64,000 nt of DNA from Escherichia coli. GTDB lineage: Bacteria > Pseudomonadota > Gammaproteobacteria > Enterobacterales > Enterobacteriaceae. The stretch lies in assembly GCA_025544715.1 (NCBI GenBank), contig GCA_025544715.1_4109.2, one strand, 5' to 3'. Numbering within the stretch: the first letter of the stretch is position 1; every line of letters starts with the position of its first letter. Under the pieces are notes generated by a model. It did not search any database and was not told where the DNA came from. It saw only the letters and a program-made list of their open reading frames with translations. Of the stretch, positions 1-64,000 are shown one piece after another. The translations under genes and the position numbers were made by a program.

Positions 1-51
1 GTACTATATATATGTACAGAAGTATTTAATACTATAGAGGTATTTTGACTG

Positions 52-378
52 TTACATCTTATTCGTGAACTTGAATTTGATAATATCAATCCAAATTTTA
101 ACATTTCCTGCAAATAGTGCTTTGATTAGCCACATAATTGCAACAAAGTTCTCAACCAAATCCAAAGTTTTAACTACTGCACCGAGTGGGAAGATAAAAC
201 TCAAAACCCATACAATTACTGAAACCACAACAACTGTATAGAAAATACGTACAATTGGTGAATCAAGCATAAACAACTCAGAGAACTCTTTTTTATCATT
301 ATCATCAGTAATAAAGCATTCGTAAACCAGAAGCCAAATCAGAATTAAAGACGGAATTGAAATTAGTACTGATAGCAT
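52..378 (-). CDS. hypothetical membrane protein (108 aa)
   Basis: ORF track; several hydrophobic segments; tiles with neighbours. Confidence 0.45.
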   Translation of the reverse strand: MLSVLISIPSLILIWLLVYECFITDDNDKKEFSELFMLDSPIVRIFYTVVVVSVIVWVLSFIFPLGAVVKTLDLVENFVAIMWLIKALFAGNVKIWIDIIKFKFTNKM

Positions 379-438
379 ATTTTTTACCTCAAGTTTAAGT
401 GTTAAGTTTCAGACTACAGGAACCATTATACAGCACTA

Positions 439-678
439 CTAATGGTTGTCAACTGGTTTTTCTTCAATAAGCATAAGATAACTGATTACGAAGAGTAATA
501 CAGACACAATATCAATAACAGTAAAGCTCACGGGAATGATAATAGAAACCAGTACTAATGCCACGTTTAGCAAGAATACAGTAGTGATATCTACAATCTG
601 TCGTTTAGTGGCTAATGCCACTAGTGTAGGATAAAACATAAACAATAGTGCAACAACAAAACTTAGTACTAGATACAT
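439..678 (-). CDS. hypothetical membrane protein (79 aa)
   Basis: ORF track; hydrophobic throughout. Confidence 0.4.
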   Translation of the reverse strand: MYLVLSFVVALLFMFYPTLVALATKRQIVDITTVFLLNVALVLVSIIIPVSFTVIDIVSVLLFVISYLMLIEEKPVDNH

Positions 679-1349
679 TTCTTTTTCACCTTAATAAAAT
701 TATAACACAAAACCACATCAACATCTGGTTCATCATACAAGTACTCAAAACGTTCTTTACTTCGTTTAGTACCAATATAATCACCATTCTTATGCCAACG
801 CCATCCACCATCCTTTGGTTGTTCAGACTTCAGTACTGGGTGATAGCACAGGACAATTTCTTCTGGACCTTCAATTAGGTTCTTGTACTTCTTCATAATC
901 TGTTCAAGCGTATCTGCTACACCATAAGATGTATACATAAGATAAGACTCAGGACGTGGACGTCCACTTGGTAGAATATCATCAGTACTATTAAAGATAG
1001 CACGGAAGTCTTCAGATGTGTATAGACTTCCATCTTTATGGATCATTGGGTATTCATCCACTACATCGTAATCAGTGAAGTGTTCAATTGCATGTTCAGG
1101 TCGATAACCTGCAAGGATACCTGCATGTTTAGTCTGGACAATAGTCATAACAGATGTATTGTTGTTTACAGTTGGATCATGAATTTCAGCCCAGAACGGA
1201 TGATTTGGGTCAAAAGTTGCATTTACCAATGTACACTCACCAATGTAATCAAACATAGTTTCCTTGAAGTTTAAAGAAACCCCACGTAATGCCCAGTCAG
1301 GTGAAGTGATGAAATTAAGATTAACTAACATAAGTATCCTCAGATGCAA
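669..1349 (-). CDS. hypothetical protein (226 aa)
   Basis: ORF track; no motif recognised. Confidence 0.55.
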   Translation of the reverse strand: MHLRILMLVNLNFITSPDWALRGVSLNFKETMFDYIGECTLVNATFDPNHPFWAEIHDPTVNNNTSVMTIVQTKHAGILAGYRPEHAIEHFTDYDVVDEYPMIHKDGSLYTSEDFRAIFNSTDDILPSGRPRPESYLMYTSYGVADTLEQIMKKYKNLIEGPEEIVLCYHPVLKSEQPKDGGWRWHKNGDYIGTKRSKERFEYLYDEPDVDVVLCYNFIKVKKKCI

Positions 1350-1362
1350 TTTTTTGATGTGG

Positions 1363-1578
1363 TTATTGTATCAAAGATGTATCGATTTGTACAACATTTA
1401 TTGTAACTATTTCGTACATATAGTCAGGTGCATTGAACTCAGCATACCACTCAATGATCTCACAGGCAGCATCAACTTGGTTGTTCGCATTAACACGTCT
1501 TGCATAGGTACTAGACATTTTATATCTACCATTTACATACACGTTATATACACCATGACACCACCACATCTTAGTCAT
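1363..1578 (-). CDS. hypothetical protein (71 aa)
   Basis: ORF track; tiles with neighbours. Confidence 0.35.
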   Translation of the reverse strand: MTKMWWCHGVYNVYVNGRYKMSSTYARRVNANNQVDAACEIIEWYAEFNAPDYMYEIVTINVVQIDTSLIQ

Positions 1579-1789
1579 TTATACTAGGCCATACTTTGTA
1601 TTGTAAGTTCTGGTATTGAAATTTACCAATTTCATTTTTCTTACGGAATGATTCATCTACTTGAATTTCCGCATCGTACTGACCATCAGCCTGTACAACG
1701 TACTTAAATTCTTCTACGTGTGAAAAACGTTGACCTTCACCTTCTGGTTTATAGACTTGTACTAAACCTTCAACTAGATATAAATTCAT
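1571..1789 (-). CDS. hypothetical protein (72 aa)
   Basis: ORF track. Confidence 0.35.
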   Translation of the reverse strand: MNLYLVEGLVQVYKPEGEGQRFSHVEEFKYVVQADGQYDAEIQVDESFRKKNEIGKFQYQNLQYKVWPSIND

Positions 1790-1792
1790 TTA

Positions 1793-2014
1793 TCATTCCT
1801 CATCACTTTCAGTTAGCATAATGCTATGTACAGTTTCCACATAGCGGTGTGTTTTGGGTGTGTTATACTTTGTAATTTCATCAAACAATTTAAACAGTGC
1901 ATCTACTTCACTAAGAGCACGAATGAATACATCCATCTTGGTGACTACTCTGGAAAACCCGCGTATGTTATTAAATTCAGAGACGTGTTCATACACAACA
2001 TAGTATCTATTCAT
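1793..2014 (-). CDS. hypothetical protein (73 aa)
   Basis: ORF track; 4-nt overlap with next gene. Confidence 0.35.
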   Translation of the reverse strand: MNRYYVVYEHVSEFNNIRGFSRVVTKMDVFIRALSEVDALFKLFDEITKYNTPKTHRYVETVHSIMLTESDEE

Positions 2015-2529
2015 ATATTAAAAAGTTCCATGAATTCATTGAATAAAGAAGTTCTAATGCACATAACAAATTCAAAATCAACATCTATGGTGTCAAGTAG
2101 TTTGAACAACTTTGGTACTAATGGATCATTCACCTCAAAGTTATGAATCAAACTTTGTTGAAACACATTTTCTTCAGTACTATAATCAATAACAAAATAT
2201 TCAGCAATACCAGGTGGTGTGTAAACATCATATAAAATATGGCGGTGATGATTTGTTTTAGAACTAGGGGAATATATAAGTTCTATTTCATAAGATTTAT
2301 CAGCACTGCGTGCGTAACAAATAATATCAGTACTCGTTATTTCTGAACCATCACTTCTCTCTGAAAAACAAACATCAGCATAGCGTTTTCCAGAGAGATT
2401 CAAAAGGTCATGAGTTGTTTTACCATAACAGAAATCAGTTTCAATGCGTATCACATCTTGATATTCAATTGGTCTTGTATCGCGGCGTTCACGATTAAAC
2501 ACTAATTTCAACAACTCATTAATATCCAT
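2011..2529 (-). CDS. EE-x-FFQ-x-S motif paralogue family protein (172 aa)
   Basis: contains STEENVFQQSLIHNFEV, matching the family motif. Confidence 0.6.
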   Translation of the reverse strand: MDINELLKLVFNRERRDTRPIEYQDVIRIETDFCYGKTTHDLLNLSGKRYADVCFSERSDGSEITSTDIICYARSADKSYEIELIYSPSSKTNHHRHILYDVYTPPGIAEYFVIDYSTEENVFQQSLIHNFEVNDPLVPKLFKLLDTIDVDFEFVMCIRTSLFNEFMELFNI

Positions 2530-2729
2530 TACTTAGTCTCAATAACCTTTAGATTTACAAAGTCACCTTTAACCTTCATACATTTGTATTCAGTGCGAGA
2601 TTCATCACCAGCATCACGAGGCCAATGAGTTGCAGAGTAACACTGATCAGGTGTTTTATATACACCTTCACCAACGGTGCGAGTGATTTCACCATTAGTT
2701 AGTACTACTGCAAGATATAAAGTAAACAT
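2529..2729 (-). CDS. hypothetical protein (66 aa)
   Basis: ORF track. Confidence 0.3.
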   Translation of the reverse strand: MFTLYLAVVLTNGEITRTVGEGVYKTPDQCYSATHWPRDAGDESRTEYKCMKVKGDFVNLKVIETK

Positions 2730-2880
2730 ATTAGTCCTTACAATAATTTATTAATAATAATAGCACCCAAACCAAGTACTGCAATAATTGCAGATACCCA
2801 CATTATCCCGTTCACTGCACCTGTGAGTTCTTTATCAAACTCTCGGCACTTCTTGCGGTAATCTTCCCACTCTTTGTTAT

Positions 2881-3096
2881 TCACACTGCCACTCCTAATA
2901 GGTCGGTAGCTTTCTTGAGTACTACATCAATCGTTTCCAGTACTGCACCTTTGTGTTCGATTGATACAATATTATTATAAGTATCAAGATCCAAGTACTC
3001 CATATATTCAGTTTTGAATACACGAACATCAGTACTAGTGATTTTAATATCACAACCTTTATCCCAAATAACCTGCATCATTTCATTGGTAGTCAT
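2881..3096 (-). CDS. hypothetical protein (71 aa)
   Basis: ORF track. Confidence 0.35.
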   Translation of the reverse strand: MTTNEMMQVIWDKGCDIKITSTDVRVFKTEYMEYLDLDTYNNIVSIEHKGAVLETIDVVLKKATDLLGVAV

Positions 3097-3371
3097 TATT
3101 CAACCTTATCATAAACAAGTTTGTGTGTGCTTAGTACTTTGTTGTGATGTCCAGGGCATTCATATACATACAATCGCTCCTGACGTTTTTCCCAACCACC
3201 ACAGATACGACCTGATTGTGTACATATTTCATACTCGTTAATAAAAGACTTGCCTGTGAATGTACAATCCTGACGAACTAAGTCTTTTGCACTAAACCTG
3301 CCGTCATCATTACATGCTGTAAGAAACATTGTACAGAATACAACAAACACAGTCAATAGTTTTTTAATCAT
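3096..3371 (-). CDS. putative lipoprotein (91 aa)
   Basis: N-terminal signal peptide ending in lipobox-like LTAC. Confidence 0.5.
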   Translation of the reverse strand: MIKKLLTVFVVFCTMFLTACNDDGRFSAKDLVRQDCTFTGKSFINEYEICTQSGRICGGWEKRQERLYVYECPGHHNKVLSTHKLVYDKVE

Positions 3372-3736
3372 TTAAGATCTCCCCAACGGCAACCCTTCAT
3401 ATGATTCAAATTCACCTCAACTATTTCATGTGTGTCAGTGCACAATATCGACAGTTTTTTTGTAAAATCACCTGGTGAACTTTCATATTTCACACAATAG
3501 CCCTCGATACGGAGAACCGAATGGGTCCATGATTCCCACTCAATCCAAATTTCATTTGGGTGATATACAATATCTTCGTTTAGCTTGTGATATTCATCTA
3601 GTGGAAGCTGTGTAGTGATATCAACATATTTTACATTTCGAATGAGTTTTTCAAGCTGATATTTTGCATTAGCAAGATATTCTTCATCATTCAAACGTTC
3701 TAAGATATTTGCTGCACGAGTAGTATCAATACTCAT
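3368..3736 (-). CDS. hypothetical protein (122 aa)
   Basis: ORF track; 4-nt overlap coupling. Confidence 0.45.
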   Translation of the reverse strand: MSIDTTRAANILERLNDEEYLANAKYQLEKLIRNVKYVDITTQLPLDEYHKLNEDIVYHPNEIWIEWESWTHSVLRIEGYCVKYESSPGDFTKKLSILCTDTHEIVEVNLNHMKGCRWGDLK

Positions 3737-3738
3737 TG

Positions 3739-3984
3739 TTATTCTCCATGAACCACTGATGTATGCATACGAATTTTCCCACTCGTATGCGACGAAGAAG
3801 TGTTTGCATTAGGACAGTACACAGTGTATAAAGTCGCACCAGCACCATCTTGTTGCATACGATAAATCTTACACCCTGCTTCTTTTAATTCAGCAGGTAG
3901 AACAAAATCACTTGTACGTTCTTTGGTAGAAGCATCACATGCAGTGAGAAGGAAAGCGACGAGTACTGCTACGATATATTTCAT
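3739..3984 (-). CDS. putative lipoprotein (81 aa)
   Basis: signal peptide MKYIVAVLVAFLLTAC with lipobox-like LTAC. Confidence 0.5.
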   Translation of the reverse strand: MKYIVAVLVAFLLTACDASTKERTSDFVLPAELKEAGCKIYRMQQDGAGATLYTVYCPNANTSSSHTSGKIRMHTSVVHGE

Positions 3985-4292
3985 TAACGAACCTCCACTT
4001 CTTGAGAAAGAGCATGAGTCAGTGCATTTGAATTCGAACCATTCATTTCACGCTGACATACAAACATAATGGCATCTTGTACTGAACCTGCGATTTCATA
4101 CTCACGACCTTCTGGATCAGTTACCAGATGTTCAACGATACAACCACCACGCAGTACTGATGCACCAGTACTTACACTAATTCTGTAACCTAAGAAATCA
4201 AACTGCATACATGCGTCAGTAGGTTTCATCCAATAACCGCTGTTTTGATTCAAATCGATGATTACAAAACCTTGAGTGTTAGTTTGAAACAT
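3984..4292 (-). CDS. hypothetical protein (102 aa)
   Basis: ORF track; GAGGAA-like RBS upstream. Confidence 0.45.
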   Translation of the reverse strand: MFQTNTQGFVIIDLNQNSGYWMKPTDACMQFDFLGYRISVSTGASVLRGGCIVEHLVTDPEGREYEIAGSVQDAIMFVCQREMNGSNSNALTHALSQEVEVR

Positions 4293-4310
4293 AGTTAATT
4301 CCTCATTTAA

Positions 4311-4378
4311 TTTAAAAGGGCGGGAACGCAGTGACGAGTACGATTATGCTGTCTTTCCTTTCACTGCATTCCCTTTTA
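4311..4378 (-). terminator. long imperfect hairpin followed by UUUU; terminator or 5-prime leader structure
   Basis: inverted repeat aaaagggcgggaacgcagtga / tcactgcattccctttt with ~25-nt loop. Confidence 0.35.
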
Positions 4379-4386
4379 TATAAAAC

Positions 4387-4415
4387 ATAATACTGCTATT
4401 ATTCAGTACTGTCAA
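4387..4415 (-). promoter_or_regulatory. sigma70-like promoter (TTGACA-17-TATTAT)
   Basis: read on minus strand; upstream of ORF 3984-4292. Confidence 0.45.
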
Positions 4416-4705
4416 TCGATATAAGTACCTTTTTTAACATCACAGACTTCTTCCATCCAATGTGGATTTTCGTTTTTATCAGTGAAGATTTGTTCTGCTT
4501 CTTCTTTTGTTTCAGCTAGGACAATACGATCCCCTTCATCCAAATCACGGATACGATACACTTTCAGTTCTTGTTTCTTCTCAAGGATATTACACAGTTC
4601 ACGTGCTTTTTCTTCATCGCACTTCCCTTCATTAGCATAAAACCAAATTGCTTTTTTAATAAGGTCACGTTCTTCTTTAGAAAAAGACATAATATTTCCT
4701 ATCAT
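4412..4705 (-). CDS. hypothetical protein (97 aa)
   Basis: ORF track. Confidence 0.45.
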   Translation of the reverse strand: MIGNIMSFSKEERDLIKKAIWFYANEGKCDEEKARELCNILEKKQELKVYRIRDLDEGDRIVLAETKEEAEQIFTDKNENPHWMEEVCDVKKGTYID

Positions 4706-4744
4706 TTGTTAAAGTGGATTTCGTTTGATATAAACATTATACAG

Positions 4745-4772
4745 TACTGATATCTTATGTCAAGTATTAATC
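4745..4772 (-). promoter_or_regulatory. sigma70-like promoter (TTGACA-16-TATAAT)
   Basis: minus-strand reading; CAGTACTG in spacer. Confidence 0.5.
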
Positions 4773-4859
4773 ACCACAAATCATCAGATACCCAAACCAA
4801 CCAACGCAGATGACTAAACTGACAATACCAACGATAGCCTCTAACATCATTTTGTATCC

Positions 4860-5078
4860 TTAATTGATAATTTGATATTCACGATGACCATAGAAGCCAG
4901 CTTCAAGGATGCGATTACCATCAACATCTTCCAAGTCCCAACCACGGGATGTTTCGGCAATAATAGTCATGATGTGTCCTTTGGTAAAGGTTCCACTCAT
5001 AGTGGATACATCTTCAAGTAATTGAACTTTCTTTCCAACATTGGAATTCGGTTTAAACATTTTATGGCCCTTATTCAT
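4860..5078 (-). CDS. hypothetical protein (72 aa)
   Basis: ORF track. Confidence 0.35.
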   Translation of the reverse strand: MNKGHKMFKPNSNVGKKVQLLEDVSTMSGTFTKGHIMTIIAETSRGWDLEDVDGNRILEAGFYGHREYQIIN

Positions 5079-5253
5079 TGATCACATCAAGTACTTTATC
5101 CAGCTTTTTACCAATGCTTTCCTTTGGTTTCTCACCATTCTGGAATACATTAGAACTGCAATACTCAGGACGCGTATTAGGAAACTTCTCGTTCATCCAG
5201 GAGTGACCGTAAACACCCAGCATGATGCCAACGATAAGAATGATAATTTGCAT
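5071..5253 (-). CDS. hypothetical small membrane protein (60 aa)
   Basis: ORF track; hydrophobic N-terminus. Confidence 0.3.
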   Translation of the reverse strand: MQIIILIVGIMLGVYGHSWMNEKFPNTRPEYCSSNVFQNGEKPKESIGKKLDKVLDVINE

Positions 5254-5268
5254 GATAATTTCCTCTGA

Positions 5269-6057
5269 TTAAATGTTAGTAGTATAGTACTTGATTTCGT
5301 TTTGAATTGCAAGTTCTATTTGTTTATTGAAAAGAATTCCAAACTCTTTGATTGATTCACAATCGAATTCAATAGAAAAAGTATACTCTGGTACACGTAC
5401 ATTGTCAATACCCAAATACTCTTTTATGTAAATTTTAATGAGTTCACATAGTGCAGTACTAAGACATTGAATTTCAAAATGTTTTGCACCTTTGTCAAAA
5501 TACTTGAATGCATCAATATCACCTACAATAAAACTATTCTTTAATGTAGTGAATAGGTTCTCAGGAAACACGGTAATAGGTGACATTGATTTAAGAATGT
5601 ATGTATCTTTTGCATTCTTAATGTACTCAATGAAGCAGTAGTTAACGTCAGGCTCGATTGAACGATCCGCGTTATGATACCAGTGTTTAAACTCACTGTA
5701 TTCAGCAAACTTATGCTGGCGTAATGCGTTACAATCTTCACACAGTGCAGTCATGTTCTCTTTATCATTACCGCCCTGAAGACAGTCCAGTACGTTATGG
5801 TCTAACGTCATGCGTACAAGACGTTTCCCTTTAAGTACATAAGGTCTGAATTTATAACGTTCTTTAGTACTGTGCTTGTGTAAAGTGAATACTACATTGG
5901 ATTCACCACAACAATCACATTTAAAGCCATCACGTGACATTACATGAATAAGTTTGCGTGTGTTCGGTCCAAACTCAGATTTAGTAATTTTATCCACAAT
6001 TTCTGATGGTTGGTAATATTTTGAATTCCGTTGAATCAGTTCATCGATAGTGCTCAT
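5269..6057 (-). CDS. HNH endonuclease domain protein (262 aa)
   Basis: Cys-x2-Cys pair plus DHNVLDCLQGGNDKENMTALCEDCN, an HNH-type motif. Confidence 0.55.
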   Translation of the reverse strand: MSTIDELIQRNSKYYQPSEIVDKITKSEFGPNTRKLIHVMSRDGFKCDCCGESNVVFTLHKHSTKERYKFRPYVLKGKRLVRMTLDHNVLDCLQGGNDKENMTALCEDCNALRQHKFAEYSEFKHWYHNADRSIEPDVNYCFIEYIKNAKDTYILKSMSPITVFPENLFTTLKNSFIVGDIDAFKYFDKGAKHFEIQCLSTALCELIKIYIKEYLGIDNVRVPEYTFSIEFDCESIKEFGILFNKQIELAIQNEIKYYTTNI

Positions 6058-6288
6058 TTACATTATTCCTTCTATGCAACAACCAAGAATTACTTTTTTA
6101 ACTTCAACAACTCGTACCAAATAGAATCCATTTGAAAAGTTAAAACTATACATTTGTACTAAGGCATCTGCTTCAGATTTCGCACGTATACATGATAGAT
6201 AAATTTCACGTATATCACCATCTAACGATACTTGTTTCTCTGCATCGATGACAATAGAACGAATCTCAAAACGAACACCATAACTCAT
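6058..6288 (-). CDS. hypothetical protein (76 aa)
   Basis: ORF track. Confidence 0.35.
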   Translation of the reverse strand: MSYGVRFEIRSIVIDAEKQVSLDGDIREIYLSCIRAKSEADALVQMYSFNFSNGFYLVRVVEVKKVILGCCIEGIM

Positions 6289-6494
6289 TGAGTTTGTCCT
6301 ACAATAAGCTTTGTGTTAGTATTGCTATTGTAACACCACATACTTTCTTTACTAACTGTCATAAGTGACATGTGGTTTACTTGATCATAAGTACTGTCAC
6401 GTACAGAAAAACATTGGTTCATTGAGTTCATTGGGGTTATTTGTACACCGGAATTAACAGAGAAAGCGACTACTAAAAAGATTACTGAATTCAT
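6285..6494 (-). CDS. hypothetical protein (69 aa)
   Basis: ORF track; AAGGAA RBS and promoter upstream. Confidence 0.35.
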   Translation of the reverse strand: MNSVIFLVVAFSVNSGVQITPMNSMNQCFSVRDSTYDQVNHMSLMTVSKESMWCYNSNTNTKLIVGQTQ

Positions 6495-6558
6495 TGGATA
6501 TTCCTTAATGGTTAATCATCCATCTCTTCGAGATGTCTGTTCGCTTCTAATACTACGT

Positions 6559-6587
6559 ATTCTACGCGAATGATTAATAAATGTCAA
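6559..6587 (-). promoter_or_regulatory. sigma70-like promoter (TTGACA-17-TAGAAT)
   Basis: minus-strand reading; leader contains hairpin CATCTCgaaGAGATG. Confidence 0.45.
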
Positions 6588-7110
6588 GGACTTTTAATAT
6601 TGACGGGATTTGAGGAAGGGATTTTTCTTCCCCCCCACAAGGAGGGAAATTTGACGCTGATGGTATCAGAGCTATTGCATTGAAGATTACTCATAACGAG
6701 TGCGAAAGCGGGTCATCCTGTTTCTCTCTACTTCAGTTTCATATGACGGTCTACACTTTTAAACATAGTGTATCTTCATTAAGTATCTATGCAATCAAAT
6801 ACTTAATGTGAGTACTCAAATTCTGGACGCAACTTTCCTGTACAAAATTTGATAACTCTCCCTTAGATAATTCGTAAGGTGTTATCCTTATATGTCTATC
6901 AAGGAACCACCAGCTATCCTAACGTGGTTCTTTATACAGCCGCATTGCCGTGAGGGGTTCAAACTATGCCCACATCTAACGGGTTTCTTTTGCTGTTCGC
7001 ACTGTCGGACTGCTCAACTGCCCTCTACGTTTTCGAGTGGATCAGGTACATGAATATCATGCCAACAGAATTGTACAAGATAATTATATCACAAACTTTT
7101 ACTTCATCCC

Positions 7111-7145
7111 ATAAAAAAAGGTTGGCATAAGCCAACCCTTTTTCT
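7111..7145 (-). terminator. intrinsic terminator
   Basis: GGTTGGC-ataa-GCCAACC hairpin followed by U7 on minus strand, directly after the sigma gene stop. Confidence 0.6.
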
Positions 7146-8111
7146 TTAGAAATCTTCGTATTCGTACCCTTTTGCAAGTACTAGCTTCTTAAGCTTTTGC
7201 ATAGCTTCACTGTACTTTCGATGTATTGATGAACGGGATTTAACATATTTTCCATTATCATCAACAAAACCATTATCAGCAATCTCACGAAGCGTTTCAG
7301 GTTCATATTCACCTAGACCATGAACACGCTGGATAATCTCACGTTCTTTAGTACTCAATTCGTTAGTCAGTTCATTGATAGCATAACGTAAAGGTGCACG
7401 AATACTATCAACATTGAGGTTAAAATCAGAAGCAGGTGAATGAATAATGTCACCTAGTGTACCATCTGTAACACCGTCTAATGGTGCATCCAGTGAAGTG
7501 TATTCGCTTTGAAATAACAAACAATTATTAACATGCTGAATCTCAATCCCAGTACCCTCTGAGATTATTTCAGGAGTTGGGCGAACACCATGTTTACGCA
7601 TATATTCTTGGCAGAATCTTTTTACTTTGATCTTATGAACACTCATATAACGTGGGAAGTGTACCATATAGTTAGCGTCAGAACTTTCGTTATAAACTGT
7701 CATGTAAATACTAGAAGAAGCATAGGTAATGAACTTCACATTCTTATTAAGATCAAAGGTTTTTAGTGCTCTCATGAACCCCTCAACACCATATGAAATC
7801 TTATCTTCAAATGGGATATAACAAGTACATTTACTTGCTACATCAATAATAAGTCCATAATTGTAACGAACTAACAGTTCAGTGTTTTTCTTTACATTGA
7901 TACCAGCTTGAATATCACGAATTAGATCTTCATTGGTAACATTTTGTGGTCGCTTAAGTGTAATATTATATTTGAAACTGCTTTGTACTTTACCTTCATT
8001 TTCATCTTTATCTTCAACGAAATCTAAGGCTTCTAGTGTGTTGACTTCTTCATTAGCAAAACATTCATCCAGAACTTCTTCGGCAATTGTATTTAAATCA
8101 AGCTTTTTCAC
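7146..8111 (-). CDS. RNA polymerase sigma factor, sigma-70 family (321 aa)
   Basis: region 2-like GFMRALKTFDLNKNVKFITYASSSI and region 4-like LSTKEREIIQRVHGLGEYEPETLREIAD. Confidence 0.6.
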   Translation of the reverse strand: MKKLDLNTIAEEVLDECFANEEVNTLEALDFVEDKDENEGKVQSSFKYNITLKRPQNVTNEDLIRDIQAGINVKKNTELLVRYNYGLIIDVASKCTCYIPFEDKISYGVEGFMRALKTFDLNKNVKFITYASSSIYMTVYNESSDANYMVHFPRYMSVHKIKVKRFCQEYMRKHGVRPTPEIISEGTGIEIQHVNNCLLFQSEYTSLDAPLDGVTDGTLGDIIHSPASDFNLNVDSIRAPLRYAINELTNELSTKEREIIQRVHGLGEYEPETLREIADNGFVDDNGKYVKSRSSIHRKYSEAMQKLKKLVLAKGYEYEDF

Positions 8112-8132
8112 TTACATCTCCTAATGACGAAA

Positions 8133-8630
8133 TCAAAATCGATATACATTAATATTATCATCTGTGAAGCAATCATGGTTATGCACATCCATGAAAGTAC
8201 TAAACACTTTATCATATAAAGTTGTATGTTCTTCATGAATAGCAGCATCTACCATGTATTCTCCACCACTTCCCATAAAGAAAGTGTAGTCTTCATGTAG
8301 ATATTCAAGTTTTTTAATAAACTTTCCTTTAGTTAAAATCATATGAATAACATAATCTTTAGAAAGAAGCACACAATGGCAACTTAACTTTCTGTCAGGT
8401 ATAACTGGTACTTTATTAATTAACCAATCCAGTACTTTATCAATTTCACTTACTGACCCACTAGCACTGAATAAACGGTCATGTACATATAAAGTTTTTT
8501 GATTAACAACTCCATATTGATATTTTGGTCTTAGTGGGAAAAAACCAAATAAGTTTCTTGGTATAGTTGACGTAACTCTAGAATCGGTAATCAATAAATT
8601 TAATCGTTTATCAATATAAACAGTTGTCAT
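8133..8630 (-). CDS. HslV-like / proteasome-type Ntn-hydrolase peptidase homologue (165 aa)
   Basis: N-terminal MTTV (Thr after Met) and FFMGSGGEYMVDAAIH resembling HslV IAIGSGGPYA region, by recall. Confidence 0.45.
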   Translation of the reverse strand: MTTVYIDKRLNLLITDSRVTSTIPRNLFGFFPLRPKYQYGVVNQKTLYVHDRLFSASGSVSEIDKVLDWLINKVPVIPDRKLSCHCVLLSKDYVIHMILTKGKFIKKLEYLHEDYTFFMGSGGEYMVDAAIHEEHTTLYDKVFSTFMDVHNHDCFTDDNINVYRF

Positions 8631-8631
8631 A

Positions 8632-9051
8632 TTAAACCTTATCTAAGAATTTATCGTATATATAAAATTCTTTATCGGTGAATACAGTAAATCTAGGATC
8701 GAATCTTTGCATTGTGTTCGTATACAATGAACTTTTTAAATAAAAATACAAAGCAACAAATTCTGATATATGCATATTCTTTTTATTGTTACATAAATTC
8801 TTTAGCATTTTGATGCTATCAAATTCTTCTTTATCAAATCTGTACTGGTAAAAATTGTATCTATTGGATCGGCACTCATAGATACGAAGTGCCATTATAT
8901 CAATACATTCTTTAGATTTACAGTACTTATTCAATACGTCATAATCACCCGTACATAATGCTACAAAGATTTTATGTGCAAGCGTAGCTTTGCCCTCAAT
9001 CGTATAATAGCCAAAAAATTTAATGATTAAGTACTGAATGAATGTAATCAT
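8632..9051 (-). CDS. hypothetical protein (139 aa)
   Basis: ORF track. Confidence 0.45.
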   Translation of the reverse strand: MITFIQYLIIKFFGYYTIEGKATLAHKIFVALCTGDYDVLNKYCKSKECIDIMALRIYECRSNRYNFYQYRFDKEEFDSIKMLKNLCNNKKNMHISEFVALYFYLKSSLYTNTMQRFDPRFTVFTDKEFYIYDKFLDKV

Positions 9052-9056
9052 TTGAT

Positions 9057-9317
9057 TTAGAATTTCTCCGAAATTACTAGAGTGTCATCATAATCTTCTG
9101 CAATCTCATGAAGAACTTTTAAGTTACTTTCACCAGAAACGCTTTGTACTTCGTTCAAAAGATAGTTTAGATCAACTTTAGTTACTTTTTCTGAATCAAA
9201 TACACAGAAAGTCAATTCGGCGTTTGGACAGATCTTCTTCAGATTATCAGCAACAACTTGTTTGAAGTTGAAAGATGGGGAAGCAACCAGGTTAACTGCA
9301 ACGAGAATAGATTTCAT
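9057..9317 (-). CDS. hypothetical protein (86 aa)
   Basis: ORF track. Confidence 0.4.
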   Translation of the reverse strand: MKSILVAVNLVASPSFNFKQVVADNLKKICPNAELTFCVFDSEKVTKVDLNYLLNEVQSVSGESNLKVLHEIAEDYDDTLVISEKF

Positions 9318-9356
9318 AATGTTTTCCTTTTTAGCTGATAATTAAATTAGGAGCAC

Positions 9357-9385
9357 ATTGTACTCCATATTATTTGTTATGTCAA
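9357..9385 (-). promoter_or_regulatory. sigma70-like promoter (TTGACA-17-TACAAT)
   Basis: minus-strand reading, upstream of 9057-9317. Confidence 0.45.
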
Positions 9386-9391
9386 ATACTT

Positions 9392-9643
9392 TTAGATACC
9401 AAGTGCAGTAGATAACTCTTTACGTTTGTTATATGAATCAGATTCAATCTTACTTTTCTTGTTGAAAAGGGATTCGATATCCTTATAGATTGCTTCGATA
9501 GATTTAGTTACTACCCATTCTGATTCTTGAAGCATACCTTGGAGTCGTGCGTACTCAACTTTGATAGTACTGCGAAGTTCTTCACAAACTTCTTCATTCT
9601 TAATTAGTGCAGCACTAAGTTCTTTGACCTTATCGATGTTCAT
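9392..9643 (-). CDS. hypothetical protein (83 aa)
   Basis: ORF track. Confidence 0.4.
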   Translation of the reverse strand: MNIDKVKELSAALIKNEEVCEELRSTIKVEYARLQGMLQESEWVVTKSIEAIYKDIESLFNKKSKIESDSYNKRKELSTALGI

Positions 9644-9677
9644 AAGTTCCTTACTCTAATTTGTTTTTAACAAAATA

Positions 9678-9706
9678 ATTATATATAACATACTAAATTA
9701 TGTCAA
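9678..9706 (-). promoter_or_regulatory. sigma70-like promoter (TTGACA-17-TATAAT)
   Basis: consensus hexamers on minus strand. Confidence 0.55.
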
Positions 9707-10128
9707 GTATTTTTAGTACCTTCTTCTGCCATTTTTGTGATATACCAATTAAGTACTGATTTGTGTACCATAAAAAATGTGAATGCAAATATAACAATAG
9801 CTGCTGATGTAACACTATTAGATAATGACCCAAGTTGGATGTTAGTACCTAAAATAACAATAAATGGATACAACACAATCAATCTACTGTAAGGTTCGTC
9901 TCCAGTATCACGGAGAAATCCAAGCCTTTCATGATCAGTATCCATAGTGACAATTGGACAGAACATAAGTGCAGACATAAGAGCAATACCAATTTGTGCT
10001 ACATTGGAAATTGTAAACCACAAAGGATTTAAACCATATGAAATATTATTTTCTGTACAGTAGTAACCAAACGAATTGAATGCACAAACTAAAAATACAA
10101 AAATACAAATCTTATTATAACCTCTCAT
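9703..10128 (-). CDS. hypothetical membrane protein (141 aa)
   Basis: multiple hydrophobic helices. Confidence 0.45.
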   Translation of the reverse strand: MRGYNKICIFVFLVCAFNSFGYYCTENNISYGLNPLWFTISNVAQIGIALMSALMFCPIVTMDTDHERLGFLRDTGDEPYSRLIVLYPFIVILGTNIQLGSLSNSVTSAAIVIFAFTFFMVHKSVLNWYITKMAEEGTKNT

Positions 10129-10547
10129 TTGTTTAGCTCCGTTAATTTTCGTTTAACTTCTAGATCATGAAATTCATCGGCATATGAGTTTTGAACAGTT
10201 CTGATGTATTCCAACATAACAAACATAGTTCCACATACCCATAGATATGTATAGTAATCAAATACAAATGCATATAACATACACGGTACTAAAATGAAAG
10301 TGTAAACAAAACTATATCGTGTAGTTCCAAATACTTTCAGATATAACAAACGTCGATAATCACGGGCAAATGTATTGATGCACACTGAAAATGTAATTAA
10401 TGTATACCATGAAATACCCTGAATTAAACCTGAAACATTTACAAGTTTATGTTCATCGGAAAACCCCAGTGCATTTAGCACTGGAGCCATAACCCAACCA
10501 ATAATACTAATAAGAAAAAGATATTTTGCATTACTTAGTGTGAACAT
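10125..10547 (-). CDS. hypothetical membrane protein (140 aa)
   Basis: multiple hydrophobic helices; 4-nt overlap with downstream gene. Confidence 0.45.
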   Translation of the reverse strand: MFTLSNAKYLFLISIIGWVMAPVLNALGFSDEHKLVNVSGLIQGISWYTLITFSVCINTFARDYRRLLYLKVFGTTRYSFVYTFILVPCMLYAFVFDYYTYLWVCGTMFVMLEYIRTVQNSYADEFHDLEVKRKLTELNK

Positions 10548-10548
10548 A

Positions 10549-11007
10549 TTACTTTAGTCCCCATGCTTTTTTGATTGCATCAACAGAGTTTTGGTCCACT
10601 ACTTCCTTTTTTTCTGATGTAGTTTGAAGTTTATTAATTACATATTCCTTTGCATCTTTTTCTATCATAAATTTACCATCAACCAACACACCAAAAACTT
10701 TAGAATTTCGGGCTGGATATGGATTAATTTCATCAAGAGTACGGACTTTCTTATCAACTATAATGGCTTTGATGTAACCAGTTTCAAGTACTGTTGTAAT
10801 CACAGTCATTTCAATTGCAACTGGTGAATCCTCCCAATATGCAATCCATTTAGTAAAGCTACGATCAGGTGAATCCTTTGTGCATTTTAATTTAATTGCA
10901 CTATTAAAAATGTATTGTTTAAAATTGTCATCGACAACTTCACTAATACTCAAATAACCTTCACGATCTTCTGTGTTACGTTTGAAATTTGTAGCTAATA
11001 CATCCAT
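10549..11007 (-). CDS. hypothetical protein (152 aa)
   Basis: ORF track. Confidence 0.5.
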   Translation of the reverse strand: MDVLATNFKRNTEDREGYLSISEVVDDNFKQYIFNSAIKLKCTKDSPDRSFTKWIAYWEDSPVAIEMTVITTVLETGYIKAIIVDKKVRTLDEINPYPARNSKVFGVLVDGKFMIEKDAKEYVINKLQTTSEKKEVVDQNSVDAIKKAWGLK

Positions 11008-11048
11008 TTTCCATCCCCCTTGGGTTACTTGGTGTGTTAATTATAATA

Positions 11049-11525
11049 CTAAGAATCTTTGTTGTCAAACTTTTCCCTCAAGTATTTTTCTATTAATCTA
11101 ATTTGTGTTGGTGGTAAGATAAAATAATCGTACATAGATTTACTACCATGTATCGAACAACCTACACTAATACTATAATCATATGGATATAAGTATATTG
11201 GGTCTTGTATATCAGGTATGAAAACTATTCTTGATATATTACCATTTCCTATTCTTACTTGGACGTTATCATTATTATTAATATAATTTCTTATACAGTA
11301 CTCAATTATACCATTTACTTTAGAATCATAACCATAATTTTTATATTCAGGAAAAATGAAATAGCGTTCATGGTATAGATATGAGCATAGTAATGCTGGG
11401 AAAAAATTCCAAAAACCTTCATGCTTTGCAATTGTTTGTGCATATTTAAAATGATTAGCATTACTAAAAATATTATACAGTACAAAATACACAAATGGAC
11501 TTACCAACAACACTATTGTTAACAT
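11049..11525 (-). CDS. hypothetical protein (158 aa)
   Basis: ORF track; hydrophobic N-terminus. Confidence 0.5.
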   Translation of the reverse strand: MLTIVLLVSPFVYFVLYNIFSNANHFKYAQTIAKHEGFWNFFPALLCSYLYHERYFIFPEYKNYGYDSKVNGIIEYCIRNYINNNDNVQVRIGNGNISRIVFIPDIQDPIYLYPYDYSISVGCSIHGSKSMYDYFILPPTQIRLIEKYLREKFDNKDS

Positions 11526-11986
11526 CAGAAGCCTCTGTATTTTTCATACACTTCAACGCATTCCATGATTTTGTCGTCGTCCATCATATCATAGCCTTGT
11601 AGAAATTCTTCTTTATCAACCTTCCCTGCCATCATATCTGTGTCAGAAATTCTGGAGTCATAGAAGGAATACATATCTTTATAGTACTGGTTTTTGTGTT
11701 GCTCAATTTTTACTTTAGCATATCCAGCACAAAATGAAGGAGATTTAACAACTTCCCATTTATGCTTCTTGATGGGTTTATCATTAGCATGTTTTTCCCT
11801 GTATGTCTGACGATAACGTTCACGCATTTCAGGCATGTATTCTTCAGCAGTACGTTTAGGGGGAGTTTTACCAGTCCCAATAGTTTTAATAGTTTGACGT
11901 TGTTCTTCTGCGTGTACTGGGGAAATGAAACATGATGTACCAAACAGTACTGCTACGATAACCATAAAATTCTTAAACATAATCAA
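11525..11986 (-). CDS. hypothetical secreted protein (153 aa)
   Basis: signal peptide-like MIMFKNFMVIVAVLFGTSCFISPVHA. Confidence 0.5.
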   Translation of the reverse strand: MIMFKNFMVIVAVLFGTSCFISPVHAEEQRQTIKTIGTGKTPPKRTAEEYMPEMRERYRQTYREKHANDKPIKKHKWEVVKSPSFCAGYAKVKIEQHKNQYYKDMYSFYDSRISDTDMMAGKVDKEEFLQGYDMMDDDKIMECVEVYEKYRGF

Positions 11987-12210
11987 ACCTCTTTTACAAT
12001 AATATCGATTGATACTGGAATTGCAATTTCACTATTACATGAATATACATCAGCACAGTACTCAATATCTAGTACTTTATAATATTTCTCAAAACCACAA
12101 ATGGTAAGATTCAACGTTGACCCAACTGCTGGGAGTACAGGAAATGATAAGAACGCAATTTTAGAATGAAACTCTTCATTGATATCTTGATATACAGTTG
12201 CATTAATCAC
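11983..12210 (-). CDS. hypothetical protein (75 aa)
   Basis: ORF track; ATGA overlaps both sides. Confidence 0.4.
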   Translation of the reverse strand: MINATVYQDINEEFHSKIAFLSFPVLPAVGSTLNLTICGFEKYYKVLDIEYCADVYSCNSEIAIPVSIDIIVKEV

Positions 12211-12791
12211 AATGGTAACTCCTGTAGTGGTTTCATAATACCGAGTACTGGGTGATTTTCAATCATTGGTCGCCCTGGTACACCAGTTAGGATAACTGGG
12301 ATAGAACTAATATCTTTTACATAGTTGAATCCCTCAAACGTGAACTCTTGTTTTTTCTCATTATACAATACCCATAGTATTACGTCAGCTTTTTTCTGGA
12401 TATTTTTTAACTGTCGAGTACTAACACATGGTCCAAAGTCAGTCCATGATTTATACTTGATACCTTTTACTTCAATACGAAGGTTGTTTACCTTAATATC
12501 ACATTCACCGTCACGTGCTTCATTTTGGAATGCTGGATCGATATTAAGTTTAATACCAGTATTGTTCTCAATTTCATTAAAAAGTACTAAAGATGCGTGC
12601 TCACATACCATACCAACAAAATGACTATGTGCATGATTAAAACCATATGGCGATTTACTGGCTGGAGCCAAAAGTTTATATCGTTCTGATTTTTCAATCG
12701 CTTTTGCCATAAAAGAATCAGCTTCATCTTTATATAACTTAACAGTCATTTTTCCATTTTTCAGTACTAATCTATTATCAATAACATTCAT
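12207..12791 (-). CDS. hypothetical protein (194 aa)
   Basis: ORF track; weak PD-(D/E)xK-like pattern GECD...IEVKG, not sufficient to call. Confidence 0.5.
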   Translation of the reverse strand: MNVIDNRLVLKNGKMTVKLYKDEADSFMAKAIEKSERYKLLAPASKSPYGFNHAHSHFVGMVCEHASLVLFNEIENNTGIKLNIDPAFQNEARDGECDIKVNNLRIEVKGIKYKSWTDFGPCVSTRQLKNIQKKADVILWVLYNEKKQEFTFEGFNYVKDISSIPVILTGVPGRPMIENHPVLGIMKPLQELPL

Positions 12792-12818
12792 AAAAACACC
12801 TCATTATTCATTCACTAC

Positions 12819-12847
12819 ATGATAACACCAAATCATACACCAGTCAA
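12819..12847 (-). promoter_or_regulatory. sigma70-like promoter (TTGACT-17-TATCAT)
   Basis: divergent intergenic region, minus strand. Confidence 0.35.
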
Positions 12848-12856
12848 GCTCATTTT

Positions 12857-12885
12857 TTGGATATGCATAATAAATACGTTATAAT
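12857..12885 (+). promoter_or_regulatory. sigma70-like promoter (TTGGAT-17-TATAAT) for plus-strand gene
   Basis: plus strand; followed by GGAGGG RBS and ATG at 12908. Confidence 0.45.
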
Positions 12886-12907
12886 AATTATACCAATGGA
12901 GGGATAA

Positions 12908-14062
12908 ATGTCAAGGTCAATTGCTGCGGCTGGACGCTATAAGTTTGGTGAATGTGGTTATGTTGTTGATGGTGCAATCCTCAACGATGGAACTAGACTA
13001 AAAAATATTAGAATCTATCGCCAAAGAAGCCATAGATTATATGATTTAGTTGATCCCAGAACTAATATAATATATCGTAAAGTACAAATAACAACTAAAG
13101 ATAATAAAGGTTATCTATTAAATTACAATAAAACTAATGACCAACTATTAAGTGAAATTAATAAAAATTGTTTCTTTGTTCGTGGATATTCCGAAGAGCC
13201 ACAAGAAACTGATACTGGATTTGTATATAAATTCATGCTACATAAAACAATTTTAGGTAGTTCACAAACCTTGTATCATATGTATACACCTGAATGTGGT
13301 ATTATAGATCGTGATATAGATAATATTCTCATTTCACCAGTATTTGTTGGTAATGACTCAATTAGTGGTAAATTATTCAATACTGGTTCAGAAATTGATA
13401 CTAATGGTATGGTAATAACAATCGTATTACCAGACGGAACAGAATACTTTACTACCCAATTTGTTAATGATGCATTTACAATTCCAGTTGATGTTATCAC
13501 ACAATCAGGGAAAGGTACTGCTACACTCACTTCTCCATATTATAACACTAAAGTGGTGGAATTTGATGTACTTGAAAGTGGAGAAGATATTGATTTTGTT
13601 ACATCAGTTCTTCTATCCCAATTTGAACCTGTTTCGGAAGGTGTATTTTCTGCGGTTGTTCCATTTGATGTTCATGATCGTGGACAGTACTTAGCACTTC
13701 AAGCATACAGTGGTGACTTATATCAAGTTGGTGTAGATCTTTCTGTAGACGCAGAAGGTAATATTACTGTTTATCAAACTGATAATTTACCTGTTTCTTT
13801 GAGTATAATCGGAAAAACACTGCATACTACTCCTTTCCATAAAGAATATACTTTAAGTGAGTGGGTTCTCGGTGAAGACTCTATGTACTCTATCTCAGTT
13901 CCTGTAACTGAACATGGTAAAGCACTACCACAAGTTCAATTATATTCTTCAGACAATCACGTAGTTCATAGCGAAATACAAGTTGATGAAGATGATAATG
14001 TGATTTTAAAAGTAGTAGAACCACTAGACTGTTCAGTCGTAATAGTTGGTTACAACGCATAA
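12908..14062 (+). CDS. hypothetical protein (384 aa); only clear plus-strand gene
   Basis: long ORF with strong RBS, own promoter and downstream terminator. Confidence 0.6.
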   Translation: MSRSIAAAGRYKFGECGYVVDGAILNDGTRLKNIRIYRQRSHRLYDLVDPRTNIIYRKVQITTKDNKGYLLNYNKTNDQLLSEINKNCFFVRGYSEEPQETDTGFVYKFMLHKTILGSSQTLYHMYTPECGIIDRDIDNILISPVFVGNDSISGKLFNTGSEIDTNGMVITIVLPDGTEYFTTQFVNDAFTIPVDVITQSGKGTATLTSPYYNTKVVEFDVLESGEDIDFVTSVLLSQFEPVSEGVFSAVVPFDVHDRGQYLALQAYSGDLYQVGVDLSVDAEGNITVYQTDNLPVSLSIIGKTLHTTPFHKEYTLSEWVLGEDSMYSISVPVTEHGKALPQVQLYSSDNHVVHSEIQVDEDDNVILKVVEPLDCSVVIVGYNA

Positions 14063-14068
14063 TAAAAA

Positions 14069-14097
14069 AGCCACTACAATGTAGTGGCTTTAATTTT
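14069..14097. terminator. bidirectional intrinsic terminator
   Basis: AGCCACTAC-aat-GTAGTGGCT hairpin flanked by A-run and T-run between convergent genes. Confidence 0.6.
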
Positions 14098-14103
14098 ATC
14101 TAA

Positions 14104-14916
14104 TTATTTGAAATTATCACGTAGAACTTCTTCAAGTGTTTTATCTGGATTGTTAATAGCTACATTATAAATCAATTCTTTAAATGCAGTTAGTGCTTGC
14201 TCAGTTGCTTCTGGACTAAAGTTTTCACTAATGCTTTTAAACATACTTTGTGCACGTTCTGTTTGGATACAACTAGTTACAAACTTGTCAATTTCATTAC
14301 GAAGCTGCTTAGTTGTCATGTCACCAATGAGCATCTCACTAATTTCTTTTGGTTCATCTGCACTTGTTCGGACATTCGTAAAGCCAAACACATCATCACC
14401 TGAACCAAAGCTACGTTTTTCTTTTTTGGTTTCTTTTACTGGTTCTTCTTCAACTTCTTGTTCGTATTCTTTAGTAAAGAGATGGGATAGTACATCATCA
14501 AGATTTTTAACCATACCATCAATACGAGATTCAGCATTCTTGGATACATGTTTGAATGCTTGCTCTAGTGCTTTTTCTTGAATCTGGTCACGAACATTAT
14601 TAACTACATTACGAAGTTTTTCATTACAGTTGTCTAAAATTTCTAATACTTCACCAGTTTTGATTTTTTCCAAAAGTACATCTAAATCAGATTTTACATT
14701 TTGTTTTTGACTTACTTCACCATTAAGAATTGAATTCAATTCTTTAGCACCTTCAACTGCTTCTTCATGTGTTTTAAATTCAACTGGTACATCAACACCA
14801 TCCAGTACAATATTAAGCACTTTACCATCAACGTAGGCGTAGGAGTAAGATGCTTTTTTGAAAGAAATAGTTTTGAAGAAAATGTTGCTCATATTGATAT
14901 ACTCCTTAGTGCCCAC
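14104..14916 (-). CDS. hypothetical protein (270 aa)
   Basis: ORF track; acidic, helical-looking. Confidence 0.55.
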   Translation of the reverse strand: MGTKEYINMSNIFFKTISFKKASYSYAYVDGKVLNIVLDGVDVPVEFKTHEEAVEGAKELNSILNGEVSQKQNVKSDLDVLLEKIKTGEVLEILDNCNEKLRNVVNNVRDQIQEKALEQAFKHVSKNAESRIDGMVKNLDDVLSHLFTKEYEQEVEEEPVKETKKEKRSFGSGDDVFGFTNVRTSADEPKEISEMLIGDMTTKQLRNEIDKFVTSCIQTERAQSMFKSISENFSPEATEQALTAFKELIYNVAINNPDKTLEEVLRDNFK

Positions 14917-15247
14917 TAGCTGGGAAGGTTTTAAACATATAGTGACATTGTACTAAATCATCGAACTTCAATCCGAAATCTTTAGTACCCATCAGTGTGT
15001 GGTAAAAATAATGCGAAATTGTATTAGTTTCAGCGTCTTTAACATAGATACCAAATTCGGTACAGCAAAACTGAACAACTTCATTATAACTTTCTAACTT
15101 GGAAATTACAAGTACTTGATCATAAGAATTTTTATCAAATCCAATGATGTACATTTCCTCTGTTTCTGGGTGTACAATCATCCCACCGCGAGAAATAATT
15201 TTCTCGAAGTTACTGCTCAAGTACTGAATTGTTGAACTTAAGTTCAT
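14906..15247 (-). CDS. hypothetical protein (113 aa)
   Basis: ORF track. Confidence 0.45.
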   Translation of the reverse strand: MNLSSTIQYLSSNFEKIISRGGMIVHPETEEMYIIGFDKNSYDQVLVISKLESYNEVVQFCCTEFGIYVKDAETNTISHYFYHTLMGTKDFGLKFDDLVQCHYMFKTFPASGH

Positions 15248-15457
15248 TTACAACTCCTTACGTATTACTCGTCCGGTAAGATGTTCATCTGTACAGAACT
15301 TCATTATAAATGCTTTTAGATGGAAGTCTTCTAAAATTCTATATGCTTGCTTTTTCATAACGACTTCCTTCTTCTCCACATCAACAATTATATCATGTTT
15401 CTCGTGAAGTTCCTGGATCATTTGATATGAATTCAAACTTAGTACGCTCATAACCAC
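15248..15457 (-). CDS. hypothetical protein (69 aa)
   Basis: ORF track. Confidence 0.35.
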   Translation of the reverse strand: MVMSVLSLNSYQMIQELHEKHDIIVDVEKKEVVMKKQAYRILEDFHLKAFIMKFCTDEHLTGRVIRKEL

Positions 15458-15767
15458 CTATGTCCTCCATCTCCCACAAAATTTGAACTGCCACTTCTAA
15501 TTCGTGGTGAATTTGAAAATAACCATTACTTGCAGTGTAGATGTAGCCATTTTTAGTAATTGCATAACCCCACTTTTTACTTTGAGAATGCATCTCACGT
15601 TTCAACCCATAAGGGGAAGGTGGCTTCTTGACTGGTTCTGGTTCTCGGTTTTCGTTGTAAATCTCTTGTTCGATTCGCAACGCTTTATGATATGAGTATA
15701 CATGAATCAGGCGACAAAGTACAATAGTAATGCAACAAATAATTGTAAATGTGATCAAGCTCATCAA
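15393..15767 (-). CDS. hypothetical protein with N-terminal TM segment (124 aa)
   Basis: ORF track; true start may be a downstream Met because of overlap. Confidence 0.4.
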   Translation of the reverse strand: MMSLITFTIICCITIVLCRLIHVYSYHKALRIEQEIYNENREPEPVKKPPSPYGLKREMHSQSKKWGYAITKNGYIYTASNGYFQIHHELEVAVQILWEMEDIGGYERTKFEFISNDPGTSRET

Positions 15768-16183
15768 TTTGCCCTCTGCCTAGATACATATTCATTAATT
15801 GCATCTTCCAAATCATACCCTGACATTTTTACATTATCAATAGAAACATGATATTTTTTCAGCACTTTTTGTCCAGCAGTGTTCTCCCATATCGACCCAT
15901 CAGGTTCAATATGAACTTTATGGTTCAGGATGAAATCGAACATTTCTTCTTTTGATAAGTTTGCTTTACGGGTTTCAATGTGATTAGTATTAAGTAATTC
16001 ACGAGTATGTTTAATGCCATATTCAGTGTGCTCACCAACACTACGATGCAAAACTTTTAACTGCTCGGCAGCAGTTTCTTCATCATAAACATGAATAGTT
16101 TCAGTACTATATAAAATATCCTGAATATTACCAGTACTTACTTCTGTCCAAGTGTCTTTGAAATGAATTTTGATTGTTTTCAT
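15764..16183 (-). CDS. hypothetical protein (139 aa)
   Basis: ORF track. Confidence 0.45.
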   Translation of the reverse strand: MKTIKIHFKDTWTEVSTGNIQDILYSTETIHVYDEETAAEQLKVLHRSVGEHTEYGIKHTRELLNTNHIETRKANLSKEEMFDFILNHKVHIEPDGSIWENTAGQKVLKKYHVSIDNVKMSGYDLEDAINEYVSRQRAN

Positions 16184-16194
16184 AGAAGCTCGTA

Positions 16195-16641
16195 TTAGTT
16201 ATATGCTGTGAATAGATCAATGTTTTTATCATCTACACTGATTAATTTGCCAGTTGAACTAACAAACACAATATTTCCACCTGGCGTTAGTTGAACACGC
16301 TGGTTTACTGAATATTGCCCATTAAGGTTGTAATCAGCCCATTCGACTACATAACGTTGAATAACACCGTTAGTATCATAAAGATAAACGTGTGTCACGT
16401 CACGCATTTTCAAACGTTCCAACAATGTAGAGTTATCCATGAAATCAGATGGTGTATTGCTGCGTAAAGCAATACCAAACTCACCGATACCAGTACTAAT
16501 TGTCAGTCCGTTTGAAAAACGGCTACAAAGAGTCTTCTCATCAGCAATATGCATCCATAAAACATTCTTTACATCAATATCAACAAATTCACAGTTTTCA
16601 AAAACCAAACCTACTTTGGAAACTTTACCATTAAATTGCAT
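16195..16641 (-). CDS. hypothetical protein (148 aa)
   Basis: ORF track. Confidence 0.45.
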   Translation of the reverse strand: MQFNGKVSKVGLVFENCEFVDIDVKNVLWMHIADEKTLCSRFSNGLTISTGIGEFGIALRSNTPSDFMDNSTLLERLKMRDVTHVYLYDTNGVIQRYVVEWADYNLNGQYSVNQRVQLTPGGNIVFVSSTGKLISVDDKNIDLFTAYN

Positions 16642-17086
16642 TAGTAACTCCTATTTTTTTATATTTTAAAATTAAATCACTCACGGCTTTCATTAGATTA
16701 TATGGAATAGCTAACTCTTTAACAGTACTATCCATAAAATGTTCTTCTTCGGTATCATAAAATGTTGAACTATAGTGTTCACAATCATTTATACTATCAT
16801 AAAAAGAAGACGTAAGTTTATCGACAATGACAGTGATTTGTTTACCAGTTTTGGTATATCCTACCTGAACGGTTAATCCAATATCCTCAGCCTCTACACG
16901 AATTATAAACGAATTATTAGTATAGTTCAGCCAACAATCTTCACCAAAGTATACAACACTGTGTTTCTTCTGAAATGAAGTAGCGGTGTTAAGAACACCA
17001 ATAGCAACATCAACTGTTTTTTCATTTAAAATATTAGACATTTGTGTTCCTGCTTCGTATGTTTCGTGAAATCTCAAAAATACCAT
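16631..17086 (-). CDS. EE-x-FFQ-x-S motif paralogue family protein
   Basis: C-terminal DTEEEHFMDSTVKEL. Confidence 0.55.
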   Translation of the reverse strand: MVFLRFHETYEAGTQMSNILNEKTVDVAIGVLNTATSFQKKHSVVYFGEDCWLNYTNNSFIIRVEAEDIGLTVQVGYTKTGKQITVIVDKLTSSFYDSINDCEHYSSTFYDTEEEHFMDSTVKELAIPYNLMKAVSDLILKYKKIGVTNAI

Positions 17087-17462
17087 TCAACTGTTCAACA
17101 GTTAAACCCTGTAAATCATAAACAGTTGATAGTTGAAAGAAAAGTTCTGAATCTATAGTATCATGTTCAATTGGAAGATTCAAGAGGTCTTTGTTAATAA
17201 AATAATCATATGTTCGAATTGTCAAAGAATCACCAAAGATATCAATGTAAAATTTCGGAACATTATGTAACGAAACATCTATTAATATGTTTTCAGCCTC
17301 TCTACAAGAAATTTTAGAATTATTTTTATAAGATTGGAATGAAAAATTATAAGGTTCATCGACCGATGTGTATGATGAGGTATCACCTTCGGAAAATATT
17401 ACACCACATTCAATAAGATGTGTTAACGACTTAGGTGGAATTTTTAACATTTCACTTCCCAT
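17034..17462 (-). CDS. EE-x-FFQ-x-S motif paralogue family protein
   Basis: C-terminal DSELFFQLSTVYDL; start probably a downstream Met. Confidence 0.55.
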   Translation of the reverse strand: MGSEMLKIPPKSLTHLIECGVIFSEGDTSSYTSVDEPYNFSFQSYKNNSKISCREAENILIDVSLHNVPKFYIDIFGDSLTIRTYDYFINKDLLNLPIEHDTIDSELFFQLSTVYDLQGLTVEQLNGIFEISRNIRSRNTNV

Positions 17463-17880
17463 CCTTACTCATATTACTACGAATCACCCCACTAAGAAAA
17501 CATATTTTCCTTAATGTATCATAACTGATATTTGTAAGATCATGTACAAAATTCAACTGCAAGTACATTTCTTCAGTTAATTGATTAAATGTATCATCAA
17601 CACAAATGTTAGTATGTTCCGTTATGTCTATTTCTATATTATTTTCCCAAATATCAATGCTAACAGCATAGTCTGATGTATGCCTGGATTGAACTGAAAT
17701 AAAAATATTATTACTGTTGTATAATGTCTCGGTGTACCCATTCAAAAATGATCCAACGACAACATCAAAAATGCCATCTCTAATTGGGTTTTTTGTTTCA
17801 AACGTATCACTACAAACTTGACGGTATACAATGTCAACATACTTATCAATTAAAGTAAACAAATAACTCATTACATTCAC
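17452..17880 (-). CDS. EE-x-FFQ-x-S motif paralogue family protein (divergent)
   Basis: C-terminal LTEEMYLQLNFVHDL. Confidence 0.5.
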   Translation of the reverse strand: MNVMSYLFTLIDKYVDIVYRQVCSDTFETKNPIRDGIFDVVVGSFLNGYTETLYNSNNIFISVQSRHTSDYAVSIDIWENNIEIDITEHTNICVDDTFNQLTEEMYLQLNFVHDLTNISYDTLRKICFLSGVIRSNMSKDGK

Positions 17881-17887
17881 CTATATA

Positions 17888-17918
17888 AGAAAAAAGGCCG
17901 ATTCATTGAATCAGCCTT
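17888..17918 (-). terminator. hairpin plus U6; terminator overlapping promoter start region
   Basis: AAGGCTGATTCA / TGAATCGGCCTT inverted repeat followed by UUUUUU on minus strand. Confidence 0.4.
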
Positions 17919-17920
17919 AA

Positions 17921-17949
17921 GTATAACATGTAAGAAGTTAAAATGTCAA
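17921..17949 (-). promoter_or_regulatory. sigma70-like promoter (TTGACA-17-TTATAC)
   Basis: minus-strand reading. Confidence 0.4.
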
Positions 17950-18035
17950 CTTCTAAATTACAGCATCCAAGAGGAATAAAAAGATACTGTTAGAGGGTAA
18001 CGAATATAATGAATTTGAGGGTAATATCATTATAC

Positions 18036-18091
18036 GTAAAAAGTGATAGCTTCTATACATAAGGAGGAATCAGTACTGACTAGAAGCTATC
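18036..18091 (-). terminator. stem-loop (11-bp stem, 25-nt loop) plus ACUUUUUA
   Basis: GATAGCTTCTA ... TAGAAGCTATC inverted repeat just downstream of ORF 18105-18389. Confidence 0.4.
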
Positions 18092-18104
18092 GGGTTAAAC
18101 GATT

Positions 18105-18389
18105 TCAGTACTGAGTGTTTAGTTTAGGATGAGTATTTCCATCTTCGATTTGTTTTAGAATCGAGTCACGAATTTCTACTGCCCCTTGATAACTATATTT
18201 ATCTTTTGGGATCACCCATGTATATTCACCATCAGTGGTTTTAAAATCAATACATGGATTATCCCTGTATTCAGATGCAATGATTGAAATAACATGTAAT
18301 GAATTCAATGAATGATTTGTATAAGGATAATTGTTATTGTCTCTGAACGTGAATGTTTTTAGTTCATCAGGTGCAACAATGAATTCCAT
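18105..18389 (-). CDS. hypothetical protein (94 aa)
   Basis: ORF track. Confidence 0.4.
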   Translation of the reverse strand: MEFIVAPDELKTFTFRDNNNYPYTNHSLNSLHVISIIASEYRDNPCIDFKTTDGEYTWVIPKDKYSYQGAVEIRDSILKQIEDGNTHPKLNTQY

Positions 18390-18580
18390 TATTCATCCTC
18401 GTACTTCTTGAATGGTGGAACATCTACCTTGAAGTCTTTGCACATCTTAGTTGTACGAACTTCAGTATTGTTGTGATAATTTTTCTTAAATTCATAAGAA
18501 ACATAATTACGAATACCAGGTGTATGAATAATAGCAAGAACCAATGTACGACCAAACAAGCATAATAAATTCCAGAACAT
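18389..18580 (-). CDS. hypothetical protein (63 aa)
   Basis: ORF track. Confidence 0.3.
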   Translation of the reverse strand: MFWNLLCLFGRTLVLAIIHTPGIRNYVSYEFKKNYHNNTEVRTTKMCKDFKVDVPPFKKYEDE

Positions 18581-18589
18581 ATGAATCTC

Positions 18590-18955
18590 CTAATTGTGGG
18601 TTTTAACTAAACGTGAGACAGCTAGTATAGCATTAACCTCATCCAATGTCAACCCACCAATGTCATTAATCATTGAGTACTGAAATAGTGATTCTTCAGT
18701 GTAATGGTAATCATGAGAAGCAATAAAGATTGCTGGTTTAGATGCATCCAAAATTATCTTTGTCATTGTACTATATATATCAAATTGATACAATAGATTT
18801 TCACTTGTATATGCTATGTAGATATTATTTGAATAGGCTGGATGTACCATTGTAAAACCATCATAACATAATATTTTTATGTTCGGATCGTCAAAATTGC
18901 CTGTATAAAGGTTATTACAAACATCTTGCATTATACGTACTATTAGACTAGTCAT
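18590..18955 (-). CDS. EE-x-FFQ-x-S motif paralogue family protein
   Basis: C-terminal YTEESLFQYSMINDIGGLTLDEVNAIL. Confidence 0.55.
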   Translation of the reverse strand: MTSLIVRIMQDVCNNLYTGNFDDPNIKILCYDGFTMVHPAYSNNIYIAYTSENLLYQFDIYSTMTKIILDASKPAIFIASHDYHYTEESLFQYSMINDIGGLTLDEVNAILAVSRLVKTHN

Positions 18956-19379
18956 TTAATGGATTTAGTACCTCTTCTGGAATCAACTTTTGAACTTTAA
19001 GTATAGCTTTAATGTCATCAAATGTCAATCCACGTAGGTCGTTTAGGAGGCAGTACTGGAAGAATTTTTCTTCAGTATTTATATCGTCAATATTCATTTG
19101 GATTGATTCGTTATCATCATCATAATCATAATCTTCATTATCACAATAATAACTTCTGAATATAACTCGTTCAAAATACACATCAAATGAATAAAAATGA
19201 TTATCGATTTCATATCCAAGAAAAATATTAAAACATGTATTTAAATCTGTTGTTTCATTTAAATTTGTGTCAAAACAAAAAACTCGCACTTCACCAATAT
19301 CATCTATATATTCATCTTTGAGTGACCATGTGTTGTTTTTTAATACATAGTTCACAAGTTCAACGATGTTGTATTTCAT
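18948..19379 (-). CDS. EE-x-FFQ-x-S motif paralogue family protein
   Basis: C-terminal NTEEKFFQYCLLNDLRGLTFDDIKAIL. Confidence 0.55.
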   Translation of the reverse strand: MKYNIVELVNYVLKNNTWSLKDEYIDDIGEVRVFCFDTNLNETTDLNTCFNIFLGYEIDNHFYSFDVYFERVIFRSYYCDNEDYDYDDDNESIQMNIDDINTEEKFFQYCLLNDLRGLTFDDIKAILKVQKLIPEEVLNPLND

Positions 19380-19391
19380 AGTGTACCTTTA

Positions 19392-19441
<50 letters not shown>

Positions 19442-19498
19442 TAATTGAGAAGTAAGATAACCAACAAGTCTCCATACTCTTTCGCATTGAGGGGAGGC

Positions 19499-19631
<133 letters not shown>

Positions 19632-19691
19632 ATTGGCCTCTTTATGTTAAAAACCCCAGTTTTCTTCTTGAACCATATTACACCTCATTCA

Positions 19692-19772
<81 letters not shown>

Positions 19773-19791
19773 GCATACTCGAAGTACCTCT

Positions 19792-19940
<149 letters not shown>

Positions 19941-19941
19941 G

Positions 19942-20415
<474 letters not shown>

Positions 20416-20427
20416 TTAAATACTCTC

Positions 20428-21107
<680 letters not shown>

Positions 21108-21113
21108 AACTTA

Positions 21114-21653
21114 TTAACGTTCATCATCATGAATCTCACGATGACAATTAGCACAAACCATAATACATTTATCTAGTTCTATTTTGATTTTTTCAAAAGA
21201 ACGAGTTGAACCTTCTTGACTAATTGAAAAATCTTTCTGTGAAGGGTCAATATGGTGAAATTCTAATGCCGCAATGCATTTATTATAACCACACTTTTCG
21301 CAGCAACCACCTTTGTATTCAACAGCTAATATTTTTAATTTTCTACGTCTATCCGAAACACGTTGACTGTCACATTTTGAGCATTTCCATTTACCTTGTG
21401 AATTTAAATCATAATTCTTATTGTGTATTTCACAAAATCTCATTTCATTCGTTGACTTTGGTCGTTTAACACCATGTGATTCAATAATGTTATTGATTCT
21501 TGATCTATTACACTTATATTCTTTGGCTAAACCGTAAATTGGCATACCATTTAAATACTTCTGAATTATTTCATTCTCTGGTAATTTAGAACTTTTCGCC
21601 TTTATTGCTTCGGCTATTTTGTTGCGTGTTTCTTCTGATTGTTTTCGTCCCAT
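21114..21653 (-). CDS. HNH homing endonuclease (179 aa)
   Basis: N-terminal GRKQSEETRNKIAEA (NUMOD-like) and C-terminal LEFHHIDPSQKD...CANCHREIH; adjacent to tRNA cluster. Confidence 0.6.
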   Translation of the reverse strand: MGRKQSEETRNKIAEAIKAKSSKLPENEIIQKYLNGMPIYGLAKEYKCNRSRINNIIESHGVKRPKSTNEMRFCEIHNKNYDLNSQGKWKCSKCDSQRVSDRRRKLKILAVEYKGGCCEKCGYNKCIAALEFHHIDPSQKDFSISQEGSTRSFEKIKIELDKCIMVCANCHREIHDDER

Positions 21654-21718
21654 GAACCTTAGACCTCATAATATCCATTATGATATTATTTATTGTTCCA
21701 AGGTTCATAGTTAATTTG

Positions 21719-21802
21719 CTGGTAGTACTGGAGTCGAACCAGTCTTGTCATTTCTGACACGGATTAACAGTCCGTTGCATAAGGCCGATATGCTAACTAC
21801 CA
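21719..21802 (-). tRNA. tRNA, anticodon GUU as read (Asn), but with a long class-II variable arm; identity uncertain
   Basis: hand fold: 7-bp acceptor, D-arm GCAT/ATGC, anticodon stem ACGGA/TCCGT with loop CTGTTAA, 15-nt variable arm, T-arm ACTGG-TTCGACT-CCAGT. Confidence 0.5.
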
Positions 21803-21814
21803 TTTGTTTTAAAT

Positions 21815-21894
<80 letters not shown>

Positions 21895-21897
21895 GTA

Positions 21898-22391
<494 letters not shown>

Positions 22392-22753
22392 ATCACCAAC
22401 TTTAATTAAAAAAATGGATGGTGACGCGTTTAAACGCCGCTGTTAATTCAGCTTTATAACCACCCGTTTTAACTTACCTTTCGGCTACCTTGACGTGGGG
22501 CGTACAGGCTACTAAAAGCAACTTCTGTAAACATATTTCCACGCCTTACCATTTTAAATAAAAGTCCATCCGGTTTTCCAGTTTGGTGAAGGACTGTCAC
22601 CTCTAGTTTCAACCTGCTAGTCAAGTAATAATTGCCTATCGTCCAATTATCAAACCCGTCTAGGTTAACATTCACCACTTCCTAGAGTACCAGAGATCTT
22701 GTTCTGGATAGCATCGACGTAACTTACACCATATACGTCTGATTGTGGAATTC
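22392..22753 (-). ncRNA. candidate promoter-driven structured RNA or long leader (~360 nt)
   Basis: ORF-free, visibly GC-richer stretch immediately downstream of a consensus promoter. Confidence 0.25.
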
Positions 22754-22778
22754 ATTATATCAGTACTGAACTATTTAG

Positions 22779-22782
<4 letters not shown>
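22754..22782 (-). promoter_or_regulatory. sigma70-consensus promoter (TTGACT-17-TATAAT), cassette copy 2
   Basis: near-identical to the cassette at 21995-22023. Confidence 0.55.
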
Positions 22783-23191
<409 letters not shown>

Positions 23192-23204
23192 GCTTTTTTT
23201 TTAA

Positions 23205-23365
<161 letters not shown>

Positions 23366-23369
<4 letters not shown>

Positions 23370-23526
23370 ATTCGTACCAGTAGTTCAATTAAGTACATTT
23401 CATATGCTGGATCGTTGATAAGTTTATCATACAGATGTGGCTCTGAAATGAATTCCCAATGATACTCTAACCACTTACCAAAACCTGCATATCTAAAATT
23501 AATGTCATTCATCCATTCTTCATGTG

Positions 23527-23530
<4 letters not shown>
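23366..23530 (-). CDS. MTHEEW small-protein family member (54 aa)
   Basis: hand translation MTHEEWMNDINFRYAGFGKWLEYHWEFISEPHLYDKLINDPAYEMYLIELLVRI. Confidence 0.45.
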
Positions 23531-23790
<260 letters not shown>

Positions 23791-23794
23791 TATT

Positions 23795-23910
<116 letters not shown>

Positions 23911-23927
23911 ATGTGATGTCCCATTAT

Positions 23928-24146
23928 TTATGCAAGTGCTTTAGATACACCGACACCAATAATTCCAGTGATAGCGATATGGATATTGACAAGTTGATTA
24001 CTATCATATGGGTTTGTTTCTGTAATAACCAATGTTGTATCATTGACTAAAACCACAGTGCCTTTTACACGATACCCATGTAGTAGTACTTGAACCTCAT
24101 CTTCAGGTTTTAATGATTGAATAACTTCAAATAAAGTTGTTTCCAT
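23928..24146 (-). CDS. hypothetical protein (72 aa)
   Basis: ORF track. Confidence 0.35.
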   Translation of the reverse strand: METTLFEVIQSLKPEDEVQVLLHGYRVKGTVVLVNDTTLVITETNPYDSNQLVNIHIAITGIIGVGVSKALA

Positions 24147-24162
24147 TTTTTATATTCCTTGT

Positions 24163-24345
24163 TTAGTTTTGATTATTTGATTTTCTAAATGCCAGTTCGC
24201 ATATAAACCAAGGTTTTCTGGTATCCAAAACATATGACCTGAAAAGATTTTCATCTCTTAAGATATCATAATGTACCTGACGAATGCCATTTCCAAAGCA
24301 ATCATGTTCTTTATGCTGTTTGGACATCCATTCTTCGTGTGTCAT
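24163..24345 (-). CDS. MTHEEW small-protein family member (60 aa)
   Basis: track ORF 24163-24363 trimmed to the internal MTHEEWMSKQHKEHDCFGNGIR start. Confidence 0.4.
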   Translation of the reverse strand: MTHEEWMSKQHKEHDCFGNGIRQVHYDILRDENLFRSYVLDTRKPWFICELAFRKSNNQN

Positions 24346-24346
24346 T

Positions 24347-24682
<336 letters not shown>

Positions 24683-24687
24683 TCTTA

Positions 24688-24864
24688 CTATTTTTTGTCT
24701 CTAATTGCAAGCTCATAGATGAACCAGTGGTTGCTATCCCCATCCAATACAAATGATTTGAAAAGTTGTTTATCTTTTAACACATCATAATGACCTTGGC
24801 GTATACCAAAACCAAAAGGATTATGTTTGAATTTTAGTTCATCTAACCATTCTTCATGTGTCAT
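24688..24864 (-). CDS. MTHEEW small-protein family member (58 aa)
   Basis: hand translation MTHEEWLDELKFKHNPFGFGIRQGHYDVLKDKQLFKSFVLDGDSNHWFIYELAIRDKK. Confidence 0.4.
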   Translation of the reverse strand: MTHEEWLDELKFKHNPFGFGIRQGHYDVLKDKQLFKSFVLDGDSNHWFIYELAIRDKK

Positions 24865-25035
24865 CTCTTAATATCCATAACGGCTATACTAAAATATGTA
24901 CTAAAATCATCACAGTGAATGATATTGTTATAGTACGATTCGGGATCATTTAACAATAAAAACAACTCCAACTTAAAAAAGTATACATCACCTGCATTTA
25001 TATTGTAATGCATTTGATACCACTCGTCAAATGTT

Positions 25036-25440
25036 TTAGGCTGCACTGTATTTACCTTTATAAAAATCCATAATTTTAGATAACAGTACTGCAATAGTAT
25101 AATCTAAATCTGGATAAAGTAAATTGTACTGAAATTCTTCCTCTACACTGTAGTTAGTGGTGCAGTACTGGTAGTCTTTATAACCTATTGAAAAATAATT
25201 CGGATACAATGTACAACGAAAACGATATGCTTCATCTGTCATATAATCATTGTATTCAACACAGAAGTATAGTGATTTGGCATTTAATTCAATAAGCTCA
25301 ACGAAACCATCTGGTAATGAATGGTTATAAATGACTGAATCTTCATTAAACCATTCATAGTATTTTTCCAAAAAATCACTAATGGACACATCCAGACTTT
25401 GTATAGGTGGAGTTATGATAATTTGAACTTCGTTATTCAT
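25036..25440 (-). CDS. EE-x-FFQ-x-S motif paralogue family protein (divergent)
   Basis: C-terminal SVEEEFQYNLLYPDLDY. Confidence 0.5.
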   Translation of the reverse strand: MNNEVQIIITPPIQSLDVSISDFLEKYYEWFNEDSVIYNHSLPDGFVELIELNAKSLYFCVEYNDYMTDEAYRFRCTLYPNYFSIGYKDYQYCTTNYSVEEEFQYNLLYPDLDYTIAVLLSKIMDFYKGKYSAA

Positions 25441-25985
25441 TTCGACCCCTTACTATATTTCACGTATGGGCTATCATACAGATCATAACTTTTTTGTGCA
25501 CGTTCTTTTCGGCGTTCATACATGATTCTATCATACTCTTTAGCTTTCTGATTTGCTTCATTATACAATTTTAAAATTAGCAAAAATGCATCAAGATCGG
25601 GATAGTTTGCTGGATTGATAGTACTCAGCATAAATCGTTCTTCTTCAGTTCTAGCTAAGTCAAATTCATACTTAATAGTTTTATACCCACTCCATTTATA
25701 TATATGCGTTACTTTATTAGTAAGTACATTATATTCAACGAAGTCAGTACTACCATCAAGTACACGAGTAATCTTAATAGATGTACCAATGACAATCTGT
25801 ACAGAACTCATTTCTGAAGTTTTAAAGTAATAAATGTTATTACGGCGAAGATTAACTTCTCGATCTCCAATGCGAACATGCTTAATAACTTCCATTAATG
25901 GTTCTGGTACACCACGAATTGGCATGTTAATGCTCCTTTTTAATTCTATACATTTTAACAGCACTGGTTTCCCAAAAGTCACCAT
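25437..25985 (-). CDS. EE-x-FFQ-x-S motif paralogue family protein (182 aa)
   Basis: ARTEEERFMLSTINPANYPDLDAFLLIL with longer basic tail. Confidence 0.5.
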   Translation of the reverse strand: MVTFGKPVLLKCIELKRSINMPIRGVPEPLMEVIKHVRIGDREVNLRRNNIYYFKTSEMSSVQIVIGTSIKITRVLDGSTDFVEYNVLTNKVTHIYKWSGYKTIKYEFDLARTEEERFMLSTINPANYPDLDAFLLILKLYNEANQKAKEYDRIMYERRKERAQKSYDLYDSPYVKYSKGSK

Positions 25986-26163
25986 CTAAGTTGCTGAATT
26001 TATATATAGTTTCGAGATTTTCACCATCAAACGAAAACAACACAACATCTTCTTGTACAGTGCCGTTATGTAACATGATATCATAAACTTCATTTCTTAC
26101 AAATAATTCTTTGGCCTTAGAAATATCAAAATCAATAAATTTCATATATCCTCCTATTATCAT
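25927..26163 (-). CDS. hypothetical protein (78 aa)
   Basis: ORF track; overlaps upstream gene end. Confidence 0.3.
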   Translation of the reverse strand: MIIGGYMKFIDFDISKAKELFVRNEVYDIMLHNGTVQEDVVLFSFDGENLETIYKFSNLDGDFWETSAVKMYRIKKEH

Positions 26164-26193
26164 TATTTGTATTATATCAGAGTTTCATTGCAC

Positions 26194-26586
26194 TTACCAG
26201 CATGTTTTCATAACTTCTGTGATGTAAATCATTTTATCTTTTAGTGTGTAAGGGATGCAAATTTCACTAGGGCTTAACGTTGTGTTCTTTTGAAACTCAT
26301 CTTCTTCGGAATCAGCCAGGTAAAATGGGTGCGTCACAAAGTTATCATCAACAGGACGATTATGTGGTTTCATTAATGCATCATGATTTACAAAATAATA
26401 TGCATCAATATCAGGACGGAAATATAAACAATCAACCTTTAAGCACGGGTGTAACCATAAGGACAAAGAATATGTTATTTGGTTACCAATTTGTCTTGGG
26501 CCTGATGCAATTGTATTGATGTTATTTTTATCTTGTACCATTTCATAAATGAAATCTATCATTTCGTGTAGTTCTGATTCAGTCAT
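26194..26586 (-). CDS. EE-x-FFQ-x-S motif paralogue family protein
   Basis: C-terminal ADSEEDEFQKNTTLSPSEI. Confidence 0.5.
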   Translation of the reverse strand: MTESELHEMIDFIYEMVQDKNNINTIASGPRQIGNQITYSLSLWLHPCLKVDCLYFRPDIDAYYFVNHDALMKPHNRPVDDNFVTHPFYLADSEEDEFQKNTTLSPSEICIPYTLKDKMIYITEVMKTCW

Positions 26587-26594
26587 TTTATTTC

Positions 26595-26628
26595 CTTAAA
26601 AAAATACCCAGTACTTGACTGGGTATTT
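26595..26628 (-). terminator. intrinsic terminator
   Basis: 10-bp stem AAATACCCAG / CTGGGTATTT followed by U7 on minus strand. Confidence 0.55.
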
Positions 26629-26640
26629 ACAAAGTAACGT

Positions 26641-26790
26641 TTAATCAGATTTCTTTTCGTAATCTGTAAAAACAGTCAGGATTGTTGCACATAGTGAATC
26701 AACTACTGATGCACGTGTGTTATCAAGGTCTTTAGCTAGTGCTTGAATCTCTTGAAGTTTTACTACTAAGTCGATTTTTTGATTACTCAT
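26641..26790 (-). CDS. possible small ORF (49 aa)
   Basis: hand translation MSNQKIDLVVKLQEIQALAKDLDNTRASVVDS...; below track cutoff. Confidence 0.3.
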   Translation of the reverse strand: MSNQKIDLVVKLQEIQALAKDLDNTRASVVDSLCATILTVFTDYEKKSD

Positions 26791-26812
26791 TACTTCTCCT
26801 ATTGGATGTTTT

Positions 26813-27103
26813 TTAGATATTAATTTTTATACCACTAAGGTCTAGAACTTTTTTATTAGATACTGTTTCTGATTCTAATTTAGTTTCTTTTACCTCAGTG
26901 TTAATATTTACGTCATCTTTGAGAATATCAGGGATAATACCATGTTGAATATCATCGTACATAGAAACAACGGTTTCGGCACAAGATAACATTTCACGAA
27001 CTTTGTACTGATAACCCTGTGGTAACTCATTGATGATTTCCATAATATCTAGTAATTTAGTTTGGACATCAATAAGAATTTTTCTTGATTTTTCTGGTTC
27101 CAT
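26813..27103 (-). CDS. hypothetical protein (96 aa)
   Basis: ORF track. Confidence 0.4.
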   Translation of the reverse strand: MEPEKSRKILIDVQTKLLDIMEIINELPQGYQYKVREMLSCAETVVSMYDDIQHGIIPDILKDDVNINTEVKETKLESETVSNKKVLDLSGIKINI

Positions 27104-27609
27104 TACTCCAACTCCACAACATTACTTTTTTTGGATTTAATCACTGATGGTGGCTCATTAACGCTTGTTTGACCACGAAGTGATTTTTCCAACGCAATGA
27201 TGCGTTTTAAAGTTTTTATTGATGGTCGCTTCTTCGTCAACTCAGCTTTTGCTTCTGAATAATATTTTCTTACATATCCATAGGCATAATATTTTGAACC
27301 AATGAAAATTTCAGCAACTACTGGATTTGAGTATTGTGTATCAATCCCATTCTGTTCTGTCTCTACAGTGTAAAATGAAATATTTGTATCACATGCTGAA
27401 ATTTTAGCCACCAAAAGATTTGCATCGAACTTATCTAAAATTAGAGAAATTGTTTTTTCGGCATCAGCACTATATGGCATAGCAGACATTAAAAGTTGGA
27501 ATGTCTTAAAGTACTTACTTCCACTAATCATGGTATTGAAAATCAATCCAATGGTGATTAATGCAAGTGTACCAATACACACAAACAAAAACCAATATTC
27601 AACACTCAT
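27103..27609 (-). CDS. hypothetical protein with N-terminal TM helix (168 aa)
   Basis: ORF track; hydrophobic N-terminus. Confidence 0.45.
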   Translation of the reverse strand: MSVEYWFLFVCIGTLALITIGLIFNTMISGSKYFKTFQLLMSAMPYSADAEKTISLILDKFDANLLVAKISACDTNISFYTVETEQNGIDTQYSNPVVAEIFIGSKYYAYGYVRKYYSEAKAELTKKRPSIKTLKRIIALEKSLRGQTSVNEPPSVIKSKKSNVVELE

Positions 27610-27674
27610 TTATAAATCCTCTTACTTTATATGATTAAAATGCCCCATCAAAAATGATGAGGCGGTAAGATAAA

Positions 27675-27884
27675 TTACTTACGATTTGCTTTACGCAGTT
27701 CAGATAGTTCTTCTTGAAGACTTTTCTTCCATGCAATCAAGTGAGCAAAACGGATTGGCCTTGCACCAGTACCGTGGAATACTGCTAGAGCTTCTTCTGC
27801 TTGATGAATCTGGAATTGAATGTAGTTCACAGTGCGGTCGAAGTCGGTGATATCTAGTACTTGTGCGTTAGTTTCTTTAGCCAT
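27675..27884 (-). CDS. hypothetical protein (69 aa)
   Basis: ORF track. Confidence 0.35.
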   Translation of the reverse strand: MAKETNAQVLDITDFDRTVNYIQFQIHQAEEALAVFHGTGARPIRFAHLIAWKKSLQEELSELRKANRK

Positions 27885-27999
27885 TTTAATACCCTTTTAT
27901 TTCTTTTTTATGAAAAACCCTCATCATTGAGGAATGGTTTGCATTTTAATATCTGCCGATAACAAACATTATATCACAATATCTGTTCTTGTCCAATTT

Positions 28000-28359
28000 T
28001 TAATTATTAGAAAGAACAATTTTTGAAACTGGTAAATCTGTATTATTTACACGTTGTTCATTATATCCATTCTGTACAAGAATGTCAATAACTTTAGACT
28101 TATCAATTGTAAATGATTCTAACATATCATATCGGTAATAACCAATAGTCTGACTGAACTCATATTTTCCTGGCTGTTGACGACAACACGTATTTGTTTC
28201 AGCCATAATCTTATTGATTAGGTAATATGTTTCAGTACTATCAATATTTGGAATATAGATCTTATCATCAAAATGAATTACTTCATGTTTATTCATAGAG
28301 TGATTCAATCTCCGCTTTAAGAATGGAAATGATCTCTTTCTGAAGGCCAGTAATTTCAC
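28000..28359 (-). CDS. hypothetical protein (119 aa)
   Basis: ORF track. Confidence 0.4.
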   Translation of the reverse strand: MKLLAFRKRSFPFLKRRLNHSMNKHEVIHFDDKIYIPNIDSTETYYLINKIMAETNTCCRQQPGKYEFSQTIGYYRYDMLESFTIDKSKVIDILVQNGYNEQRVNNTDLPVSKIVLSNN

Positions 28360-28558
28360 TGTTCAAAGATGATAGTCGCTTCGATAATGCCATGAATTGC
28401 TTTGCATCTTCTTTAGAACGGTCATTTCGTACTTTATCAGAACTCCAGTTAGCATATGATTGCTCATCTTTCCTGTTAAGGATATCCCAGTCTAAACGTA
28501 CTAGTTTACGTTCTTTCTTCAGTTCGCTTAAGCGAGATTTCATTTCTTCTTTAGTCAT
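28289..28558 (-). CDS. hypothetical protein (89 aa)
   Basis: ORF track; start may be a downstream Met. Confidence 0.4.
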   Translation of the reverse strand: MTKEEMKSRLSELKKERKLVRLDWDILNRKDEQSYANWSSDKVRNDRSKEDAKQFMALSKRLSSLNSEITGLQKEIISILKAEIESLYE

Positions 28559-28848
28559 TAGATTGTTCCTTTCATGAAGTCTGGAATAACGATTACGATA
28601 GGAGGATTATACTCTACATAACCATTTTTTGTCAATAGACTTTTAATATCTGAAATCACATTATCATGCTGTTCAATATCTTTATCACAAAAGATTTCCA
28701 ATTCTTTCTGAAACGGTTTTTTAACCGAGATGTTTTGAGTCAGTGTTTGGATTCTCTGTAACATATCAATTGGATCTGGACTGAACTCATTACCAACATA
28801 AAGAGTACCAGATGCATCTTTTTCTAGCAAGACTTCTAAAATTTTCAT
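28558..28848 (-). CDS. hypothetical protein (96 aa)
   Basis: ORF track. Confidence 0.4.
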   Translation of the reverse strand: MKILEVLLEKDASGTLYVGNEFSPDPIDMLQRIQTLTQNISVKKPFQKELEIFCDKDIEQHDNVISDIKSLLTKNGYVEYNPPIVIVIPDFMKGTI

Positions 28849-29681
28849 TTCTTATCCTTCAATTTACTAAAGTTTTCTCGTGTAAATCCAGGAACTGGAA
28901 AATATACATCACAGTCAACATCAGGATTAATAATTACCATGTCATTACATATTATATCACGAATTTTACTACCGTCCACGATTTTTTGCATTAAATCATT
29001 CCATTTTTTACGAGAAATGACGAATGTACTAATTATACATAAATCATGTCCACGTTTTGAAATATATCCTAATACTTCATTATCGTAAACAACACGTATA
29101 GTAACTTTTCCAATTGTTACCCCTCTTACTGGATTAATACTAGTATCTTCAAAAATTAATTCTAATTTAAGTTTACCATTTGAAATAAGTGATGAAGTAT
29201 ATTTAGAAACCATTTTATCAATTTCTTGAGTCAAATCATCTCTACCTAGATATTCAAATACCGAATAAGTTAATTCGTCTGCACATAACTGTTGGATAGT
29301 TGGAAGCTGGGCAACCATATCTAAAGATACAGGTTCGATATATATTCTTTCAATATCAGACGATTGTACAAATAGACAACCATCAGGTGTCGTATCTCTA
29401 ACAATTTCGGCATAATATGTATAAAGATAAAAAACATTAGACTCTGATGAGTCAGTTTCTACCCAAATCTCAGATTGTTTCATTTCATCTTTATGAAGAA
29501 TTCGTTGAGTAAATCCTATGTAAAAACCAAGATATAAATCATCATCAGTTTCAAACGGATTAAACATCAAATACGGATATTTGTCAAGGTACTCATTGAA
29601 CTTACGCTGCACATCTCTATCACAATCCATGATATACTTTCGGAATTCAGAAATGATTATTTTTTCTAATGACATAATCAA
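28845..29681 (-). CDS. hypothetical protein (278 aa)
   Basis: ORF track. Confidence 0.5.
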   Translation of the reverse strand: MIMSLEKIIISEFRKYIMDCDRDVQRKFNEYLDKYPYLMFNPFETDDDLYLGFYIGFTQRILHKDEMKQSEIWVETDSSESNVFYLYTYYAEIVRDTTPDGCLFVQSSDIERIYIEPVSLDMVAQLPTIQQLCADELTYSVFEYLGRDDLTQEIDKMVSKYTSSLISNGKLKLELIFEDTSINPVRGVTIGKVTIRVVYDNEVLGYISKRGHDLCIISTFVISRKKWNDLMQKIVDGSKIRDIICNDMVIINPDVDCDVYFPVPGFTRENFSKLKDKK

Positions 29682-29875
29682 TCCTCAAGATGCATGTAGT
29701 ACATAAACATCGCCAACCATATAAAAAAGCCGAAACAACGAAGTAAAATATCAATTGTTGGATCTGTCCCACCATTAACTTGGTAAACAATTACTGGGAT
29801 TAAAGCAATAGTAAGAGACACAGCACATAAGATGAATGCAACAAACACCTCAAATATAAACTTAATTGTTTCCAT
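29678..29875 (-). CDS. hypothetical small membrane protein (65 aa)
   Basis: two hydrophobic segments. Confidence 0.35.
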   Translation of the reverse strand: METIKFIFEVFVAFILCAVSLTIALIPVIVYQVNGGTDPTIDILLRCFGFFIWLAMFMYYMHLED

Positions 29876-30434
29876 TATTATCCTTCAGTGTGTAGTGTAG
29901 TACATCTAAAAAGTTATACATTGATTCATTACGCATAACCTTGATTGTTAAATTACGACAACCCAACATACGTTTGAGGCGACGCTTCACCGCAGTTAAA
30001 TCATGTGTACTATTCGTATACAGACCATTAACCTGACCTGGAACAGTTGGCACATGAAGAATGTAATCATAATTCATTAGTAAGCGTTGATTATATTTCT
30101 TTAATGCTTGCTTGTATTCTGAAATATTTTCAAAGAATGTACAATAACGGTCGTAACGATTCATTTTATTCAAAATTGAAATACGAAAAGCGTTACCACT
30201 ATTCCAATCATCTTCAGTTGGGTTTGGGTTGATATGTGCCATGTTAGCTGTACTGTACCCACCACTTGTGAAAACTTCAGAATATCCATTCTCAAAAACA
30301 TACAATGTTGCTTTGTGGCCTCGGAATTCTTTACGGTACTTTGACAGTACTTGAATGTGATTACGCTTGGACTTGTACATCTCGTAACCTTCATAATCTG
30401 AACTGAATTCACAAATTTTATCAACACCAGCCAT
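29862..30434 (-). CDS. hypothetical protein (190 aa)
   Basis: ORF track. Confidence 0.5.
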   Translation of the reverse strand: MAGVDKICEFSSDYEGYEMYKSKRNHIQVLSKYRKEFRGHKATLYVFENGYSEVFTSGGYSTANMAHINPNPTEDDWNSGNAFRISILNKMNRYDRYCTFFENISEYKQALKKYNQRLLMNYDYILHVPTVPGQVNGLYTNSTHDLTAVKRRLKRMLGCRNLTIKVMRNESMYNFLDVLHYTLKDNNGNN

Positions 30435-30491
30435 TTCGTATATCCTCGTTTAATTAATATAGGAGTATTATATATACTCCATTTTCATTTG

Positions 30492-30635
30492 TCAAGCTTT
30501 ATAATACGGAAGACTTTTTACTAAAGATTCAGACGTATTATTTTTTACCCATGTACTACCGTTGTCATTAGATACGTATCCAGTACCATTAATAAATTTA
30601 CGCATAATACCAGTAAAAATGTTAGTGTATACCAT
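30492..30635 (-). CDS. possible small ORF (47 aa)
   Basis: hand translation MVYTNIFTGIMRKF...; start overlaps upstream stop. Confidence 0.25.
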   Translation of the reverse strand: MVYTNIFTGIMRKFINGTGYVSNDNGSTWVKNNTSESLVKSLPYYKA

Positions 30636-30805
30636 TATTCAGAATCCTTCGGTTTAGAATGCAAACCATACTTTTCATCATAACGATCATAGGTAGTGCC
30701 ATTAGTACTGGCTTTGATGCTTTCGGTTCGATTGATTTTTTCAATCTTAACACCACGATAACCAATCTCTTCTTTAAATTGTTCCCATGATTCACGTAGA
30801 CTCAT
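30635..30805 (-). CDS. possible small ORF (~56 aa)
   Basis: hand translation MSLRESWEQFKEEIGYRGVKIEK...; GGGGA-type RBS upstream. Confidence 0.3.
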   Translation of the reverse strand: MSLRESWEQFKEEIGYRGVKIEKINRTESIKASTNGTTYDRYDEKYGLHSKPKDSE

Positions 30806-30822
30806 TTTTAGTCCCCTTTTGT

Positions 30823-30966
30823 TATTTCATACACTCACGTAGGTCAATCTTTTCTACTGACCCACCGAGTACTAGATAGTAAAAATTGGAATCTTTGTTA
30901 GCCATATTCAAAAGATCTGCTTTCTGTTGAAGCGTAAAGCGTGAAGTACTGTTACGTACTGGCATA
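30823..30966 (-). CDS. possible small ORF (47 aa)
   Basis: hand translation MPVRNSTSRFTLQQKADLLNMANK... Confidence 0.25.
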
Positions 30967-30967
30967 G

Positions 30968-31411
30968 TTACTCCTTAAAGTAGATATCACGAATTTGCTT
31001 AATCATCTCTAACTCTTGAAGTCCTATCATACCAAAGTTTTCTTGTACTGTCAACTGTTGGAAGTACATTTCCTCTAAATTATTATAAGGAATATCCACT
31101 AATGATAAAGGAACACTTTCACCACGGTATAGCAGATCTTCAACGAAAAGTTTTAAAATCATGATAGAAAATGAATCTTTTTGGATATGAAATTTGTAAA
31201 ATGTTTGGTTAGTACTGAACATTGTATTTGATGGATTGAAACCCATTTCAACAAATACTGTATCTTTATCATTATGTTTGAAATATGTACATCTTGAATT
31301 CGCAAGAACTTTAGATTTTGGGAAATAAAAATCACCCATCAACTTCTGTCGTTTCCAATCCTCGTATACAACTGGATGCTTAACCTTCTTCAATTGGTGC
31401 AGTACTGTCAT
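30968..31411 (-). CDS. EE-x-FFQ-x-S motif paralogue family protein
   Basis: C-terminal NNLEEMYFQQLTVQENFGMIGLQELEMI. Confidence 0.55.
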   Translation of the reverse strand: MTVLHQLKKVKHPVVYEDWKRQKLMGDFYFPKSKVLANSRCTYFKHNDKDTVFVEMGFNPSNTMFSTNQTFYKFHIQKDSFSIMILKLFVEDLLYRGESVPLSLVDIPYNNLEEMYFQQLTVQENFGMIGLQELEMIKQIRDIYFKE

Positions 31412-31791
31412 AGTTTTTTCCAGTCCAATGAATCGAAATCGATTTGCTCAGGATTATCAACAGCGACAACTCGTGCATTATGAAGAGTTTCAAAGTAGCC
31501 GTTCCACGGTGTTCGTAATGGAACTGTCACATCGCCAACTTTAACCAAGAATGAATATTCTGGTGATATTGGGTCAAACCACTCTTTTTGTTTAGCATTT
31601 TCAACGATAGTTTCGTGTTCTTTAGTATAGCAATTATCTTGCTTCATATAAAACACCCAATGCTCTTTTAGGCACTGTAAAGCAGCAACTGCTTCCTCTT
31701 TAGAAGACCATTGAATATCAATTGTATCAAGAACGTCATAACAATTTTCAGTGTCCCCTGTAGTGTAATGTACTTCAATGCTGTATTTCAT
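31408..31791 (-). CDS. hypothetical protein (127 aa)
   Basis: ORF track; lacks the family motif. Confidence 0.45.
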   Translation of the reverse strand: MKYSIEVHYTTGDTENCYDVLDTIDIQWSSKEEAVAALQCLKEHWVFYMKQDNCYTKEHETIVENAKQKEWFDPISPEYSFLVKVGDVTVPLRTPWNGYFETLHNARVVAVDNPEQIDFDSLDWKKL

Positions 31792-32246
31792 TAATCATCG
31801 CCTTTTAGTAATTTACAAATTTCAATCATATGATAATAACATGTATTCCAAAATTGTCCATTAGTACTTCCAACATCATGCACTGTACTTTGCTGGAACA
31901 CATATTCATCGTTGAACATCATTTTAATATCATCAATGTAAAATTCTGGTTTTGAATCATTATTGTATTCAATACTCGTTTCACCATCTGGATCAAGTGA
32001 AATTGATGATATGTCGTGAATTCCTCTCGGATTTGTTGGATAAATTCTCAACGTAAGAGGATAGAAGTCTGGATCGGTTTCATAAGTATATTCGATTATG
32101 TAATAACCATCACCAGTAATTGATTGATATTTAAATGTAGTTTCAATTGAATTTGAGATGTTAAATCCCAGTTTCTTTATCTCATGTAGATGTGATAATA
32201 TTTTATGTAAAGATCCTAAAACATGAATCAAATTATCAATTTTCAT
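31791..32246 (-). CDS. EE-x-FFQ-x-S motif paralogue family protein
   Basis: C-terminal FNDEYVFQQSTVHDVGS. Confidence 0.55.
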   Translation of the reverse strand: MKIDNLIHVLGSLHKILSHLHEIKKLGFNISNSIETTFKYQSITGDGYYIIEYTYETDPDFYPLTLRIYPTNPRGIHDISSISLDPDGETSIEYNNDSKPEFYIDDIKMMFNDEYVFQQSTVHDVGSTNGQFWNTCYYHMIEICKLLKGDD

Positions 32247-32785
32247 TTACGATCCTTTGAAAAGTTCAGTTTAAAAGTTTTACCAAATTCCATTGTAGCT
32301 TTACCCAGATTGTTAATATTTTCTTTCAACATTTCTTGCATCTTCCTAATACTTTCAATCCAGGTTTCTTCTTCGATACGAAGAATTGGTCGCAATCGTT
32401 CCTGAATATCGTTAAAACGTGTATTGAGTTCAACCAATGATTCATATGTGAAATCTTTCATATCGATAATAGTACTTCTTTGAAAGAATTCTTCTTCAGA
32501 CAAATTACTTAAAATGATTTTATCACGACCAATAGATAATGTCAATTCATCATCTTTATTTTTTTTAATTACAATACTAACAGGTGTTTTTAATGTAATG
32601 CAAATATCATGATTATTAAATGTTTCAGTTTGGTTTGACATTCTGAATTGAAGTTTCCCAGATAAAGCATGTACTGGTGATGGTTGCTTTTTACCAGTAA
32701 TAACATCTTCCCATGAATCGAGAATATTATTAATAATTTTAACATAAGGAATTGGCATATATGCACCTATGAAAAATCCACGCAA
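32243..32785 (-). CDS. EE-x-FFQ-x-S motif paralogue family protein (180 aa)
   Basis: LSEEEFFQRSTIIDMKDF with extended C-terminal tail. Confidence 0.55.
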   Translation of the reverse strand: MRGFFIGAYMPIPYVKIINNILDSWEDVITGKKQPSPVHALSGKLQFRMSNQTETFNNHDICITLKTPVSIVIKKNKDDELTLSIGRDKIILSNLSEEEFFQRSTIIDMKDFTYESLVELNTRFNDIQERLRPILRIEEETWIESIRKMQEMLKENINNLGKATMEFGKTFKLNFSKDRK

Positions 32786-32800
32786 TGCGTGGATTTGTAA

Positions 32801-33331
32801 TTATTCAAGTATAGTAATTTCAATTAAACGAATTTCGATAAACTCGTTTTCAGTTTCCCATGACGTGCCAAATTTCTTTTCAAGTTCAGATTTCACATCA
32901 CTTTTAAATTTTCCCATAGTATTAGGAATAATTTGTTTGGTTAATTTGTCGTAACCACAATAAAACATAGGTTTCTCCCTTCGAGATATTAGCTGAACAA
33001 AATCTTTTGGATATGCAGGTATGTTATGCATCACTTCATGAATACACTCAGTACTTGAATCTTGTACTTTGTAGATTACATTAAGTTTACCTCTGAAATT
33101 TGCGGTCATATCAACAATAGTTCCTTTACCCGATTTAAGTAAAGTTCCATTCTTTGAATGAGAGCAATAAAATACCTCATCACCAATATTAGGATAATAC
33201 AAATTAAATTCTAATTCAGATTTTACAGCCAGCCGTTTGAAACTTTCTGTACGTTTTATATAAGTTTGGTATTTGTTTATGTTCAAAAGAATATCTCTCT
33301 TAGTAAATGTGATATAACTGGCATAGTCCAT
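32801..33331 (-). CDS. hypothetical protein (176 aa)
   Basis: ORF track. Confidence 0.45.
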   Translation of the reverse strand: MDYASYITFTKRDILLNINKYQTYIKRTESFKRLAVKSELEFNLYYPNIGDEVFYCSHSKNGTLLKSGKGTIVDMTANFRGKLNVIYKVQDSSTECIHEVMHNIPAYPKDFVQLISRREKPMFYCGYDKLTKQIIPNTMGKFKSDVKSELEKKFGTSWETENEFIEIRLIEITILE

Positions 33332-34143
33332 CCATTCCCAAGCATTTTGTATGCTTGTGTCTTACTAGACACTTTAAAGAAATCTTCAGGAACACCCTGT
33401 AATTTACAACATTCTACTACACTTAAGTGTCTATAGTCAATATTTCTTTTGCCATTCTCTAATAGATATTGACGATTAATCACTGGATCACGAAACACCA
33501 ATTGTCGTCTGGATTTATTAAAGTACTGGTTACAATCACCACCTTTAAAATAGTTAGCATCTATACAGTACGAAGCGGTTCTGTCAGTGTACCAACCATC
33601 TTCAATAATATCTTGAAGTTTAGGTGCATTGGATAATGCAGGTGGTATAAAAAGCTTATCAGTACTGTACCAGTAATATCTCTGCCTGAAGTGAGGCGTA
33701 TAATGCTGGGAGTTTATCAGTACTGGCGTGATTCCTAAAATACTATTAATGTATTCTTTGAAATCTTCCTTCATTTTGACATTTTCAAACAGAAATTTCA
33801 AGTTAGGATTGAGACTTTTGATATGATCAAAAATTTCAACCATTACTAAAAATAACTGCCCACGTATATCATTTAAACCACCCTGTTTACCTGCAACTGA
33901 CCAGGCTTGGCATGGGAAACCACCCATTAATAAATCTATTTTGTCCCACTCAATATCCCATTCTCTCCACTTAGTTACATCACCCAATTGGATAATATCA
34001 GGAAAGTTAGATTGAGATTCAGCTATTGCGTACTTATCAATTTCGGATGAATAATATTTTTCAACTGGGATACCAGCATCTTGCAATGCCATATATCCCA
34101 CACTCATTCCATTAAAAAGAGAAAGTACTCGGATAGGTTTCAT
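33283..34143 (-). CDS. DNA (cytosine-5)-methyltransferase (286 aa)
   Basis: C5-MTase motifs: LSLFNGMSVG (motif I-like), GGFPCQAWS (PCQ), ENV, HFRQRYYW, MLGNGWTMPV (motif X-like). Confidence 0.75.
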   Translation of the reverse strand: MKPIRVLSLFNGMSVGYMALQDAGIPVEKYYSSEIDKYAIAESQSNFPDIIQLGDVTKWREWDIEWDKIDLLMGGFPCQAWSVAGKQGGLNDIRGQLFLVMVEIFDHIKSLNPNLKFLFENVKMKEDFKEYINSILGITPVLINSQHYTPHFRQRYYWYSTDKLFIPPALSNAPKLQDIIEDGWYTDRTASYCIDANYFKGGDCNQYFNKSRRQLVFRDPVINRQYLLENGKRNIDYRHLSVVECCKLQGVPEDFFKVSSKTQAYKMLGNGWTMPVISHLLREIFF

Positions 34144-34195
34144 ATAAAATCCTTTTTATATTGTTAAGGTACTATAATATATTATAGCATCTTAT

Positions 34196-34486
34196 TTAGA
34201 AATCTTCCAAACTTTTTTCATCACACCATCGTGATGTACAGATGATTGCAGATGCCAGAATTGAAGAACTTGCACGTCCTCCACCGAGTAAGTACTGGCT
34301 AATTACGCCAATCATATTGAACACTTTATCATACTCGGTTAGTTGTTCAAAACCTTTCTTCCAATGCTGATATTCTTCTTCTGTGATATTAAACTCACCA
34401 TCAAGTTCCTTTAAAATCTTTTTAAGCACAGCACTATGTTCACTCATCATCATCTCCATATCGTTCGTCATAAAAATCATCATCAC
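34196..34486 (-). CDS. hypothetical protein (96 aa)
   Basis: ORF track. Confidence 0.4.
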   Translation of the reverse strand: MMMIFMTNDMEMMMSEHSAVLKKILKELDGEFNITEEEYQHWKKGFEQLTEYDKVFNMIGVISQYLLGGGRASSSILASAIICTSRWCDEKSLEDF

Positions 34487-34525
34487 GATCTAATGGTTCT
34501 TTTGGCTTTTCAGACATATATTTCC

Positions 34526-34786
34526 TCACATGGTAAATGTATTATCACCATCCATATCTTCATCAGTTGCTTCAGCTAATGTCTTGATTGTAAGTAATCC
34601 ACGCTTCACGTACAACATGAAGACCTTTTCATAATTACCAAACATAATCTCAGGTGACATGTAATTCTCTGTTACAATGACGATTGGACGGCCCTGTGAA
34701 AGCATACGAAACATAGTACGATATTTGTCAAATGTGCGAAATTCATCCATGTTCATCATGTGGCGTTTACGAACTACTTTAGTCAT
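34526..34786 (-). CDS. hypothetical protein (86 aa)
   Basis: ORF track. Confidence 0.4.
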   Translation of the reverse strand: MTKVVRKRHMMNMDEFRTFDKYRTMFRMLSQGRPIVIVTENYMSPEIMFGNYEKVFMLYVKRGLLTIKTLAEATDEDMDGDNTFTM

Positions 34787-34800
34787 CTTATTACCTTTAG

Positions 34801-35241
34801 TTAATTGAACTCTACTTCTGGATAATGATTATAGAACATCTCACGAACTGCGTCAAGATGTTCTTTAAATTTCTCAATGTCATCGAGTGTTAATATAGTG
34901 TCACATATAGTACTTAACTGAAAGAGTGATTCTTCAGTACTGTTTAACTCCAAATCAAATGTAGATGACGATTCATCTGAGATAATATTACCACATATTT
35001 CAAATGTGTCAATATGAACATCATTCAGTTTATTACCAATATAATCATTATATATGAACACAAAAATGTATGATGATTTTTTAGTATAGGTTTTAACATC
35101 ATATGTTATGTAACATTTAAAGTCAAATGTATCATATTCCAATGATACAATTCCAACATCACGATATTCGTTTGTTTCACTTGTTAAATCCGGTATAGAT
35201 GTAATACCTAATAAATCAAAAAACTTTATTGGATTTAGCAT
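34801..35241 (-). CDS. EE-x-FFQ-x-S motif paralogue family protein
   Basis: C-terminal STEESLFQLSTICDTILTLDDIEKF. Confidence 0.55.
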   Translation of the reverse strand: MLNPIKFFDLLGITSIPDLTSETNEYRDVGIVSLEYDTFDFKCYITYDVKTYTKKSSYIFVFIYNDYIGNKLNDVHIDTFEICGNIISDESSSTFDLELNSTEESLFQLSTICDTILTLDDIEKFKEHLDAVREMFYNHYPEVEFN

Positions 35242-35687
35242 TTGATTACCTTTGGATTTTGTTCGATTATGTCAAATAATGACAAAACCATTTCATTTAT
35301 TTTTTCAAAACTTAAGACTATATAACTTAAATCTTTATAATCATAATTAAAATTTTGAATAAGTGATTCCTGGAAATATCCTTCTTCTGTTATGCATGTA
35401 CTTGCATTATATATAGTTGTACAAGTCACATCAGTATAAGTTGAAATAATTTCAATAATGTCAGATATAGTATTGTATATTAACATAACTGTTGTTGTTC
35501 TGATAAGTGGGTTGTAAAAGGATAACTCAGTACGGTCATAGGTCTTTTCAATATGAACTATACATGAATGTGAATAAGAACTACTAATATGTATATACTC
35601 TTTAGGTGATACTACACTTTTGGTATCGAAATTACAAGATAATGCAATTTCAAAATGTTTTTTTATTTCGTCAACATTCATCCTCAC
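35235..35687 (-). CDS. EE-x-FFQ-x-S motif paralogue family protein
   Basis: C-terminal ITEEGYFQESLIQNF. Confidence 0.55.
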   Translation of the reverse strand: MRMNVDEIKKHFEIALSCNFDTKSVVSPKEYIHISSSYSHSCIVHIEKTYDRTELSFYNPLIRTTTVMLIYNTISDIIEIISTYTDVTCTTIYNASTCITEEGYFQESLIQNFNYDYKDLSYIVLSFEKINEMVLSLFDIIEQNPKVIKC

Positions 35688-36055
35688 TCACCATTAATTT
35701 TTATATTTGTATAGTCTAATGCTTTTTTAACAATATCGATTTCTGTAATTCCTATTACATTTTTCTCAATCACTGACAATTGGAATAGTTCCTCTTCGGA
35801 AATATCAATACTGTGGATTCTTGTACAATAATCGTTGAAGTCATATACATATCGTATTGTATAGTCGTTTATAGAAACTGATACAATTGCAATCCCATCA
35901 TGGATATAAGTTAGTTCATTTGAGTATCTATTAAAAATTAACCTATCTGGTGAACCTAATGGTAGTTGAAATGTATTTCTAGTATCTTGAACAATAACAA
36001 AATCATCATCTATATTTTTACTCAGAACACCCAAAATATCATATATAGTAGTCAT
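35684..36055 (-). CDS. EE-x-FFQ-x-S motif paralogue family protein
   Basis: C-terminal ISEEELFQLSVIEKNVIGITEIDIV. Confidence 0.55.
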   Translation of the reverse strand: MTTIYDILGVLSKNIDDDFVIVQDTRNTFQLPLGSPDRLIFNRYSNELTYIHDGIAIVSVSINDYTIRYVYDFNDYCTRIHSIDISEEELFQLSVIEKNVIGITEIDIVKKALDYTNIKINGE

Positions 36056-36056
36056 G

Positions 36057-36461
36057 TTATTCTTTACCTTCAGCAGTTCTGATAATTTTCATAACTTCTC
36101 TGGATAGTGCATATACTTTTTTATAGTGCTCATACGTTACTGAACCAACATTATTAATAGTACTTTCCATGAAGAAAGTTTCTTCTGTATACAGTTCATT
36201 TGACAATGCAACCAGTTCTTGGTGAAATTTTGAGTCCTTCCAATAACGAAATTCAAAAACAAATTGTCCGTCATGTCCGACTCTACAACATTCAGAACGA
36301 TCACTGTCTACACAGCTAATAACAATATCACTTTCTGAATCATACCAGATATTTCCCATATTTGTTTCAATAACAGCATAATCAATTTTTGTAGAATTGG
36401 GAATTAAACCTTTTTTCACCAGCACTAAACTGGTATTGTCAATATCTAGTAAACTTACCAT
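36057..36461 (-). CDS. EE-x-FFQ-x-S motif paralogue family protein
   Basis: C-terminal YTEETFFMESTINNVGSVTYEHY. Confidence 0.55.
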   Translation of the reverse strand: MVSLLDIDNTSLVLVKKGLIPNSTKIDYAVIETNMGNIWYDSESDIVISCVDSDRSECCRVGHDGQFVFEFRYWKDSKFHQELVALSNELYTEETFFMESTINNVGSVTYEHYKKVYALSREVMKIIRTAEGKE

Positions 36462-36462
36462 A

Positions 36463-36873
36463 TCAATTCCTCATTACTAAAGTGTTTTTAATCTCTAACA
36501 ATTTACTATAAATCTTCTTGAATTGTAATATATCTTCAAAAGTAATACCACCAAGATCATCAACTAATGAACGTTGGAATAAAGATTCACTTGTTTGTAA
36601 TGTATCTAAATCGGTGATTTTTAATAAAGAACTTGGATTAAGTGTTTCGACTAGTAGTATGTTTTTGTATGGTACATATGTAATCTTGATGTTCTTTTTA
36701 TAATTAATCTTATAAAATCGCATAATTGACGATTCATCACTTAGTTGGATAATTGGGTCGTCTTGTTCATTAGACCACCATACAGTACTAGTCATATGAT
36801 TGACGTGGTGGTTCAATTCTGATATGTTCAAATCTAAAAAATATTTTATTTCATTGTGTAAATCTAAACTCAT
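36463..36873 (-). CDS. EE-x-FFQ-x-S motif paralogue family protein
   Basis: C-terminal QTSESLFQRSLVDDLGGITFEDILQF. Confidence 0.55.
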   Translation of the reverse strand: MSLDLHNEIKYFLDLNISELNHHVNHMTSTVWWSNEQDDPIIQLSDESSIMRFYKINYKKNIKITYVPYKNILLVETLNPSSLLKITDLDTLQTSESLFQRSLVDDLGGITFEDILQFKKIYSKLLEIKNTLVMRN

Positions 36874-36928
36874 AAATTTATCCTCAATGCAGCATCATCA
36901 TGTATTGTAGGATAAACCCACAATAATG

Positions 36929-37393
36929 TCAAGATGTAAAATAATTATACCAGTAATATAGTTCTTTTAATTCTTCAGTACTGAATAATACTTCTTCTAT
37001 TGTAGATTGTTGAAAGTGATATTCATCATTAAGATACATAGAAATATTACTATATACTTTCCTATTGTATTGACATAAAAAAGAAGTTTTTTTATTAATG
37101 TATTCAGTAAATGTTAATTTATCTAACTCAATATCGAAAGATAATCTAATAATATTAATATTATCATTTACATACATTAGTTTCTTTGAAAAATGATCAA
37201 TTGTAATATATTCTTTGTGAGAGAACTGAAATATATTATTAAATTTTTTACCATTTGTGCTTCTAAATTTTTCAAGGTAATAAGAAAGTGGTTTAATTAT
37301 TGAAGTTCCAATATTATTTTTCATATATACTCGAATTTTAGATAATAAAAATGCCCCGAAGATCGGGGCAGTACTAAAATGATTTTGTACCAA
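36929..37393 (-). CDS. EE-x-FFQ-x-S motif paralogue family protein
   Basis: C-terminal LNDEYHFQQSTIEEVLFSTEELKEL. Confidence 0.55.
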   Translation of the reverse strand: MVQNHFSTAPIFGAFLLSKIRVYMKNNIGTSIIKPLSYYLEKFRSTNGKKFNNIFQFSHKEYITIDHFSKKLMYVNDNINIIRLSFDIELDKLTFTEYINKKTSFLCQYNRKVYSNISMYLNDEYHFQQSTIEEVLFSTEELKELYYWYNYFTS

Positions 37394-37486
37394 AAGGGGA
37401 ATAAGAACAAAATGAAAATATAATAACGCATCATTATTATGTAAAGGGAGGAAAGTAACATGATATGTTAACCATTTCTGGTATAT

Positions 37487-38038
37487 TTATTTATCATTTA
37501 ATTCTTTAAGTTGGGTTTGTATATCTTTAGTTATATTGCGAATTTTCTTAAAGCAATAAACACTATCATCCAATTCGATTTTAAGTTCATGTGTAAATGC
37601 ATACAGAAGTTCAGCAAATACTAAATCTTGTCGCATCCAGTTTCCATCTTTATATAAAGTCATTACACAATATGGGCATTCACTATTAGAAGTTTGCTTT
37701 CCAATAAAAACACTTTGAATTGATTCATGCTTAAAGCCAATAAAACTTTCATTTATTTTTTTAATTTCAGTACTGATATCGAATTTAGCACTGGTGTTGA
37801 TTGCAAAAATTTTATTCCCACTTTCATCAGTATTGATATTGAGTTCAATATCACTACCTAGTTTACGTACTGCTAGAGTATAAAGAAGTAATTCATACAT
37901 GTCGTAACTTGTTACATTACCATTTGGTGCAATTACATCAACACTAACACCGTGCATTTTTACTTCTGTATTAAATCCATCTTTATCAGAAAGAAAATCA
38001 GTGATTTGCTTTGTAAGGATTTTAATTTGGTCTATCAT
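37487..38038 (-). CDS. hypothetical protein (183 aa)
   Basis: ORF track. Confidence 0.45.
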   Translation of the reverse strand: MIDQIKILTKQITDFLSDKDGFNTEVKMHGVSVDVIAPNGNVTSYDMYELLLYTLAVRKLGSDIELNINTDESGNKIFAINTSAKFDISTEIKKINESFIGFKHESIQSVFIGKQTSNSECPYCVMTLYKDGNWMRQDLVFAELLYAFTHELKIELDDSVYCFKKIRNITKDIQTQLKELNDK

Positions 38039-38091
38039 ATTTCATTTCCTTATGTGATAAAAGCCTCCATTATGGAGGCTTTTGTATTTAC

Positions 38092-38520
38092 TTAGAGAGA
38101 TTCTTCGTATTCAGCAACAATCCCAACCATTTCATTAATGAACTTGATGTGAGAATGTGTCACTGTACGGAAGTCGTAAACAAGTGACTGTTGGAAAAAT
38201 ACATCTTCATCAAGAGAACCATCAAAGTTCAAATCAATGTTTTCATCGTCATTGCTTGGTGCAACTTTAATATTCAGAAGATTTTCATCAACTGCAAGTT
38301 TTACAACACAACCCAGTGCAATGGCAAGAACATATGCTGGTTTCTTAGCTTTTTCATTACGGAATGGTGCACGTAGAGCACAAAAAGTACTGCTAATCTC
38401 ATCATTTGGTTCTTTGTATTTAACATTGACCATTAGTTCTTCGATTTTGACGCTCTCAATAACACGACCAGTTTCTGGAGCGAAGAAAGAATGTTCACGG
38501 ATAGTTTGTTCGATATTCAT
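38092..38520 (-). CDS. EE-x-FFQ-x-S motif paralogue family protein
   Basis: C-terminal SLDEDVFFQQSLVYDFRTVTHSHIKFI. Confidence 0.55.
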   Translation of the reverse strand: MNIEQTIREHSFFAPETGRVIESVKIEELMVNVKYKEPNDEISSTFCALRAPFRNEKAKKPAYVLAIALGCVVKLAVDENLLNIKVAPSNDDENIDLNFDGSLDEDVFFQQSLVYDFRTVTHSHIKFINEMVGIVAEYEESL

Positions 38521-38523
38521 ATA

Positions 38524-38718
38524 TTATTCCTTATTTAGATTGCTAAAAATACGAAGATTGCGGTTTGCTTTAAACTGTTTCAAATCACCAAATCTATCAT
38601 CAACGATGAAAGTTGCTGATTTCTTTGACTGACATATTGTACAAATCAACATACCTTGTATTGTATACTCAGTTGAGCAATTTGTACAGTACTTTTTTTC
38701 ATAAAGTTCAGTACTCAT
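38524..38718 (-). CDS. small zinc-ribbon-like protein (64 aa)
   Basis: CTNC ... CTIC cysteine pairs. Confidence 0.35.
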   Translation of the reverse strand: MSTELYEKKYCTNCSTEYTIQGMLICTICQSKKSATFIVDDRFGDLKQFKANRNLRIFSNLNKE

Positions 38719-39050
38719 AAAACCTTCACATCAGTACGTTTTTCTCTTTGTTCTTTTTTAACCTCATCAGTTCTAGTATCTTCTAATTGTAACACAACTT
38801 CTTTTAGAATGTCAACATCAATTGTTGCTTCTACATATTGATAGTCGTTTACACCAAAAACATACTTTACTGCAACCCATACACGGTTATACCATTTTAA
38901 AAAAGGATTTAAACGCATACTTATCAGACATTGACCAAGTTTATCATCTCCATATTCCTCTGTCAAGTCAAATTGTGCAATGTGAACGCAATGCTCCATT
39001 TTATCGCCACAAGAACAACGTAAAATATACTCTTTACTATCTTCACTCAT
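38715..39050 (-). CDS. hypothetical Cys-containing protein (111 aa)
   Basis: ORF track; CSCGDKMEHCVH. Confidence 0.4.
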   Translation of the reverse strand: MSEDSKEYILRCSCGDKMEHCVHIAQFDLTEEYGDDKLGQCLISMRLNPFLKWYNRVWVAVKYVFGVNDYQYVEATIDVDILKEVVLQLEDTRTDEVKKEQREKRTDVKVL

Positions 39051-39469
39051 ACTGGATAAGCCTTTAAAAATTGTTTAAGAACTCCAAACTTAGATGAATC
39101 GTAATCGTATTGATAGTTAAGCTCTCGCTTATCATTCATACGATACACCATATGAAAATTTGGATAACCAATTCTAACAGGTTTTTTAGGATTAGCAAGT
39201 AAAATTGCCCATTCTTTTACAGGAAATACGTTTTCAGACAGCATTTTGATATTTGTTTCAAAATACTTCATGGCTTGCTTTCCGTGCTTGTAATCTTCTT
39301 CACTAATCTCTTGACAATCAATTCTATGTGTTTCGGTATCTAACACCCATTGTTGATCTTCGGTATATAAATCAATTACATCATCAATAGTATAACTATC
39401 AGGTAAATCATAAAATACCCAATGAGATAAACCAGAACTTACACCAATTCGAATTTTAAAGAACTTCAT
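39047..39469 (-). CDS. hypothetical protein (140 aa)
   Basis: ORF track; ATGA overlaps. Confidence 0.45.
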   Translation of the reverse strand: MKFFKIRIGVSSGLSHWVFYDLPDSYTIDDVIDLYTEDQQWVLDTETHRIDCQEISEEDYKHGKQAMKYFETNIKMLSENVFPVKEWAILLANPKKPVRIGYPNFHMVYRMNDKRELNYQYDYDSSKFGVLKQFLKAYPV

Positions 39470-39627
39470 TCTTTATCACCTTTTACATAATTATAACACA
39501 CGACACAGTGAATTACAAGAAGAATTATTTCCACAATATTAAGAGACAATACATGACTCTGCGGTGTGAAAAGTGCCGATAACAACATTATAGCAGGTAT
39601 TGTGAATATTTTCCAAGTTTTTTTCAT
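39466..39627 (-). CDS. small membrane protein (about 53 aa)
   Basis: track ORF 39466-39771 trimmed to internal Met MKKTWKIFTIPAIMLLSALF to avoid overlap with 39629-39859. Confidence 0.3.
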   Translation of the reverse strand: MKKTWKIFTIPAIMLLSALFTPQSHVLSLNIVEIILLVIHCVVCYNYVKGDKE

Positions 39628-39628
39628 T

Positions 39629-39859
39629 TTATTCCTTTGTATATGCGTATGGTAAAAATAAAACCTCTGCATTAGGAATGCATTGTGCCAATCCTTCAAC
39701 AATAGATTTGTTTTTATTACATTGCCAAACTTTAGTAATTTTATGTCTAAATACTTTTTTATCAACGACAATCCAGTACATGTCCATTTTAACAGTACTG
39801 TTATCAGATGGTGTTAGTAAAGTATCGATGTCATATGTATCAAAGATTTTGTCGTTCAT
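39629..39859 (-). CDS. hypothetical protein (76 aa)
   Basis: ORF track. Confidence 0.35.
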   Translation of the reverse strand: MNDKIFDTYDIDTLLTPSDNSTVKMDMYWIVVDKKVFRHKITKVWQCNKNKSIVEGLAQCIPNAEVLFLPYAYTKE

Positions 39860-40118
39860 ATAATCTCCTAATAAAGTATTCTCGATTCTCTCTTATATAC
39901 CCAGATACACAGTTAGTTGTGGCTTGGTTAGTGAATGAAATCTCACTATTGGACACACCATTTGAATCACACAAAGGACATATTCCCATGTACATGGGGG
40001 TCGGGTAGGTGTCCAATTTGTATTTTTCATTACACACCATGTACTGCTGTGGTAATACATCTAATATTATTTCATATTCTTCATCAAACACCTTGACACA
40101 TACCCAACATTTATTCAT
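39840..40118 (-). CDS. hypothetical Cys-rich protein (92 aa)
   Basis: CWVC ... CPLCD pairs suggest zinc binding. Confidence 0.4.
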   Translation of the reverse strand: MNKCWVCVKVFDEEYEIILDVLPQQYMVCNEKYKLDTYPTPMYMGICPLCDSNGVSNSEISFTNQATTNCVSGYIRENREYFIRRLYERQNL

Positions 40119-40602
40119 TATTGTTTTCCTTTAACACCGTTCTTATGTCTTCGAATGTTTTAACAAACCAATCATGTTCGTCGGATACATCTACAACTTT
40201 ACCACCATATACATAGTAATGGTAAAAAGGCAATTTGCTTTTTCTTAATCTTTCGGCTAACTCTGGATTTTGAATTATCTTAGCACAAATAGCATCTTGG
40301 ATTATTGAGATACAATCATCTGTCATTTCAATTCGATCATGCATATATTTGTTAGCGGCGGCCTTTGCTGCTGCCCCATATACTTTTCTAAGGTCATCAT
40401 GTTTTTGACCAGTTAAAAACCAAAAGTAAAATGTTTCAACTGATGGGAACCATCCATATGGTTCAAGTTTGAAGCTGTGCGAAGAAAAGTTAGATAGATC
40501 TCTACCTAACTTCGTTCTGGCTTTACTATAAATGTTAATATGTCGGTATCCATCATCAGTAGGGTCAATGAAGTTAAATGACTCTTCTGGGAATTCAAAC
40601 AT
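40111..40602 (-). CDS. possible YbiA/NADAR-like domain protein (163 aa)
   Basis: HINIYSKARTKLGRDLSNF...PSVETFYF resembles YbiA INFYS...FSNF region, by recall. Confidence 0.35.
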   Translation of the reverse strand: MFEFPEESFNFIDPTDDGYRHINIYSKARTKLGRDLSNFSSHSFKLEPYGWFPSVETFYFWFLTGQKHDDLRKVYGAAAKAAANKYMHDRIEMTDDCISIIQDAICAKIIQNPELAERLRKSKLPFYHYYVYGGKVVDVSDEHDWFVKTFEDIRTVLKENNNE

Positions 40603-40604
40603 AA

Positions 40605-40958
40605 TTATTCTTCTTCTCCTGAAGGAGTTCCACGTAGTTTATCAAAATCAACCCAAATACCATGCTGGTTTTTAAATCGACATTTCTCATAGTACCAACT
40701 ATAGTCTGTTTCAACACCTTGTGAAATAGAACGTACACTACAATCATACATATTATATAAATGTTCCCTGACAATATATGTATTAATCAGTACAACGAAT
40801 AATACAATAATACCACAGATTTTAGGATGATCCATAATCAAGTCAAGTACTGATCTAGTTTCAGAACTATCAATCTTACTTCTACAAATAGCAACAATTT
40901 TAAGAACAGCGAATGATACCAGTAACGAAATTACAATAACACTTAAATAAATTAGCAT
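40605..40958 (-). CDS. hypothetical membrane protein (117 aa)
   Basis: N-terminal TM helices. Confidence 0.4.
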   Translation of the reverse strand: MLIYLSVIVISLLVSFAVLKIVAICRSKIDSSETRSVLDLIMDHPKICGIIVLFVVLINTYIVREHLYNMYDCSVRSISQGVETDYSWYYEKCRFKNQHGIWVDFDKLRGTPSGEEE

Positions 40959-40961
40959 AAA

Positions 40962-41543
40962 TTACACTCCTACACCAAAACGTAAAATAATATTATTAAC
41001 AAACACTAAATCAAAAGGTGACTTTGGTTCAGATACTGAGTACTGAAATGATTCTGCTGCGAAATTTTCTCTATTATACCATGTTTCAGAATTTATTAGC
41101 ATTTTTTTATCACCAATCGTCACTGAATGTAATGGAACATTTGAAGAAGAATTTATTGAATATGCATTAAGATTTCCGTTTTCATCTAATGTTATACTAA
41201 GATAATATTTTTTCTCAATATCAGGAATAAGTGCTTTTGTATACGAATAGATTGAATCAACCCATTCATCATGTACATTTTCTGCACCAACCAGGTGTCC
41301 GAATGACAAATTACGTTTAACTGGCTTTGTTCCAGGACGAGTTAGAATGAATTGTTTTGTTAAGTAAAAATTATTATGTTTTACTTCAATATTAACATTT
41401 TTAAAATTCACCACTTTATCATATACATTTCGAAAAACTGTTATATCCCAAGTACTAATTTCATCCATAATACTTATCACCAGTTCTTCTAGTTCTTGTA
41501 TAAATGGCAAATCATCTTGATGAAATCTAGTCATGGTTTTCAT
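40962..41543 (-). CDS. hypothetical protein (193 aa)
   Basis: ORF track; weak motif-like AAESFQYSVSE. Confidence 0.45.
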   Translation of the reverse strand: MKTMTRFHQDDLPFIQELEELVISIMDEISTWDITVFRNVYDKVVNFKNVNIEVKHNNFYLTKQFILTRPGTKPVKRNLSFGHLVGAENVHDEWVDSIYSYTKALIPDIEKKYYLSITLDENGNLNAYSINSSSNVPLHSVTIGDKKMLINSETWYNRENFAAESFQYSVSEPKSPFDLVFVNNIILRFGVGV

Positions 41544-42114
41544 ATACCTTTTTAAAATTCATAATTTCAAGAATACTGTATTCTTTATCACCAATCAAAT
41601 CTTCAGTGAATGCTGTGGGGTCGGAATCGCTATACAACTTACCATTGATGATAACACAACCATTACTAAGATACAATGCACTCATGATCTGTTGTCCTTC
41701 TTTCACATTTTGTGATGGACTTGGATTTGTAGTAACAAATCCATTAGATACTACAAATCCATTTCCTGCTAATGATGATGTTAGTTCTGACCATTCTACT
41801 GATATTAAGTCACGATAGTCCTTAGATACTTTTATATTCACAATACAAGCAACTCGTTTAATAGGTGGAGTGCTAATCGTGTACATTTGTGGTGTTTGAA
41901 CAGCAGTTCCTGAATTTTGAGTCGATTTGGTAATTACTGGTTCTACACTGGGAACTGTTGTTCTTAGTGATATAATACGTCCAGTTTCATCCAATTTAAG
42001 GACTAAACGATGAGTTTCATCCTCAGAGTAATAGGGAAACAATCCACCTGAATTCATATTTTGAAGCATTTTAATTAATTCATAAGTATTTTTTAAAAAC
42101 ATAGTACACCCCAT
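41527..42114 (-). CDS. hypothetical protein (195 aa)
   Basis: ORF track. Confidence 0.45.
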   Translation of the reverse strand: MGCTMFLKNTYELIKMLQNMNSGGLFPYYSEDETHRLVLKLDETGRIISLRTTVPSVEPVITKSTQNSGTAVQTPQMYTISTPPIKRVACIVNIKVSKDYRDLISVEWSELTSSLAGNGFVVSNGFVTTNPSPSQNVKEGQQIMSALYLSNGCVIINGKLYSDSDPTAFTEDLIGDKEYSILEIMNFKKVYENHD

Positions 42115-42149
42115 AGAAAAGGGGAGTACAAAGTACTCCCAACATTTAA

Positions 42150-42704
42150 TTATAGTTTAATTGATTCTTGAATACCAGTATCCATTGCTTTCTTGGTACG
42201 TGTATCAGATACTACTGTACAAAGGTGTTCAATATTTTCACTTGGAAACGTATTCGAATCAAGAATTTTGGAATTCCAGAAGCCTTTGCGGAACTTAGCA
42301 TAATCAGTACACTGGTCAATTTTCATTTTCTGAAGATTGTTGAACTTTGTACGTCCTGTTTCAATTGTCACCATCAATTCCTGATAAATTTTAGGATCAA
42401 GATTTGGAACCTGTTGTTGAATCTGTGACATTACAAACTTCTGGTCAACACCTTCACGCCCTTTAAAGTATGATTCAATCGTTTCTTTCAACGCATCTTT
42501 ATACTTATCGGCTACTTGAACCTTATCTTGAATAGTAAGAGTATAATTGCTAAGTTGACTTTCTGATGCATCATAATACTTTTTAATGTTTCCTTCAAAC
42601 TCAACTGCACGATCATGTGCACCAACATACATACTAATAGAACCAAACACCATTAGTACGATAACTACCAAAATACCAATTAACGCAAGGAGTTTACCAT
42701 TCAT
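42150..42704 (-). CDS. membrane-anchored protein, possibly LemA-like (184 aa)
   Basis: single N-terminal TM helix then helical region; architecture recalls LemA. Confidence 0.3.
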   Translation of the reverse strand: MNGKLLALIGILVVIVLMVFGSISMYVGAHDRAVEFEGNIKKYYDASESQLSNYTLTIQDKVQVADKYKDALKETIESYFKGREGVDQKFVMSQIQQQVPNLDPKIYQELMVTIETGRTKFNNLQKMKIDQCTDYAKFRKGFWNSKILDSNTFPSENIEHLCTVVSDTRTKKAMDTGIQESIKL

Positions 42705-43795
42705 AAATCGTTATCCCTCATATAAAGGCCAATAAAAATAGACAGAATCAACAACACAATGGAAGCACCGATAAGAACATCTTTTCTAGGTTCCATTTTA
42801 ACTGACAAGTACTCAAACTCTTTATTAGAGAGTCTCTCAAAATGTTTGTCAATATTATGTACTTCTTTAACTAGTAAGTCAAGAGTTAATTTTTCATTTA
42901 ATGCATCAATACGCATCTTTGCATGTAACTCTTCATTCTTCATTCCTTGTGCAAATGATGTACTGTAAAATTTGACAACGTTACCATCATTGTCAATACC
43001 AAAGAACATAATAACATCATTCTTCTTACCACCACGCCACGATGCAAGGGTAGCATCAACAAAATCAACATCTTTGTAATCATAAACTAGTACTTGGATG
43101 TTTACCTGCTTACGTGCACCCATCGTTTTTAGCTCATTACGAAGGTATTCATCGTAACCATCAACGTTGTAATTTGTAGTGTTAATTACGTGATGTGTTT
43201 TGTAATAATCAACTACACTTGGGTATTCTGGAATAGTACTAAGATACTTTTCATCATACATGTTGTGTAGTTCTTCAGGACTAAACAATGAGTTCTTATC
43301 AGCAAATAGATAGTTGATATATGAACTCTCTGCTGCGGCATAGTCACCAATAATAACTTGCTGCCAACGTGGTGGTGTCATTGTACCTTGACGGTTCACA
43401 CGTTCAATCTCAAACTCACCTACTGTACTTTTCACATACCAATCAACTTCATATGAGTAATCAAAAACCTTATATGATTCACACTCACGATGTGATTTAC
43501 CTTTACTATCATATCGCGTATGGCACTTCTCATGCCATGTATAGTGCTTACATGAACTAGATTGTGTGCAATATTCTTTGTGGCTGTATTTTGAAGTTAC
43601 TTGACCATTCAGAATCTCAACATCATAAAGCTGGCTATAGTTGATTGCGTATGAAATACCAAGAACAAGAGCCGCACCAACTAGACAACAACCAATATGA
43701 ATCAATAGTTCTTTAGTACTGATATGCTTATCGTACATGTATTTCATAACGAATACAACGATAAGAGCAGGTATTAACAGAATAATGAAATTCAT
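42701..43795 (-). CDS. hypothetical membrane protein with Cys-rich central domain (364 aa)
   Basis: TM segments at both ends; central CTQSSSCKHYTWHEKCH. Confidence 0.5.
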   Translation of the reverse strand: MNFIILLIPALIVVFVMKYMYDKHISTKELLIHIGCCLVGAALVLGISYAINYSQLYDVEILNGQVTSKYSHKEYCTQSSSCKHYTWHEKCHTRYDSKGKSHRECESYKVFDYSYEVDWYVKSTVGEFEIERVNRQGTMTPPRWQQVIIGDYAAAESSYINYLFADKNSLFSPEELHNMYDEKYLSTIPEYPSVVDYYKTHHVINTTNYNVDGYDEYLRNELKTMGARKQVNIQVLVYDYKDVDFVDATLASWRGGKKNDVIMFFGIDNDGNVVKFYSTSFAQGMKNEELHAKMRIDALNEKLTLDLLVKEVHNIDKHFERLSNKEFEYLSVKMEPRKDVLIGASIVLLILSIFIGLYMRDNDL

Positions 43796-43798
43796 GTA

Positions 43799-44560
43799 TT
43801 AATCCATTTTAAGCTTGTTTAGACAGAATGAAATCTGGATTGCTTCACGTGCTGCATCAAACAGTGGGTGATGTAACTCCAACCCATTAATCCCACACGT
43901 ATTTGCATATGTGATAAATTTATCCAACTGTACCGAAACGATTTCATCCATTTCAATACGAGCTTCTTCATTCAATAAACGTTTCAATGTGCGTGCATTT
44001 TCAGGTGCATCATACTTCCACAACTCACCAGCGTTCATTAGTTTTAAATGGTTTGCTTGTAAAATACTACAATCGAAGTTACATCCGTTGCCCCAGACTG
44101 AATGAGGAACTTCTTCACCATAATCATTGTAACGTAATTCTTTCCAGAAATCAACAATACTACTGTATGCAAAAAATCGTCGTGATTGACCATTCGGTCC
44201 ATACAGTTCAGGTGCTTTGAGTTTCATAGTACTGGAAACTTCACTATATGCATTAGGATATTCTTTCTGGCAGGTATTCATCCAAAAATCCATTGCACCT
44301 GCGTCTGATTTTAAACCAGCAGCAACTTGATCCTGGTATGGTAATTTAATATATAAGAACTGACGAATGTCATTTTCAGGTTTACTTGGAACTACTACTG
44401 CTGCGTAATTTGGGATAATAATATCATAACCTGAAAGTTCAGGTGTTCCAAGAGCTTCAATATCAACACTAATATGACGACGTTTCATAAGTTCGTTCCT
44501 TATCTGTACATTAAAAAGAGTGCGTTTCAATAATATTATTATATTAAAAAACGCACTCAT
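43799..44560 (-). CDS. 3-prime-to-5-prime exonuclease, DEDDh family (DexA-like) (253 aa)
   Basis: ISVDIEALGT (DxE motif) and LHHPLFDAAREA (H-x4-D motif). Confidence 0.5.
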   Translation of the reverse strand: MSAFFNIIILLKRTLFNVQIRNELMKRRHISVDIEALGTPELSGYDIIIPNYAAVVVPSKPENDIRQFLYIKLPYQDQVAAGLKSDAGAMDFWMNTCQKEYPNAYSEVSSTMKLKAPELYGPNGQSRRFFAYSSIVDFWKELRYNDYGEEVPHSVWGNGCNFDCSILQANHLKLMNAGELWKYDAPENARTLKRLLNEEARIEMDEIVSVQLDKFITYANTCGINGLELHHPLFDAAREAIQISFCLNKLKMD

Positions 44561-44570
44561 ATGTCAACTA

Positions 44571-45707
44571 TTACTTGTTAGCTTTTTCGGCAATTTCACG
44601 AAGAGTGTCTTCCAGTTCATAGGAAAGTTGTGCAATTTCCTGTTTAGCACGTTCACGTTCCAATTTACCTTTTTTCTCTTCCTCAATAACTGCTTCAATA
44701 CTGTCAATCATCGTTTTATGTACATTACGCAAGGTTTTAATATCCACAATACCACGGTTGTTTGCCTTTGCTGCATCCAACATATTTGCTGCAACCATTT
44801 TAGAGTTAGTTTCCAAAAGACGGTTTGTCTCGTTGTCAATAAGATTACCCAGTTCATTATCCTTACGTTGACGCTCGGAAATCAACTGTTCAGCCAATTG
44901 AGACTTCCATGCTGGAATAACAACGGATTTTAAATCTTCAAACTTAGAAACAGTGTTCAAGTTTACTTTTTTCATACTCATCAAGCGTGGACCACTTAGT
45001 TCGCACATCATGATAAGACGACGAATCTTATCTTCTTGTTTAGAAAGTGCTTCACAAATCATCTTTTGCTCTTGAATAGCAAAAGAGTCTACATTTTTGT
45101 CTGCTTGCATTTCTACTAGTAATGCATCTTGTGTTTTAGTTACTTCTTCTAAACCAACTAATGTATCACGTAATTCAAACAAATATTCTTTGTTTTCATT
45201 ATATGCTTTATCAAGCCATTCACATTCTCCGTGCTGGCGATTAATACCAGTTTGAAGAGTTTTCATAATTTCATCAATTTGCTCTTTACTGTTTTTGTAC
45301 TGATCACCGACTTTCTGTTGAGCATTAACAAAGAATTTCTTAATACGACCAACAATTGATTTATCTTCTTGAAGACTGTCAATATCAACTGCACGAGTCA
45401 ACGTAAGAATTGTGGTGATTGATTTACCAAACTCGGTATTGTCATCTGTTACATTAACTTTAGACATAATTTCATCAGCCAGACGCCCAACAGCAGCACC
45501 AGCAGTTGTACCAACAGTATTGATGTTTTGAACTGTTAGAGACATAGTATTTCCCTTAACATCTTTCAGTACTGGTAGTGATTTTGTAGTTTGGTTAAAA
45601 ATATCACTTGCATCAATTGTATGACCTTTAGTCGCAGTTTTAGTAGTACGTTTTGCTGATTTAGCTGCGGTGGATGCTTTTTTAGGATTGATTTCTTTCT
45701 CGGACAT
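44571..45707 (-). CDS. coiled-coil protein, possibly TelA-like (378 aa)
   Basis: size and charged helical composition recall TelA family; unverified. Confidence 0.45.
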   Translation of the reverse strand: MSEKEINPKKASTAAKSAKRTTKTATKGHTIDASDIFNQTTKSLPVLKDVKGNTMSLTVQNINTVGTTAGAAVGRLADEIMSKVNVTDDNTEFGKSITTILTLTRAVDIDSLQEDKSIVGRIKKFFVNAQQKVGDQYKNSKEQIDEIMKTLQTGINRQHGECEWLDKAYNENKEYLFELRDTLVGLEEVTKTQDALLVEMQADKNVDSFAIQEQKMICEALSKQEDKIRRLIMMCELSGPRLMSMKKVNLNTVSKFEDLKSVVIPAWKSQLAEQLISERQRKDNELGNLIDNETNRLLETNSKMVAANMLDAAKANNRGIVDIKTLRNVHKTMIDSIEAVIEEEKKGKLERERAKQEIAQLSYELEDTLREIAEKANK

Positions 45708-45755
45708 TTAGTATTCCTCGTTTAATTTAATATGATGTGCTGCTCTGTGATAAAC

Positions 45756-45784
45756 ATTATACGGGCAGCACGTATGATAGTCAA
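45756..45784 (-). promoter_or_regulatory. sigma70-consensus promoter (TTGACT-17-TATAAT)
   Basis: minus-strand reading upstream of 44571-45707. Confidence 0.55.
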
Positions 45785-45795
45785 GTATTTTTTTT

Positions 45796-46923
45796 TTACT
45801 CTTTGTTACCATATGCCAGATTACGAATAATCTCTACAGTACTCTCATCTACGGCTTTACCTGTCTGTGATTGTAAACGATTGATAATCAAAGGAATAGT
45901 AATAGTTTGAATATCTACCATACGATTCATATCAACTTGATATTGCTTACTTGTTGCAATAATGCTCGTTTCAGTCATGGATGTGGTGATTCCCATTTTC
46001 ATAATACGTTCTAATGTTAATTCATATTCAAACGCATCATCCACACAACGTAGTGCGTATTCACATCCCAACTTCCCATATTCAAGTTCATTTTTGATTT
46101 CATGAACTTCGTTTCTAAGTTCTGAAAACATCGTACTAAGACCACTAAACTTATTAGTATCATACTTAACTGCTTCATTTAGTGCTTTCATCACTTTTGG
46201 CAAATCTGATGGTTGCACTTTGATATCGGTTTTACCAAACAATTTCTGCGTAAAGGTCGGCTTCAATGGGAACAACGTTTCCAACGCAACAGTAAGGTTA
46301 TTCATAAGCATTCTAATATAATCACTATGCTGTTGTAATGCTGAGTTAAGATCCAATTGACGTTCTGAAATTTGTTGAATCTTAGTTCCAATTTCTTGTG
46401 CACAAACTGGTAAGTTTACAAACCAGTCTAGTACTTTTACTGAATTCTTTTCAATAGTACTAGGGAATTCAACCCATCTTTCAATGTCATCAATTCTGCT
46501 ATCGTCTGGGTTGATAGGTTTTTTCTTAAGAACAATAGGTGCAGGTACATCTGGTGATGTTTGTACCAAGTCTAAACGTGGTTTAGCACGACCTTCTTTC
46601 CATTCACGATATTCACGCTCTAATGGCGGTACTGGCATGTTAGGATCAATTCTAATATTACTAAAATGAATTTTATCCTTCATTAAATCAAGAACTTTCA
46701 GACGTTTATTATCAAAATAGATTTCATCCAATGACAGAGTTTTTACATCAAATAACGGATTACCCAATGAGTCATAGGTGCGGCGAACAATTACATTATA
46801 AATGTATTTTTTGTTTGATGAACGGTCATATTGTTTCAATAAAGAGTTCAGTACATAATTATAGTTAAATTCTTGAATCTCAACTTCTTTGCCATTTTCA
46901 ATGAAAAAATATTTACCTTTCAT
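45796..46923 (-). CDS. hypothetical protein (375 aa)
   Basis: ORF track. Confidence 0.55.
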   Translation of the reverse strand: MKGKYFFIENGKEVEIQEFNYNYVLNSLLKQYDRSSNKKYIYNVIVRRTYDSLGNPLFDVKTLSLDEIYFDNKRLKVLDLMKDKIHFSNIRIDPNMPVPPLEREYREWKEGRAKPRLDLVQTSPDVPAPIVLKKKPINPDDSRIDDIERWVEFPSTIEKNSVKVLDWFVNLPVCAQEIGTKIQQISERQLDLNSALQQHSDYIRMLMNNLTVALETLFPLKPTFTQKLFGKTDIKVQPSDLPKVMKALNEAVKYDTNKFSGLSTMFSELRNEVHEIKNELEYGKLGCEYALRCVDDAFEYELTLERIMKMGITTSMTETSIIATSKQYQVDMNRMVDIQTITIPLIINRLQSQTGKAVDESTVEIIRNLAYGNKE

Positions 46924-47019
46924 TATAAAACCTCATAATCAATTAAAATTTACGCGATGGTGATATTGTACATACTTCGACTACACATGTCAACACCTGA
47001 AAAGAAAAAAGGACGCACC

Positions 47020-47838
47020 TTAGTGCATCCTTTTGTTACTTTTATCCTTGTACCATACAAATGTCTTGACAGGTGGATATTTTTCATTCTTTGGTGGTTC
47101 AGGCATGTCGTATACAGTTGCATTTCTAAACTTAAGAATGTATGTGTCCATCAAACGGATTATACAATAGTTTAAACATTTTTGTGCTCTTTCTTTCCAA
47201 AAATGTTTATATGGTTCTGGACAACCAAGATAATCAAGTTTATACATACTCATTGCAACTTGCATAAATCTTTGGGCCGAGAATTTACGCTTGTCGATTT
47301 TACTTGCCCTATGTTGATCACAGGTCCAGCTTGATACTCCAGGTAAATGACAAAACAAATCAAAACTAACCATACTATCAAAGTATTTGTTATGACCATG
47401 TAACTCACCATAAAATACTGCTTCAGATACTGTATCATATAATGAGAAATTTGAATGTATATGCTCATTATCAAAAATACTTTTTAAATCTTTATAAGTT
47501 TCTGGAACTGGTGGTTCAGGTAATACTTCACCAAATACTTCAACACACCATATCTTCCATAAACCTTTTGTAAATTTATTTTCTAAATCTCTATCACTAT
47601 CTATATAAAAAGTTTTTTCATTTATGAAAACTTTTCTTGCCATGTATGCTTTAAAAATTGCATCTGGATCAATGTCTTCACGATTTACATCATCCCAGCC
47701 TTTACCAATTCTTGAAATTTCAAATCTACGCATATACATGCGACATGCTAAATCTTTAGTAAGGCTGCGACGATACTTTTCATCCTGATGTAATTTGGTT
47801 GTTTCATGAAGAGATTTAAGCATATTTAAAATTCTCAT
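47020..47838 (-). CDS. hypothetical protein (272 aa)
   Basis: ORF track. Confidence 0.5.
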   Translation of the reverse strand: MRILNMLKSLHETTKLHQDEKYRRSLTKDLACRMYMRRFEISRIGKGWDDVNREDIDPDAIFKAYMARKVFINEKTFYIDSDRDLENKFTKGLWKIWCVEVFGEVLPEPPVPETYKDLKSIFDNEHIHSNFSLYDTVSEAVFYGELHGHNKYFDSMVSFDLFCHLPGVSSWTCDQHRASKIDKRKFSAQRFMQVAMSMYKLDYLGCPEPYKHFWKERAQKCLNYCIIRLMDTYILKFRNATVYDMPEPPKNEKYPPVKTFVWYKDKSNKRMH

Positions 47839-48515
47839 CGCAACACCAAATACTTCCCGTTTCTTCCAATTACATATTGATCACCACTTCGTAGTACTGT
47901 ATAGCTTTCCCCTAGTATGGAACTAAGACGCGAAGTGTCTAATTGTGTATCATTCTTTAATAACTTTTTCACATATGTTTCTGAAACAAAACCGCTTCCA
48001 GTACTGTAGTGTAATTTACCATATGCTGTTTTTAATGTCAACATGTTTCCTTCTTTGATTACTGAAACACCAGCATAATCAAGGAACTCACTAATTGAAC
48101 TAGGAATGCCCAAATCAATTCTCTGCTGTATTTCTTCAAAATCAACATCGATTGGGTCATTAACACCATATAGTTGTATTTTCCAACCTGGGTCTGGACA
48201 AATATTTTCAATAGTTTTAATTAAACGTAAAAGTTTTTCAGGGAATTCGGCATTTCGTTCCATTTCCACATAAACTTGATATCGACCATCTAAATTTGGT
48301 GTTTCTGCTGCTTCTGTATCAACTACATCAATAGGTGATTTTTCAATAAAAGAAGATAAATCATATGCTGCATCAAAATTGTTAAGAACCTGAAACATAA
48401 TAACAATATTACTATCTTCAATTTTAGGAGTATATTCATCAACACTAATTATAGGATGAATCAAATCTTTGAGAACTTGCGGACGTAAGCCTTGTTCATT
48501 TAATTTCTTTTTCAT
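47835..48515 (-). CDS. hypothetical protein (226 aa)
   Basis: ORF track; size and position compatible with a divergent sliding clamp, sequence not recognisable. Confidence 0.5.
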   Translation of the reverse strand: MKKKLNEQGLRPQVLKDLIHPIISVDEYTPKIEDSNIVIMFQVLNNFDAAYDLSSFIEKSPIDVVDTEAAETPNLDGRYQVYVEMERNAEFPEKLLRLIKTIENICPDPGWKIQLYGVNDPIDVDFEEIQQRIDLGIPSSISEFLDYAGVSVIKEGNMLTLKTAYGKLHYSTGSGFVSETYVKKLLKNDTQLDTSRLSSILGESYTVLRSGDQYVIGRNGKYLVLR

Positions 48516-49078
48516 TACATTCCACCTTCTTGTGTCTCATCCGTTACTTCCACATCCAAATCTACATCATCACCAGTTACAGGTTCTTCAAAATTTTCTG
48601 GTGAATTCATTGGATTACTATTGAATTCTGCTGCCATTAGTTTATATTCATCAAAACTTTCTGGATTAATTAAGTTTCGTGGAATCTGCACTCTAACCAA
48701 TAGTACTGGGATTCTTTCATTTTTTGGTATACGTACCGACCCTGATTGTGTAGCAACACTTTTCATATCAGCTTGTCGATTAGGATCTTTGATAGGAGTT
48801 ATTTCATAATCAGCTTTAACATACACTTTAGTACCATGCTTCTCCAAAATAGAGAATGCTGTAGGATCAGGGAAATTTTCACGATAGTATTTGAATGTTA
48901 CAGTACACCAATACTTACTTACAATTGGTCCCTCTACCAACTCACCCTCAATAATTCCTTTATACGCATACAAATCATTATCATCGAAATATTTTTCTAC
49001 AGCAAGAAGTATATCTAACATACCACTGTTATCATACAACTGCTGAATAGCATTATCTGTATAATCTAAATCGTCCAT
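48515..49078 (-). CDS. hypothetical acidic protein (187 aa)
   Basis: ORF track; position downstream of clamp loader. Confidence 0.5.
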   Translation of the reverse strand: MDDLDYTDNAIQQLYDNSGMLDILLAVEKYFDDNDLYAYKGIIEGELVEGPIVSKYWCTVTFKYYRENFPDPTAFSILEKHGTKVYVKADYEITPIKDPNRQADMKSVATQSGSVRIPKNERIPVLLVRVQIPRNLINPESFDEYKLMAAEFNSNPMNSPENFEEPVTGDDVDLDVEVTDETQEGGM

Positions 49079-49176
49079 ATTTTATATTATCCTTAAAAAC
49101 TAGCACATATAATACTATTTACTACTTTTAAAAAACAACAAAAGGGGTTTGAATCAAACCCCCCAATTTAAAAGTT

Positions 49177-49821
49177 TTATTTGTAATATTTACCTAGTAC
49201 TGAATAAATTTTCAATCTAAGATCTGTCCAATTCTCAATGTATTCAAAATTACCAGTGTTCTTATACATTGAATTATGAGAACATCCCATCATAACTGAC
49301 GGAATACCAAGTCCCATTGCAGTTTCAATATTATTGATATAATCATCAATCATAAGTTTTACATCATATCTAGACTGTAAATCCTCTAGTGCTTGTTTCT
49401 TTGATTCGTTCATTTCGATAATAATAATCTCATCAAAACAGTTTTCACCAAATTCACGCATTAGGTTTACATTACGTAAAACTTCTCCATAACCTTTTTT
49501 GCCACATTTTGTTAGTACTACAAATTTTTCTTTATGAAAACGATCACGTAGCTCTTGTACAATATCAACTGTATTAGGTTCGACTGGTTTTAACAACCCA
49601 AACAAATATGATTGTTGGTTGAATTGTTCAAGAATTTTTTTAACTTCTTGTTGGGGGACACCCAACCAATCGGATAAATCATATTCTAATGGGTATGGTG
49701 TTGATGGTGTGATATTATAAGTTTGTTTTACGAACTCAGAAAGCATACCCATATGGTCCAATAGAACTTCATCACAATCAAAAACTATACAACGTGGTTT
49801 CATTACATGTTCCCCGAACAA
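49177..49821 (-). CDS. HAD-superfamily hydrolase, possible nucleotidase (214 aa)
   Basis: motif I CIVFDCDEVL and C-terminal LMIDDY. Confidence 0.45.
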   Translation of the reverse strand: MFGEHVMKPRCIVFDCDEVLLDHMGMLSEFVKQTYNITPSTPYPLEYDLSDWLGVPQQEVKKILEQFNQQSYLFGLLKPVEPNTVDIVQELRDRFHKEKFVVLTKCGKKGYGEVLRNVNLMREFGENCFDEIIIIEMNESKKQALEDLQSRYDVKLMIDDYINNIETAMGLGIPSVMMGCSHNSMYKNTGNFEYIENWTDLRLKIYSVLGKYYK

Positions 49822-50792
49822 ATTAGGTCAATCTCGCACAGAAGTGCACTGAGATTCATTTCACGGTCAGATACAGTTGCTTGTTTTACAACAGCATCAC
49901 GAATCTTAACCTTGATTTTCATAAGAGTAATTTCATCAGTACTGAACATTTCAGCATTACGATACAGATAAGAAAAGAATGCATCCATCTCATCATCAGG
50001 GATATTTTGTACAATTTGTTCACGCATTTGGCGAATGTTTCCTGCCTTTAATGCTTCAACAATTGCAGTACGATACCCTGCTGAATTTTCAATACTATCT
50101 TCAAGTTTTACTAGCTTACCATCAACAACTGAACTTTGCAATACGTTTAGTGTTTTACGGAAATCAGGATAGGAAGCATTGATATACTTTTGAACTTGTT
50201 CAACACTATCATCACTACTCAAATCAACACCTTCTGCTAGAAGAATATTATAAATTCGAGTCATGAATTGTTCCATATCATGCTTTTCAATTGTAATAAC
50301 TTGAACACGAGAAATGATAGGTTTTTGAATTTTATGTGGTTCGTTACTTGTTAAAATAAAGCGAGCGTTTTCATGGTAGTCTTCCATTACACGTTTCAAA
50401 CTACCTTGTGCTTTATGGTTCATCTGCTCCATTTCTTCAAGAACAAAGATACGATACCTACCAAAACATGATAACTTTGCTGCGGCATCGATTTTATCAC
50501 GAACTGCATCAATACCCTCATCTGACATGTTAAGTGTAGTTACATCACTTGGGTCAAGGTGTCCATTCTGTACCAATCCATTAATGAGAACTTTGATCGC
50601 AGATGTTTTACCAGTTCCTGCTGGGCCAAAAAACCCAATATGTGGAATGTCACCAGTTTTAATCCATTCTTCCATTTTCTGGCGTAGTGCATCATTTTTT
50701 GATACATAATCTTCCATTGATTGTGGGCGATATTTTTCAGTCCATAGTGTGGTCATTTTTATTTCCTTATGTGTACGTGTTATAGAATCCAA
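49803..50792 (-). CDS. clamp loader ATPase subunit, T4 gp44-like (329 aa)
   Basis: LWTEKYRP, Walker A GPAGTGKTS, Walker B-like IFVLEEME, ISRVQVI. Confidence 0.8.
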   Translation of the reverse strand: MDSITRTHKEIKMTTLWTEKYRPQSMEDYVSKNDALRQKMEEWIKTGDIPHIGFFGPAGTGKTSAIKVLINGLVQNGHLDPSDVTTLNMSDEGIDAVRDKIDAAAKLSCFGRYRIFVLEEMEQMNHKAQGSLKRVMEDYHENARFILTSNEPHKIQKPIISRVQVITIEKHDMEQFMTRIYNILLAEGVDLSSDDSVEQVQKYINASYPDFRKTLNVLQSSVVDGKLVKLEDSIENSAGYRTAIVEALKAGNIRQMREQIVQNIPDDEMDAFFSYLYRNAEMFSTDEITLMKIKVKIRDAVVKQATVSDREMNLSALLCEIDLICSGNM

Positions 50793-51052
50793 TCGGCTGA
50801 ATTATATAATAAAGCCGTGAAAAGTTCTTCTGTCATTTCCAATTGATTTAATAAAAAATTAAAAGAATTTGCCTTATTTTTAATCCCAGTACTTTCAGCT
50901 TGGGCCGATGCAACTAATAAAACTTTAAACATATCATGTGAAACTTCATATACATATTTTGTATTTTTTCTATCTTCAAACATGAATCTTCCGTTTTTTG
51001 ATACTAATGTTACATCTTTGAAACTAAATTTTCCATCATCCGTTATCATCAA
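50780..51052 (-). CDS. hypothetical protein (90 aa)
   Basis: ORF track. Confidence 0.35.
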   Translation of the reverse strand: MMITDDGKFSFKDVTLVSKNGRFMFEDRKNTKYVYEVSHDMFKVLLVASAQAESTGIKNKANSFNFLLNQLEMTEELFTALLYNSADWIL

Positions 51053-51105
51053 AATGTGTCCAAATAAAAAGCCCAGATATTAATCCGAGCTTTAATTATA
51101 TTTTA

Positions 51106-51432
51106 TCAACGTCCAAAGGTTAGCATTTTAGTGCGTGGGTCTTCATCAGATACTAAACTAACAGCGGCAGGGTAATCAACTAGGTTTAGTTCAATACCAT
51201 CAACCTCAATCGTTCTTGACCAACGACCATGATCAATTAAAATCCATTGACCTTCTTTAATATCAGTAATGTCTTCGCCTACTGAATATACTTTAGCCCA
51301 GCGAGAACGAATACCTCTAATTTTACCGTCATCGTTTGTTAAAACGATTCCACCTGCTGTTTTGCGTTCACCATGTTCCAGTTCAGTGACTAGTACTTTA
51401 CCTTTACATGCAGTCATTACTTTATTAGACAT
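51106..51432 (-). CDS. co-chaperonin GroES-like (Cpn10; functional analogue of T4 gp31) (108 aa)
   Basis: GKVLVTELEHGERKTAGGIVLT matches GroES mobile-loop region. Confidence 0.6.
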   Translation of the reverse strand: MSNKVMTACKGKVLVTELEHGERKTAGGIVLTNDDGKIRGIRSRWAKVYSVGEDITDIKEGQWILIDHGRWSRTIEVDGIELNLVDYPAAVSLVSDEDPRTKMLTFGR

Positions 51433-51440
51433 TTAATACA

Positions 51441-51785
51441 TTACTCCTGATCTTTAGTTTTTGCTCGACGTGGGGCTTTCTTCTCTTCAGAAACCTCAGC
51501 TTCTTGTGATTCGGGCTTAACTTCAAAACTTTCATCATCCCATACTTCCTCAGAACTATGTTCAGTACTATGAAGTTGGTGTTCAGGGATATAATCAGGA
51601 ATTTGCATTTCTCTTTCTTTTTCTTGTATCAACTCTTCACGAGTTTTGATAATTGTTCCACCTGAACCAATTTTATCACCACGTGCGTTTAGATTAGCAT
51701 TACCCAATGCTACCTGATGTTGATTTTGGTACTTGAGCATATCCATGTCAATTGTTGTACCACGATAAGTTGTATGTTTAGACAT
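51441..51785 (-). CDS. hypothetical protein (114 aa)
   Basis: ORF track. Confidence 0.4.
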   Translation of the reverse strand: MSKHTTYRGTTIDMDMLKYQNQHQVALGNANLNARGDKIGSGGTIIKTREELIQEKEREMQIPDYIPEHQLHSTEHSSEEVWDDESFEVKPESQEAEVSEEKKAPRRAKTKDQE

Positions 51786-51848
51786 ATCAAAATCCTTTTA
51801 TTGTATGTGTGATATAAGCCTACAATAAACATTATATCACATGTTTTG

Positions 51849-52391
51849 CTACCATTTCAAAAATTCATTAACATCGAGTTCGTATTTCAATGAATCTACC
51901 ATGTGTAGACCAATCAAAAACAAACAGTATGATGCAACCGAGCTTCCACGCCCTAGACCCCAAAAGATCTCATTTTCTTCCATATAATCAACAAGCCATA
52001 TCATACATCTTAATAGCTTTGTCATATTATAATATTCATATAAATCTAGTTCATACTCAACACGCTTTCGTGCTTCATCTGATGTACATTTTTGTAAGAA
52101 AAAGTCACGTAGATTTATATTGTCGTATACTGGATCATAACGCCAAAGTTCATGATTTTTATCATGCTCGATAGTATAATCCAGCATACGTTGTTCTAAG
52201 CCAAATTTTTTACAGTTATCATTGAATTTCAACCTTTCAGGTTCATCAATTTCCTGCAATTGTAAGTACTGGATATCCGCACCGCAATTGATTGCATAAA
52301 CTACTGCGTTAAGATTACATTTTACATCACCATTGGGACTTATAAATCTGTTTCCTTGTACTTTCATTTTTCTTTTTCTGGGCCTCTTCAT
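51849..52391 (-). CDS. hypothetical protein (180 aa)
   Basis: ORF track. Confidence 0.45.
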   Translation of the reverse strand: MKRPRKRKMKVQGNRFISPNGDVKCNLNAVVYAINCGADIQYLQLQEIDEPERLKFNDNCKKFGLEQRMLDYTIEHDKNHELWRYDPVYDNINLRDFFLQKCTSDEARKRVEYELDLYEYYNMTKLLRCMIWLVDYMEENEIFWGLGRGSSVASYCLFLIGLHMVDSLKYELDVNEFLKW

Positions 52392-52638
52392 TGTCAGTTA
52401 GATAAGAATCCATGTCGAAGATACATGAGTCTTCTTCATCATAAACAGATTTTTCTTTTTGTCCTTGACGAAGTTCTAGTTCAGCATAACATTGATTTAA
52501 CACAGTTTGCATATTACCAATAATCATATCACTCATACCAGCGGCACGGGCTGAAGTTATACGCATTGACTGTTCATTAATTTTCAACTGTAGTTCTTTC
52601 TCCGTCATCCCAGACGGGTCAAAAAACGGATTAAACAT
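52327..52638 (-). CDS. hypothetical protein (103 aa)
   Basis: ORF track; overlaps downstream ORF, start uncertain. Confidence 0.35.
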   Translation of the reverse strand: MFNPFFDPSGMTEKELQLKINEQSMRITSARAAGMSDMIIGNMQTVLNQCYAELELRQGQKEKSVYDEEDSCIFDMDSYLTDNEEAQKKKNESTRKQIYKSQW

Positions 52639-52639
52639 A

Positions 52640-55060
52640 TTAACCTCCTATGTTATTGTTTTGCAATGTAATCACAAATGTATCTGGTACATAATTTACT
52701 GATTCATGTGAAAAGTACCCGAATTCGACAGATGTGATTTCAAACTCTAGACCTACCATTGTACCATGTTCATTATTCTGAAGTAAAGTGTTGAAAAATG
52801 CTTCACCTTTACCTGGCTGACAAAATGCGACTGGGATAATAGGCATGAATTTTTTCTGTATACCATCTTCAATGTATGGGTGATTCATAAATCTTGGAAC
52901 GGTATCAAGCATTTCATCGCTGATACTTGGTATAGCATCAACGTATAGACCACGATTTTGTAAATCAGTTGGATCTTTTACCAAGTTTGTTGTGTCTTCA
53001 CCAATAGCTTGAAAGATATTTTGACGTAGACCAAACAGTTCACCAAGCTGACCATTATCTATTTGAGTATACATACGAGGATTTTTGGATACAGATACTA
53101 AAGAACCTTCAGGTAAAACTTCTCTATATAATAAATCATATTGCAAATTGCCTTGATTGTCAAGTGCTGATATCAATTTATAATTACCCATTACCATTTT
53201 AAATTTTCCATTTGGTATAGTAGAGCCATTTGGATTAATGATACTATTTCGTAATACTTTTTTGATATCCGAAAGATTAGTATATGGGTACGTTTGACTT
53301 AGAAAGTTTTCTTTCAATAACATCCTAGGAACTTTCTGAAGACCATACCTATTATCAGATTGACGGAAAAAAAGTTGATTAGTAAATGATGAAGTACTGA
53401 TACATTTAAACCACTCTCGCTCAAATGCAACAGACGGTAGTACATGTGCACTCAAATAATTCTGACCGAACCCTCTTACAATCTTAAGGTTAAATATTTT
53501 CCTTGCTTCGCCACCTTCAGTACTAAATGCTTTAACATAAAACGATAGTTTAATGTCATCGTTTTCACTAAAGTCAATACTTTTGGCATATGCAGTTCCA
53601 ACAAGATATCCGTCAGGTGTCAAATCTATTCCATACTTCCTAATATCATCACCACCATCTAAAACATACGAAACCTGATTTGAACTATCAGTTTCTATTC
53701 TAGGATAGGTACTGTCTCCAAAATATTCACCAACATGTATAGTTCCTAAATCACTATCAGTAACAAAGTTTATATTATTACCTTCTTCAGCGTTAATCAA
53801 AACCCTGAACATTTTCTGCATACCAATGATATTATCACCAAGAGTAGAGTCATAATATCCCAAATCAATCCAATCACTACTATCATAAACTGGTTTAATT
53901 GACCCATTGTCGTACTCACCACTAATCACATAGGGATATACAACGTTATCTTTTAATTGATATAAATGATTCGGTAGTGGTTTGTCTGCTATAGAATATA
54001 TAGTGTCAATATCTTCAGGACAAACCCACATTTGATATGCCTTATATCTTTGATTGATAGCAAACCTTTCGCTTTCTTCTGTGTATGTACTTAATATATC
54101 AACAATTTCAACTTTGAAATATGCATCACACGCATCTGAATCATATAAAAATGTTTGTAGTAATTGTCCATTAGGGTTAAAAACCATACCTGAATCAATT
54201 AAATTACCATTTCTATTTTGAATATTAACTTTTACTTCTTTGTTTATGCCAGAAATAGGCCATGTTGGTTGTGCTGGTTTAAATACGGCATAATCATTAG
54301 TAATATGTTTATCTGGAACTTCAGATATATCCATGTCAATCAAACGATATGCAGGAAAGAATACACGAGGGGTAATATCGGTAGTCATGTCAGTACCGAG
54401 TATAAAAGGTCTTCTTCTCCCAAACCCTTGAACAAACAATGTACTGTTCGAACCATACTCAACATCACCAATACAATAAAGTTTTTTGTCATCACCAATC
54501 TCAACTCCAGGTGTAACCCAAACTTCCTGACTATCATATGTTATTGAAGTATCTGTTAATCCTAAAACTCCACTTGGTGAAATATTCCCAAAATACATAA
54601 CATTTACTGCTTGTAAATAAAAATTTATATTTTCAGTATTATTATATGTTCCGTCATTTTTACAATGAATTTTTATAAAATAAACATCTTCAGTATTAGT
54701 ACTTGAGGATAAGTTAAATTCTGTTTTGCTAATCTTACACTTATGCTTACCATTTACTAGTTTATTTCCAGTTGTTCCATCTGAAATAGGAATAAAACTA
54801 TTTTCGTCATTACCAACATAAAAAGTATAATGTGGTTCTGGATCAAATACAGCACCTGAACTATCCAAGCATTGTATATTAAGAATCATCTCTAAGTATT
54901 CATCTTCGTTTAATACATAGCTATCATCCGTTGTGCTTTCTTTATTGATACTCAAACGCACAAGAATGTCTTGTCCTTCTTGTATATATCGAGCATCGGC
55001 TTTTATATCCCAACGTGGGGTAAAAGTTGTCATTATAATTCTCCATAGCCAAGCTGCCAT
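52640..55060 (-). CDS. large hypothetical protein, possibly structural (806 aa)
   Basis: long uninterrupted ORF rich in N, G, T, Y, D. Confidence 0.6.
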   Translation of the reverse strand: MAAWLWRIIMTTFTPRWDIKADARYIQEGQDILVRLSINKESTTDDSYVLNEDEYLEMILNIQCLDSSGAVFDPEPHYTFYVGNDENSFIPISDGTTGNKLVNGKHKCKISKTEFNLSSSTNTEDVYFIKIHCKNDGTYNNTENINFYLQAVNVMYFGNISPSGVLGLTDTSITYDSQEVWVTPGVEIGDDKKLYCIGDVEYGSNSTLFVQGFGRRRPFILGTDMTTDITPRVFFPAYRLIDMDISEVPDKHITNDYAVFKPAQPTWPISGINKEVKVNIQNRNGNLIDSGMVFNPNGQLLQTFLYDSDACDAYFKVEIVDILSTYTEESERFAINQRYKAYQMWVCPEDIDTIYSIADKPLPNHLYQLKDNVVYPYVISGEYDNGSIKPVYDSSDWIDLGYYDSTLGDNIIGMQKMFRVLINAEEGNNINFVTDSDLGTIHVGEYFGDSTYPRIETDSSNQVSYVLDGGDDIRKYGIDLTPDGYLVGTAYAKSIDFSENDDIKLSFYVKAFSTEGGEARKIFNLKIVRGFGQNYLSAHVLPSVAFEREWFKCISTSSFTNQLFFRQSDNRYGLQKVPRMLLKENFLSQTYPYTNLSDIKKVLRNSIINPNGSTIPNGKFKMVMGNYKLISALDNQGNLQYDLLYREVLPEGSLVSVSKNPRMYTQIDNGQLGELFGLRQNIFQAIGEDTTNLVKDPTDLQNRGLYVDAIPSISDEMLDTVPRFMNHPYIEDGIQKKFMPIIPVAFCQPGKGEAFFNTLLQNNEHGTMVGLEFEITSVEFGYFSHESVNYVPDTFVITLQNNNIGG

Positions 55061-55121
55061 TATCTATAGATTATTTATATAAAGGACAAGGAAGACCCAG
55101 TAAGGTCTTCCATAAAATATA

Positions 55122-56534
55122 TCAATTGTCTGATTTAGGAGTAAAATCAATCTTTCTTAGTTCTTTAAGTTCAGATTTATAAATGTCCCAAATTAGGTCA
55201 TGATTAGATAATAGTTCATTATACTTATCCATCAAATCAAGATTATCTTGAATATCTTGTAGTACTGATTGATAATTATCTTGTGTCCAGCGATATGATG
55301 GGAAGTTTACAATGCTTTGAATATTCTCGTCAGTTGCTTCAATTTCTGCATTTAATGATTTAACAAATTCCACCATTTCTGCACGGTTTGCAAACCCTTT
55401 CACCTTAGCAATCATATCATTATCAAAGCATTCCTTGATTAGAATTTTGTATCGAACCTCAGCGGCACAATCATCAAGTTTCTTTTCATAACGCTTGATG
55501 TAATACTTGAAACGAAAATCAACGAAGTCTTTAATCAAATCCATTGTTGTATCGTAAACTTTTACTTTACCATTTTCACCAAGAACCGTTAAATGTTGAG
55601 TCATTTTTTTGTTAATACCAAAATACTCAATAACATCCATTTCTGACCATTTAGCTGATGTACCACGAGGAAGTTTAATGGTGATATCAATTATATCAGT
55701 ACTGTCATTGTCATAGTCACGAATCTCACCATCATCACTCATTTTAATGAGTTTTTCGATGAATTTCTCAATACTATAATTAGGTGGTAAACCTGTCACC
55801 TTAACCGTACTTGCATCGATTACTTCAGCTTTACCATAAAACTCATACTTATTTTCATCCAGTTTTGTTACTACATCACTTGCCCCACATGATACATAAT
55901 ATGGTGTCATTTCTTTTAGTGGTTTTTTATCAATAGCACGAATACAATTATCAATAATATCTTCAATTTTATGTGGTAGAATTGTACTCTTATACCCTAC
56001 TGACATACTATCATTACCAAATAATGACAGTGGGATAATAGGTAAAAAGTGAACAGGTTCAAATGTGGTCCCGTCATAGTTCTCTTTCATTGGGATAATG
56101 TCAGCATCACGTAAAACGAGCATTTCAGTACTCTTATTCTTTTTAACATAAGTGTAACGAGCAGATGCTGGGGTACTGTTTACTTGTGTACCAAAACCAC
56201 CACGTTTTCCAATAAGAGGATAGTTGTTGGCTACTGGAGATGCTAGATTCTGAAGTGTTCCAGATGCTGACGTGTCCCCATGAAGATAGATACCATCACT
56301 AATCATTTTTCCAGCACATGATACTGTTTTAATTTCCCCACTAATTTTAGATAATGTGAAGATTGCTTTACGTTGTGAACTCTTTAGACCATCAATTCCA
56401 GGAATAGCACGGTCTAGTGTATACATCGAATATTCTAGTGATGTTGTATTCACATAATCAGAACTGTTATAATCTAGTAGAGTTAGTGTTTGGTTATCGA
56501 TATTATGATTTTCTGTTTTTTTACTTTTAGCCAT
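55122..56534 (-). CDS. DNA topoisomerase II medium subunit, T4 gp52-like (470 aa)
   Basis: YTLDRAIPGIDGLKSSQRK ... NYPLIGKRGGFGTQ matches recalled gp52/GyrA-type N-terminal region. Confidence 0.8.
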   Translation of the reverse strand: MAKSKKTENHNIDNQTLTLLDYNSSDYVNTTSLEYSMYTLDRAIPGIDGLKSSQRKAIFTLSKISGEIKTVSCAGKMISDGIYLHGDTSASGTLQNLASPVANNYPLIGKRGGFGTQVNSTPASARYTYVKKNKSTEMLVLRDADIIPMKENYDGTTFEPVHFLPIIPLSLFGNDSMSVGYKSTILPHKIEDIIDNCIRAIDKKPLKEMTPYYVSCGASDVVTKLDENKYEFYGKAEVIDASTVKVTGLPPNYSIEKFIEKLIKMSDDGEIRDYDNDSTDIIDITIKLPRGTSAKWSEMDVIEYFGINKKMTQHLTVLGENGKVKVYDTTMDLIKDFVDFRFKYYIKRYEKKLDDCAAEVRYKILIKECFDNDMIAKVKGFANRAEMVEFVKSLNAEIEATDENIQSIVNFPSYRWTQDNYQSVLQDIQDNLDLMDKYNELLSNHDLIWDIYKSELKELRKIDFTPKSDN

Positions 56535-56584
56535 TCCATTGTCTCTTGGTAAAAGGGGAACACCATGTTCCCCATTAGTCTATA

Positions 56585-58549
56585 TTATTCCATCCAGTTC
56601 TTACGATCATCTGCACGTTTCTTGTTGAAAATCAAATCAAGAGTTTCACCAAGACGTCCATCATCGGTGATCGCTACTGCAACACTGTTAGTGAATGCAT
56701 CACGGAAGTTTGCTTTTTCTAACGTACCCAATCCTTTAGCACGGGTTGCTTTCCAGCCTTTCCAATCATCTGGGTTATATTCATGCACATTATGACCATA
56801 GTAGTATTTTGATTCTTTACCTTTCTCAAGAATGATAAATGGTGTTTTGAATACATACACAAATGGATTTTCTGGGTCTTGAAACAATTCAGGCCAGAAT
56901 TTAAATAAGAAGTTACACACTAGAGCACCAATGTTCTTCCCATCTTCATCTTCATCAGCACAGATGTAAAGCTTACCATAGTTTAGTTCTGAACGTTCTG
57001 CTTTAACACCTGGAACTAAGTTGATACTAGCCATTATATCATGCAACGCCATTGAATCCATTAATTCTTTGGTTTTCTCAGTACCACTGACGTTCATAAT
57101 TTTCCCACGCAATGGTAGAATACCATGAATACTTGGTATACGAGCACTAGCCATGTTGGAAATTGCAGAGTCACCTTCTGCAATCAATAGAATACACTGT
57201 GAACGGTCTGTTCCAGTACTATCCAATAGTTTTGCAACTTTACCTTTCAGTAGTTTCTTTGCTAGACGGCGGTCTTCTTCTGCATCTTTCTTATTTGTAC
57301 GGGCAGCACAACGTTCAAAGATTTCATCAACCCATTCCTTGTTCTTCTTAACTAATTCATCAAACCATTCGGTATTCATAGCTTGTTGAATAGGACGGAT
57401 TACGTTTTCATTAGTTAGTTTAGATTTAATCTGTGAGTTGAATGAAGGTGCTTTCATAGTTGTGACATTATAAATCAACAAACCTTCTTCAATATCAGAA
57501 CGATTAGGTTTCATCCTACGTTTCTTAGATTCTTTCTCTAGTGCAGTTCCTACACCGAGTGAGAAGAATTTCTTGAATGTATCAAGATGTGTACCACCAT
57601 CAAATGCAGGAGCATTGTTAACCAACCCATGCATATGGAAATTTGTGTTCATGCCAGCTACTGCATTAGGAACAATATAAAAAGTACTGTTAAAATTGAA
57701 TGAATCATCTTTAACATTCAACTGCATTAATTTAGATGCATTGAAGAGTGCTTTTTCAGTGTTCCCTTTAATAGCAATACGTTTCCCGTTCAGAAAGATT
57801 TTATAAGTTGGGTTAGCTGCTGCCATTTCTTTAAGAATACTATAAAGTAATTCGGTTGGTAGTTTTCTGTTTGGAAAAACTTCTTTACTCAAAGTAAAAC
57901 GAATTGTTGTTCCAGTTTTATCGGTTTGTACCTTTCTAATAGTAGGTTCATGTACATGAAGCTCAGGGAACATAATAGTTCCTTCCTCAAACTTCTGATT
58001 GAACTTATAAAACCCATCATAACCATCATTACTACTTTGTGTTTTATACGGACGACCTTGGCGATGAATTTCCAACTCTGCCTTAGAACTGACAATCATT
58101 GCAACAGAACCACCTAAACCATTCTGACCAATCGTTTCATCACGTTTTGAATCGTCAAAGTTACGGCCTGTTTTTGTTTCAGTCATTACCATAGTACACA
58201 AGTTTTTCTGATACTCTGGAACATAATCAATTGGAATACCACGTCCATTGTCACTAATTTCAAATGATAGTTCTTCTTCATTGAAATCAACTTTCAAAAC
58301 AGGTTCTTTGGTTCCAGCTTTTTTAAATTCATCTAAGCTGTTATCAATAATTTCACGTGTAGCAGTAAGAATTGCAGGAACCCATTCTACGTTCTTAACC
58401 TCATATCCTGATTCGCCAAAAATCAGTACTTGACTTTCATGTACTGAACGAGAACCAAGGTACATCTCGGTACGTAAACGAGCATGTTGATAATCATTTA
58501 GTCGTTGAACATCATGTTCCTGTAGAACAGCACTTTCTTTTTTAGCCAT
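56585..58549 (-). CDS. DNA topoisomerase II large (ATPase) subunit, continuous gp39/gp60-like (654 aa)
   Basis: GHKL ATPase motifs EIIDNSLDEF and DNGRGIP, Toprim ILLIAEGDSA; single uninterrupted ORF. Confidence 0.85.
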   Translation of the reverse strand: MAKKESAVLQEHDVQRLNDYQHARLRTEMYLGSRSVHESQVLIFGESGYEVKNVEWVPAILTATREIIDNSLDEFKKAGTKEPVLKVDFNEEELSFEISDNGRGIPIDYVPEYQKNLCTMVMTETKTGRNFDDSKRDETIGQNGLGGSVAMIVSSKAELEIHRQGRPYKTQSSNDGYDGFYKFNQKFEEGTIMFPELHVHEPTIRKVQTDKTGTTIRFTLSKEVFPNRKLPTELLYSILKEMAAANPTYKIFLNGKRIAIKGNTEKALFNASKLMQLNVKDDSFNFNSTFYIVPNAVAGMNTNFHMHGLVNNAPAFDGGTHLDTFKKFFSLGVGTALEKESKKRRMKPNRSDIEEGLLIYNVTTMKAPSFNSQIKSKLTNENVIRPIQQAMNTEWFDELVKKNKEWVDEIFERCAARTNKKDAEEDRRLAKKLLKGKVAKLLDSTGTDRSQCILLIAEGDSAISNMASARIPSIHGILPLRGKIMNVSGTEKTKELMDSMALHDIMASINLVPGVKAERSELNYGKLYICADEDEDGKNIGALVCNFLFKFWPELFQDPENPFVYVFKTPFIILEKGKESKYYYGHNVHEYNPDDWKGWKATRAKGLGTLEKANFRDAFTNSVAVAITDDGRLGETLDLIFNKKRADDRKNWME

Positions 58550-58648
58550 TTGAATTCCTTATCATGTCTCTTTGTCATAAAACATTGTATCACCAATGTT
58601 TTGTTTGTCTCAAAAAAAAATATCGGAACGATTTGTCCCGATATATTA

Positions 58649-59439
58649 TTATTTTACTAACATAAGTTGAAGTTCAGCACTCGGACTTGATTCATCATCA
58701 CTCCAGTACTTATGAACTTTATCTGGACTCGCCTTAGCAAGAACTTCACCACCACCAACAATATAAACTTGGTGTGAACCAATTAAACGGGTCCAGAATT
58801 TAATTGCATCATCAGTATGAAGACTATCACTAAGCACTTTAATACCATGTGATACCATATCCATAAAGATATTATAAATTATACCTTTAGTGCCTGTTTT
58901 AGAGGCAGTAGCAGCAATCTCGAAGACGTTTTGAACTCCAAGTACTGCATCATTAGATAAATGCCCACTGACGATAGCAAGCTGTTTACCAGCCTTATCG
59001 TAAGCAATAAAACCAGTACCATTTTTATTCATATACACATCATAATCTTTGTGTTCAGCGAACTTAACCATATTGTGTTTACCAGTCATTTCAGCAGTTT
59101 TATCAACAAACTCATCTCTATTTTGACCTTGAAAACTATCGAAACGTTGTGGCATTTCATTCAATTTATCTTTATCGTCTTCACATGAATCCATTATATC
59201 ACAAGTTCGGTCTTCAGTATCAGCTAATTCTGCATCTTGAACAATATCAACTAAACTACGCATACTTGCTTCTTTTACTTTATTAGGAAGTTTAGAACTT
59301 TTTTTAAGATTACCTTCCTTTTCATCAGCGGCATTCCACTCTTTCGCTGCACTTTGGGAAATTCCAGCTTTTTTTGCAAATTCTGGATTATGTGCTGCTG
59401 CGGCAAAGAATTTGGCTTGACTTTTACTTTTACTTGGCA

Positions 59440-59440
<1 letters not shown>
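58649..59440 (-). CDS. hypothetical protein (263 aa)
   Basis: ORF track. Confidence 0.5.
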
Positions 59441-61583
<2,143 letters not shown>

Positions 61584-61617
61584 ATATATCTAATCTTGGA
61601 GTTTTTAAGTCTATATT

Positions 61618-62680
<1,063 letters not shown>

Positions 62681-62749
62681 GTAATAAAAGCTCCAATATG
62701 ATTTTAATGTTTTGTTCGATAGTAATTATAGGATAGAACATTAGTTCTG

Positions 62750-62944
62750 TCAAGCACTATCATTGTGTTTTTTAATTGCTTCACAGATTGCTTGAACTTG
62801 AACAAGATAAGTTTTTGCAAATTCTGCTTGGGTTCGCACACGTGGATTTGGTGCGTCTTTGATCATAAGTTCTAGGTCATAAACTACCTTATCAAAAACT
62901 CCCTTGTCTTCAATAATACGATCATAAAATGTTTTGTCAGTCAT
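62750..62944 (-). CDS. hypothetical protein (64 aa)
   Basis: ORF track. Confidence 0.35.
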   Translation of the reverse strand: MTDKTFYDRIIEDKGVFDKVVYDLELMIKDAPNPRVRTQAEFAKTYLVQVQAICEAIKKHNDSA

Positions 62945-62967
62945 GTCAAGAACTCCATGTTATAAAA

Positions 62968-63558
62968 TTATAATTTAACGTAAGATACTACTGATGCATC
63001 AGTAACTGAAGGAACATTAAGATACACGTTCTCATATTCAATAAAATCAACAGTACTTGTAGTAAGTGCGTTCTTGATTCTCTGAATGGTTTTTTGTACA
63101 GTTATTTCTTCATTTACGATAGCATTAGTACCGTCACCTTTCAATGAATCATTGATTAGTTTTTGAATTATTTCAGCAGCTTTTGCAGTTTTCATATCTT
63201 CAGTAGTTAGTGCAGCTTGGTCAGCAACACTCAAAGTACTAAGAAAAGGTTGATAACTAATATATCCAACGGTGATTGTTGCACCAGTTGGAATCGTTTT
63301 TGCAGTTCCTGGTGTAGCAAATTCAACATTGCTATAAACTGGTACTGAATAAGTTGAAAGCAAACGAGAAAGTTGTAGGTAACGCAAAAGTGCAATTGAC
63401 TTATCAATAGTTTGCTGGTCAGTCGGTGCGGTTGTTGGGGAAGATGAATCATAATCACCATACATATAATATGGGATATTATCTAGGTTCGTCCCTGCAA
63501 CTTCAATTTTAAATACTTGTAGTAGATTGTTCATTGTATATTCTTCTCCATAATACAA
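62968..63558 (-). CDS. hypothetical protein (196 aa)
   Basis: ORF track; Thr/Ser-rich. Confidence 0.45.
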   Translation of the reverse strand: MYYGEEYTMNNLLQVFKIEVAGTNLDNIPYYMYGDYDSSSPTTAPTDQQTIDKSIALLRYLQLSRLLSTYSVPVYSNVEFATPGTAKTIPTGATITVGYISYQPFLSTLSVADQAALTTEDMKTAKAAEIIQKLINDSLKGDGTNAIVNEEITVQKTIQRIKNALTTSTVDFIEYENVYLNVPSVTDASVVSYVKL

Positions 63559-63617
63559 AACACTTTTGATTATTTATTATTAAAAATCAAAAATATTTAC
63601 GTATAACATTTAGTCTT

Positions 63618-64000
63618 TTAGAATCGTGCATTTTGCCTCAACATAACACTATAGCGTGGGCGTGTCATGGCAGTGTATAAAATTCTACACTTAGTATCAT
63701 TTGTACCAATACGTTCAATAAAATCAGTATCAAACCAAATGTTATCAAAAGTACTTCCTTGTGATTTATGAACAGTGGTTGCATAAGGATAATTGATGAT
63801 ATGTAATTTGTTCTTAATTACATAGTAATCCTGCCACATATATGGTTTCTTTGTCAATGGATTTATTTCTTTTTTCTCAATATCCTTAACAAGTTTATCA
63901 AGTTTTTCGTCCATTGCAATTCTTGTTTCTGGTCCTACACCTAAAATATAACTACCATTAGGTAAACGGAATTGCCAACAATCTATTCCCATGAAACTTT
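63618..64000 (-). CDS. Dda/RecD-like DNA helicase, C-terminal part (gene continues beyond window)
   Basis: ATTVHKSQGSTFDNIW and LYTAMTRPRYSV are typical SF1 helicase C-terminal motifs. Confidence 0.55.
   Translation of the reverse strand, partial: SFMGIDCWQFRLPNGSYILGVGPETRIAMDEKLDKLVKDIEKKEINPLTKKPYMWQDYYVIKNKLHIINYPYATTVHKSQGSTFDNIWFDTDFIERIGTNDTKCRILYTAMTRPRYSVMLRQNARF

What the first reader, a model, noticed from the sequence alone, without database searches (positions are those of the whole stretch)
2011..38520. Expanded paralogue family of at least 20 small proteins sharing a C-terminal EE-x-F-F-Q-x-S-T-V-type motif
At least 20 minus-strand ORFs of about 115-180 aa have unrelated-looking N-terminal regions but the same motif roughly 25-35 residues from the C-terminus, followed by an amphipathic-looking tail (examples: TEEKFFQYCLLNDLRGLTFDDIKAIL, LEEMYFQQLTVQENFGMIGLQELEMI, SEEELFQLSVIEKNVIGITEIDIV, DEDVFFQQSLVYDF, STEENVFQQSLIHNF). 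I recognise no named family. A variable body with a conserved tail fits a diversified effector family (host takeover, anti-defence or superinfection exclusion) that uses a common docking, packaging or degradation signal. The motif superficially resembles a 3C/TEV-type protease site (E-x-x-Y-x-Q), but the conserved Ser is at +2, so a structural role is more likely.
Basis: seen in the sequence. Interest (0 to 1): 0.85.

Follow-up and report, generated by a model that had tools for sequence, protein, structure and literature searches.

The report
Jumbo-phage family of small early proteins
A giant E. coli phage carries 21 very divergent copies of one small early gene, recognisable only by a shared 30-residue helix-turn-helix near the end; the family is real, old, undescribed, and its function is unknown.

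Summary
The window is an Asteriusvirus (121Q/PBECO4-like E. coli jumbo phage). It has exactly 21 minus-strand ORFs of 117-182 aa between 2011 and 38520 that carry the module [T/S]-E-E-x-[YFL]-F-[Q/M]-x-S-[T/L]-[V/I]-x-D-(turn)-T-[YLF]-E-[DE]. Residue shuffles give 0.85 such proteins.

No Pfam or NCBIfam family and no PDB sequence match it. PHROGs splits it over at least 25 unannotated groups. The module is not a detachable tail. AlphaFold models put it in the first of two C-terminal helices, which follow an N-terminal helix and a 5-7-stranded sheet. No solved structure resembles the model.

The N-terminal parts are unrecognisable between paralogues, even by profile-profile comparison. Even so, individual paralogues persist as collinear orthologues in Klebsiella phage RaK2, and they are under purifying selection (dN/dS 0.27).

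The genes lie in a block rich in host sigma-70-type promoters. No family member is among the virion proteins reported or annotated for phAPEC6 and RaK2. The family was found only in Rak2-like jumbo phages.

My best reading is an ancient set of early, mostly acidic intracellular binder proteins for host takeover or anti-defence, built on one conserved scaffold. The function itself is inferred, not shown. A shared packaging, degradation or protease-site role is not supported.

The parts
2011..2529 (-). Family member, 172 aa; motif YSTEENVFQQSLIHNF. The outlying copy, 14 kb from the rest.
   Evidence: C-module HMM 39.0 bits; sequence; phAPEC6 gp054c and 121Q gp181 orthologues.
16631..17086 (-). 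Family member, 151 aa in the longest ORF (relatives annotate a 136-aa product); motif YDTEEEHFMDSTVKE, with Met in place of Gln.
   Evidence: 43.6 bits; reciprocal-best, collinear orthologue in RaK2 (R182240, E 2e-15).
17034..17462 (-). Family member, 142 aa; motif DSELFFQLSTVYDLQGLTVEQL.
   Evidence: 46.0 bits; one of the 4 members that BLASTP links at E<1e-4.
17452..17880 (-). Family member, 142 aa (GTG start; relatives annotate 139 aa); motif LTEEMYLQLNFVHDL. A sigma-70-like promoter lies at 17920-17949, just upstream.
   Evidence: 48.2 bits; promoter; only 45% aa identity to the Turkey3 orthologue.
18590..18955 (-). Family member, 121 aa; motif YTEESLFQYSMINDIGGLTLDEV. This is the member modelled at high confidence.
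   Evidence: 47.3 bits; AlphaFold2 pLDDT 90.9, pTM 0.84; H4-15, five strands, H87-96 (the motif), H104-114.
18948..19379 (-). Family member, 143 aa, the most acidic (pI 4.05, net charge -20); motif NTEEKFFQYCLLNDLRGLTFDDI.
   Evidence: 46.6 bits; pI; its N-terminal profile matches that of 18590-18955 at 76% hhalign probability.
22020..22391 (-). Family member, 123 aa; motif SADEEDEFQKRTVYE. It lies just upstream, in the direction of transcription, of three tRNA genes.
   Evidence: 43.0 bits; tRNAs.
22779..23132 (-). Family member, 117 aa; motif KTEEEYFQMSTVQE. A sigma-70-like promoter lies at 23164-23191, about 30 nt upstream.
   Evidence: 46.9 bits; promoter.
25036..25440 (-). Family member, 134 aa; motif one residue shorter (YSVEEEFQYNLLYPD).
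   Evidence: 33.8 bits, the lowest member score.
25437..25985 (-). Family member, 182 aa in the longest ORF (relatives annotate 162 aa), basic (pI 9.4), with a 30-residue Lys/Arg/Glu-rich C-terminal extension; motif ARTEEERFMLSTINP.
   Evidence: 41.7 bits; pI; RaK2 orthologue R174979, E 4e-18.
26194..26586 (-). Family member, 130 aa; motif ADSEEDEFQKNTTLS.
   Evidence: 36.0 bits.
30968..31411 (-). Family member, 147 aa; motif NNLEEMYFQQLTVQE.
   Evidence: 37.1 bits; RaK2 orthologue R168692, E 1e-11.
31791..32246 (-). Family member, 151 aa; motif MFNDEYVFQQSTVHD.
   Evidence: 38.4 bits; RaK2 orthologue R167825.
32243..32785 (-). Family member, 180 aa (TTG start; relatives annotate 171 aa) with a 45-residue helical-looking C-terminal extension; motif NLSEEEFFQRSTIID.
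   Evidence: 47.2 bits.
34801..35241 (-). Family member, 146 aa; by coordinate the first of six adjacent copies (34801-37393), and the last of them in the direction of transcription; motif NSTEESLFQLSTICD.
   Evidence: 45.1 bits; gene ends overlap or abut those of its neighbours.
35235..35687 (-). Family member, 150 aa; motif CITEEGYFQESLIQN. This is the second member modelled.
   Evidence: 42.3 bits; AlphaFold2 pLDDT 67, pTM 0.58; same order of elements: H5-10, seven strands, H101-110, H117-143.
35684..36055 (-). Family member, 123 aa; motif DISEEELFQLSVIEK.
   Evidence: 37.3 bits.
36057..36461 (-). Family member, 134 aa; motif LYTEETFFMESTINN.
   Evidence: 52.2 bits, the best score; RaK2 orthologue R163799, E 5e-14.
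36463..36873 (-). Family member, 136 aa; motif LQTSESLFQRSLVDD. A sigma-70-like promoter lies at 36904-36932, just upstream.
   Evidence: 41.8 bits; promoter; RaK2 orthologue R163375, E 1e-14.
36929..37393 (-). Family member, 154 aa from TTG. The true start is probably the ATG at 37324 (131 aa, as annotated in relatives), because a terminator-like hairpin lies at 37352-37370. Motif YLNDEYHFQQSTIEE.
   Evidence: 36.5 bits; terminator; G17 annotation.
38092..38520 (-). Family member, 142 aa; motif SLDEDVFFQQSLVYD. The copy best conserved across genera.
   Evidence: 46.1 bits; RaK2 ORF184 orthologue, 47% identity over 145 aa, E 4e-46.

Best explanation
This is an ancient multigene family specific to Rak2-like jumbo phages. 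There are 21 copies in the window, at least 23 per Asteriusvirus genome, and at least 14 in RaK2.

Shown: the proteins are small and mostly acidic, and they are not among the reported virion proteins. The genes sit in a block driven by host sigma-70-type promoters.

Predicted: each protein is one compact alpha+beta domain. It has an N-terminal helix, a 5-7-stranded antiparallel sheet and two C-terminal helices. The 'motif' is the first C-terminal helix (an N-cap Thr/Ser, an almost invariant Glu-Glu, then F-Q/M-x-S-T/L-V/I), the following turn (D-hydrophobic-G-x-hydrophobic-T), and the start of the second, amphipathic helix.

Inferred: helical-wheel reasoning makes this a largely buried core helix of the fold, not a detachable signal. 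The sheet and the N-terminal helix diversified after old duplications until they became unrecognisable. Each paralogue was then kept as its own orthologue line under purifying selection, so the copies are not redundant.

Inferred, and the weakest step: the proteins act early in the cytoplasm as stoichiometric binders (inhibitors, decoys or adaptors) of different host or competitor targets, for takeover or anti-defence. The variable part would set specificity. The exposed Glu-Glu at the helix start would supply either a shared contact or only helix capping.
For: The family is real: 21 members against 0.85 expected, with protein-level selection on the motif.

One domain: member 18590-18955 has pLDDT 90.9 and pTM 0.84, with the motif at H87-96. 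Member 35235-35687 shows the same order of elements at lower confidence. Among the 109 non-redundant sequences of alignment A2, columns with an alternating hydrophobic pattern run through the N-terminal part. The three variable motif positions are spaced i, i+4, i+8, which puts them on one helix face (my reading).

Functional genes: pooled dN/dS against phage Turkey3 is 0.27 (N-terminal part 0.30, C-module 0.21), compared with 0.09 for non-family genes.

Ancient and non-redundant: 11 window members have reciprocal-best hits among the 14 RaK2 members. Eight of these are clearly significant (E from 4e-46 to 2e-7) and lie in collinear order.

Early, host-RNAP-driven setting: 31 promoter matches of at least 11/12 on the coding strand, 2 on the other strand, and 2.9+-1.9 in shuffles. 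Several lie directly upstream of members. The related phage PA5oct depends on host RNAP, and its block of small unknown genes is early (PMC7318152).

Not virion proteins.

Acidic: 16 of 21 have pI below 5, against 26% of the other ORFs.

Clade-restricted: 112 representatives among 1.84 billion proteins, all 62-217 aa. A strict DNA pattern hit only nine loci in IMG/VR, on six contigs: five of 345-378 kb and one of 109 kb, with arrays of up to about nine members in a locus. tblastn hits were confined to Escherichia, Salmonella, Klebsiella, Cronobacter, Pectobacterium and Erwinia jumbo phages.
Against: There is no direct evidence of any binding partner, of expression timing, or of a phenotype.

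Homology of the N-terminal parts is not shown by sequence. hhalign on N-terminal-only orthologue profiles does not differ from a reversed-sequence control, except for two adjacent pairs. A leave-one-out HMM gives only a weak enrichment.

The shared-fold claim rests on one confident model and one mediocre model, plus an alignment that may impose its own pattern.

I had no model coordinates, so the burial of the motif helix and the exposure of Glu-Glu come from helical-wheel reasoning and were not measured.

Five members are neutral or basic, so acidity is not universal.

Long retention of orthologues is less typical of arms-race anti-defence genes, which often turn over quickly.
Confidence: 0.45

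Rival explanations
1. Scaffold only. The motif is conserved purely because it is the folding core and helix cap of a fast-evolving small domain. There is no shared contact, and the paralogues have unrelated activities, not necessarily binding.
For: F, Q/M, S, T/L and V/I behave like core positions; the Q/M interchange is typical of buried sites. The T-E-E start is a favourable helix N-terminus. Within the genus the module is only slightly more constrained than the rest of the protein (dN/dS 0.21 against 0.30).
Against: Glu-Glu is kept at 90-94% with almost no Asp, Gln or other replacement across sequences that share nothing else. That is more than helix capping usually demands. No conserved basic residue elsewhere in the domain could pair with it.
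Confidence: 0.25
2. Unrelated bodies share a C-terminal module that docks them to one common machine: a host protease, secretion or packaging apparatus, or a common phage partner. The proteins would work like an adaptor family.
For: The N-terminal parts are unrecognisable between paralogues while the module is kept. Glu-Glu is invariant.
Against: The module is predicted to be part of the folded domain at pLDDT of about 90, not a flexible tail. N-terminal lengths fall in a narrow range, with the module starting at residues 81-120, and the order of elements is the same in both models. The family is absent from the reported phAPEC6 and RaK2 virion proteins, which argues against packaging. The motif is not at the extreme C-terminus, where bacterial degrons usually sit.
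Confidence: 0.15
3. Small metal-binding or catalytic domain. The conserved E-E...Q..S...D residues on and after one helix form an ion or substrate site, and the family would be enzymes or ion-dependent switches.
For: Five conserved polar residues cluster within 12 positions. Paired Glu residues on a helix bind Mg2+ in some enzyme families such as Nudix (general knowledge).
Against: No Pfam or NCBIfam family and no PDB sequence or fold match it. Gln is replaced by Met in 16-17% of sequences. Nothing conserved elsewhere in the protein could complete an active site.
Confidence: 0.07
4. Proteolytic processing site. E-E-x-Y-F-Q would be cleaved by a Gln-specific (3C/TEV-like) protease, or L-T-E by the T4-type prohead protease, releasing a C-terminal peptide of about 4 kDa.
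For: The consensus ltEEeyFQq is strikingly close to the TEV site ENLYFQ.
Against: P1 is Met in 16-17% of sequences. P1' is Q/L/Y/E/M/R rather than G/S. Conservation continues for 10 or more residues after the would-be scissile bond. The segment is predicted helical at high confidence. No 3C-like protease is annotated in the stretches of relatives that I read, which do not cover a whole genome. The members are not virion proteins.
Confidence: 0.03

Closest known systems
Lineage-specific paralogue expansions in jumbo phages, for example the ~35-copy zinc-ribbon family of Bacillus phage G (PMC7824862) and the statement that nearly 10% of RaK2 products are paralogues (PMC3622015)
   Same: Many tandem copies of one small domain in a giant phage genome, with unknown roles and a suspected role in conflict with the host or in regulation.
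   Different: This family is not described in those papers. It has no recognisable domain and is so divergent that BLASTP links only 4 of the 21 copies. That is probably why genome papers missed it.
Early block of small uncharacterised genes in the related phage PA5oct (gp34-gp105; PMC7318152)
   Same: The same kind of setting: a run of small unknown genes read by host RNA polymerase early in infection.
   Different: Early expression was measured in PA5oct. Here it is inferred only from promoters. None of the hits in phage records was in a Pseudomonas phage, so the family was not found in PA5oct.
MAM33 / p32 / gC1qBP fold (PDB 1p32, 3qv0, 3jv1)
Tandem 'polyimmunity' arrays of diversified small alpha+beta immunity proteins such as SUKH/SMI1-KNR4 (from my own knowledge of Zhang, Iyer and Aravind, 2011)
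   Same: Tandem arrays of highly divergent small alpha+beta proteins that keep a fold while their surfaces vary. This is a model for how paralogue-specific binding could work.
   Different: There is no Pfam SUKH match and no adjacent toxin genes. The arrays are phage-encoded and conserved as orthologues across genera.
T4 internal proteins with a shared capsid-targeting sequence, and poxvirus ANK-PRANC adaptors (from my own knowledge): variable bodies with a shared signal
   Different: The T4 signal is N-terminal, is cleaved, and leads into the virion. Here the module is C-terminal, is predicted to be structural, and the proteins are absent from the reported virion proteins.

Membership tests
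TEV/3C-type protease cleavage site (E-x-x-Y-x-Q | G/S) | Gln at P1 | tested here: not met
   Gln 82-83% and Met 16-17% at that column.
TEV/3C-type protease cleavage site (E-x-x-Y-x-Q | G/S) | Small residue (Gly or Ser) at P1' | tested here: not met
   P1' is Q/L/Y/E/M/R. The conserved Ser is at P2'.
TEV/3C-type protease cleavage site (E-x-x-Y-x-Q | G/S) | Accessible, extended conformation | tested here: not met
   Predicted alpha-helix 87-96, where 10-residue block pLDDT means are 89-93, and helix 101-110 in the second model. This is prediction only.
TEV/3C-type protease cleavage site (E-x-x-Y-x-Q | G/S) | Cognate chymotrypsin-fold Gln-specific protease encoded by phage or host | not tested
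   None is annotated in the stretches of relatives that I read. No systematic scan of the whole genome was done.
MAM33/p32-like fold | Helix - antiparallel sheet - two helices, in that order | tested here: met
   Secondary-structure order in both models.
MAM33/p32-like fold | Significant structural superposition | tested here: not met
Packaged internal or virion proteins with a targeting signal | Presence in purified virions | tested here: not met
   None of the phAPEC6 orthologues is among the 62 virion proteins found by mass spectrometry (PMC7247149 Table 1; gene map). RaK2 members are not annotated as virion structural proteins. Small proteins can escape mass spectrometry.
Any curated protein family (Pfam-A, NCBIfam, PHROGs with function, PDB sequences) | Significant profile match | tested here: not met
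   Pfam gave nothing above its cut-offs for the 16 window members scanned. NCBIfam gave nothing. PHROGs gave 29 families, all of unknown function. The best PDB profile match had E 0.18.
Acidic DNA-mimic anti-restriction proteins (Ocr, ArdA) | Strongly acidic surface in all members, and fold similarity to a known mimic | tested here: not met
   16 of 21 have pI below 5, but 5 are neutral or basic. No structural match to any solved mimic.
The family defined here (Rak2-like jumbo-phage TEE-FQ-S family) | C-terminal module scoring above about 30 bits, protein of 105-220 aa, gene in a Rak2-like jumbo phage | tested here: met
   21 window ORFs; 112 database representatives; arrays in RaK2, CBB and metagenomic contigs of 345-378 kb.

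The most novel reading that the evidence does not exclude
The conserved helix pair with its invariant Glu-Glu is a common docking surface for one host or phage machine, and the hypervariable sheet of each paralogue captures a different target. The family would then be a set of about 20 early adaptors, or targeted inhibitors, that deliver many host proteins to one fate. That would be a bacterial-virus counterpart of the poxvirus ANK-PRANC or BTB adaptor families, built on a fold with no solved relative.
Probability: 0.15. Interest if true: 0.85.

Novelty: new variant of a known kind. Interest (0 to 1): 0.6.

Why it matters
The family takes up about 9.1 kb, a quarter of a 36.5-kb early-looking block, and 21-23 genes of a roughly 350-kb phage that infects laboratory E. 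coli. It is conserved across at least six host genera of Rak2-like jumbo phages. Yet every copy is annotated 'hypothetical', and PHROGs splits the family into at least 25 unrelated groups. Recognising it as one family gives three things: a single handle (an HMM) for annotating hundreds of ORFs, a predicted fold with no solved relative, and a clear mutational target (Glu-Glu). Because individual paralogues have been kept for a long time, each probably has its own target. The set may therefore be a ready-made panel of probes for host processes that giant non-nucleus-forming phages must control. All of this can be tested in E. coli.

Tried and rejected
- **Curated libraries:** Pfam, NCBIfam and PDB sequence searches gave nothing, and PHROGs matched only unannotated groups.
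- **N-terminal homology:** BLASTP, a leave-one-out HMM and hhalign of N-terminal-only orthologue profiles did not establish it.
- **Related loci:** I used a degenerate DNA pattern instead.
- **Word-indexed protein search:** this returned mostly close orthologues.
- **Unsuitable genome:** phage CMSTMSU (85% identity) was dropped for dN/dS because its record is unverified and its genes are fragmented. Turkey3 was used instead.
- **Literature:** three searches and several papers on 121Q, PBECO4, RaK2, CBB, phAPEC6, Sharanji and jumbo phages in general do not mention this family. One of the searches was badly chosen and uninformative.
- **Borderline ORF:** 1796-2017 has a borderline HMM hit but no motif.
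- **DNA-level explanation:** a recombination signal was rejected because conservation is at the protein level.

Full report
**What the window is.** Bases 30000-40000 match Escherichia phages CRJP21, 121Q, G17, Sharanji, phAPEC6 and PBECO4 at 95-97.5% identity over 96% of their length. All are about 350-kb Asteriusvirus jumbo phages of the Rak2-like group. In every record I read for this region, the ORFs in question are annotated 'hypothetical protein'.

**Checking the observation.**
- A loose regular expression finds the motif in 20 minus-strand proteins. It also picks up one obviously unrelated plus-strand ORF.
- Shuffling the residues of the 95 minus-strand ORFs of 80 aa or more gives a mean of 0.85 proteins with the motif (maximum 5 in 1000 shuffles). 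A strict form gives 5 observed against 0.
- An HMM of the C-terminal module separates 21 ORFs (33.8-52.2 bits) from everything else in six frames. The next ORF scores 11 bits and has no motif.
- The 21st member, 25036-25440, has a motif one residue shorter.
- All 21 lie between 2011 and 38520 on the minus strand, and none lies in 38.6-64 kb.
- Together they total 9.1 kb, a quarter of that stretch.
- Six are adjacent (34801-37393). Others sit in pairs or triplets whose gene ends overlap or abut.

**The module.** I combined the window copies with database relatives (154 sequences) to get a consensus. A 109-sequence non-redundant subset of alignment A2 gives the same picture. The consensus is:

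x-[T64/S21]-E90-E94-x-[Y/F/L]-F96-[Q83/M16]-x-S83-[T/L]-[V/I]-x-[D/E/N]-hydrophobic-G-x-[L/I/F]-[T/S]-[Y/L/F]-[E/D]-[D/E]-hydrophobic-x-x-[I/L]-x-x-[I/L]

- Selection acts on the protein, not the DNA. The conserved Ser is encoded by AGT in 8 copies and by TCA or TCT in 7. Phe and Gln use both of their codons. Mean nucleotide identity over the 48-nt core is only 49%.

**Not a known family.**
- Pfam-A gave nothing above its cut-offs for the 16 window members scanned.
- NCBIfam gave nothing.
- PHROGs spreads the 21 proteins over 29 families, all of unknown function.
- A profile search of all PDB sequences found nothing significant. The best E-value was 0.18, driven only by a chance 'TEENYFQ' string.
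- Papers on 121Q, PBECO4, RaK2, CBB, phAPEC6, Sharanji and jumbo phages in general do not mention the family. The RaK2 paper notes only that nearly 10% of its products are paralogues.
- BLASTP links just 4 of the 21 copies at E<1e-4. That explains why genome papers missed the family.

**Structure.**
- I modelled member 18590-18955 with AlphaFold2 on a 144-sequence alignment. The result was pLDDT 90.9 and pTM 0.84. The elements are helix 4-15, strands 26-29, 44-51, 54-61, 64-68 and 76-79, then helix 87-96 and helix 104-114.
- The motif T86-E-E-S-L-F-Q-Y-S-M-I96 is the first C-terminal helix. The segment D98-I-G-G-L-T103 is the turn.
- Member 35235-35687 gave a weaker model (pLDDT 67, pTM 0.58) with the same order of elements: a helix, seven strands, then helices 101-110 and 117-143.
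- On a helical wheel, only three motif positions vary, spaced i, i+4 and i+8. The helix therefore looks mostly buried. The Q/M interchange fits a core position. Glu-Glu sits at the helix N-terminus. This is my inference, because I had no coordinates.
- Foldseek against PDB finds nothing below E 0.1.
- BFVD returned only the family's own clade at E<=0.001, plus a borderline Yersinia phage hit at E 0.013.

**Are the N-terminal parts related?**
- By sequence, this is not demonstrable. There is no BLASTP similarity.
- A leave-one-out HMM ranks the left-out N-terminus at a median of about 51st of 461, a weak enrichment.
- hhalign of N-terminal-only orthologue profiles does not differ from a reversed-sequence control. 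The exceptions are two adjacent pairs, at 76% and 26% probability.
- Three things favour a single diverged fold:
  - The module starts within a narrow range, at residues 81-120.
  - Both models show the same order of elements.
  - Alignment columns carry alternating hydrophobic positions and a conserved aromatic residue.
- I regard a shared fold as probable, not proven.

**Evolution.**
- Against phage Turkey3 (about 85% nucleotide identity), 20 members have reciprocal orthologues at 45-97% protein identity.
- Pooled dN/dS is 0.27 for the family: 0.30 for the N-terminal part and 0.21 for the module. For 53 other genes it is 0.09. So these are real, constrained genes that evolve faster than their neighbours.
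- Median protein identity is 76% for members and 88% for the other genes (P=0.04).
- RaK2, in a different genus, has at least 14 members in the syntenic region. Eleven window members have reciprocal-best partners there. Eight of these are clearly significant (E from 4e-46 to 2e-7) and lie in collinear order.
- The array therefore predates the split of the two genera, and individual paralogues have been retained since.
- 121Q has two further, longer members outside the window, gp197 and gp256.

**Distribution.**
- An exhaustive profile search of 1.84 billion representative proteins found 112 with E<=0.001. All are 62-217 aa and carry the module.
- The ten I traced come mostly from metagenomic or run assemblies, several on contigs of 170-360 kb, and none carries an informative name.
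- tblastn hits in phage records are confined to Escherichia, Salmonella, Klebsiella, Cronobacter, Pectobacterium and Erwinia jumbo phages.
- A strict degenerate DNA pattern over 2.9 million IMG/VR contigs hit nine loci on six contigs. Five contigs are 345-378 kb and one is 109 kb. The loci hold tandem arrays of up to about nine members.

**Setting and timing.**
- Near-consensus sigma-70 promoters (at least 11 of 12 hexamer positions) number 31 on the coding strand and 2 on the other strand. Dinucleotide shuffles give 2.9+-1.9.
- Several of these promoters lie 30-40 nt upstream of members (17920-17949, 23164-23191, 36904-36932).
- Six tRNA genes, a Dcm methylase and an RpoD-like sigma factor share the block.
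- In the related phage PA5oct, which depends on host RNA polymerase, the comparable block of small unknown genes is early. Early expression here is an inference from these facts.
- No phAPEC6 orthologue is among its 62 virion proteins. No RaK2 member is annotated as a virion structural protein.
- 16 of 21 members have pI below 5, against 26% of the other ORFs.

**Interpretation.** The data fit an ancient, clade-specific family of early, intracellular, mostly acidic single-domain proteins. Its conserved C-terminal helix pair is the keystone of the fold. The rest of each protein diversified after duplication and then became fixed per paralogue.
- The most likely mode of action is stoichiometric binding of different host or competitor targets during takeover or anti-defence. 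I put this at about 0.45.
- The near-invariant Glu-Glu is the one feature that structure alone does not explain. It may be a shared contact, or only a helix cap.
- Rivals: pure scaffold conservation (0.25), a common docking module (0.15), a small metal or catalytic site (0.07), and a protease site (0.03).
- The resemblance to the TEV site is real at the consensus level (ltEEeyFQq). It fails on P1 (Met in 16-17%), on P1', on predicted conformation, and on the continued conservation downstream.

**Verdict.** This is an undescribed protein family of a familiar general kind, a paralogue expansion of small early genes in a jumbo phage. Its predicted fold has no solved relative, and its function is unknown but testable in E. 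coli.

Noticed in passing
window 23205-24864 (minus strand): A second, smaller paralogue family. Five ORFs of 54-60 aa (23205-23369, 23366-23530, 23527-23691, 24163-24345, 24688-24864) are linked by BLASTP and are interleaved with tRNA genes.
   Followed up: partly
window 1-64000, mainly 400-39000, minus strand: 31 near-consensus sigma-70 promoters (at least 11 of 12 hexamer positions, 10 of them perfect) on the coding strand, against 2 on the other strand and 2.9+-1.9 in shuffles. This points to a host-RNAP-driven, presumably early, block.
   Followed up: yes
window 21718-21988, 23714-23884, 24588-24660: Six tRNA genes (Asn-GTT, Met-CAT, Ser-GCT, Arg-TCT, Ser-TGA, Gly-TCC) on the minus strand among the small early-looking genes. 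ARAGORN gives the first three lengths of 79-90 nt.
   Followed up: partly
window 21114-21653 (minus strand): A 179-aa HNH-type endonuclease (…HHIDPSQKDF…CANCHREIH) sits directly next to the tRNA-Asn gene. G17 has no gene at this spot, and Turkey3 has an HNH homing endonuclease at a different place in the tRNA cluster. It looks like a mobile homing endonuclease.
   Followed up: partly
window 33283-34143 (minus strand): A Dcm-type cytosine methyltransferase. Its DNA matches methylase genes in many unrelated phages (about 146-kb Escherichia phages, Campylobacter, Vibrio, Pseudoalteromonas, Proteus) at 67-82% identity, which suggests horizontal spread.
   Followed up: no
window 12908-14062 (+) and 14104-14916 (-): These are orthologues of phAPEC6 gp077 and gp078c, both detected in virions by mass spectrometry. 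They sit inside the otherwise early-looking block. 12908-14062 is the only sizeable plus-strand gene there and has a perfect sigma-70-like promoter match on the opposite strand at its start.
   Followed up: no
window 14000-40000 compared with L015 (phage Turkey3): Synonymous divergence between neighbouring orthologues ranges from 0.05 to above 2, and protein identity from 45% to 100%. This indicates a recombination mosaic rather than uniform divergence.
   Followed up: partly
L004 (121Q 96000-145999): 35359-39195 and 21090-35256: Outside the window, 121Q has a run of 17 consecutive ORFs of 59-75 aa (gp249-gp265, all but one of them), and a run of 15 minus-strand genes (gp234-gp248), 13 of them annotated as RCC1-like 'DNA condensation' proteins. 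These are further paralogue arrays in the same genome.
   Followed up: no
L004 4402-4974 (121Q gp197) and 36812-37483 (gp256): Two longer proteins outside the window (190 and 223 aa) carry the same module (LNDEEYFQESIV…, LQEEELFMYSTV…). gp197 has a very basic N-terminal extension. They are divergent extra family members.
   Followed up: partly
window 7146-8111 (minus strand): A 321-aa RpoD-like sigma factor gene, annotated as such in G17, phAPEC6 and RaK2. The phage presumably redirects host RNA polymerase after the early phase.
   Followed up: no

What the first reader, a model, noticed from the sequence alone, without database searches (positions are those of the whole stretch)
3096..3984. 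Two predicted lipoproteins in the early region
ORFs 3096-3371 and 3739-3984 both have a signal peptide ending in LTAC. Small phage lipoproteins are classic superinfection-exclusion factors (for example T5 Llp masks its receptor).
Basis: partly seen in the sequence, partly recalled or inferred. Interest (0 to 1): 0.45.

Follow-up and report, generated by a model that had tools for sequence, protein, structure and literature searches.

The report
Two early jumbo-phage lipoproteins, function unknown
A giant E. coli phage carries two small, unrelated genes in one early operon whose products are very probably lipid-anchored in the host's periplasm; they resemble known phage "keep other phages out" lipoproteins only in their export signal, so that role is a reasonable but untested guess.

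Summary
P1 (3096-3371, 91 aa) and P2 (3739-3984, 81 aa) start with a lipoprotein signal peptide ending in the lipobox L-T-A-C. The lipobox Cys is conserved throughout both families, and both genes are under purifying selection. They sit in one tightly packed block behind a near-consensus sigma-70 promoter, so "early region" is supported.

The window is a 121Q/PBECO4-like jumbo phage (Asteriusvirus). P1 is confined to a few enterobacterial jumbo phages. P2 (phrog_902) occurs in about 590 phage genomes from several lineages.

The superinfection-exclusion reading is only an analogy. Similarity to T5 Llp and to Cor stops at the signal peptide. Neither structure model matches solved Llp. Neither gene lies next to a receptor-binding-protein gene. 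P2 has Asp at +2, which predicts inner-membrane retention rather than the outer-membrane location Llp needs. They are not the spanin, which lies elsewhere in 121Q.

Best reading: two unrelated, disulfide-stabilised periplasmic lipoproteins made early that act on the envelope, possibly excluding other phages by a non-Llp mechanism. Function is untested and interest is moderate to low.

The parts
4387..4415 (-). Near-consensus sigma-70 promoter (TTGACA-17 nt-TATTAT) in the gap upstream of the gene block. It is about 95 nt upstream of the orf102 start codon.
3984..4292 (-). orf102, the first gene of the block. It has no hydrophobic segment and belongs to phrog_26720 (unknown function). Its stop codon overlaps the P2 start (TAATG).
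3739..3984 (-). P2, an 81-aa prolipoprotein of the phrog_902 family. Signal peptide is aa 1-15 (3940-3984), lipobox LTAC, and the Cys16 codon is 3937-3939. The +2 residue is Asp and +3 is Ala. The mature 66-aa domain has conserved Cys38 and Cys57, a 'VVxCPN' motif and a 'GK' motif.
3368..3736 (-). orf122, between the two lipoprotein genes. It has no signal peptide or TM segment and belongs to phrog_22236 (unknown function). It is not conserved next to P2 homologs in other phage groups. Its stop overlaps the P1 start (ATGA).
3096..3371 (-). P1, a 91-aa prolipoprotein of the phrog_31263 family. Signal peptide is aa 1-19 (3315-3371), lipobox LTAC, and the Cys20 codon is 3312-3314. The +2 residue is Asn and +3 is Asp. 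The mature 72-aa domain has Cys36 and Cys72 conserved across the family; Cys50 and Cys57 are present in most members but absent in some. The model shows a short helix plus a long beta-hairpin.
2881..3096 (-). orf71, the next gene in the block. Its start overlaps the P1 stop. It belongs to phrog_22069 (unknown function).
2738..2884 (-). orf48, a 48-aa protein with a hydrophobic C-terminal segment (phrog_38271, unknown function). It is another small, probably membrane-associated product of the same block.

Best explanation
P1 and P2 are two evolutionarily unrelated small prolipoproteins of a 121Q-like jumbo phage. They are co-transcribed early by host RNA polymerase from a sigma-70 promoter in a translationally coupled block: orf102, P2, orf122, P1, orf71, orf48. 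After Sec export, Lgt/LspA/Lnt processing at Cys16 (P2) and Cys20 (P1) would leave compact, disulfide-stabilised beta-rich domains of 66 and 72 residues. Each would be tethered by a short acidic linker to a periplasm-facing membrane leaflet. P2 carries Asp at +2 and is therefore predicted to stay in the outer leaflet of the inner membrane. P1 (Asn at +2, Asp at +3) is ambiguous, but many of its relatives carry Asp at +2. The most likely role is to modify the infected cell's envelope from the periplasmic side so that later-arriving phages fail. That would be superinfection exclusion in the broad sense, but not Llp/Cor-type jamming of an outer-membrane receptor. For P2, a block at or near the inner membrane fits better: genome entry, or a conserved envelope machine. 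This is analogous to the membrane-anchored lipoprotein Ltp of Streptococcus phage TP-J34 or to T4 Imm/Sp. Shown: ORFs, lipoboxes, conservation, purifying selection, promoter and gene packing. Inferred: lipidation, localisation and early timing. Guessed by analogy: the exclusion function.
For: Lipobox rule passed, and far above chance. The lipobox Cys is invariant across 66 diverse P2 relatives and all P1 relatives. dN/dS is 0.08-0.24. Near-consensus sigma-70 promoters are enriched about 6-fold, are 31/33 on the coding strand, and one lies at 4415-4387. Overlapping stops and starts with SD sequences were checked. Asp is at +2 in about 60% of P2-family clusters, and Asp or Glu in about 73%. Asp at +2 is the Lol-avoidance signal, and S21D and S21E at +2 block RcsF entry into LolCDE (PMC9595528). 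P2 homologs occur in about 590 phage records from lineages with different host-recognition systems (Felixounavirus/Mooglevirus, Vequintavirinae, Eneladusvirus, Asteriusvirus, 114-kb Vibrio phages) and always among early or replication genes. They have no conserved neighbour, which fits a stand-alone factor aimed at a conserved target rather than one receptor. The spanin role is already filled elsewhere in 121Q. Early expression of exclusion proteins is the documented pattern for Llp (PMC9586334).
Against: There is no functional evidence of any kind. No homology or fold similarity to any characterised exclusion protein was found. The P2 model is only moderately confident (pLDDT 68.9). The +2 residue varies within both families (Asn-Pro in Felix-like P2 members; N/D/E/Y in P1 relatives), so localisation may not be uniform or critical. 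Lipidation and localisation are predictions. Early timing is inferred from promoter consensus alone. The Asteriusvirus receptor is unknown; one paper cites flagella as a suggestion for SHEFM2K (PMC11895373).
Confidence: 0.4

Rival explanations
1. Llp/Cor-type receptor masking. [quoted passage not shown]
For: They are small early lipoproteins of similar size, each with a conserved disulfide and a 'short helix plus beta strands' architecture, loosely like the description of Llp. Public records label the orthologs 'Cor superinfection exclusion protein' and 'lytic conversion lipoprotein'. P1 has Asn rather than Asp at +2, so outer-membrane sorting is possible. Sequence methods cannot even link Cor to Llp (4.9%), so negative sequence tests are weak.
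Against: The Cor PHROG hit is E=0.008, against 7e-13 for phrog_902, and covers residues 1-47. Profile alignments stop at the signal peptide. No structural match to solved Llp was found, and no Cor or Llp entry is among the top 50 BFVD hits for P1. The genes are not next to any tail or receptor-binding gene, unlike Cor and Llp. P2 has Asp at +2, as do most of its relatives. The P2 family is shared by phages with unrelated receptors.
Confidence: 0.12
2. Periplasmic host-takeover factors unrelated to exclusion. They would bind and inhibit or redirect a host envelope component, such as a peptidoglycan hydrolase, protease, envelope-stress sensor or transport machine. The benefit would be stabilising the infected cell during the long jumbo-phage cycle, or tuning lysis timing.
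For: They lie in an early block rich in small membrane-targeted proteins: 19 of 122 coding-strand ORFs in the window have a hydrophobic 19-mer, including 11 of the 31 ORFs listed below 13 kb. The P2 family is conserved across phages of Escherichia, Erwinia, Yersinia, Pectobacterium and Vibrio, which suggests a conserved host target. Selection is purifying, with no sign of gene-wide diversifying selection.
Against: No similarity to any known inhibitor family (MliC, PliC, Ivy and others would have been reachable by Pfam, NCBIfam and PDB searches). No partner gene is conserved. Nothing distinguishes this from the exclusion hypothesis computationally.
Confidence: 0.3
3. Lysis proteins: o-spanins or spanin-like outer-membrane lipoproteins.
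For: o-Spanins are the commonest small phage lipoproteins in Gram-negative hosts, and the size range fits.
Against: Kongari et al. 2018 assign the 121Q and PBECO4 spanin pair to genes 511/512 at 245.3-246.0 kb, with unrelated sequences (PMC6139136 supplement). The orthologs of P1 and P2 are at 92.6-94.9 kb of 121Q. No adjacent gene encodes an N-terminal-TMD i-spanin. The genes follow an early-type promoter and are not in a lysis cassette.
Confidence: 0.03
4. Chance ORFs, or proteins that are not actually lipidated (the lipobox-like motif is fortuitous).
For: No experimental evidence of expression. The phAPEC6 record does not annotate either ORF.
Against: 0.05 expected against 3 observed. The signal peptide and Cys are conserved in relatives down to about 25-40% identity. 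dN/dS is well below 1. SD sequences and translational coupling are present.
Confidence: 0.03

Closest known systems
T5 Llp (lytic conversion lipoprotein; PDB 8A60, 7QJF)
   Same: A small (61-residue mature) early-expressed phage lipoprotein that is periplasmic, beta-rich with a short helix, and stabilised by one disulfide. It acts alone.
   Different: No sequence similarity beyond the signal peptide. No fold match for either model. Llp has Ser at +2 and works at the outer membrane on FhuA, whereas P2 has Asp at +2. llp lies next to the receptor-binding gene pb5, whereas P1 and P2 lie among small early genes. The Llp disulfide joins the N and C termini (C11-C58). The conserved Cys pairs here are 19 residues apart (P2) and 36 residues apart (P1).
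Cor (HK022, phi80, N15, T1; phrog_1119)
   Same: A lipoprotein signal peptide and a length of about 75-80 aa, with two conserved Cys in the mature part. One GenBank record labels the P2 ortholog as Cor.
   Different: The label rests on a weak, N-terminal hit (E=0.008, residues 1-47). hhalign against a 7-member Cor alignment covers only the signal peptide, and the mature domains give probability 0.6% or less. The seven Cor sequences aligned here have A/Q/K/S at +2, and those checked sit beside tail-tip or tail-fibre genes.
Ltp of Streptococcus thermophilus phage TP-J34 (my own knowledge; the topic appears in PMC6356513, which I did not read)
   Same: A phage lipoprotein anchored on the outer face of the cytoplasmic membrane that blocks genome injection independently of the receptor. 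This is the closest mechanistic analogue if P2 is retained in the inner membrane.
   Different: It is from a prophage in a Gram-positive host and has a helical repeat fold. No similarity was detected, and the P2 Foldseek search of the PDB listed nothing significant.
T4 Imm and Sp (spackle) (my own knowledge)
   Same: Early proteins of a virulent myovirus that act at the inner membrane or periplasm to stop superinfecting genomes, by blocking DNA entry and inhibiting the tail lysozyme.
   Different: They are not lipoproteins. No homology was found, and this comparison was not directly tested here.
Entry-exclusion lipoproteins of conjugative plasmids (TrbK of RP4, TIGR04359)
   Same: A small lipoprotein that blocks incoming DNA. 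P2 gives a sub-threshold hit (E=0.018, 15 bits against a cutoff of 23).
   Different: The hit covers only residues 4-40, mostly signal peptide, and is below the curated cutoff. This is not membership.
Two-component spanin, o-spanin subunit (Rz1 type)
   Same: A small phage lipoprotein.
   Different: There is no i-spanin partner and no lysis cassette. The genus already has a spanin pair at another locus.

Membership tests
Bacterial-type lipoprotein (PROSITE PS51257 / Lgt-LspA substrates) | N-terminal positive n-region, uncharged hydrophobic h-region, lipobox [LVI][ASTVI][GAS]-C, with Cys at position 15-35 | tested here: met
   Both ORFs pass the rule. 3 observed against 0.05 expected. 13 P2-family members give weak matches to Pfam LPAM_1, best E 0.0047. 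UniRef names the 121Q and PBECO4 orthologs of P2 'Lipoprotein'.
Bacterial-type lipoprotein (PROSITE PS51257 / Lgt-LspA substrates) | Conservation of the lipobox Cys among homologs | tested here: met
   Invariant in A1, A3 (66 sequences) and A2/A5. The few apparent exceptions in my regex count are variant boxes (PAGC, LYGC) or N-terminally extended ORF calls.
Bacterial-type lipoprotein (PROSITE PS51257 / Lgt-LspA substrates) | Actual diacylglyceryl modification and signal peptidase II cleavage | not testable with these tools
   Needs globomycin sensitivity, palmitate labelling or mass spectrometry.
Cor/Llp superinfection-exclusion lipoproteins | Sequence homology of the mature domain to Cor (phrog_1119) or Llp | tested here: not met
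   For P2, phrog_1119 gives E=0.008 over residues 1-47, against 7e-13 for phrog_902; P1 gives no Cor hit. hhalign alignments are limited to the signal peptide. Mature-only probabilities are 0.1-1.8%. Caveat: the Cor-versus-Llp control scores only 4.9%.
Cor/Llp superinfection-exclusion lipoproteins | Llp-like fold | tested here: not met
Cor/Llp superinfection-exclusion lipoproteins | Outer-membrane sorting (no Lol-avoidance signal at +2/+3) | tested here: not met
   P2 is C-D-A, and Asp is at +2 in about 60% of its family. P1 is C-N-D, which is ambiguous, and many relatives are C-D-D/E/S. Cor has A/Q/K/S and Llp has S at +2. The rule is taken from PMC9595528. Localisation itself was not measured.
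Cor/Llp superinfection-exclusion lipoproteins | Gene adjacent to the receptor-binding or tail-tip gene | tested here: not met
   Cor lies next to tail genes in HK022, JLBYU60, phi315 and vojen, and llp lies next to pb5. P1 and P2 are flanked by small hypothetical genes, with an HNH endonuclease and a sigma factor further along.
Cor/Llp superinfection-exclusion lipoproteins | Inactivation of a TonB-dependent receptor, giving an exclusion phenotype | not testable with these tools
   Requires expression and plating or adsorption assays.
o-Spanin (Rz1-type) | Paired with an adjacent, overlapping or embedding i-spanin gene (N-terminal TMD plus coiled coil) in a lysis cassette | tested here: not met
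   Neighbouring ORFs lack an N-terminal TMD. The 121Q and PBECO4 spanins were assigned to another locus with different sequences.
phrog_902 (P2) and phrog_31263 (P1), both of unknown function | Significant full-length match to the family profile | tested here: met
   P2: 7e-13 to phrog_902. P1: 1.5e-64 to phrog_31263.
Pfam DUF4884 (PF16225) | Match to the Pfam model above threshold | tested here: inconclusive
   The precomputed tables list PF16225 as an unmarked hit (E <= 1e-5) for all P2 relatives. Direct hmmscan of the window protein, four relatives and all 66 alignment members against the Pfam copy here found no PF16225 match even at E <= 10. The family has no known function.

The most novel reading that the evidence does not exclude
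P2 (phrog_902, DUF4884-like) may define a widespread family of small lipoproteins made early by virulent phages of Enterobacteria and Vibrio and retained in the inner membrane (Asp at +2). The family spans about 590 genomes in at least five lineages with unrelated receptors. It would block a receptor-independent step of phage genome entry, or disable a conserved envelope machine, from the periplasmic face of the inner membrane. That would be a Gram-negative counterpart of Ltp and mechanistically distinct from Llp/Cor receptor jamming. P1 would be a second, independent invention with a disulfide-stapled beta-hairpin 'finger' fold that has no solved relative.
Probability: 0.15. Interest if true: 0.65.

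Novelty: new variant of a known kind. Interest (0 to 1): 0.33.

Why it matters
Small early phage lipoproteins are one of the few proven ways a lytic phage protects its infected cell. Only the Llp/Cor type, which jams an outer-membrane receptor, is understood structurally. P2 belongs to a family found in hundreds of therapeutic-candidate phages, including Felix O1-like, rV5-like and jumbo phages. If it excludes other phages at the inner membrane, that would affect how phage cocktails are designed, because members could exclude each other. It would also add a new mechanism of envelope-level immunity. If it does something else in the periplasm, it is still a conserved, tractable 66-residue probe for a host envelope target. 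At present the practical value is narrower. The 'Cor' and 'lytic conversion lipoprotein' labels in GenBank for these genes are signal-peptide artefacts and should not be propagated.

Tried and rejected
1. P1 and P2 as paralogs. BLASTP gives E=0.25. hhalign aligns only the signal peptide (probability 34%). The mature-only comparison gives 2.7%, over the shared 'VY-x-CP' motif. There is no evidence for paralogy.

2. Cor membership, as annotated in vB_Ec-M-J. Rejected, because only the signal peptide aligns.

3. Llp membership, as annotated in fEgEco12. Rejected on sequence and fold. The fEgEco12 paper does not discuss these genes.

4. o-Spanin. Rejected.

5. A conserved two-gene module of P2 plus the downstream gene of about 120 aa. 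The neighbours are unrelated across phage groups.

6. Pfam, NCBIfam, PADLOC and PDB sequence searches gave nothing above threshold.

7. PF16225/DUF4884. The precomputed label could not be reproduced. I followed a 'DUF4884' protein reported in Henu8-type T1-like phages into phage vojen and found no second P2-like gene there. The P2 HMM only touched vojen's Cor, over its N-terminal 42 residues.

8. An exhaustive HMMER search for P1 found only 8 representatives in 1.84 billion proteins, four of them small lipoproteins of 85-88 aa. IMG/VR contained only 121Q itself.

9. Bacterial genomes. One pattern scan found nothing, and a second found a single homolog, in Hylemonella gracilis. An earlier attempt failed for lack of a conserved stretch.

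11. phAPEC6 virion proteomics cannot be used, because neither ORF is annotated in that record.

12. No paper found in the held library addresses these proteins.
Full report
**1. What the window is.**
The 2.3-kb stretch around the finding matches 45 phage records. The best is Escherichia phage SHEFM2K at 96.8% identity, followed by 121Q, PBECO4, Sharanji and others at about 92%. The window therefore comes from an Asteriusvirus, a roughly 350-kb jumbo myovirus of E. coli and Salmonella. In 121Q the orthologous stretch lies at 92.6-94.9 kb.

**2. The observation.**
Both ORFs exist at the stated coordinates, but on the minus strand.
- P1 is 3096-3371(-), 91 aa, beginning MIKKLLTVFVVFCTMFLTAC|NDDG.
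- P2 is 3739-3984(-), 81 aa, beginning MKYIVAVLVAFLLTAC|DAST.

Each has a basic n-region, an uncharged hydrophobic core and the lipobox L-T-A-C. Both pass my implementation of the PROSITE PS51257 rule. The window holds three such ORFs of at least 60 aa. In 200 shuffles the mean was 0.05, and no shuffle had two or more.

The starts are the first possible in-frame start codons. Each is preceded by a Shine-Dalgarno sequence about 7 nt upstream, GGAGG for P2 and GGAG for P1. Each start also overlaps the stop codon of the preceding gene, as TAATG and ATGA.

Orthologs differ mainly at synonymous sites. dN/dS is 0.08-0.24 for P1 and 0.12-0.13 for P2. These are real, constrained genes, and the lipoprotein reading is as solid as sequence alone allows. 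SignalP and LipoP were not available.

**3. Anatomy of the locus.**
orf102, P2, orf122, P1, orf71 and orf48 (4292 down to 2738) are packed with overlaps of 0-4 nt or gaps of 2 nt. A sigma-70 promoter one mismatch from consensus, TTGACA-17 nt-TATTAT, lies at 4415-4387. That places it in the only sizeable gap upstream, about 95 nt before orf102.

Across the whole window there are 33 promoter matches of at least 11/12, against 4.95 +/- 2.2 in shuffles. Of these, 31 are on the minus (coding) strand. This is the signature of genes read by host RNA polymerase, so "early region" is supported. It remains an inference, because I found no transcriptome for this genus.

The block is rich in other small membrane-targeted products.

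**4. The two families.**

*P1 (phrog_31263).* The match is E=1.5e-64. tblastn finds P1 in only 40 phage records. These are Asteriusvirus at 86-99% identity and a few other enterobacterial jumbo phages at about 37-40% (Munch, 7t3, SE_PL, PHA46, fENko-Kae01, EJP2). A filter-free HMMER search of 1.84 billion representative proteins found just eight hits, four of them lipoproteins of 85-88 aa.
- Invariant features are the lipobox Cys, 'K-x-L...C-x-x-TG-x-x-F', and 'VY-x-C'.
- Cys36 and Cys72 are conserved across the family. Cys50 and Cys57 are present in most members but absent in some.
- The AlphaFold2 model of the mature domain is confident (pLDDT 87.6). It shows a short helix, a long two-stranded beta-hairpin and a short third strand.
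- From their positions in the model, the Cys pairs would staple the base and the tip of the hairpin. This is an inference; I could not inspect coordinates.

*P2 (phrog_902).* The match is E=7e-13. P2 is far more widespread, with 588 phage records by tblastn at E <= 1. Some of the weakest hits are doubtful. The records include Felixounavirus/Mooglevirus, Vequintavirinae including Certrevirus, Eneladusvirus, Asteriusvirus and a large set of 114-kb Vibrio phages. A profile search returned 70 clusters.
- Nearly invariant features are the lipobox Cys, Pro30, Cys38, 'VV-x-C57-P-N' and 'G-K'.
- The model is a small beta-sheet with a short helix, at only moderate confidence (pLDDT 68.9).
- In every group examined, the gene sits among small early or replication genes.
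- Its neighbours are unrelated between groups, so it behaves as a stand-alone gene.
- In bacterial genomes I found a single homolog, in Hylemonella gracilis. The pattern-based scans used are narrow.

*Are the two related?* P1 and P2 are not demonstrably related to each other. Only the signal peptides align.

**5. Comparison with known systems.**
- *Public labels.* One record calls the P2 ortholog 'Cor superinfection exclusion protein' (vB_Ec-M-J). Another calls both orthologs 'lytic conversion lipoprotein' (fEgEco12). That phage's paper says nothing about them.
- *Reference sequences.* I verified the T5 Llp sequence against PDB 8a60_B and 7qjf_A. I also built a Cor alignment from HK022, ES18, JLBYU60, SSU5, phi315, T1 and vojen.
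- *Sequence.* Profile-profile comparison of either family with Llp or Cor aligns only 19-23 columns, all within or immediately after the signal peptide. With signal peptides removed, probabilities are 0.1-1.8%. This test has low power. Cor versus Llp, which a 2026 preprint groups together on predicted-structure grounds, scores only 4.9%.
- *Other libraries.* Pfam, NCBIfam, PADLOC and PDB sequence searches give nothing above threshold. The weak hits (TrbK, NF038215, LPAM_1) cover the signal peptide.

**6. Two further features separate these genes from Llp and Cor.**

*Gene context.* Cor lies beside tail-tip or tail-fibre genes, and llp lies beside pb5 (PMC9586334). P1 and P2 do not lie near any such gene.

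[quoted passage not shown] The seven Cor proteins have A, Q, K or S at +2. P2 has Asp at +2, as do about 60% of its family, and Asp or Glu is at +2 in about 73%. Asp at +2 followed by certain residues at +3 is the Lol-avoidance signal that retains E. coli lipoproteins in the inner membrane. Asp or Glu placed at +2 of RcsF blocks its entry into LolCDE (PMC9595528).

P1 has Asn-Asp, which is ambiguous. Several of its relatives have Asp at +2.

One caveat applies. Felix-like P2 members have Asn-Pro, so the location may differ within the family.

**7. Lysis role excluded.**
Kongari et al. assign the 121Q and PBECO4 two-component spanin to genes 511/512 at 245.3-246.0 kb. Those sequences are unrelated to P1 and P2 (PMC6139136 supplement). 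No neighbour of P1 or P2 looks like an i-spanin.

**8. Most likely mechanism.**
- *Shown.* There are two conserved, constrained genes with canonical lipoprotein signals, in a coupled block behind a strong host-type promoter.
- *Inferred.* Early synthesis, followed by Sec export, lipidation and cleavage. Disulfide formation in the periplasm. P2 anchored in the outer leaflet of the inner membrane, with the location of P1 uncertain.
- *By analogy only.* They alter the envelope so that later phages fail.

P2 is shared by phages with quite different host-recognition systems and hosts. I therefore think a receptor-specific mask is unlikely. A receptor-independent step, such as genome entry across the periplasm and inner membrane, or a conserved envelope machine, is more likely. 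The analogues are Ltp of TP-J34 and T4 Imm/Sp (my own knowledge). An equally untestable rival is a host-takeover function in the periplasm unrelated to exclusion.

My confidences are:
- They are lipoproteins: about 0.9.
- Some form of superinfection exclusion: about 0.4.
- Llp/Cor-type receptor masking: about 0.12.

**9. Novelty and verdict.**
That these are predicted lipoproteins is already visible in public annotation. Both families are catalogued as PHROGs of unknown function. What this analysis adds:
- The Cor and Llp labels are signal-peptide artefacts.
- The two proteins are unrelated to each other and to any solved fold.
- P2 belongs to a large, cross-lineage family with a predominant inner-membrane retention signal.
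- The genes are driven by an early host-type promoter.

I rate this a new variant of a known kind: small early phage lipoproteins, but not of the Llp/Cor type. Interest is moderate to low until a phenotype is shown.

**10. Unexplained.**
The precomputed Pfam table assigns PF16225 (DUF4884) to every P2 relative as an unmarked hit, meaning E <= 1e-5. Direct hmmscan with the Pfam copy available here finds no such match for any of the 66 members. I cannot tell whether this reflects different model versions. It does not affect the functional conclusions, since DUF4884 has no known function.

Noticed in passing
window 11525-11980 (-): A third ORF passes the lipobox rule (151 aa, MFKNFMVIVAVLFGTSC|FISPVHA-EEQ). 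It could equally be a signal-peptidase-I substrate cleaved after VHA. It belongs to phrog_36332 (unknown function) and has no Pfam or NCBIfam hit. Its upstream neighbour 11049-11525 has an N-terminal hydrophobic segment.
   Followed up: partly
whole window, minus strand (e.g. 4763-4736, 9706-9678, 11068-11040, 12914-12887, 28088-28060, 62753-62725): There are 33 near-consensus sigma-70 promoters (at least 11/12), against about 5 expected, and 31 are on the coding strand. The whole 64 kb therefore looks like a very long array of host-RNAP-driven early transcription units.
   Followed up: partly
window 3368-3984 versus L001 (vB_Ec-M-J), L007 (fEgEco12) and L019 (phAPEC6): This is a mosaic patch. 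The flanking genes orf102 and P1 are 97-98% identical at nucleotide level to vB_Ec-M-J and fEgEco12. P2 is only about 80% identical and orf122 about 74%, with indels. The P2 + orf122 segment therefore exists as divergent alleles between conserved flanks, which suggests recombinational exchange.
   Followed up: partly
window 52-378, 439-678, 2738-2884, 5071-5253, 6285-6494, 9703-10128, 10125-10547, 11049-11525 (all -): This end of the window has many small proteins with TM-like or signal-like hydrophobic segments. In the whole window, 19 of 122 coding-strand ORFs have one. Nearly all belong to PHROGs of unknown function, and one (10125-10547) is phrog_15839 'membrane protein'.
   Followed up: partly
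window 7146-8111 (-) and 5269-6057 (-): A sigma-70-family sigma factor gene and an HNH endonuclease gene lie just upstream of the lipoprotein block. Both names come from the annotation of related records.
   Followed up: no
L023 3992-4270 (Hylemonella gracilis ATCC 19624, NZ_AEGR01000062.1): This is the only bacterial-genome homolog of P2 found. It is a 92-aa lipoprotein (LAGC|DRT...YVLPPELQDCKIF...VVRCPNS) on a 26-kb contig of a betaproteobacterium, next to another predicted lipoprotein and a 488-aa secreted protein. Whether it lies in a prophage is unknown.
   Followed up: no
L019 (phAPEC6, MK817115.1), locus 589-835 and 1205-1475: The phAPEC6 GenBank record leaves both lipoprotein ORFs unannotated, so published virion mass spectrometry for that phage could not have detected them. 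CMSTMSU and UE-S1 annotate a truncated P1 (76-77 aa) that starts at an internal Met and lacks most of the signal peptide.
   Followed up: partly
P2 family, precomputed Pfam column: PF16225 (DUF4884) is listed for all P2 relatives in the precomputed tables but cannot be reproduced by hmmscan against the Pfam copy available here. NCBI names an 86-aa protein of T1-like phages 'DUF4884 domain-containing' (PMC12210894). I could not link that protein to P2 in phage vojen.
   Followed up: partly
BFVD hits to the P1 model: Several anonymous phage proteins of 74-95 aa resemble the P1 hairpin fold at probability 0.87-1.0 and TM about 0.5, with 16-22% identity. Examples are Edwardsiella jumbo phage pEt-SU A0A4D6DWQ5 and Yersinia phage phiR2-01 I7LEC8. 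They may form a wider structural family of small phage proteins. Their sequences could not be retrieved here.
   Followed up: no

What the first reader, a model, noticed from the sequence alone, without database searches (positions are those of the whole stretch)
4311..4415. Promoter immediately followed by a long hairpin ahead of a gene (also at 17888-17949)
In two places a promoter -10 lies just upstream of a strong hairpin with a U-tract, which in turn sits just upstream of an RBS and start codon. Either the hairpin terminates the upstream operon and overlaps the next promoter, or the hairpin is part of the new transcript as an RNase III site or stabilising 5-prime structure.
Basis: seen in the sequence. 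Interest (0 to 1): 0.35.

Follow-up and report, generated by a model that had tools for sequence, protein, structure and literature searches.

The report
Phage early promoter–hairpin intergenic cassettes
Both sites are real, conserved promoter-plus-hairpin units between early genes of a 121Q/PBECO4-like jumbo coliphage; one is a terminator with the next promoter built into it, the other is a 5'-leader hairpin, and both resemble the promoter/stem-loop cassettes (PeSLs) already known from T4-type phages, so the finding is largely ordinary.

Summary
The window is the early-gene region of an Asteriusvirus (121Q/PBECO4-like jumbo coliphage), and nearly all genes lie on the minus strand. Both features exist as described when read on that strand.

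**Site 2 (17953-17888).**
- An extended -10 (TGtTATACT) ends 2 nt before a canonical intrinsic terminator (11-bp stem, 3-nt loop, U6).
- Every plausible start site falls inside the terminator's 5' arm. Upstream transcripts would form the full hairpin (-14.3 kcal/mol). Transcripts from the embedded promoter would not (-5.3 to 0).
- The cassette is almost invariant across the genus, with compensatory changes, while the downstream protein falls to 29-44% identity.

**Site 1 (4415-4290).**
- The 13-bp hairpin with a 26-nt loop starts about 6-8 nt after the predicted start site, so it lies inside the new transcript.
- It lacks terminator features: the loop is too long, and there are only 4 U, set 4 nt away from the stem. 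It is also too short for RNase III.
- Its 5' arm and loop are invariant in 10 phages. The only stem changes are GC to GU.
- It is most likely a 5'-leader hairpin, acting as a stabiliser or weak attenuator.

Indel joints between related phages fall in these promoters, as they do at PeSL cassettes of T4-type phages. Verdict: a new member of a known kind, of modest interest.

The parts
4410..4415 (-). Site 1 -35 hexamer TTGACA, overlapping the stop codon TGA (4414-4412) of ORF 4705..4412.
   Evidence: TTGAC is invariant in 10 related phages.
4387..4392 (-). Site 1 -10 hexamer TATTAT (TATAAT in most relatives). It is followed by GTTT(T)AT, a discriminator shared with several other promoters of the window. 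Predicted start site at about 4381-4379.
   Evidence: The start site is inferred from the usual 6-9 nt distance and has not been mapped.
4322..4373 (-). Site 1 leader hairpin: 13-bp stem (4373-4361 pairing with 4334-4322) and a 26-nt loop (4360-4335).
   Evidence: Energy -22.9 kcal/mol, z = -5.5. The stem is 100% paired in 10 phages; there are three one-sided C>U changes (GC>GU), all in the 3' arm, and the 5' arm and loop are invariant. Identity to JNE01 is 51/52, against 88-90% for the flanking CDS. It is single-copy.
4290..4321 (-). Site 1 spacer GCCC, UUUU, the A/U-rich translation-initiation region with SD GAGG (4304-4301), and ATG 4292-4290 of a 102-aa ORFan.
   Evidence: The 18-mer TTAAATTAAAYGAGGAAT recurs at 45713-45730 ahead of another gene. 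The GCCC and U run vary among relatives.
4736..4763 (-). Neighbouring promoter P4763 (TTGACA-16-TATAAT). It shares the 19-mer GTATAATGTTTATATCAAA (window 4742-4724) with the site 1 promoter as it reads in most relatives (the window's own copy reads GTATTATGTTTTATATAAAA). It is the partner in the crossover that deleted ORF 4412-4705 in CMSTMSU-type phages.
17934..17953 (-). Site 2 hairpin A, GAAGUUGA-CAUU-UUAACUUC, which contains the -35 TTGACA (17949-17944).
   Evidence: The 8 pairs are 94.5% paired in 7 phages, with 3 compensatory double changes, all in phage A4.
17920..17928 (-). Site 2 extended -10, TGtTATACT.
   Evidence: It is invariant in all 7 lineages aligned.
17888..17918 (-). Site 2 hairpin B, a canonical intrinsic terminator: 11-bp stem, 3-nt loop, then UUUUUUCUU. 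The predicted start site of the embedded promoter (17914-17911) lies inside its 5' arm.
   Evidence: It is annotated as a terminator in G17 and UE-S1. It is 98.7% paired, with one compensatory U-A>A-U change (JNE01) and one U.G>U-A change (ph0011), and the loop varies. Hairpin energy is -14.3 for upstream RNA and -5.3/-3.1/-3.1/0 for starts at +6 to +9.
17869..17882 (-). Site 2 SD AGGUG and ATG 17871-17869. This is the first gene of a block of nine contiguous genes that ends at the bidirectional terminator 14091-14067.
18045..18091 (-). Upstream long-loop hairpin in the same intergenic region: 11-bp stem and 25-nt loop containing CAGUACUG and CCUCC, followed by ACUUUUU.
   Evidence: Energy -17.4 kcal/mol, z = -4.6. 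It is conserved in 6 of 7 lineages.
44513..44567 (-). Sister cassette: -35 TTGACA, then an 11-bp hairpin whose loop holds the -10 TATAAT, then UUUUU.
   Evidence: Energy -18.7 kcal/mol, z = -7.2. Coordinates.
27915..27995 (-). Sister cassette with the same order as the finding: promoter (27995-27968), then a terminator-like hairpin plus U5 (27940-27915) in the leader, then RBS and ATG 27884.

Best explanation
Both sites are composite promoter/stem-loop intergenic cassettes of the early, ORFan-rich region of an Asteriusvirus jumbo phage. They are transcribed by host sigma-70 RNA polymerase from the minus strand.

Site 2 is a reset junction.
- RNA arriving from upstream contains the full 11-bp hairpin plus U6 and terminates there.
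- The promoter packed immediately upstream (-10 ending 2 nt before the stem) starts transcription inside the 5' arm.
- Its own RNA therefore cannot form the terminator and reads into the next nine genes.

Site 1 differs.
- The hairpin starts about 6-8 nt after the start site and is part of the new mRNA.
- It is not built like a terminator. It most likely acts as a 5'-leader structure that protects or regulates the downstream mRNA, with at most weak attenuation.

In both cases the conserved promoter sequences also serve as crossover points through which related phages gain, lose or swap the small genes between them.

Shown: the sequences, the folds, the conservation and the indel joints. Inferred: the start sites, termination, read-through and stabilisation.
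For: Identity and context: 94-97% identity to 121Q/PBECO4-type phages. The flanking proteins are ORFans.

Promoters as a class: 31 near-consensus matches on the minus strand, 2 on the plus strand, and 2.6 expected.

Site 2:
- Canonical terminator geometry, annotated as a terminator by others.
- The cassette TGTTATACTTAAGGCTGATTC...GAATCGGCCTTTTTTCTT is nearly invariant in 7 lineages. Meanwhile the downstream protein is 29-44% identical and the upstream gene in JNE01 is unrelated.
- Pairing is 96.9%, with 4 compensatory pairs, and 0 of 500 shuffles reach that.
- Hairpin energy collapses from -14.3 to between -5.3 and 0 kcal/mol for starts 6-9 nt after the -10.
- RNA starting at G17912 is unstructured, z = -0.65.
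- No other promoter match of at least 11/12 lies between 17894 and 12914.

Site 1:
- The hairpin is stable.
- Identity to JNE01/Turkey5 is 51/52, against 88-90% for the flanking CDS.
- All three stem substitutions are C>U, which keeps pairing only in the sense RNA.
- The hairpin is retained behind three different upstream promoter and gene contexts.
- The terminator scan did not call it, and the U run is degraded in UE-S1.

Recombination:
- The CMSTMSU-type deletion of ORF 4412-4705 has its joint in the 19-nt sequence shared by the two promoters.
- Further joints lie at P19703, at P22782 (a mini-ORF flanked by two promoter copies) and at the promoter near 23922.

Literature: the PeSL papers describe the same architecture, including stem-loops just downstream of the -10 (PMC2839356; PMC4122927).
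Against: - No transcript data exist for this phage group in the searched literature. Start sites, termination and read-through are all inferred.
- As a class, the 31 promoter windows are not more structured than random windows (Mann-Whitney p = 0.40; z below -2 in 6 of 31 windows against 6% of controls). 'Promoter plus stem-loop' therefore describes a subset, not all promoters.
- Site 1 has no compensatory double changes. The invariance of its 26-nt loop and 5' arm is not explained by a simple stabiliser or attenuator role.
- A 5' single-stranded overhang of about 6-8 nt is longer than ideal for protection against 5'-end-dependent RNase E. This point rests on general knowledge and was not tested.
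- Three of the four compensatory pairs at site 2 come from a single genome (A4).
Confidence: 0.6

Rival explanations
1. The site 1 hairpin is a real, if leaky, intrinsic terminator or attenuator. It damps transcription arriving from P4763 and from its own promoter, as proposed for PeSL stem-loops.
For: The stem is stable and GC-closed, with an A-run before and a U-run after (AAAAGGG...CCCUUUU). This resembles the A3-4G3-loop-C3T3-4 stem-loops reported for nt-1 PeSLs. A similar promoter-then-terminator order occurs at 27995-27915.
Against: The loop is 26 nt. Only four U are present, and they begin 5 nt after the stem. The terminator scan did not call it. The U run and the GCCC spacer are the least conserved part (TATT in UE-S1, GTAC in ph0011). 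The next promoter match of at least 11/12 downstream is 3.9 kb away, so efficient termination would leave about a dozen genes without transcripts.
Confidence: 0.2
2. The site 1 hairpin is a tRNA-derived minihelix. A 7+6 bp acceptor/T-like helix followed by R-C-C would be cut by RNase P at G4373, leaving a hairpin flush with the 5' end of the mRNA.
For: The continuous 13-bp helix starts with a G-C pair and is followed by GCC or ACC in 8 of 10 phages. Homologues of the downstream gene in other genera sit directly behind tRNA-like elements: Hallingskeid, Rfam tRNA 37.1 bits, then ACCC-TTAA; RaK2, pseudo-tRNA 30.4 bits. Minihelices are known RNase P model substrates; this last point comes from my own knowledge and was not checked.
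Against: There is no tRNA signal at site 1 from Rfam or ARAGORN. The loop is 26 nt and has no T-loop motif. R-C-C is absent in ph0011 and shifted in UE-S1. XaC1 has a plain short leader.
Confidence: 0.08
3. Site 1 encodes a short RNA of about 65 nt (promoter, hairpin, U4). Its invariant loop would pair with a phage or host target, and the downstream mRNA would arise by read-through.
For: Promoter, hairpin and U-run form the minimal layout of a small-RNA gene. The 5' arm and loop (39 nt) are invariant in 10 phages, whereas the 3' arm and tail vary.
Against: There is no significant complementarity between the loop and any translation-initiation region in the window: best duplex -16.7 kcal/mol, against -17.1 +/- 1.8 for shuffled loops. 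The terminator is weak, and there is no Rfam match. Only 64 kb of the phage was searched, and no host sequence.
Confidence: 0.07
4. The hairpins are RNase III processing sites, as in T7 early mRNA.
For: They are intergenic stem-loops in a polycistronic phage early region.
Against: The helices have only 13 bp (site 1) and 11 bp (site 2). Typical substrates have about two helical turns (general knowledge). Site 2 has full terminator geometry.
Confidence: 0.04
5. The inverted repeats act at the DNA level, as operators for a phage regulator or as cruciforms, rather than as RNA hairpins.
For: Hairpin A of site 2 overlaps the -35. Several other promoters have inverted repeats around the -10. The palindrome CAGTACTG is enriched and sits in promoter spacers.
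Against: The substitutions are strand-asymmetric. GC>GU and U.G>U-A changes keep pairing in the sense RNA but create A.C mismatches or unequal half-sites in DNA. At site 1 the half-sites are 39 bp apart centre to centre.
Confidence: 0.05

Closest known systems
PeSLs (promoter-early stem-loops), the composite promoter/terminator cassettes of T4-type phages RB49/phi1, PST/T4 and nt-1/KVP40 (Arbiol et al. 2010, PMC2839356; Comeau et al. 2014, PMC4122927)
   Same: - A near-consensus sigma-70 promoter, a stable stem-loop, then the SD and start codon, all packed into about 100 bp between small ORFan genes of a plastic early region.
- Stem-loops occur over the -35, around the -10, or just after the -10. 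Site 2 and the cassettes at 44567, 45784, 30495, 9385 and 34856 match these positions.
- The stop codon of the upstream gene lies next to the -35 (site 1).
- Indels between related phages have their joints in the cassettes.
- The outer frame AAAAGGG...CCCUUUU at site 1 resembles the nt-1 stem-loop consensus.
   Different: - The host phage is a Rak2-like jumbo phage (Asteriusvirus), for which I found no PeSL report.
- Only a minority of the 31 promoters carry a strong stem-loop, and there is no class-wide enrichment.
- The site 1 hairpin lies fully downstream of the predicted start site, has a 26-nt loop of invariant sequence and is single-copy. None of this is part of the PeSL description.
- Terminator activity, promoter activity and mini-circles were shown experimentally for PeSLs and are untested here.
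Rho-independent (intrinsic) terminators of E. coli and its phages
   Same: Site 2 hairpin B has an 11-bp GC-containing stem, a 3-nt loop and U6 directly after the stem. Its energy (-14 kcal/mol) is in the range of the other terminators of the window.
   Different: A promoter is fused upstream so that its start site lies inside the stem. Site 1 fails the loop and U-tract criteria.
5'-terminal stem-loops that stabilise bacterial and phage mRNAs (for example the ompA 5' UTR; from general knowledge)
   Same: At site 1, a stable hairpin lies close to the 5' end of the transcript, upstream of an unstructured A/U-rich ribosome-binding region.
   Different: The predicted 5' overhang of about 6-8 nt is longer than in classical protective hairpins. 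The loop sequence is conserved. No half-life data exist.
RpoD-like early promoters with UP-like elements, predicted in the Rak2-like phages CBB and GAP32 (Buttimer et al. 2017, PMC5259590)
   Same: The same class of host-type promoters is concentrated upstream of short hypothetical genes in the presumed early region.
   Different: That work listed promoters and terminators separately. It did not describe fused promoter/stem-loop units or their link to indels.

Membership tests
PeSL cassette | Strong sigma-70-like early promoter (near TTGACA-N17-TATAAT) | tested here: met
   Site 1 scores 11/12 (12/12 in most relatives). Site 2 scores 11/12 and has an extended -10. As a class there are 31 matches against 2.6 expected, and they are strand-specific.
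PeSL cassette | Stable stem-loop placed upstream of the -35, over the -35, between the boxes, over the -10, or just after the -10 before the start site | tested here: met
   Site 2 meets it: hairpin A lies over the -35 and hairpin B starts 2 nt after the -10. Sister cassettes at 44567, 45784, 30495 and 9385 enclose the -10. Site 1 does not meet it strictly, because its hairpin starts 14 nt after the -10, downstream of the predicted start site.
PeSL cassette | [quoted passage not shown] | tested here: inconclusive
   At site 1 the stop codon overlaps the -35, an A-rich run lies upstream, and the unit is 126 bp from -35 to ATG. At site 2 the upstream stop codon is about 155 nt away. Class-wide AT content upstream of the -35 is 0.71, against 0.67 for the genome.
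PeSL cassette | Repeated motif family concentrated in a hyperplastic region, in front of ORFans | tested here: inconclusive
   The flanking genes are ORFans. Subsets of promoters share TATAATGTTTAT, a 29-nt promoter repeat (22023/22782/23191) and an identical 18-nt ribosome-binding region. However, stem-loops are not enriched over all promoters, and both hairpins of the finding are single-copy.
PeSL cassette | Insertion, deletion or replacement joints between related phages map to the cassettes | tested here: met
   The deletion of ORF 4412-4705 has its joint in the shared GTATAATGTTTATATCAAA. Further joints lie at P19703, at P22782 (insert flanked by two promoter copies) and at the promoter near 23922. 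Together these account for at least 4 of the 11 joints found against CMSTMSU over 33 kb. This was not compared with a formal null model.
PeSL cassette | Promoter activity and terminator activity shown in vivo; mini-circle formation | not testable with these tools
   These need reporter assays, transcript mapping and PCR on phage DNA.
Intrinsic terminator | GC-containing stem of 5-14 bp, loop of 3-8 nt, and at least 5 U within 8 nt directly after the stem | tested here: met
   Site 2 is called by the scan, with 11 pairs, a 3-nt loop and a TTTTCTTATA tail after a stem that already ends in UU. Site 1 does not meet it: the loop is 26 nt, the four U start 5 nt after the stem, and the scan did not call it.
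RNase III processing site | About 20 bp or more of largely continuous double-stranded RNA | tested here: not met
   The helices have 13 bp (site 1) and 11 bp (site 2).
tRNA or tRNA-like element | Match to the tRNA covariance model or to ARAGORN | tested here: not met
   There is no hit at either site. By contrast, the Hallingskeid leader scores 37.1 bits.
Any curated RNA family (Rfam 15) | Score at or above the family's gathering threshold | tested here: not met
   The best sub-threshold hits score 16-20 bits against thresholds of 41 and above.

The most novel reading that the evidence does not exclude
The site 1 hairpin may be more than a passive structure. It could be a sequence-specific RNA element derived from a tRNA gene: an acceptor-like minihelix followed by R-C-C. 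Host RNase P, or a phage factor, would recognise it to set the 5' end, the stability or the translation of the downstream early mRNA. This would explain why its 39-nt 5' arm and loop are invariant across the genus, and why homologues of the same gene in other genera sit directly behind tRNA-like elements.
Probability: 0.1. Interest if true: 0.55.

Novelty: new member of a known kind. Interest (0 to 1): 0.28.

Why it matters
If confirmed, the finding extends the PeSL idea from T4-type phages to Rak2-like jumbo phages. The idea is that small promoter/terminator cassettes both insulate short early transcription units and act as crossover points for shuffling ORFan genes.

Site 2 gives a clean, testable example of a compact design rule: placing the start site inside a terminator's 5' arm makes the terminator act only on incoming transcription. 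That rule is useful for annotating these poorly understood 350-kb genomes and for synthetic insulator parts.

It does not open a long-standing question. A phage transcription specialist would find it expected rather than surprising.

Tried and rejected
1. Rfam, at gathering threshold over the whole window and at permissive E-values on both sites, found only the tRNA genes and no family at either site.
2. I tested whether promoters as a class carry stem-loops. They do not (p = 0.40 on energies, p = 0.14 on z-scores), so I do not claim a universal promoter-hairpin motif.
3. I looked for further copies of either hairpin in the window, in 50,697 phage records, in IMG/VR and in metagenomes. There is one copy per Asteriusvirus genome and no new variants.
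4. I searched for a trans target of the site 1 loop among the 127 translation-initiation regions of the window. The result was no better than for shuffled loops.
5. I asked whether the downstream gene always has a structured leader. The RaK2 and Hallingskeid leaders do not fold better than shuffles (z = -0.58 and -0.56), and XaC1 has a plain leader. I therefore dropped 'conserved structured leader' as an argument and kept only the tRNA-like observation.
6. Pfam and PHROGs searches on six flanking proteins returned only families of unknown function. The 'sigma-70 family' label on the upstream ORF in phage A4 has no Pfam support.
7. Small ORFs inside the hairpin (MQ*, a 6-codon GTG ORF, and a 10-14 codon plus-strand ORF) were read by eye. 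I dismissed them as too short or not conserved in length.
8. A full-length comparison with JNE01 was too divergent (70-80% identity) for fine breakpoint mapping. I used CMSTMSU instead.
9. Literature searches found no transcript mapping for Asteriusvirus.

Full report
**Context.** The window is 94-97% identical to the 121Q/PBECO4 group of jumbo coliphages, genus Asteriusvirus, which are Rak2-like. G+C content is about 33%. In my ORF selection, 119 of 127 ORFs lie on the minus strand. The window also holds six tRNA genes. The region matches what the phage CBB paper called the presumed early region: many short hypothetical genes behind RpoD-like promoters. The six proteins flanking the two sites match only PHROG families of unknown function and have no Pfam domain.

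**Observation, site 1 (minus strand).**
- The stop codon TGA (4414-4412) of ORF 4705..4412 overlaps a -35 TTGACA (4415-4410). After 17 nt comes the -10 TATTAT (4392-4387).
- Fourteen nt later a hairpin begins: GGGAAUGCAGUGA (4373-4361), a 26-nt loop, and UCACUGCGUUCCC (4334-4322). Its energy is -22.9 kcal/mol, z = -5.5, and 0 of 200 shuffles fold as well.
- It is followed by GCCC, UUUU, an A/U-rich stretch, the SD GAGG and ATG 4292.
- The description is therefore correct, but the U run is short and not adjacent to the stem.

**Observation, site 2.**
- The elements are -35 TTGACA (17949-17944), an 18-nt spacer and an extended -10 TGtTATACT (17928-17920).
- One unpaired nt later (the stem starts 2 nt after the -10) comes the hairpin AAGGCUGAUUC-AAU-GAAUCGGCCUU (17918-17894; -14.6 kcal/mol, z = -5.5). 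It runs into UUUUUUCUU, then AGGUG and ATG 17871.
- The consensus scan calls it a terminator. The GenBank records of phages G17 and UE-S1 annotate a terminator at the same place.

**More than chance?** Promoter matches of at least 11/12 number 31 on the minus strand, 2 on the plus strand, and 2.6 +/- 1.6 per strand in dinucleotide shuffles. Most lie 31-49 nt upstream of a start codon. The promoters are therefore real as a class. Co-location of a promoter and a hairpin in one intergenic gap is not remarkable by itself. The conservation described next is what makes these units meaningful.

**Comparative evidence, site 2.**
- In seven lineages the block TGTTATACTTAAGGCTGATTC-loop-GAATCGGCCTTTTTTCTT is almost invariant, while the loop varies in sequence and length.
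- JNE01 has a compensatory U-A to A-U change. In ph0011 the U.G pair becomes U-A.
- A second helix, GAAGUUGA/UUAACUUC, contains the -35. In phage A4 it is rebuilt from a different sequence (GGUAUUGA/UCAAUGCC).
- Over both helices, 96.9% of cells pair and four pairs show double changes. None of 500 shuffles reaches this, and slid registers pair at 23-56%. A caveat is that three of the four double changes come from one genome.
- The downstream protein is only 44%, 44% and 29% identical in fEgEco12, A4 and JNE01. The upstream gene of JNE01 is unrelated.
- In a 64-kb comparison with JNE01, the intergenic cassette (18114-17865) is an isolated island of alignable DNA.

**Comparative evidence, site 1.**
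- The hairpin occurs once in each of 36 Asteriusvirus records and nowhere else.
- In ten aligned phages the 5' arm and the whole loop (39 nt) are invariant. The 3' arm has three variable positions, all C to U, which turn G-C into G.U. Pairing stays at 100%, and only in the sense RNA.
- There are no double compensatory changes, so structure is supported only by this asymmetry.
- Against JNE01/Turkey5 the hairpin is 51/52 identical, whereas the flanking coding sequences are 88-90% identical. The encoded protein is 95% identical, so most coding differences are synonymous.
- The GCCC spacer and the U run are the most variable part: ACCC, AACC-UAUU, GUAC.
- The hairpin is kept behind three different upstream contexts: its own promoter, the P4763 promoter (CMSTMSU, ph0011, Ecwhy_1), and a third promoter in Turkey5.

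**Mechanism, site 2 (inferred).**
- E. coli RNA polymerase usually starts 6-9 nt after the -10 and prefers a purine after a pyrimidine. This is general knowledge.
- All of those positions (17914-17911) lie inside the 5' arm.
- RNA from upstream can form the full hairpin (-14.3 kcal/mol) next to U6. RNA starting at +6, +7, +8 or +9 retains -5.3, -3.1, -3.1 or 0 kcal/mol, and the residual stem no longer abuts the U run.
- RNA starting at G17912 shows no significant structure (z = -0.65).
- No other promoter match of at least 11/12 exists before 12914. Nine contiguous genes follow, down to the bidirectional terminator at 14091-14067.
- The unit therefore looks like a reset point: it stops incoming transcription and restarts at a defined level.

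**Mechanism, site 1 (inferred, less secure).**
- The predicted start at about 4381-4379 puts the whole hairpin into the transcript, for any start from +5 to +10.
- It is a poor terminator on the standard criteria, and at 13 bp it is too short for RNase III.
- Efficient termination would also starve the downstream genes, because the next promoter match of at least 11/12 is P452, 3.9 kb away.
- I therefore favour a 5'-leader hairpin that stabilises or modulates the mRNA, with weak attenuation possible.
- The invariant loop is not explained by this reading. That is the main open point.

**The wider pattern.**
- Other cassettes in the window fuse promoters and stem-loops. At 44567 an 11-bp hairpin holds the -10 in its loop and ends in U5 (-18.7 kcal/mol, z = -7.2).
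- At 45784, 30495, 9385, 36932 and 51860 inverted repeats enclose the -10. At 34856 a repeat encloses the -35.
- At 27995 the order is promoter, terminator-like hairpin, RBS, as in the finding.
- At 47034/46993 and 58644/58613 the order is terminator then promoter.
- However, the 31 promoter windows as a class are not more structured than random windows. This is a subset, not a rule.
- Some promoters share extended sequence: TATAATGTTTAT, a 29-nt repeat at 22023/22782/23191, and an identical 18-nt ribosome-binding region at 4315-4298 and 45730-45713.

**Recombination.**
- In CMSTMSU-type phages ORF 4412-4705 is missing. The joint lies in GTATAATGTTTATATCAAA, which CMSTMSU shares exactly with window P4763 on one side and with the site 1 promoter of phage A4 on the other (the window's own site 1 copy differs at three positions).
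- Over 33 kb against CMSTMSU I found 11 rearrangement joints. At least four lie in promoter sequence:
  - the joint above;
  - P19703, where homology ends after the -35;
  - P22782, where a 9-codon mini-gene with its own SD is flanked by two copies of the -35 plus spacer;
  - the promoter near 23922, where a 288-nt insert is flanked by similar -35 regions.
- I did not test this against a formal null model.

**Comparison with known systems.**
- The closest described system is the PeSL of T4-type phages. It has strong sigma-70 promoters and stem-loops that act as terminators. The stem-loops sit in five positions relative to the promoter, including just after the -10. The cassettes lie between the stop codon and the SD of ORFans in hyperplastic regions, and they mediate modular shuffling.
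- Site 2 and several sister cassettes fit this description. Site 1 fits only loosely.
- I found no report of PeSLs in Rak2-like phages in the searchable literature.

**Side lead.** Homologues of the gene behind site 1 follow tRNA-like elements in Erwinia phage Hallingskeid (Rfam tRNA 37.1 bits) and in RaK2 (30.4 bits). The site 1 helix is 13 bp, starts with G-C and is followed by R-C-C in 8 of 10 phages. A tRNA-derived minihelix recognised by RNase P is therefore conceivable. No tRNA model matches site 1, and I rate this reading at about 0.1.

**Verdict.** These are new members of a known kind of phage regulatory cassette, and the interest is modest.

Noticed in passing
whole window; e.g. 4404-4411, 4742-4749, 18071-18078, 18106-18113, 22002-22009, 22761-22768: The palindrome CAGTACTG occurs 27 times against 0.6 expected. 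Its core AGTACT occurs 144 times in 64 kb, and every top 8-mer under an order-2 Markov model contains it. It is found in all three reading frames and is about 3-fold enriched in intergenic DNA. It often sits in promoter spacers just before the -10 or next to the -35, and the same is seen in RaK2 and XaC1 promoters. Several copies come in pairs 35-120 nt apart. Its function is unknown.
   Followed up: partly
18045-18091 (minus strand): A second long-loop hairpin lies upstream of site 2. It has an 11-bp stem and a 25-nt loop containing CAGUACUG and CCUCC, and is followed by ACUUUUU. Its energy is -17.4 kcal/mol with z = -4.6, and it is conserved in 6 of 7 lineages. It has the same 'long stem, about 26-nt loop' shape as the site 1 hairpin.
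   Followed up: partly
6495-6965: A 471-nt intergenic region is unusually G+C-rich and strongly folded (MFE -133 kcal/mol for the 541-nt segment shown). It includes CCCTCC/GGGGGG runs and lies upstream of promoter P6587. No Rfam family reaches its threshold there.
   Followed up: no
19380-19440 (minus strand); L021 20230-20273: A truncated tRNA-like sequence (GCCGACTTAGCTCAGTAGGTCACCAGTTCGATTCCGGTAGTCGGCA) sits in an intergenic region. CMSTMSU carries an extra tRNA-like copy at the same place, and the indel joint lies in the shared tRNA 3' end.
   Followed up: partly
18624-18652 and 19000-19028 (minus strand): Two 11/12 promoter matches (TTGACA-17-TATACT) lie inside the C-terminal coding regions of two adjacent ORFs. 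There they encode a shared peptide motif, GLT(F/L)D..AIL. They may be true internal promoters, or a protein motif that mimics one.
   Followed up: no
L023 282-364; L006 341-416 and 447-640: Homologues of the gene behind site 1 are preceded by tRNA-like elements in other genera. In Erwinia phage Hallingskeid the match is Rfam tRNA at 37.1 bits with a 16-nt insert in the anticodon loop, although ARAGORN does not call it. In RaK2 there is a pseudo-tRNA followed by about 190 nt that contain a T-arm-like GACAGTTCGATTCTGTC.
   Followed up: partly
L021 23200-23330 (CMSTMSU), equivalent to window 22754-22782: CMSTMSU has a 9-codon mini-ORF (MFKDERPDL) with a strong SD. It is inserted between two copies of the promoter's -35 plus spacer.
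   Followed up: no
4412-4705 (minus strand): The 97-aa ORF upstream of site 1 is annotated in phage A4 as 'sigma-70 family RNA polymerase sigma factor'. It has no Pfam hit at E <= 0.1 and matches only a PHROG of unknown function. It is absent from CMSTMSU-type phages.
   Followed up: partly
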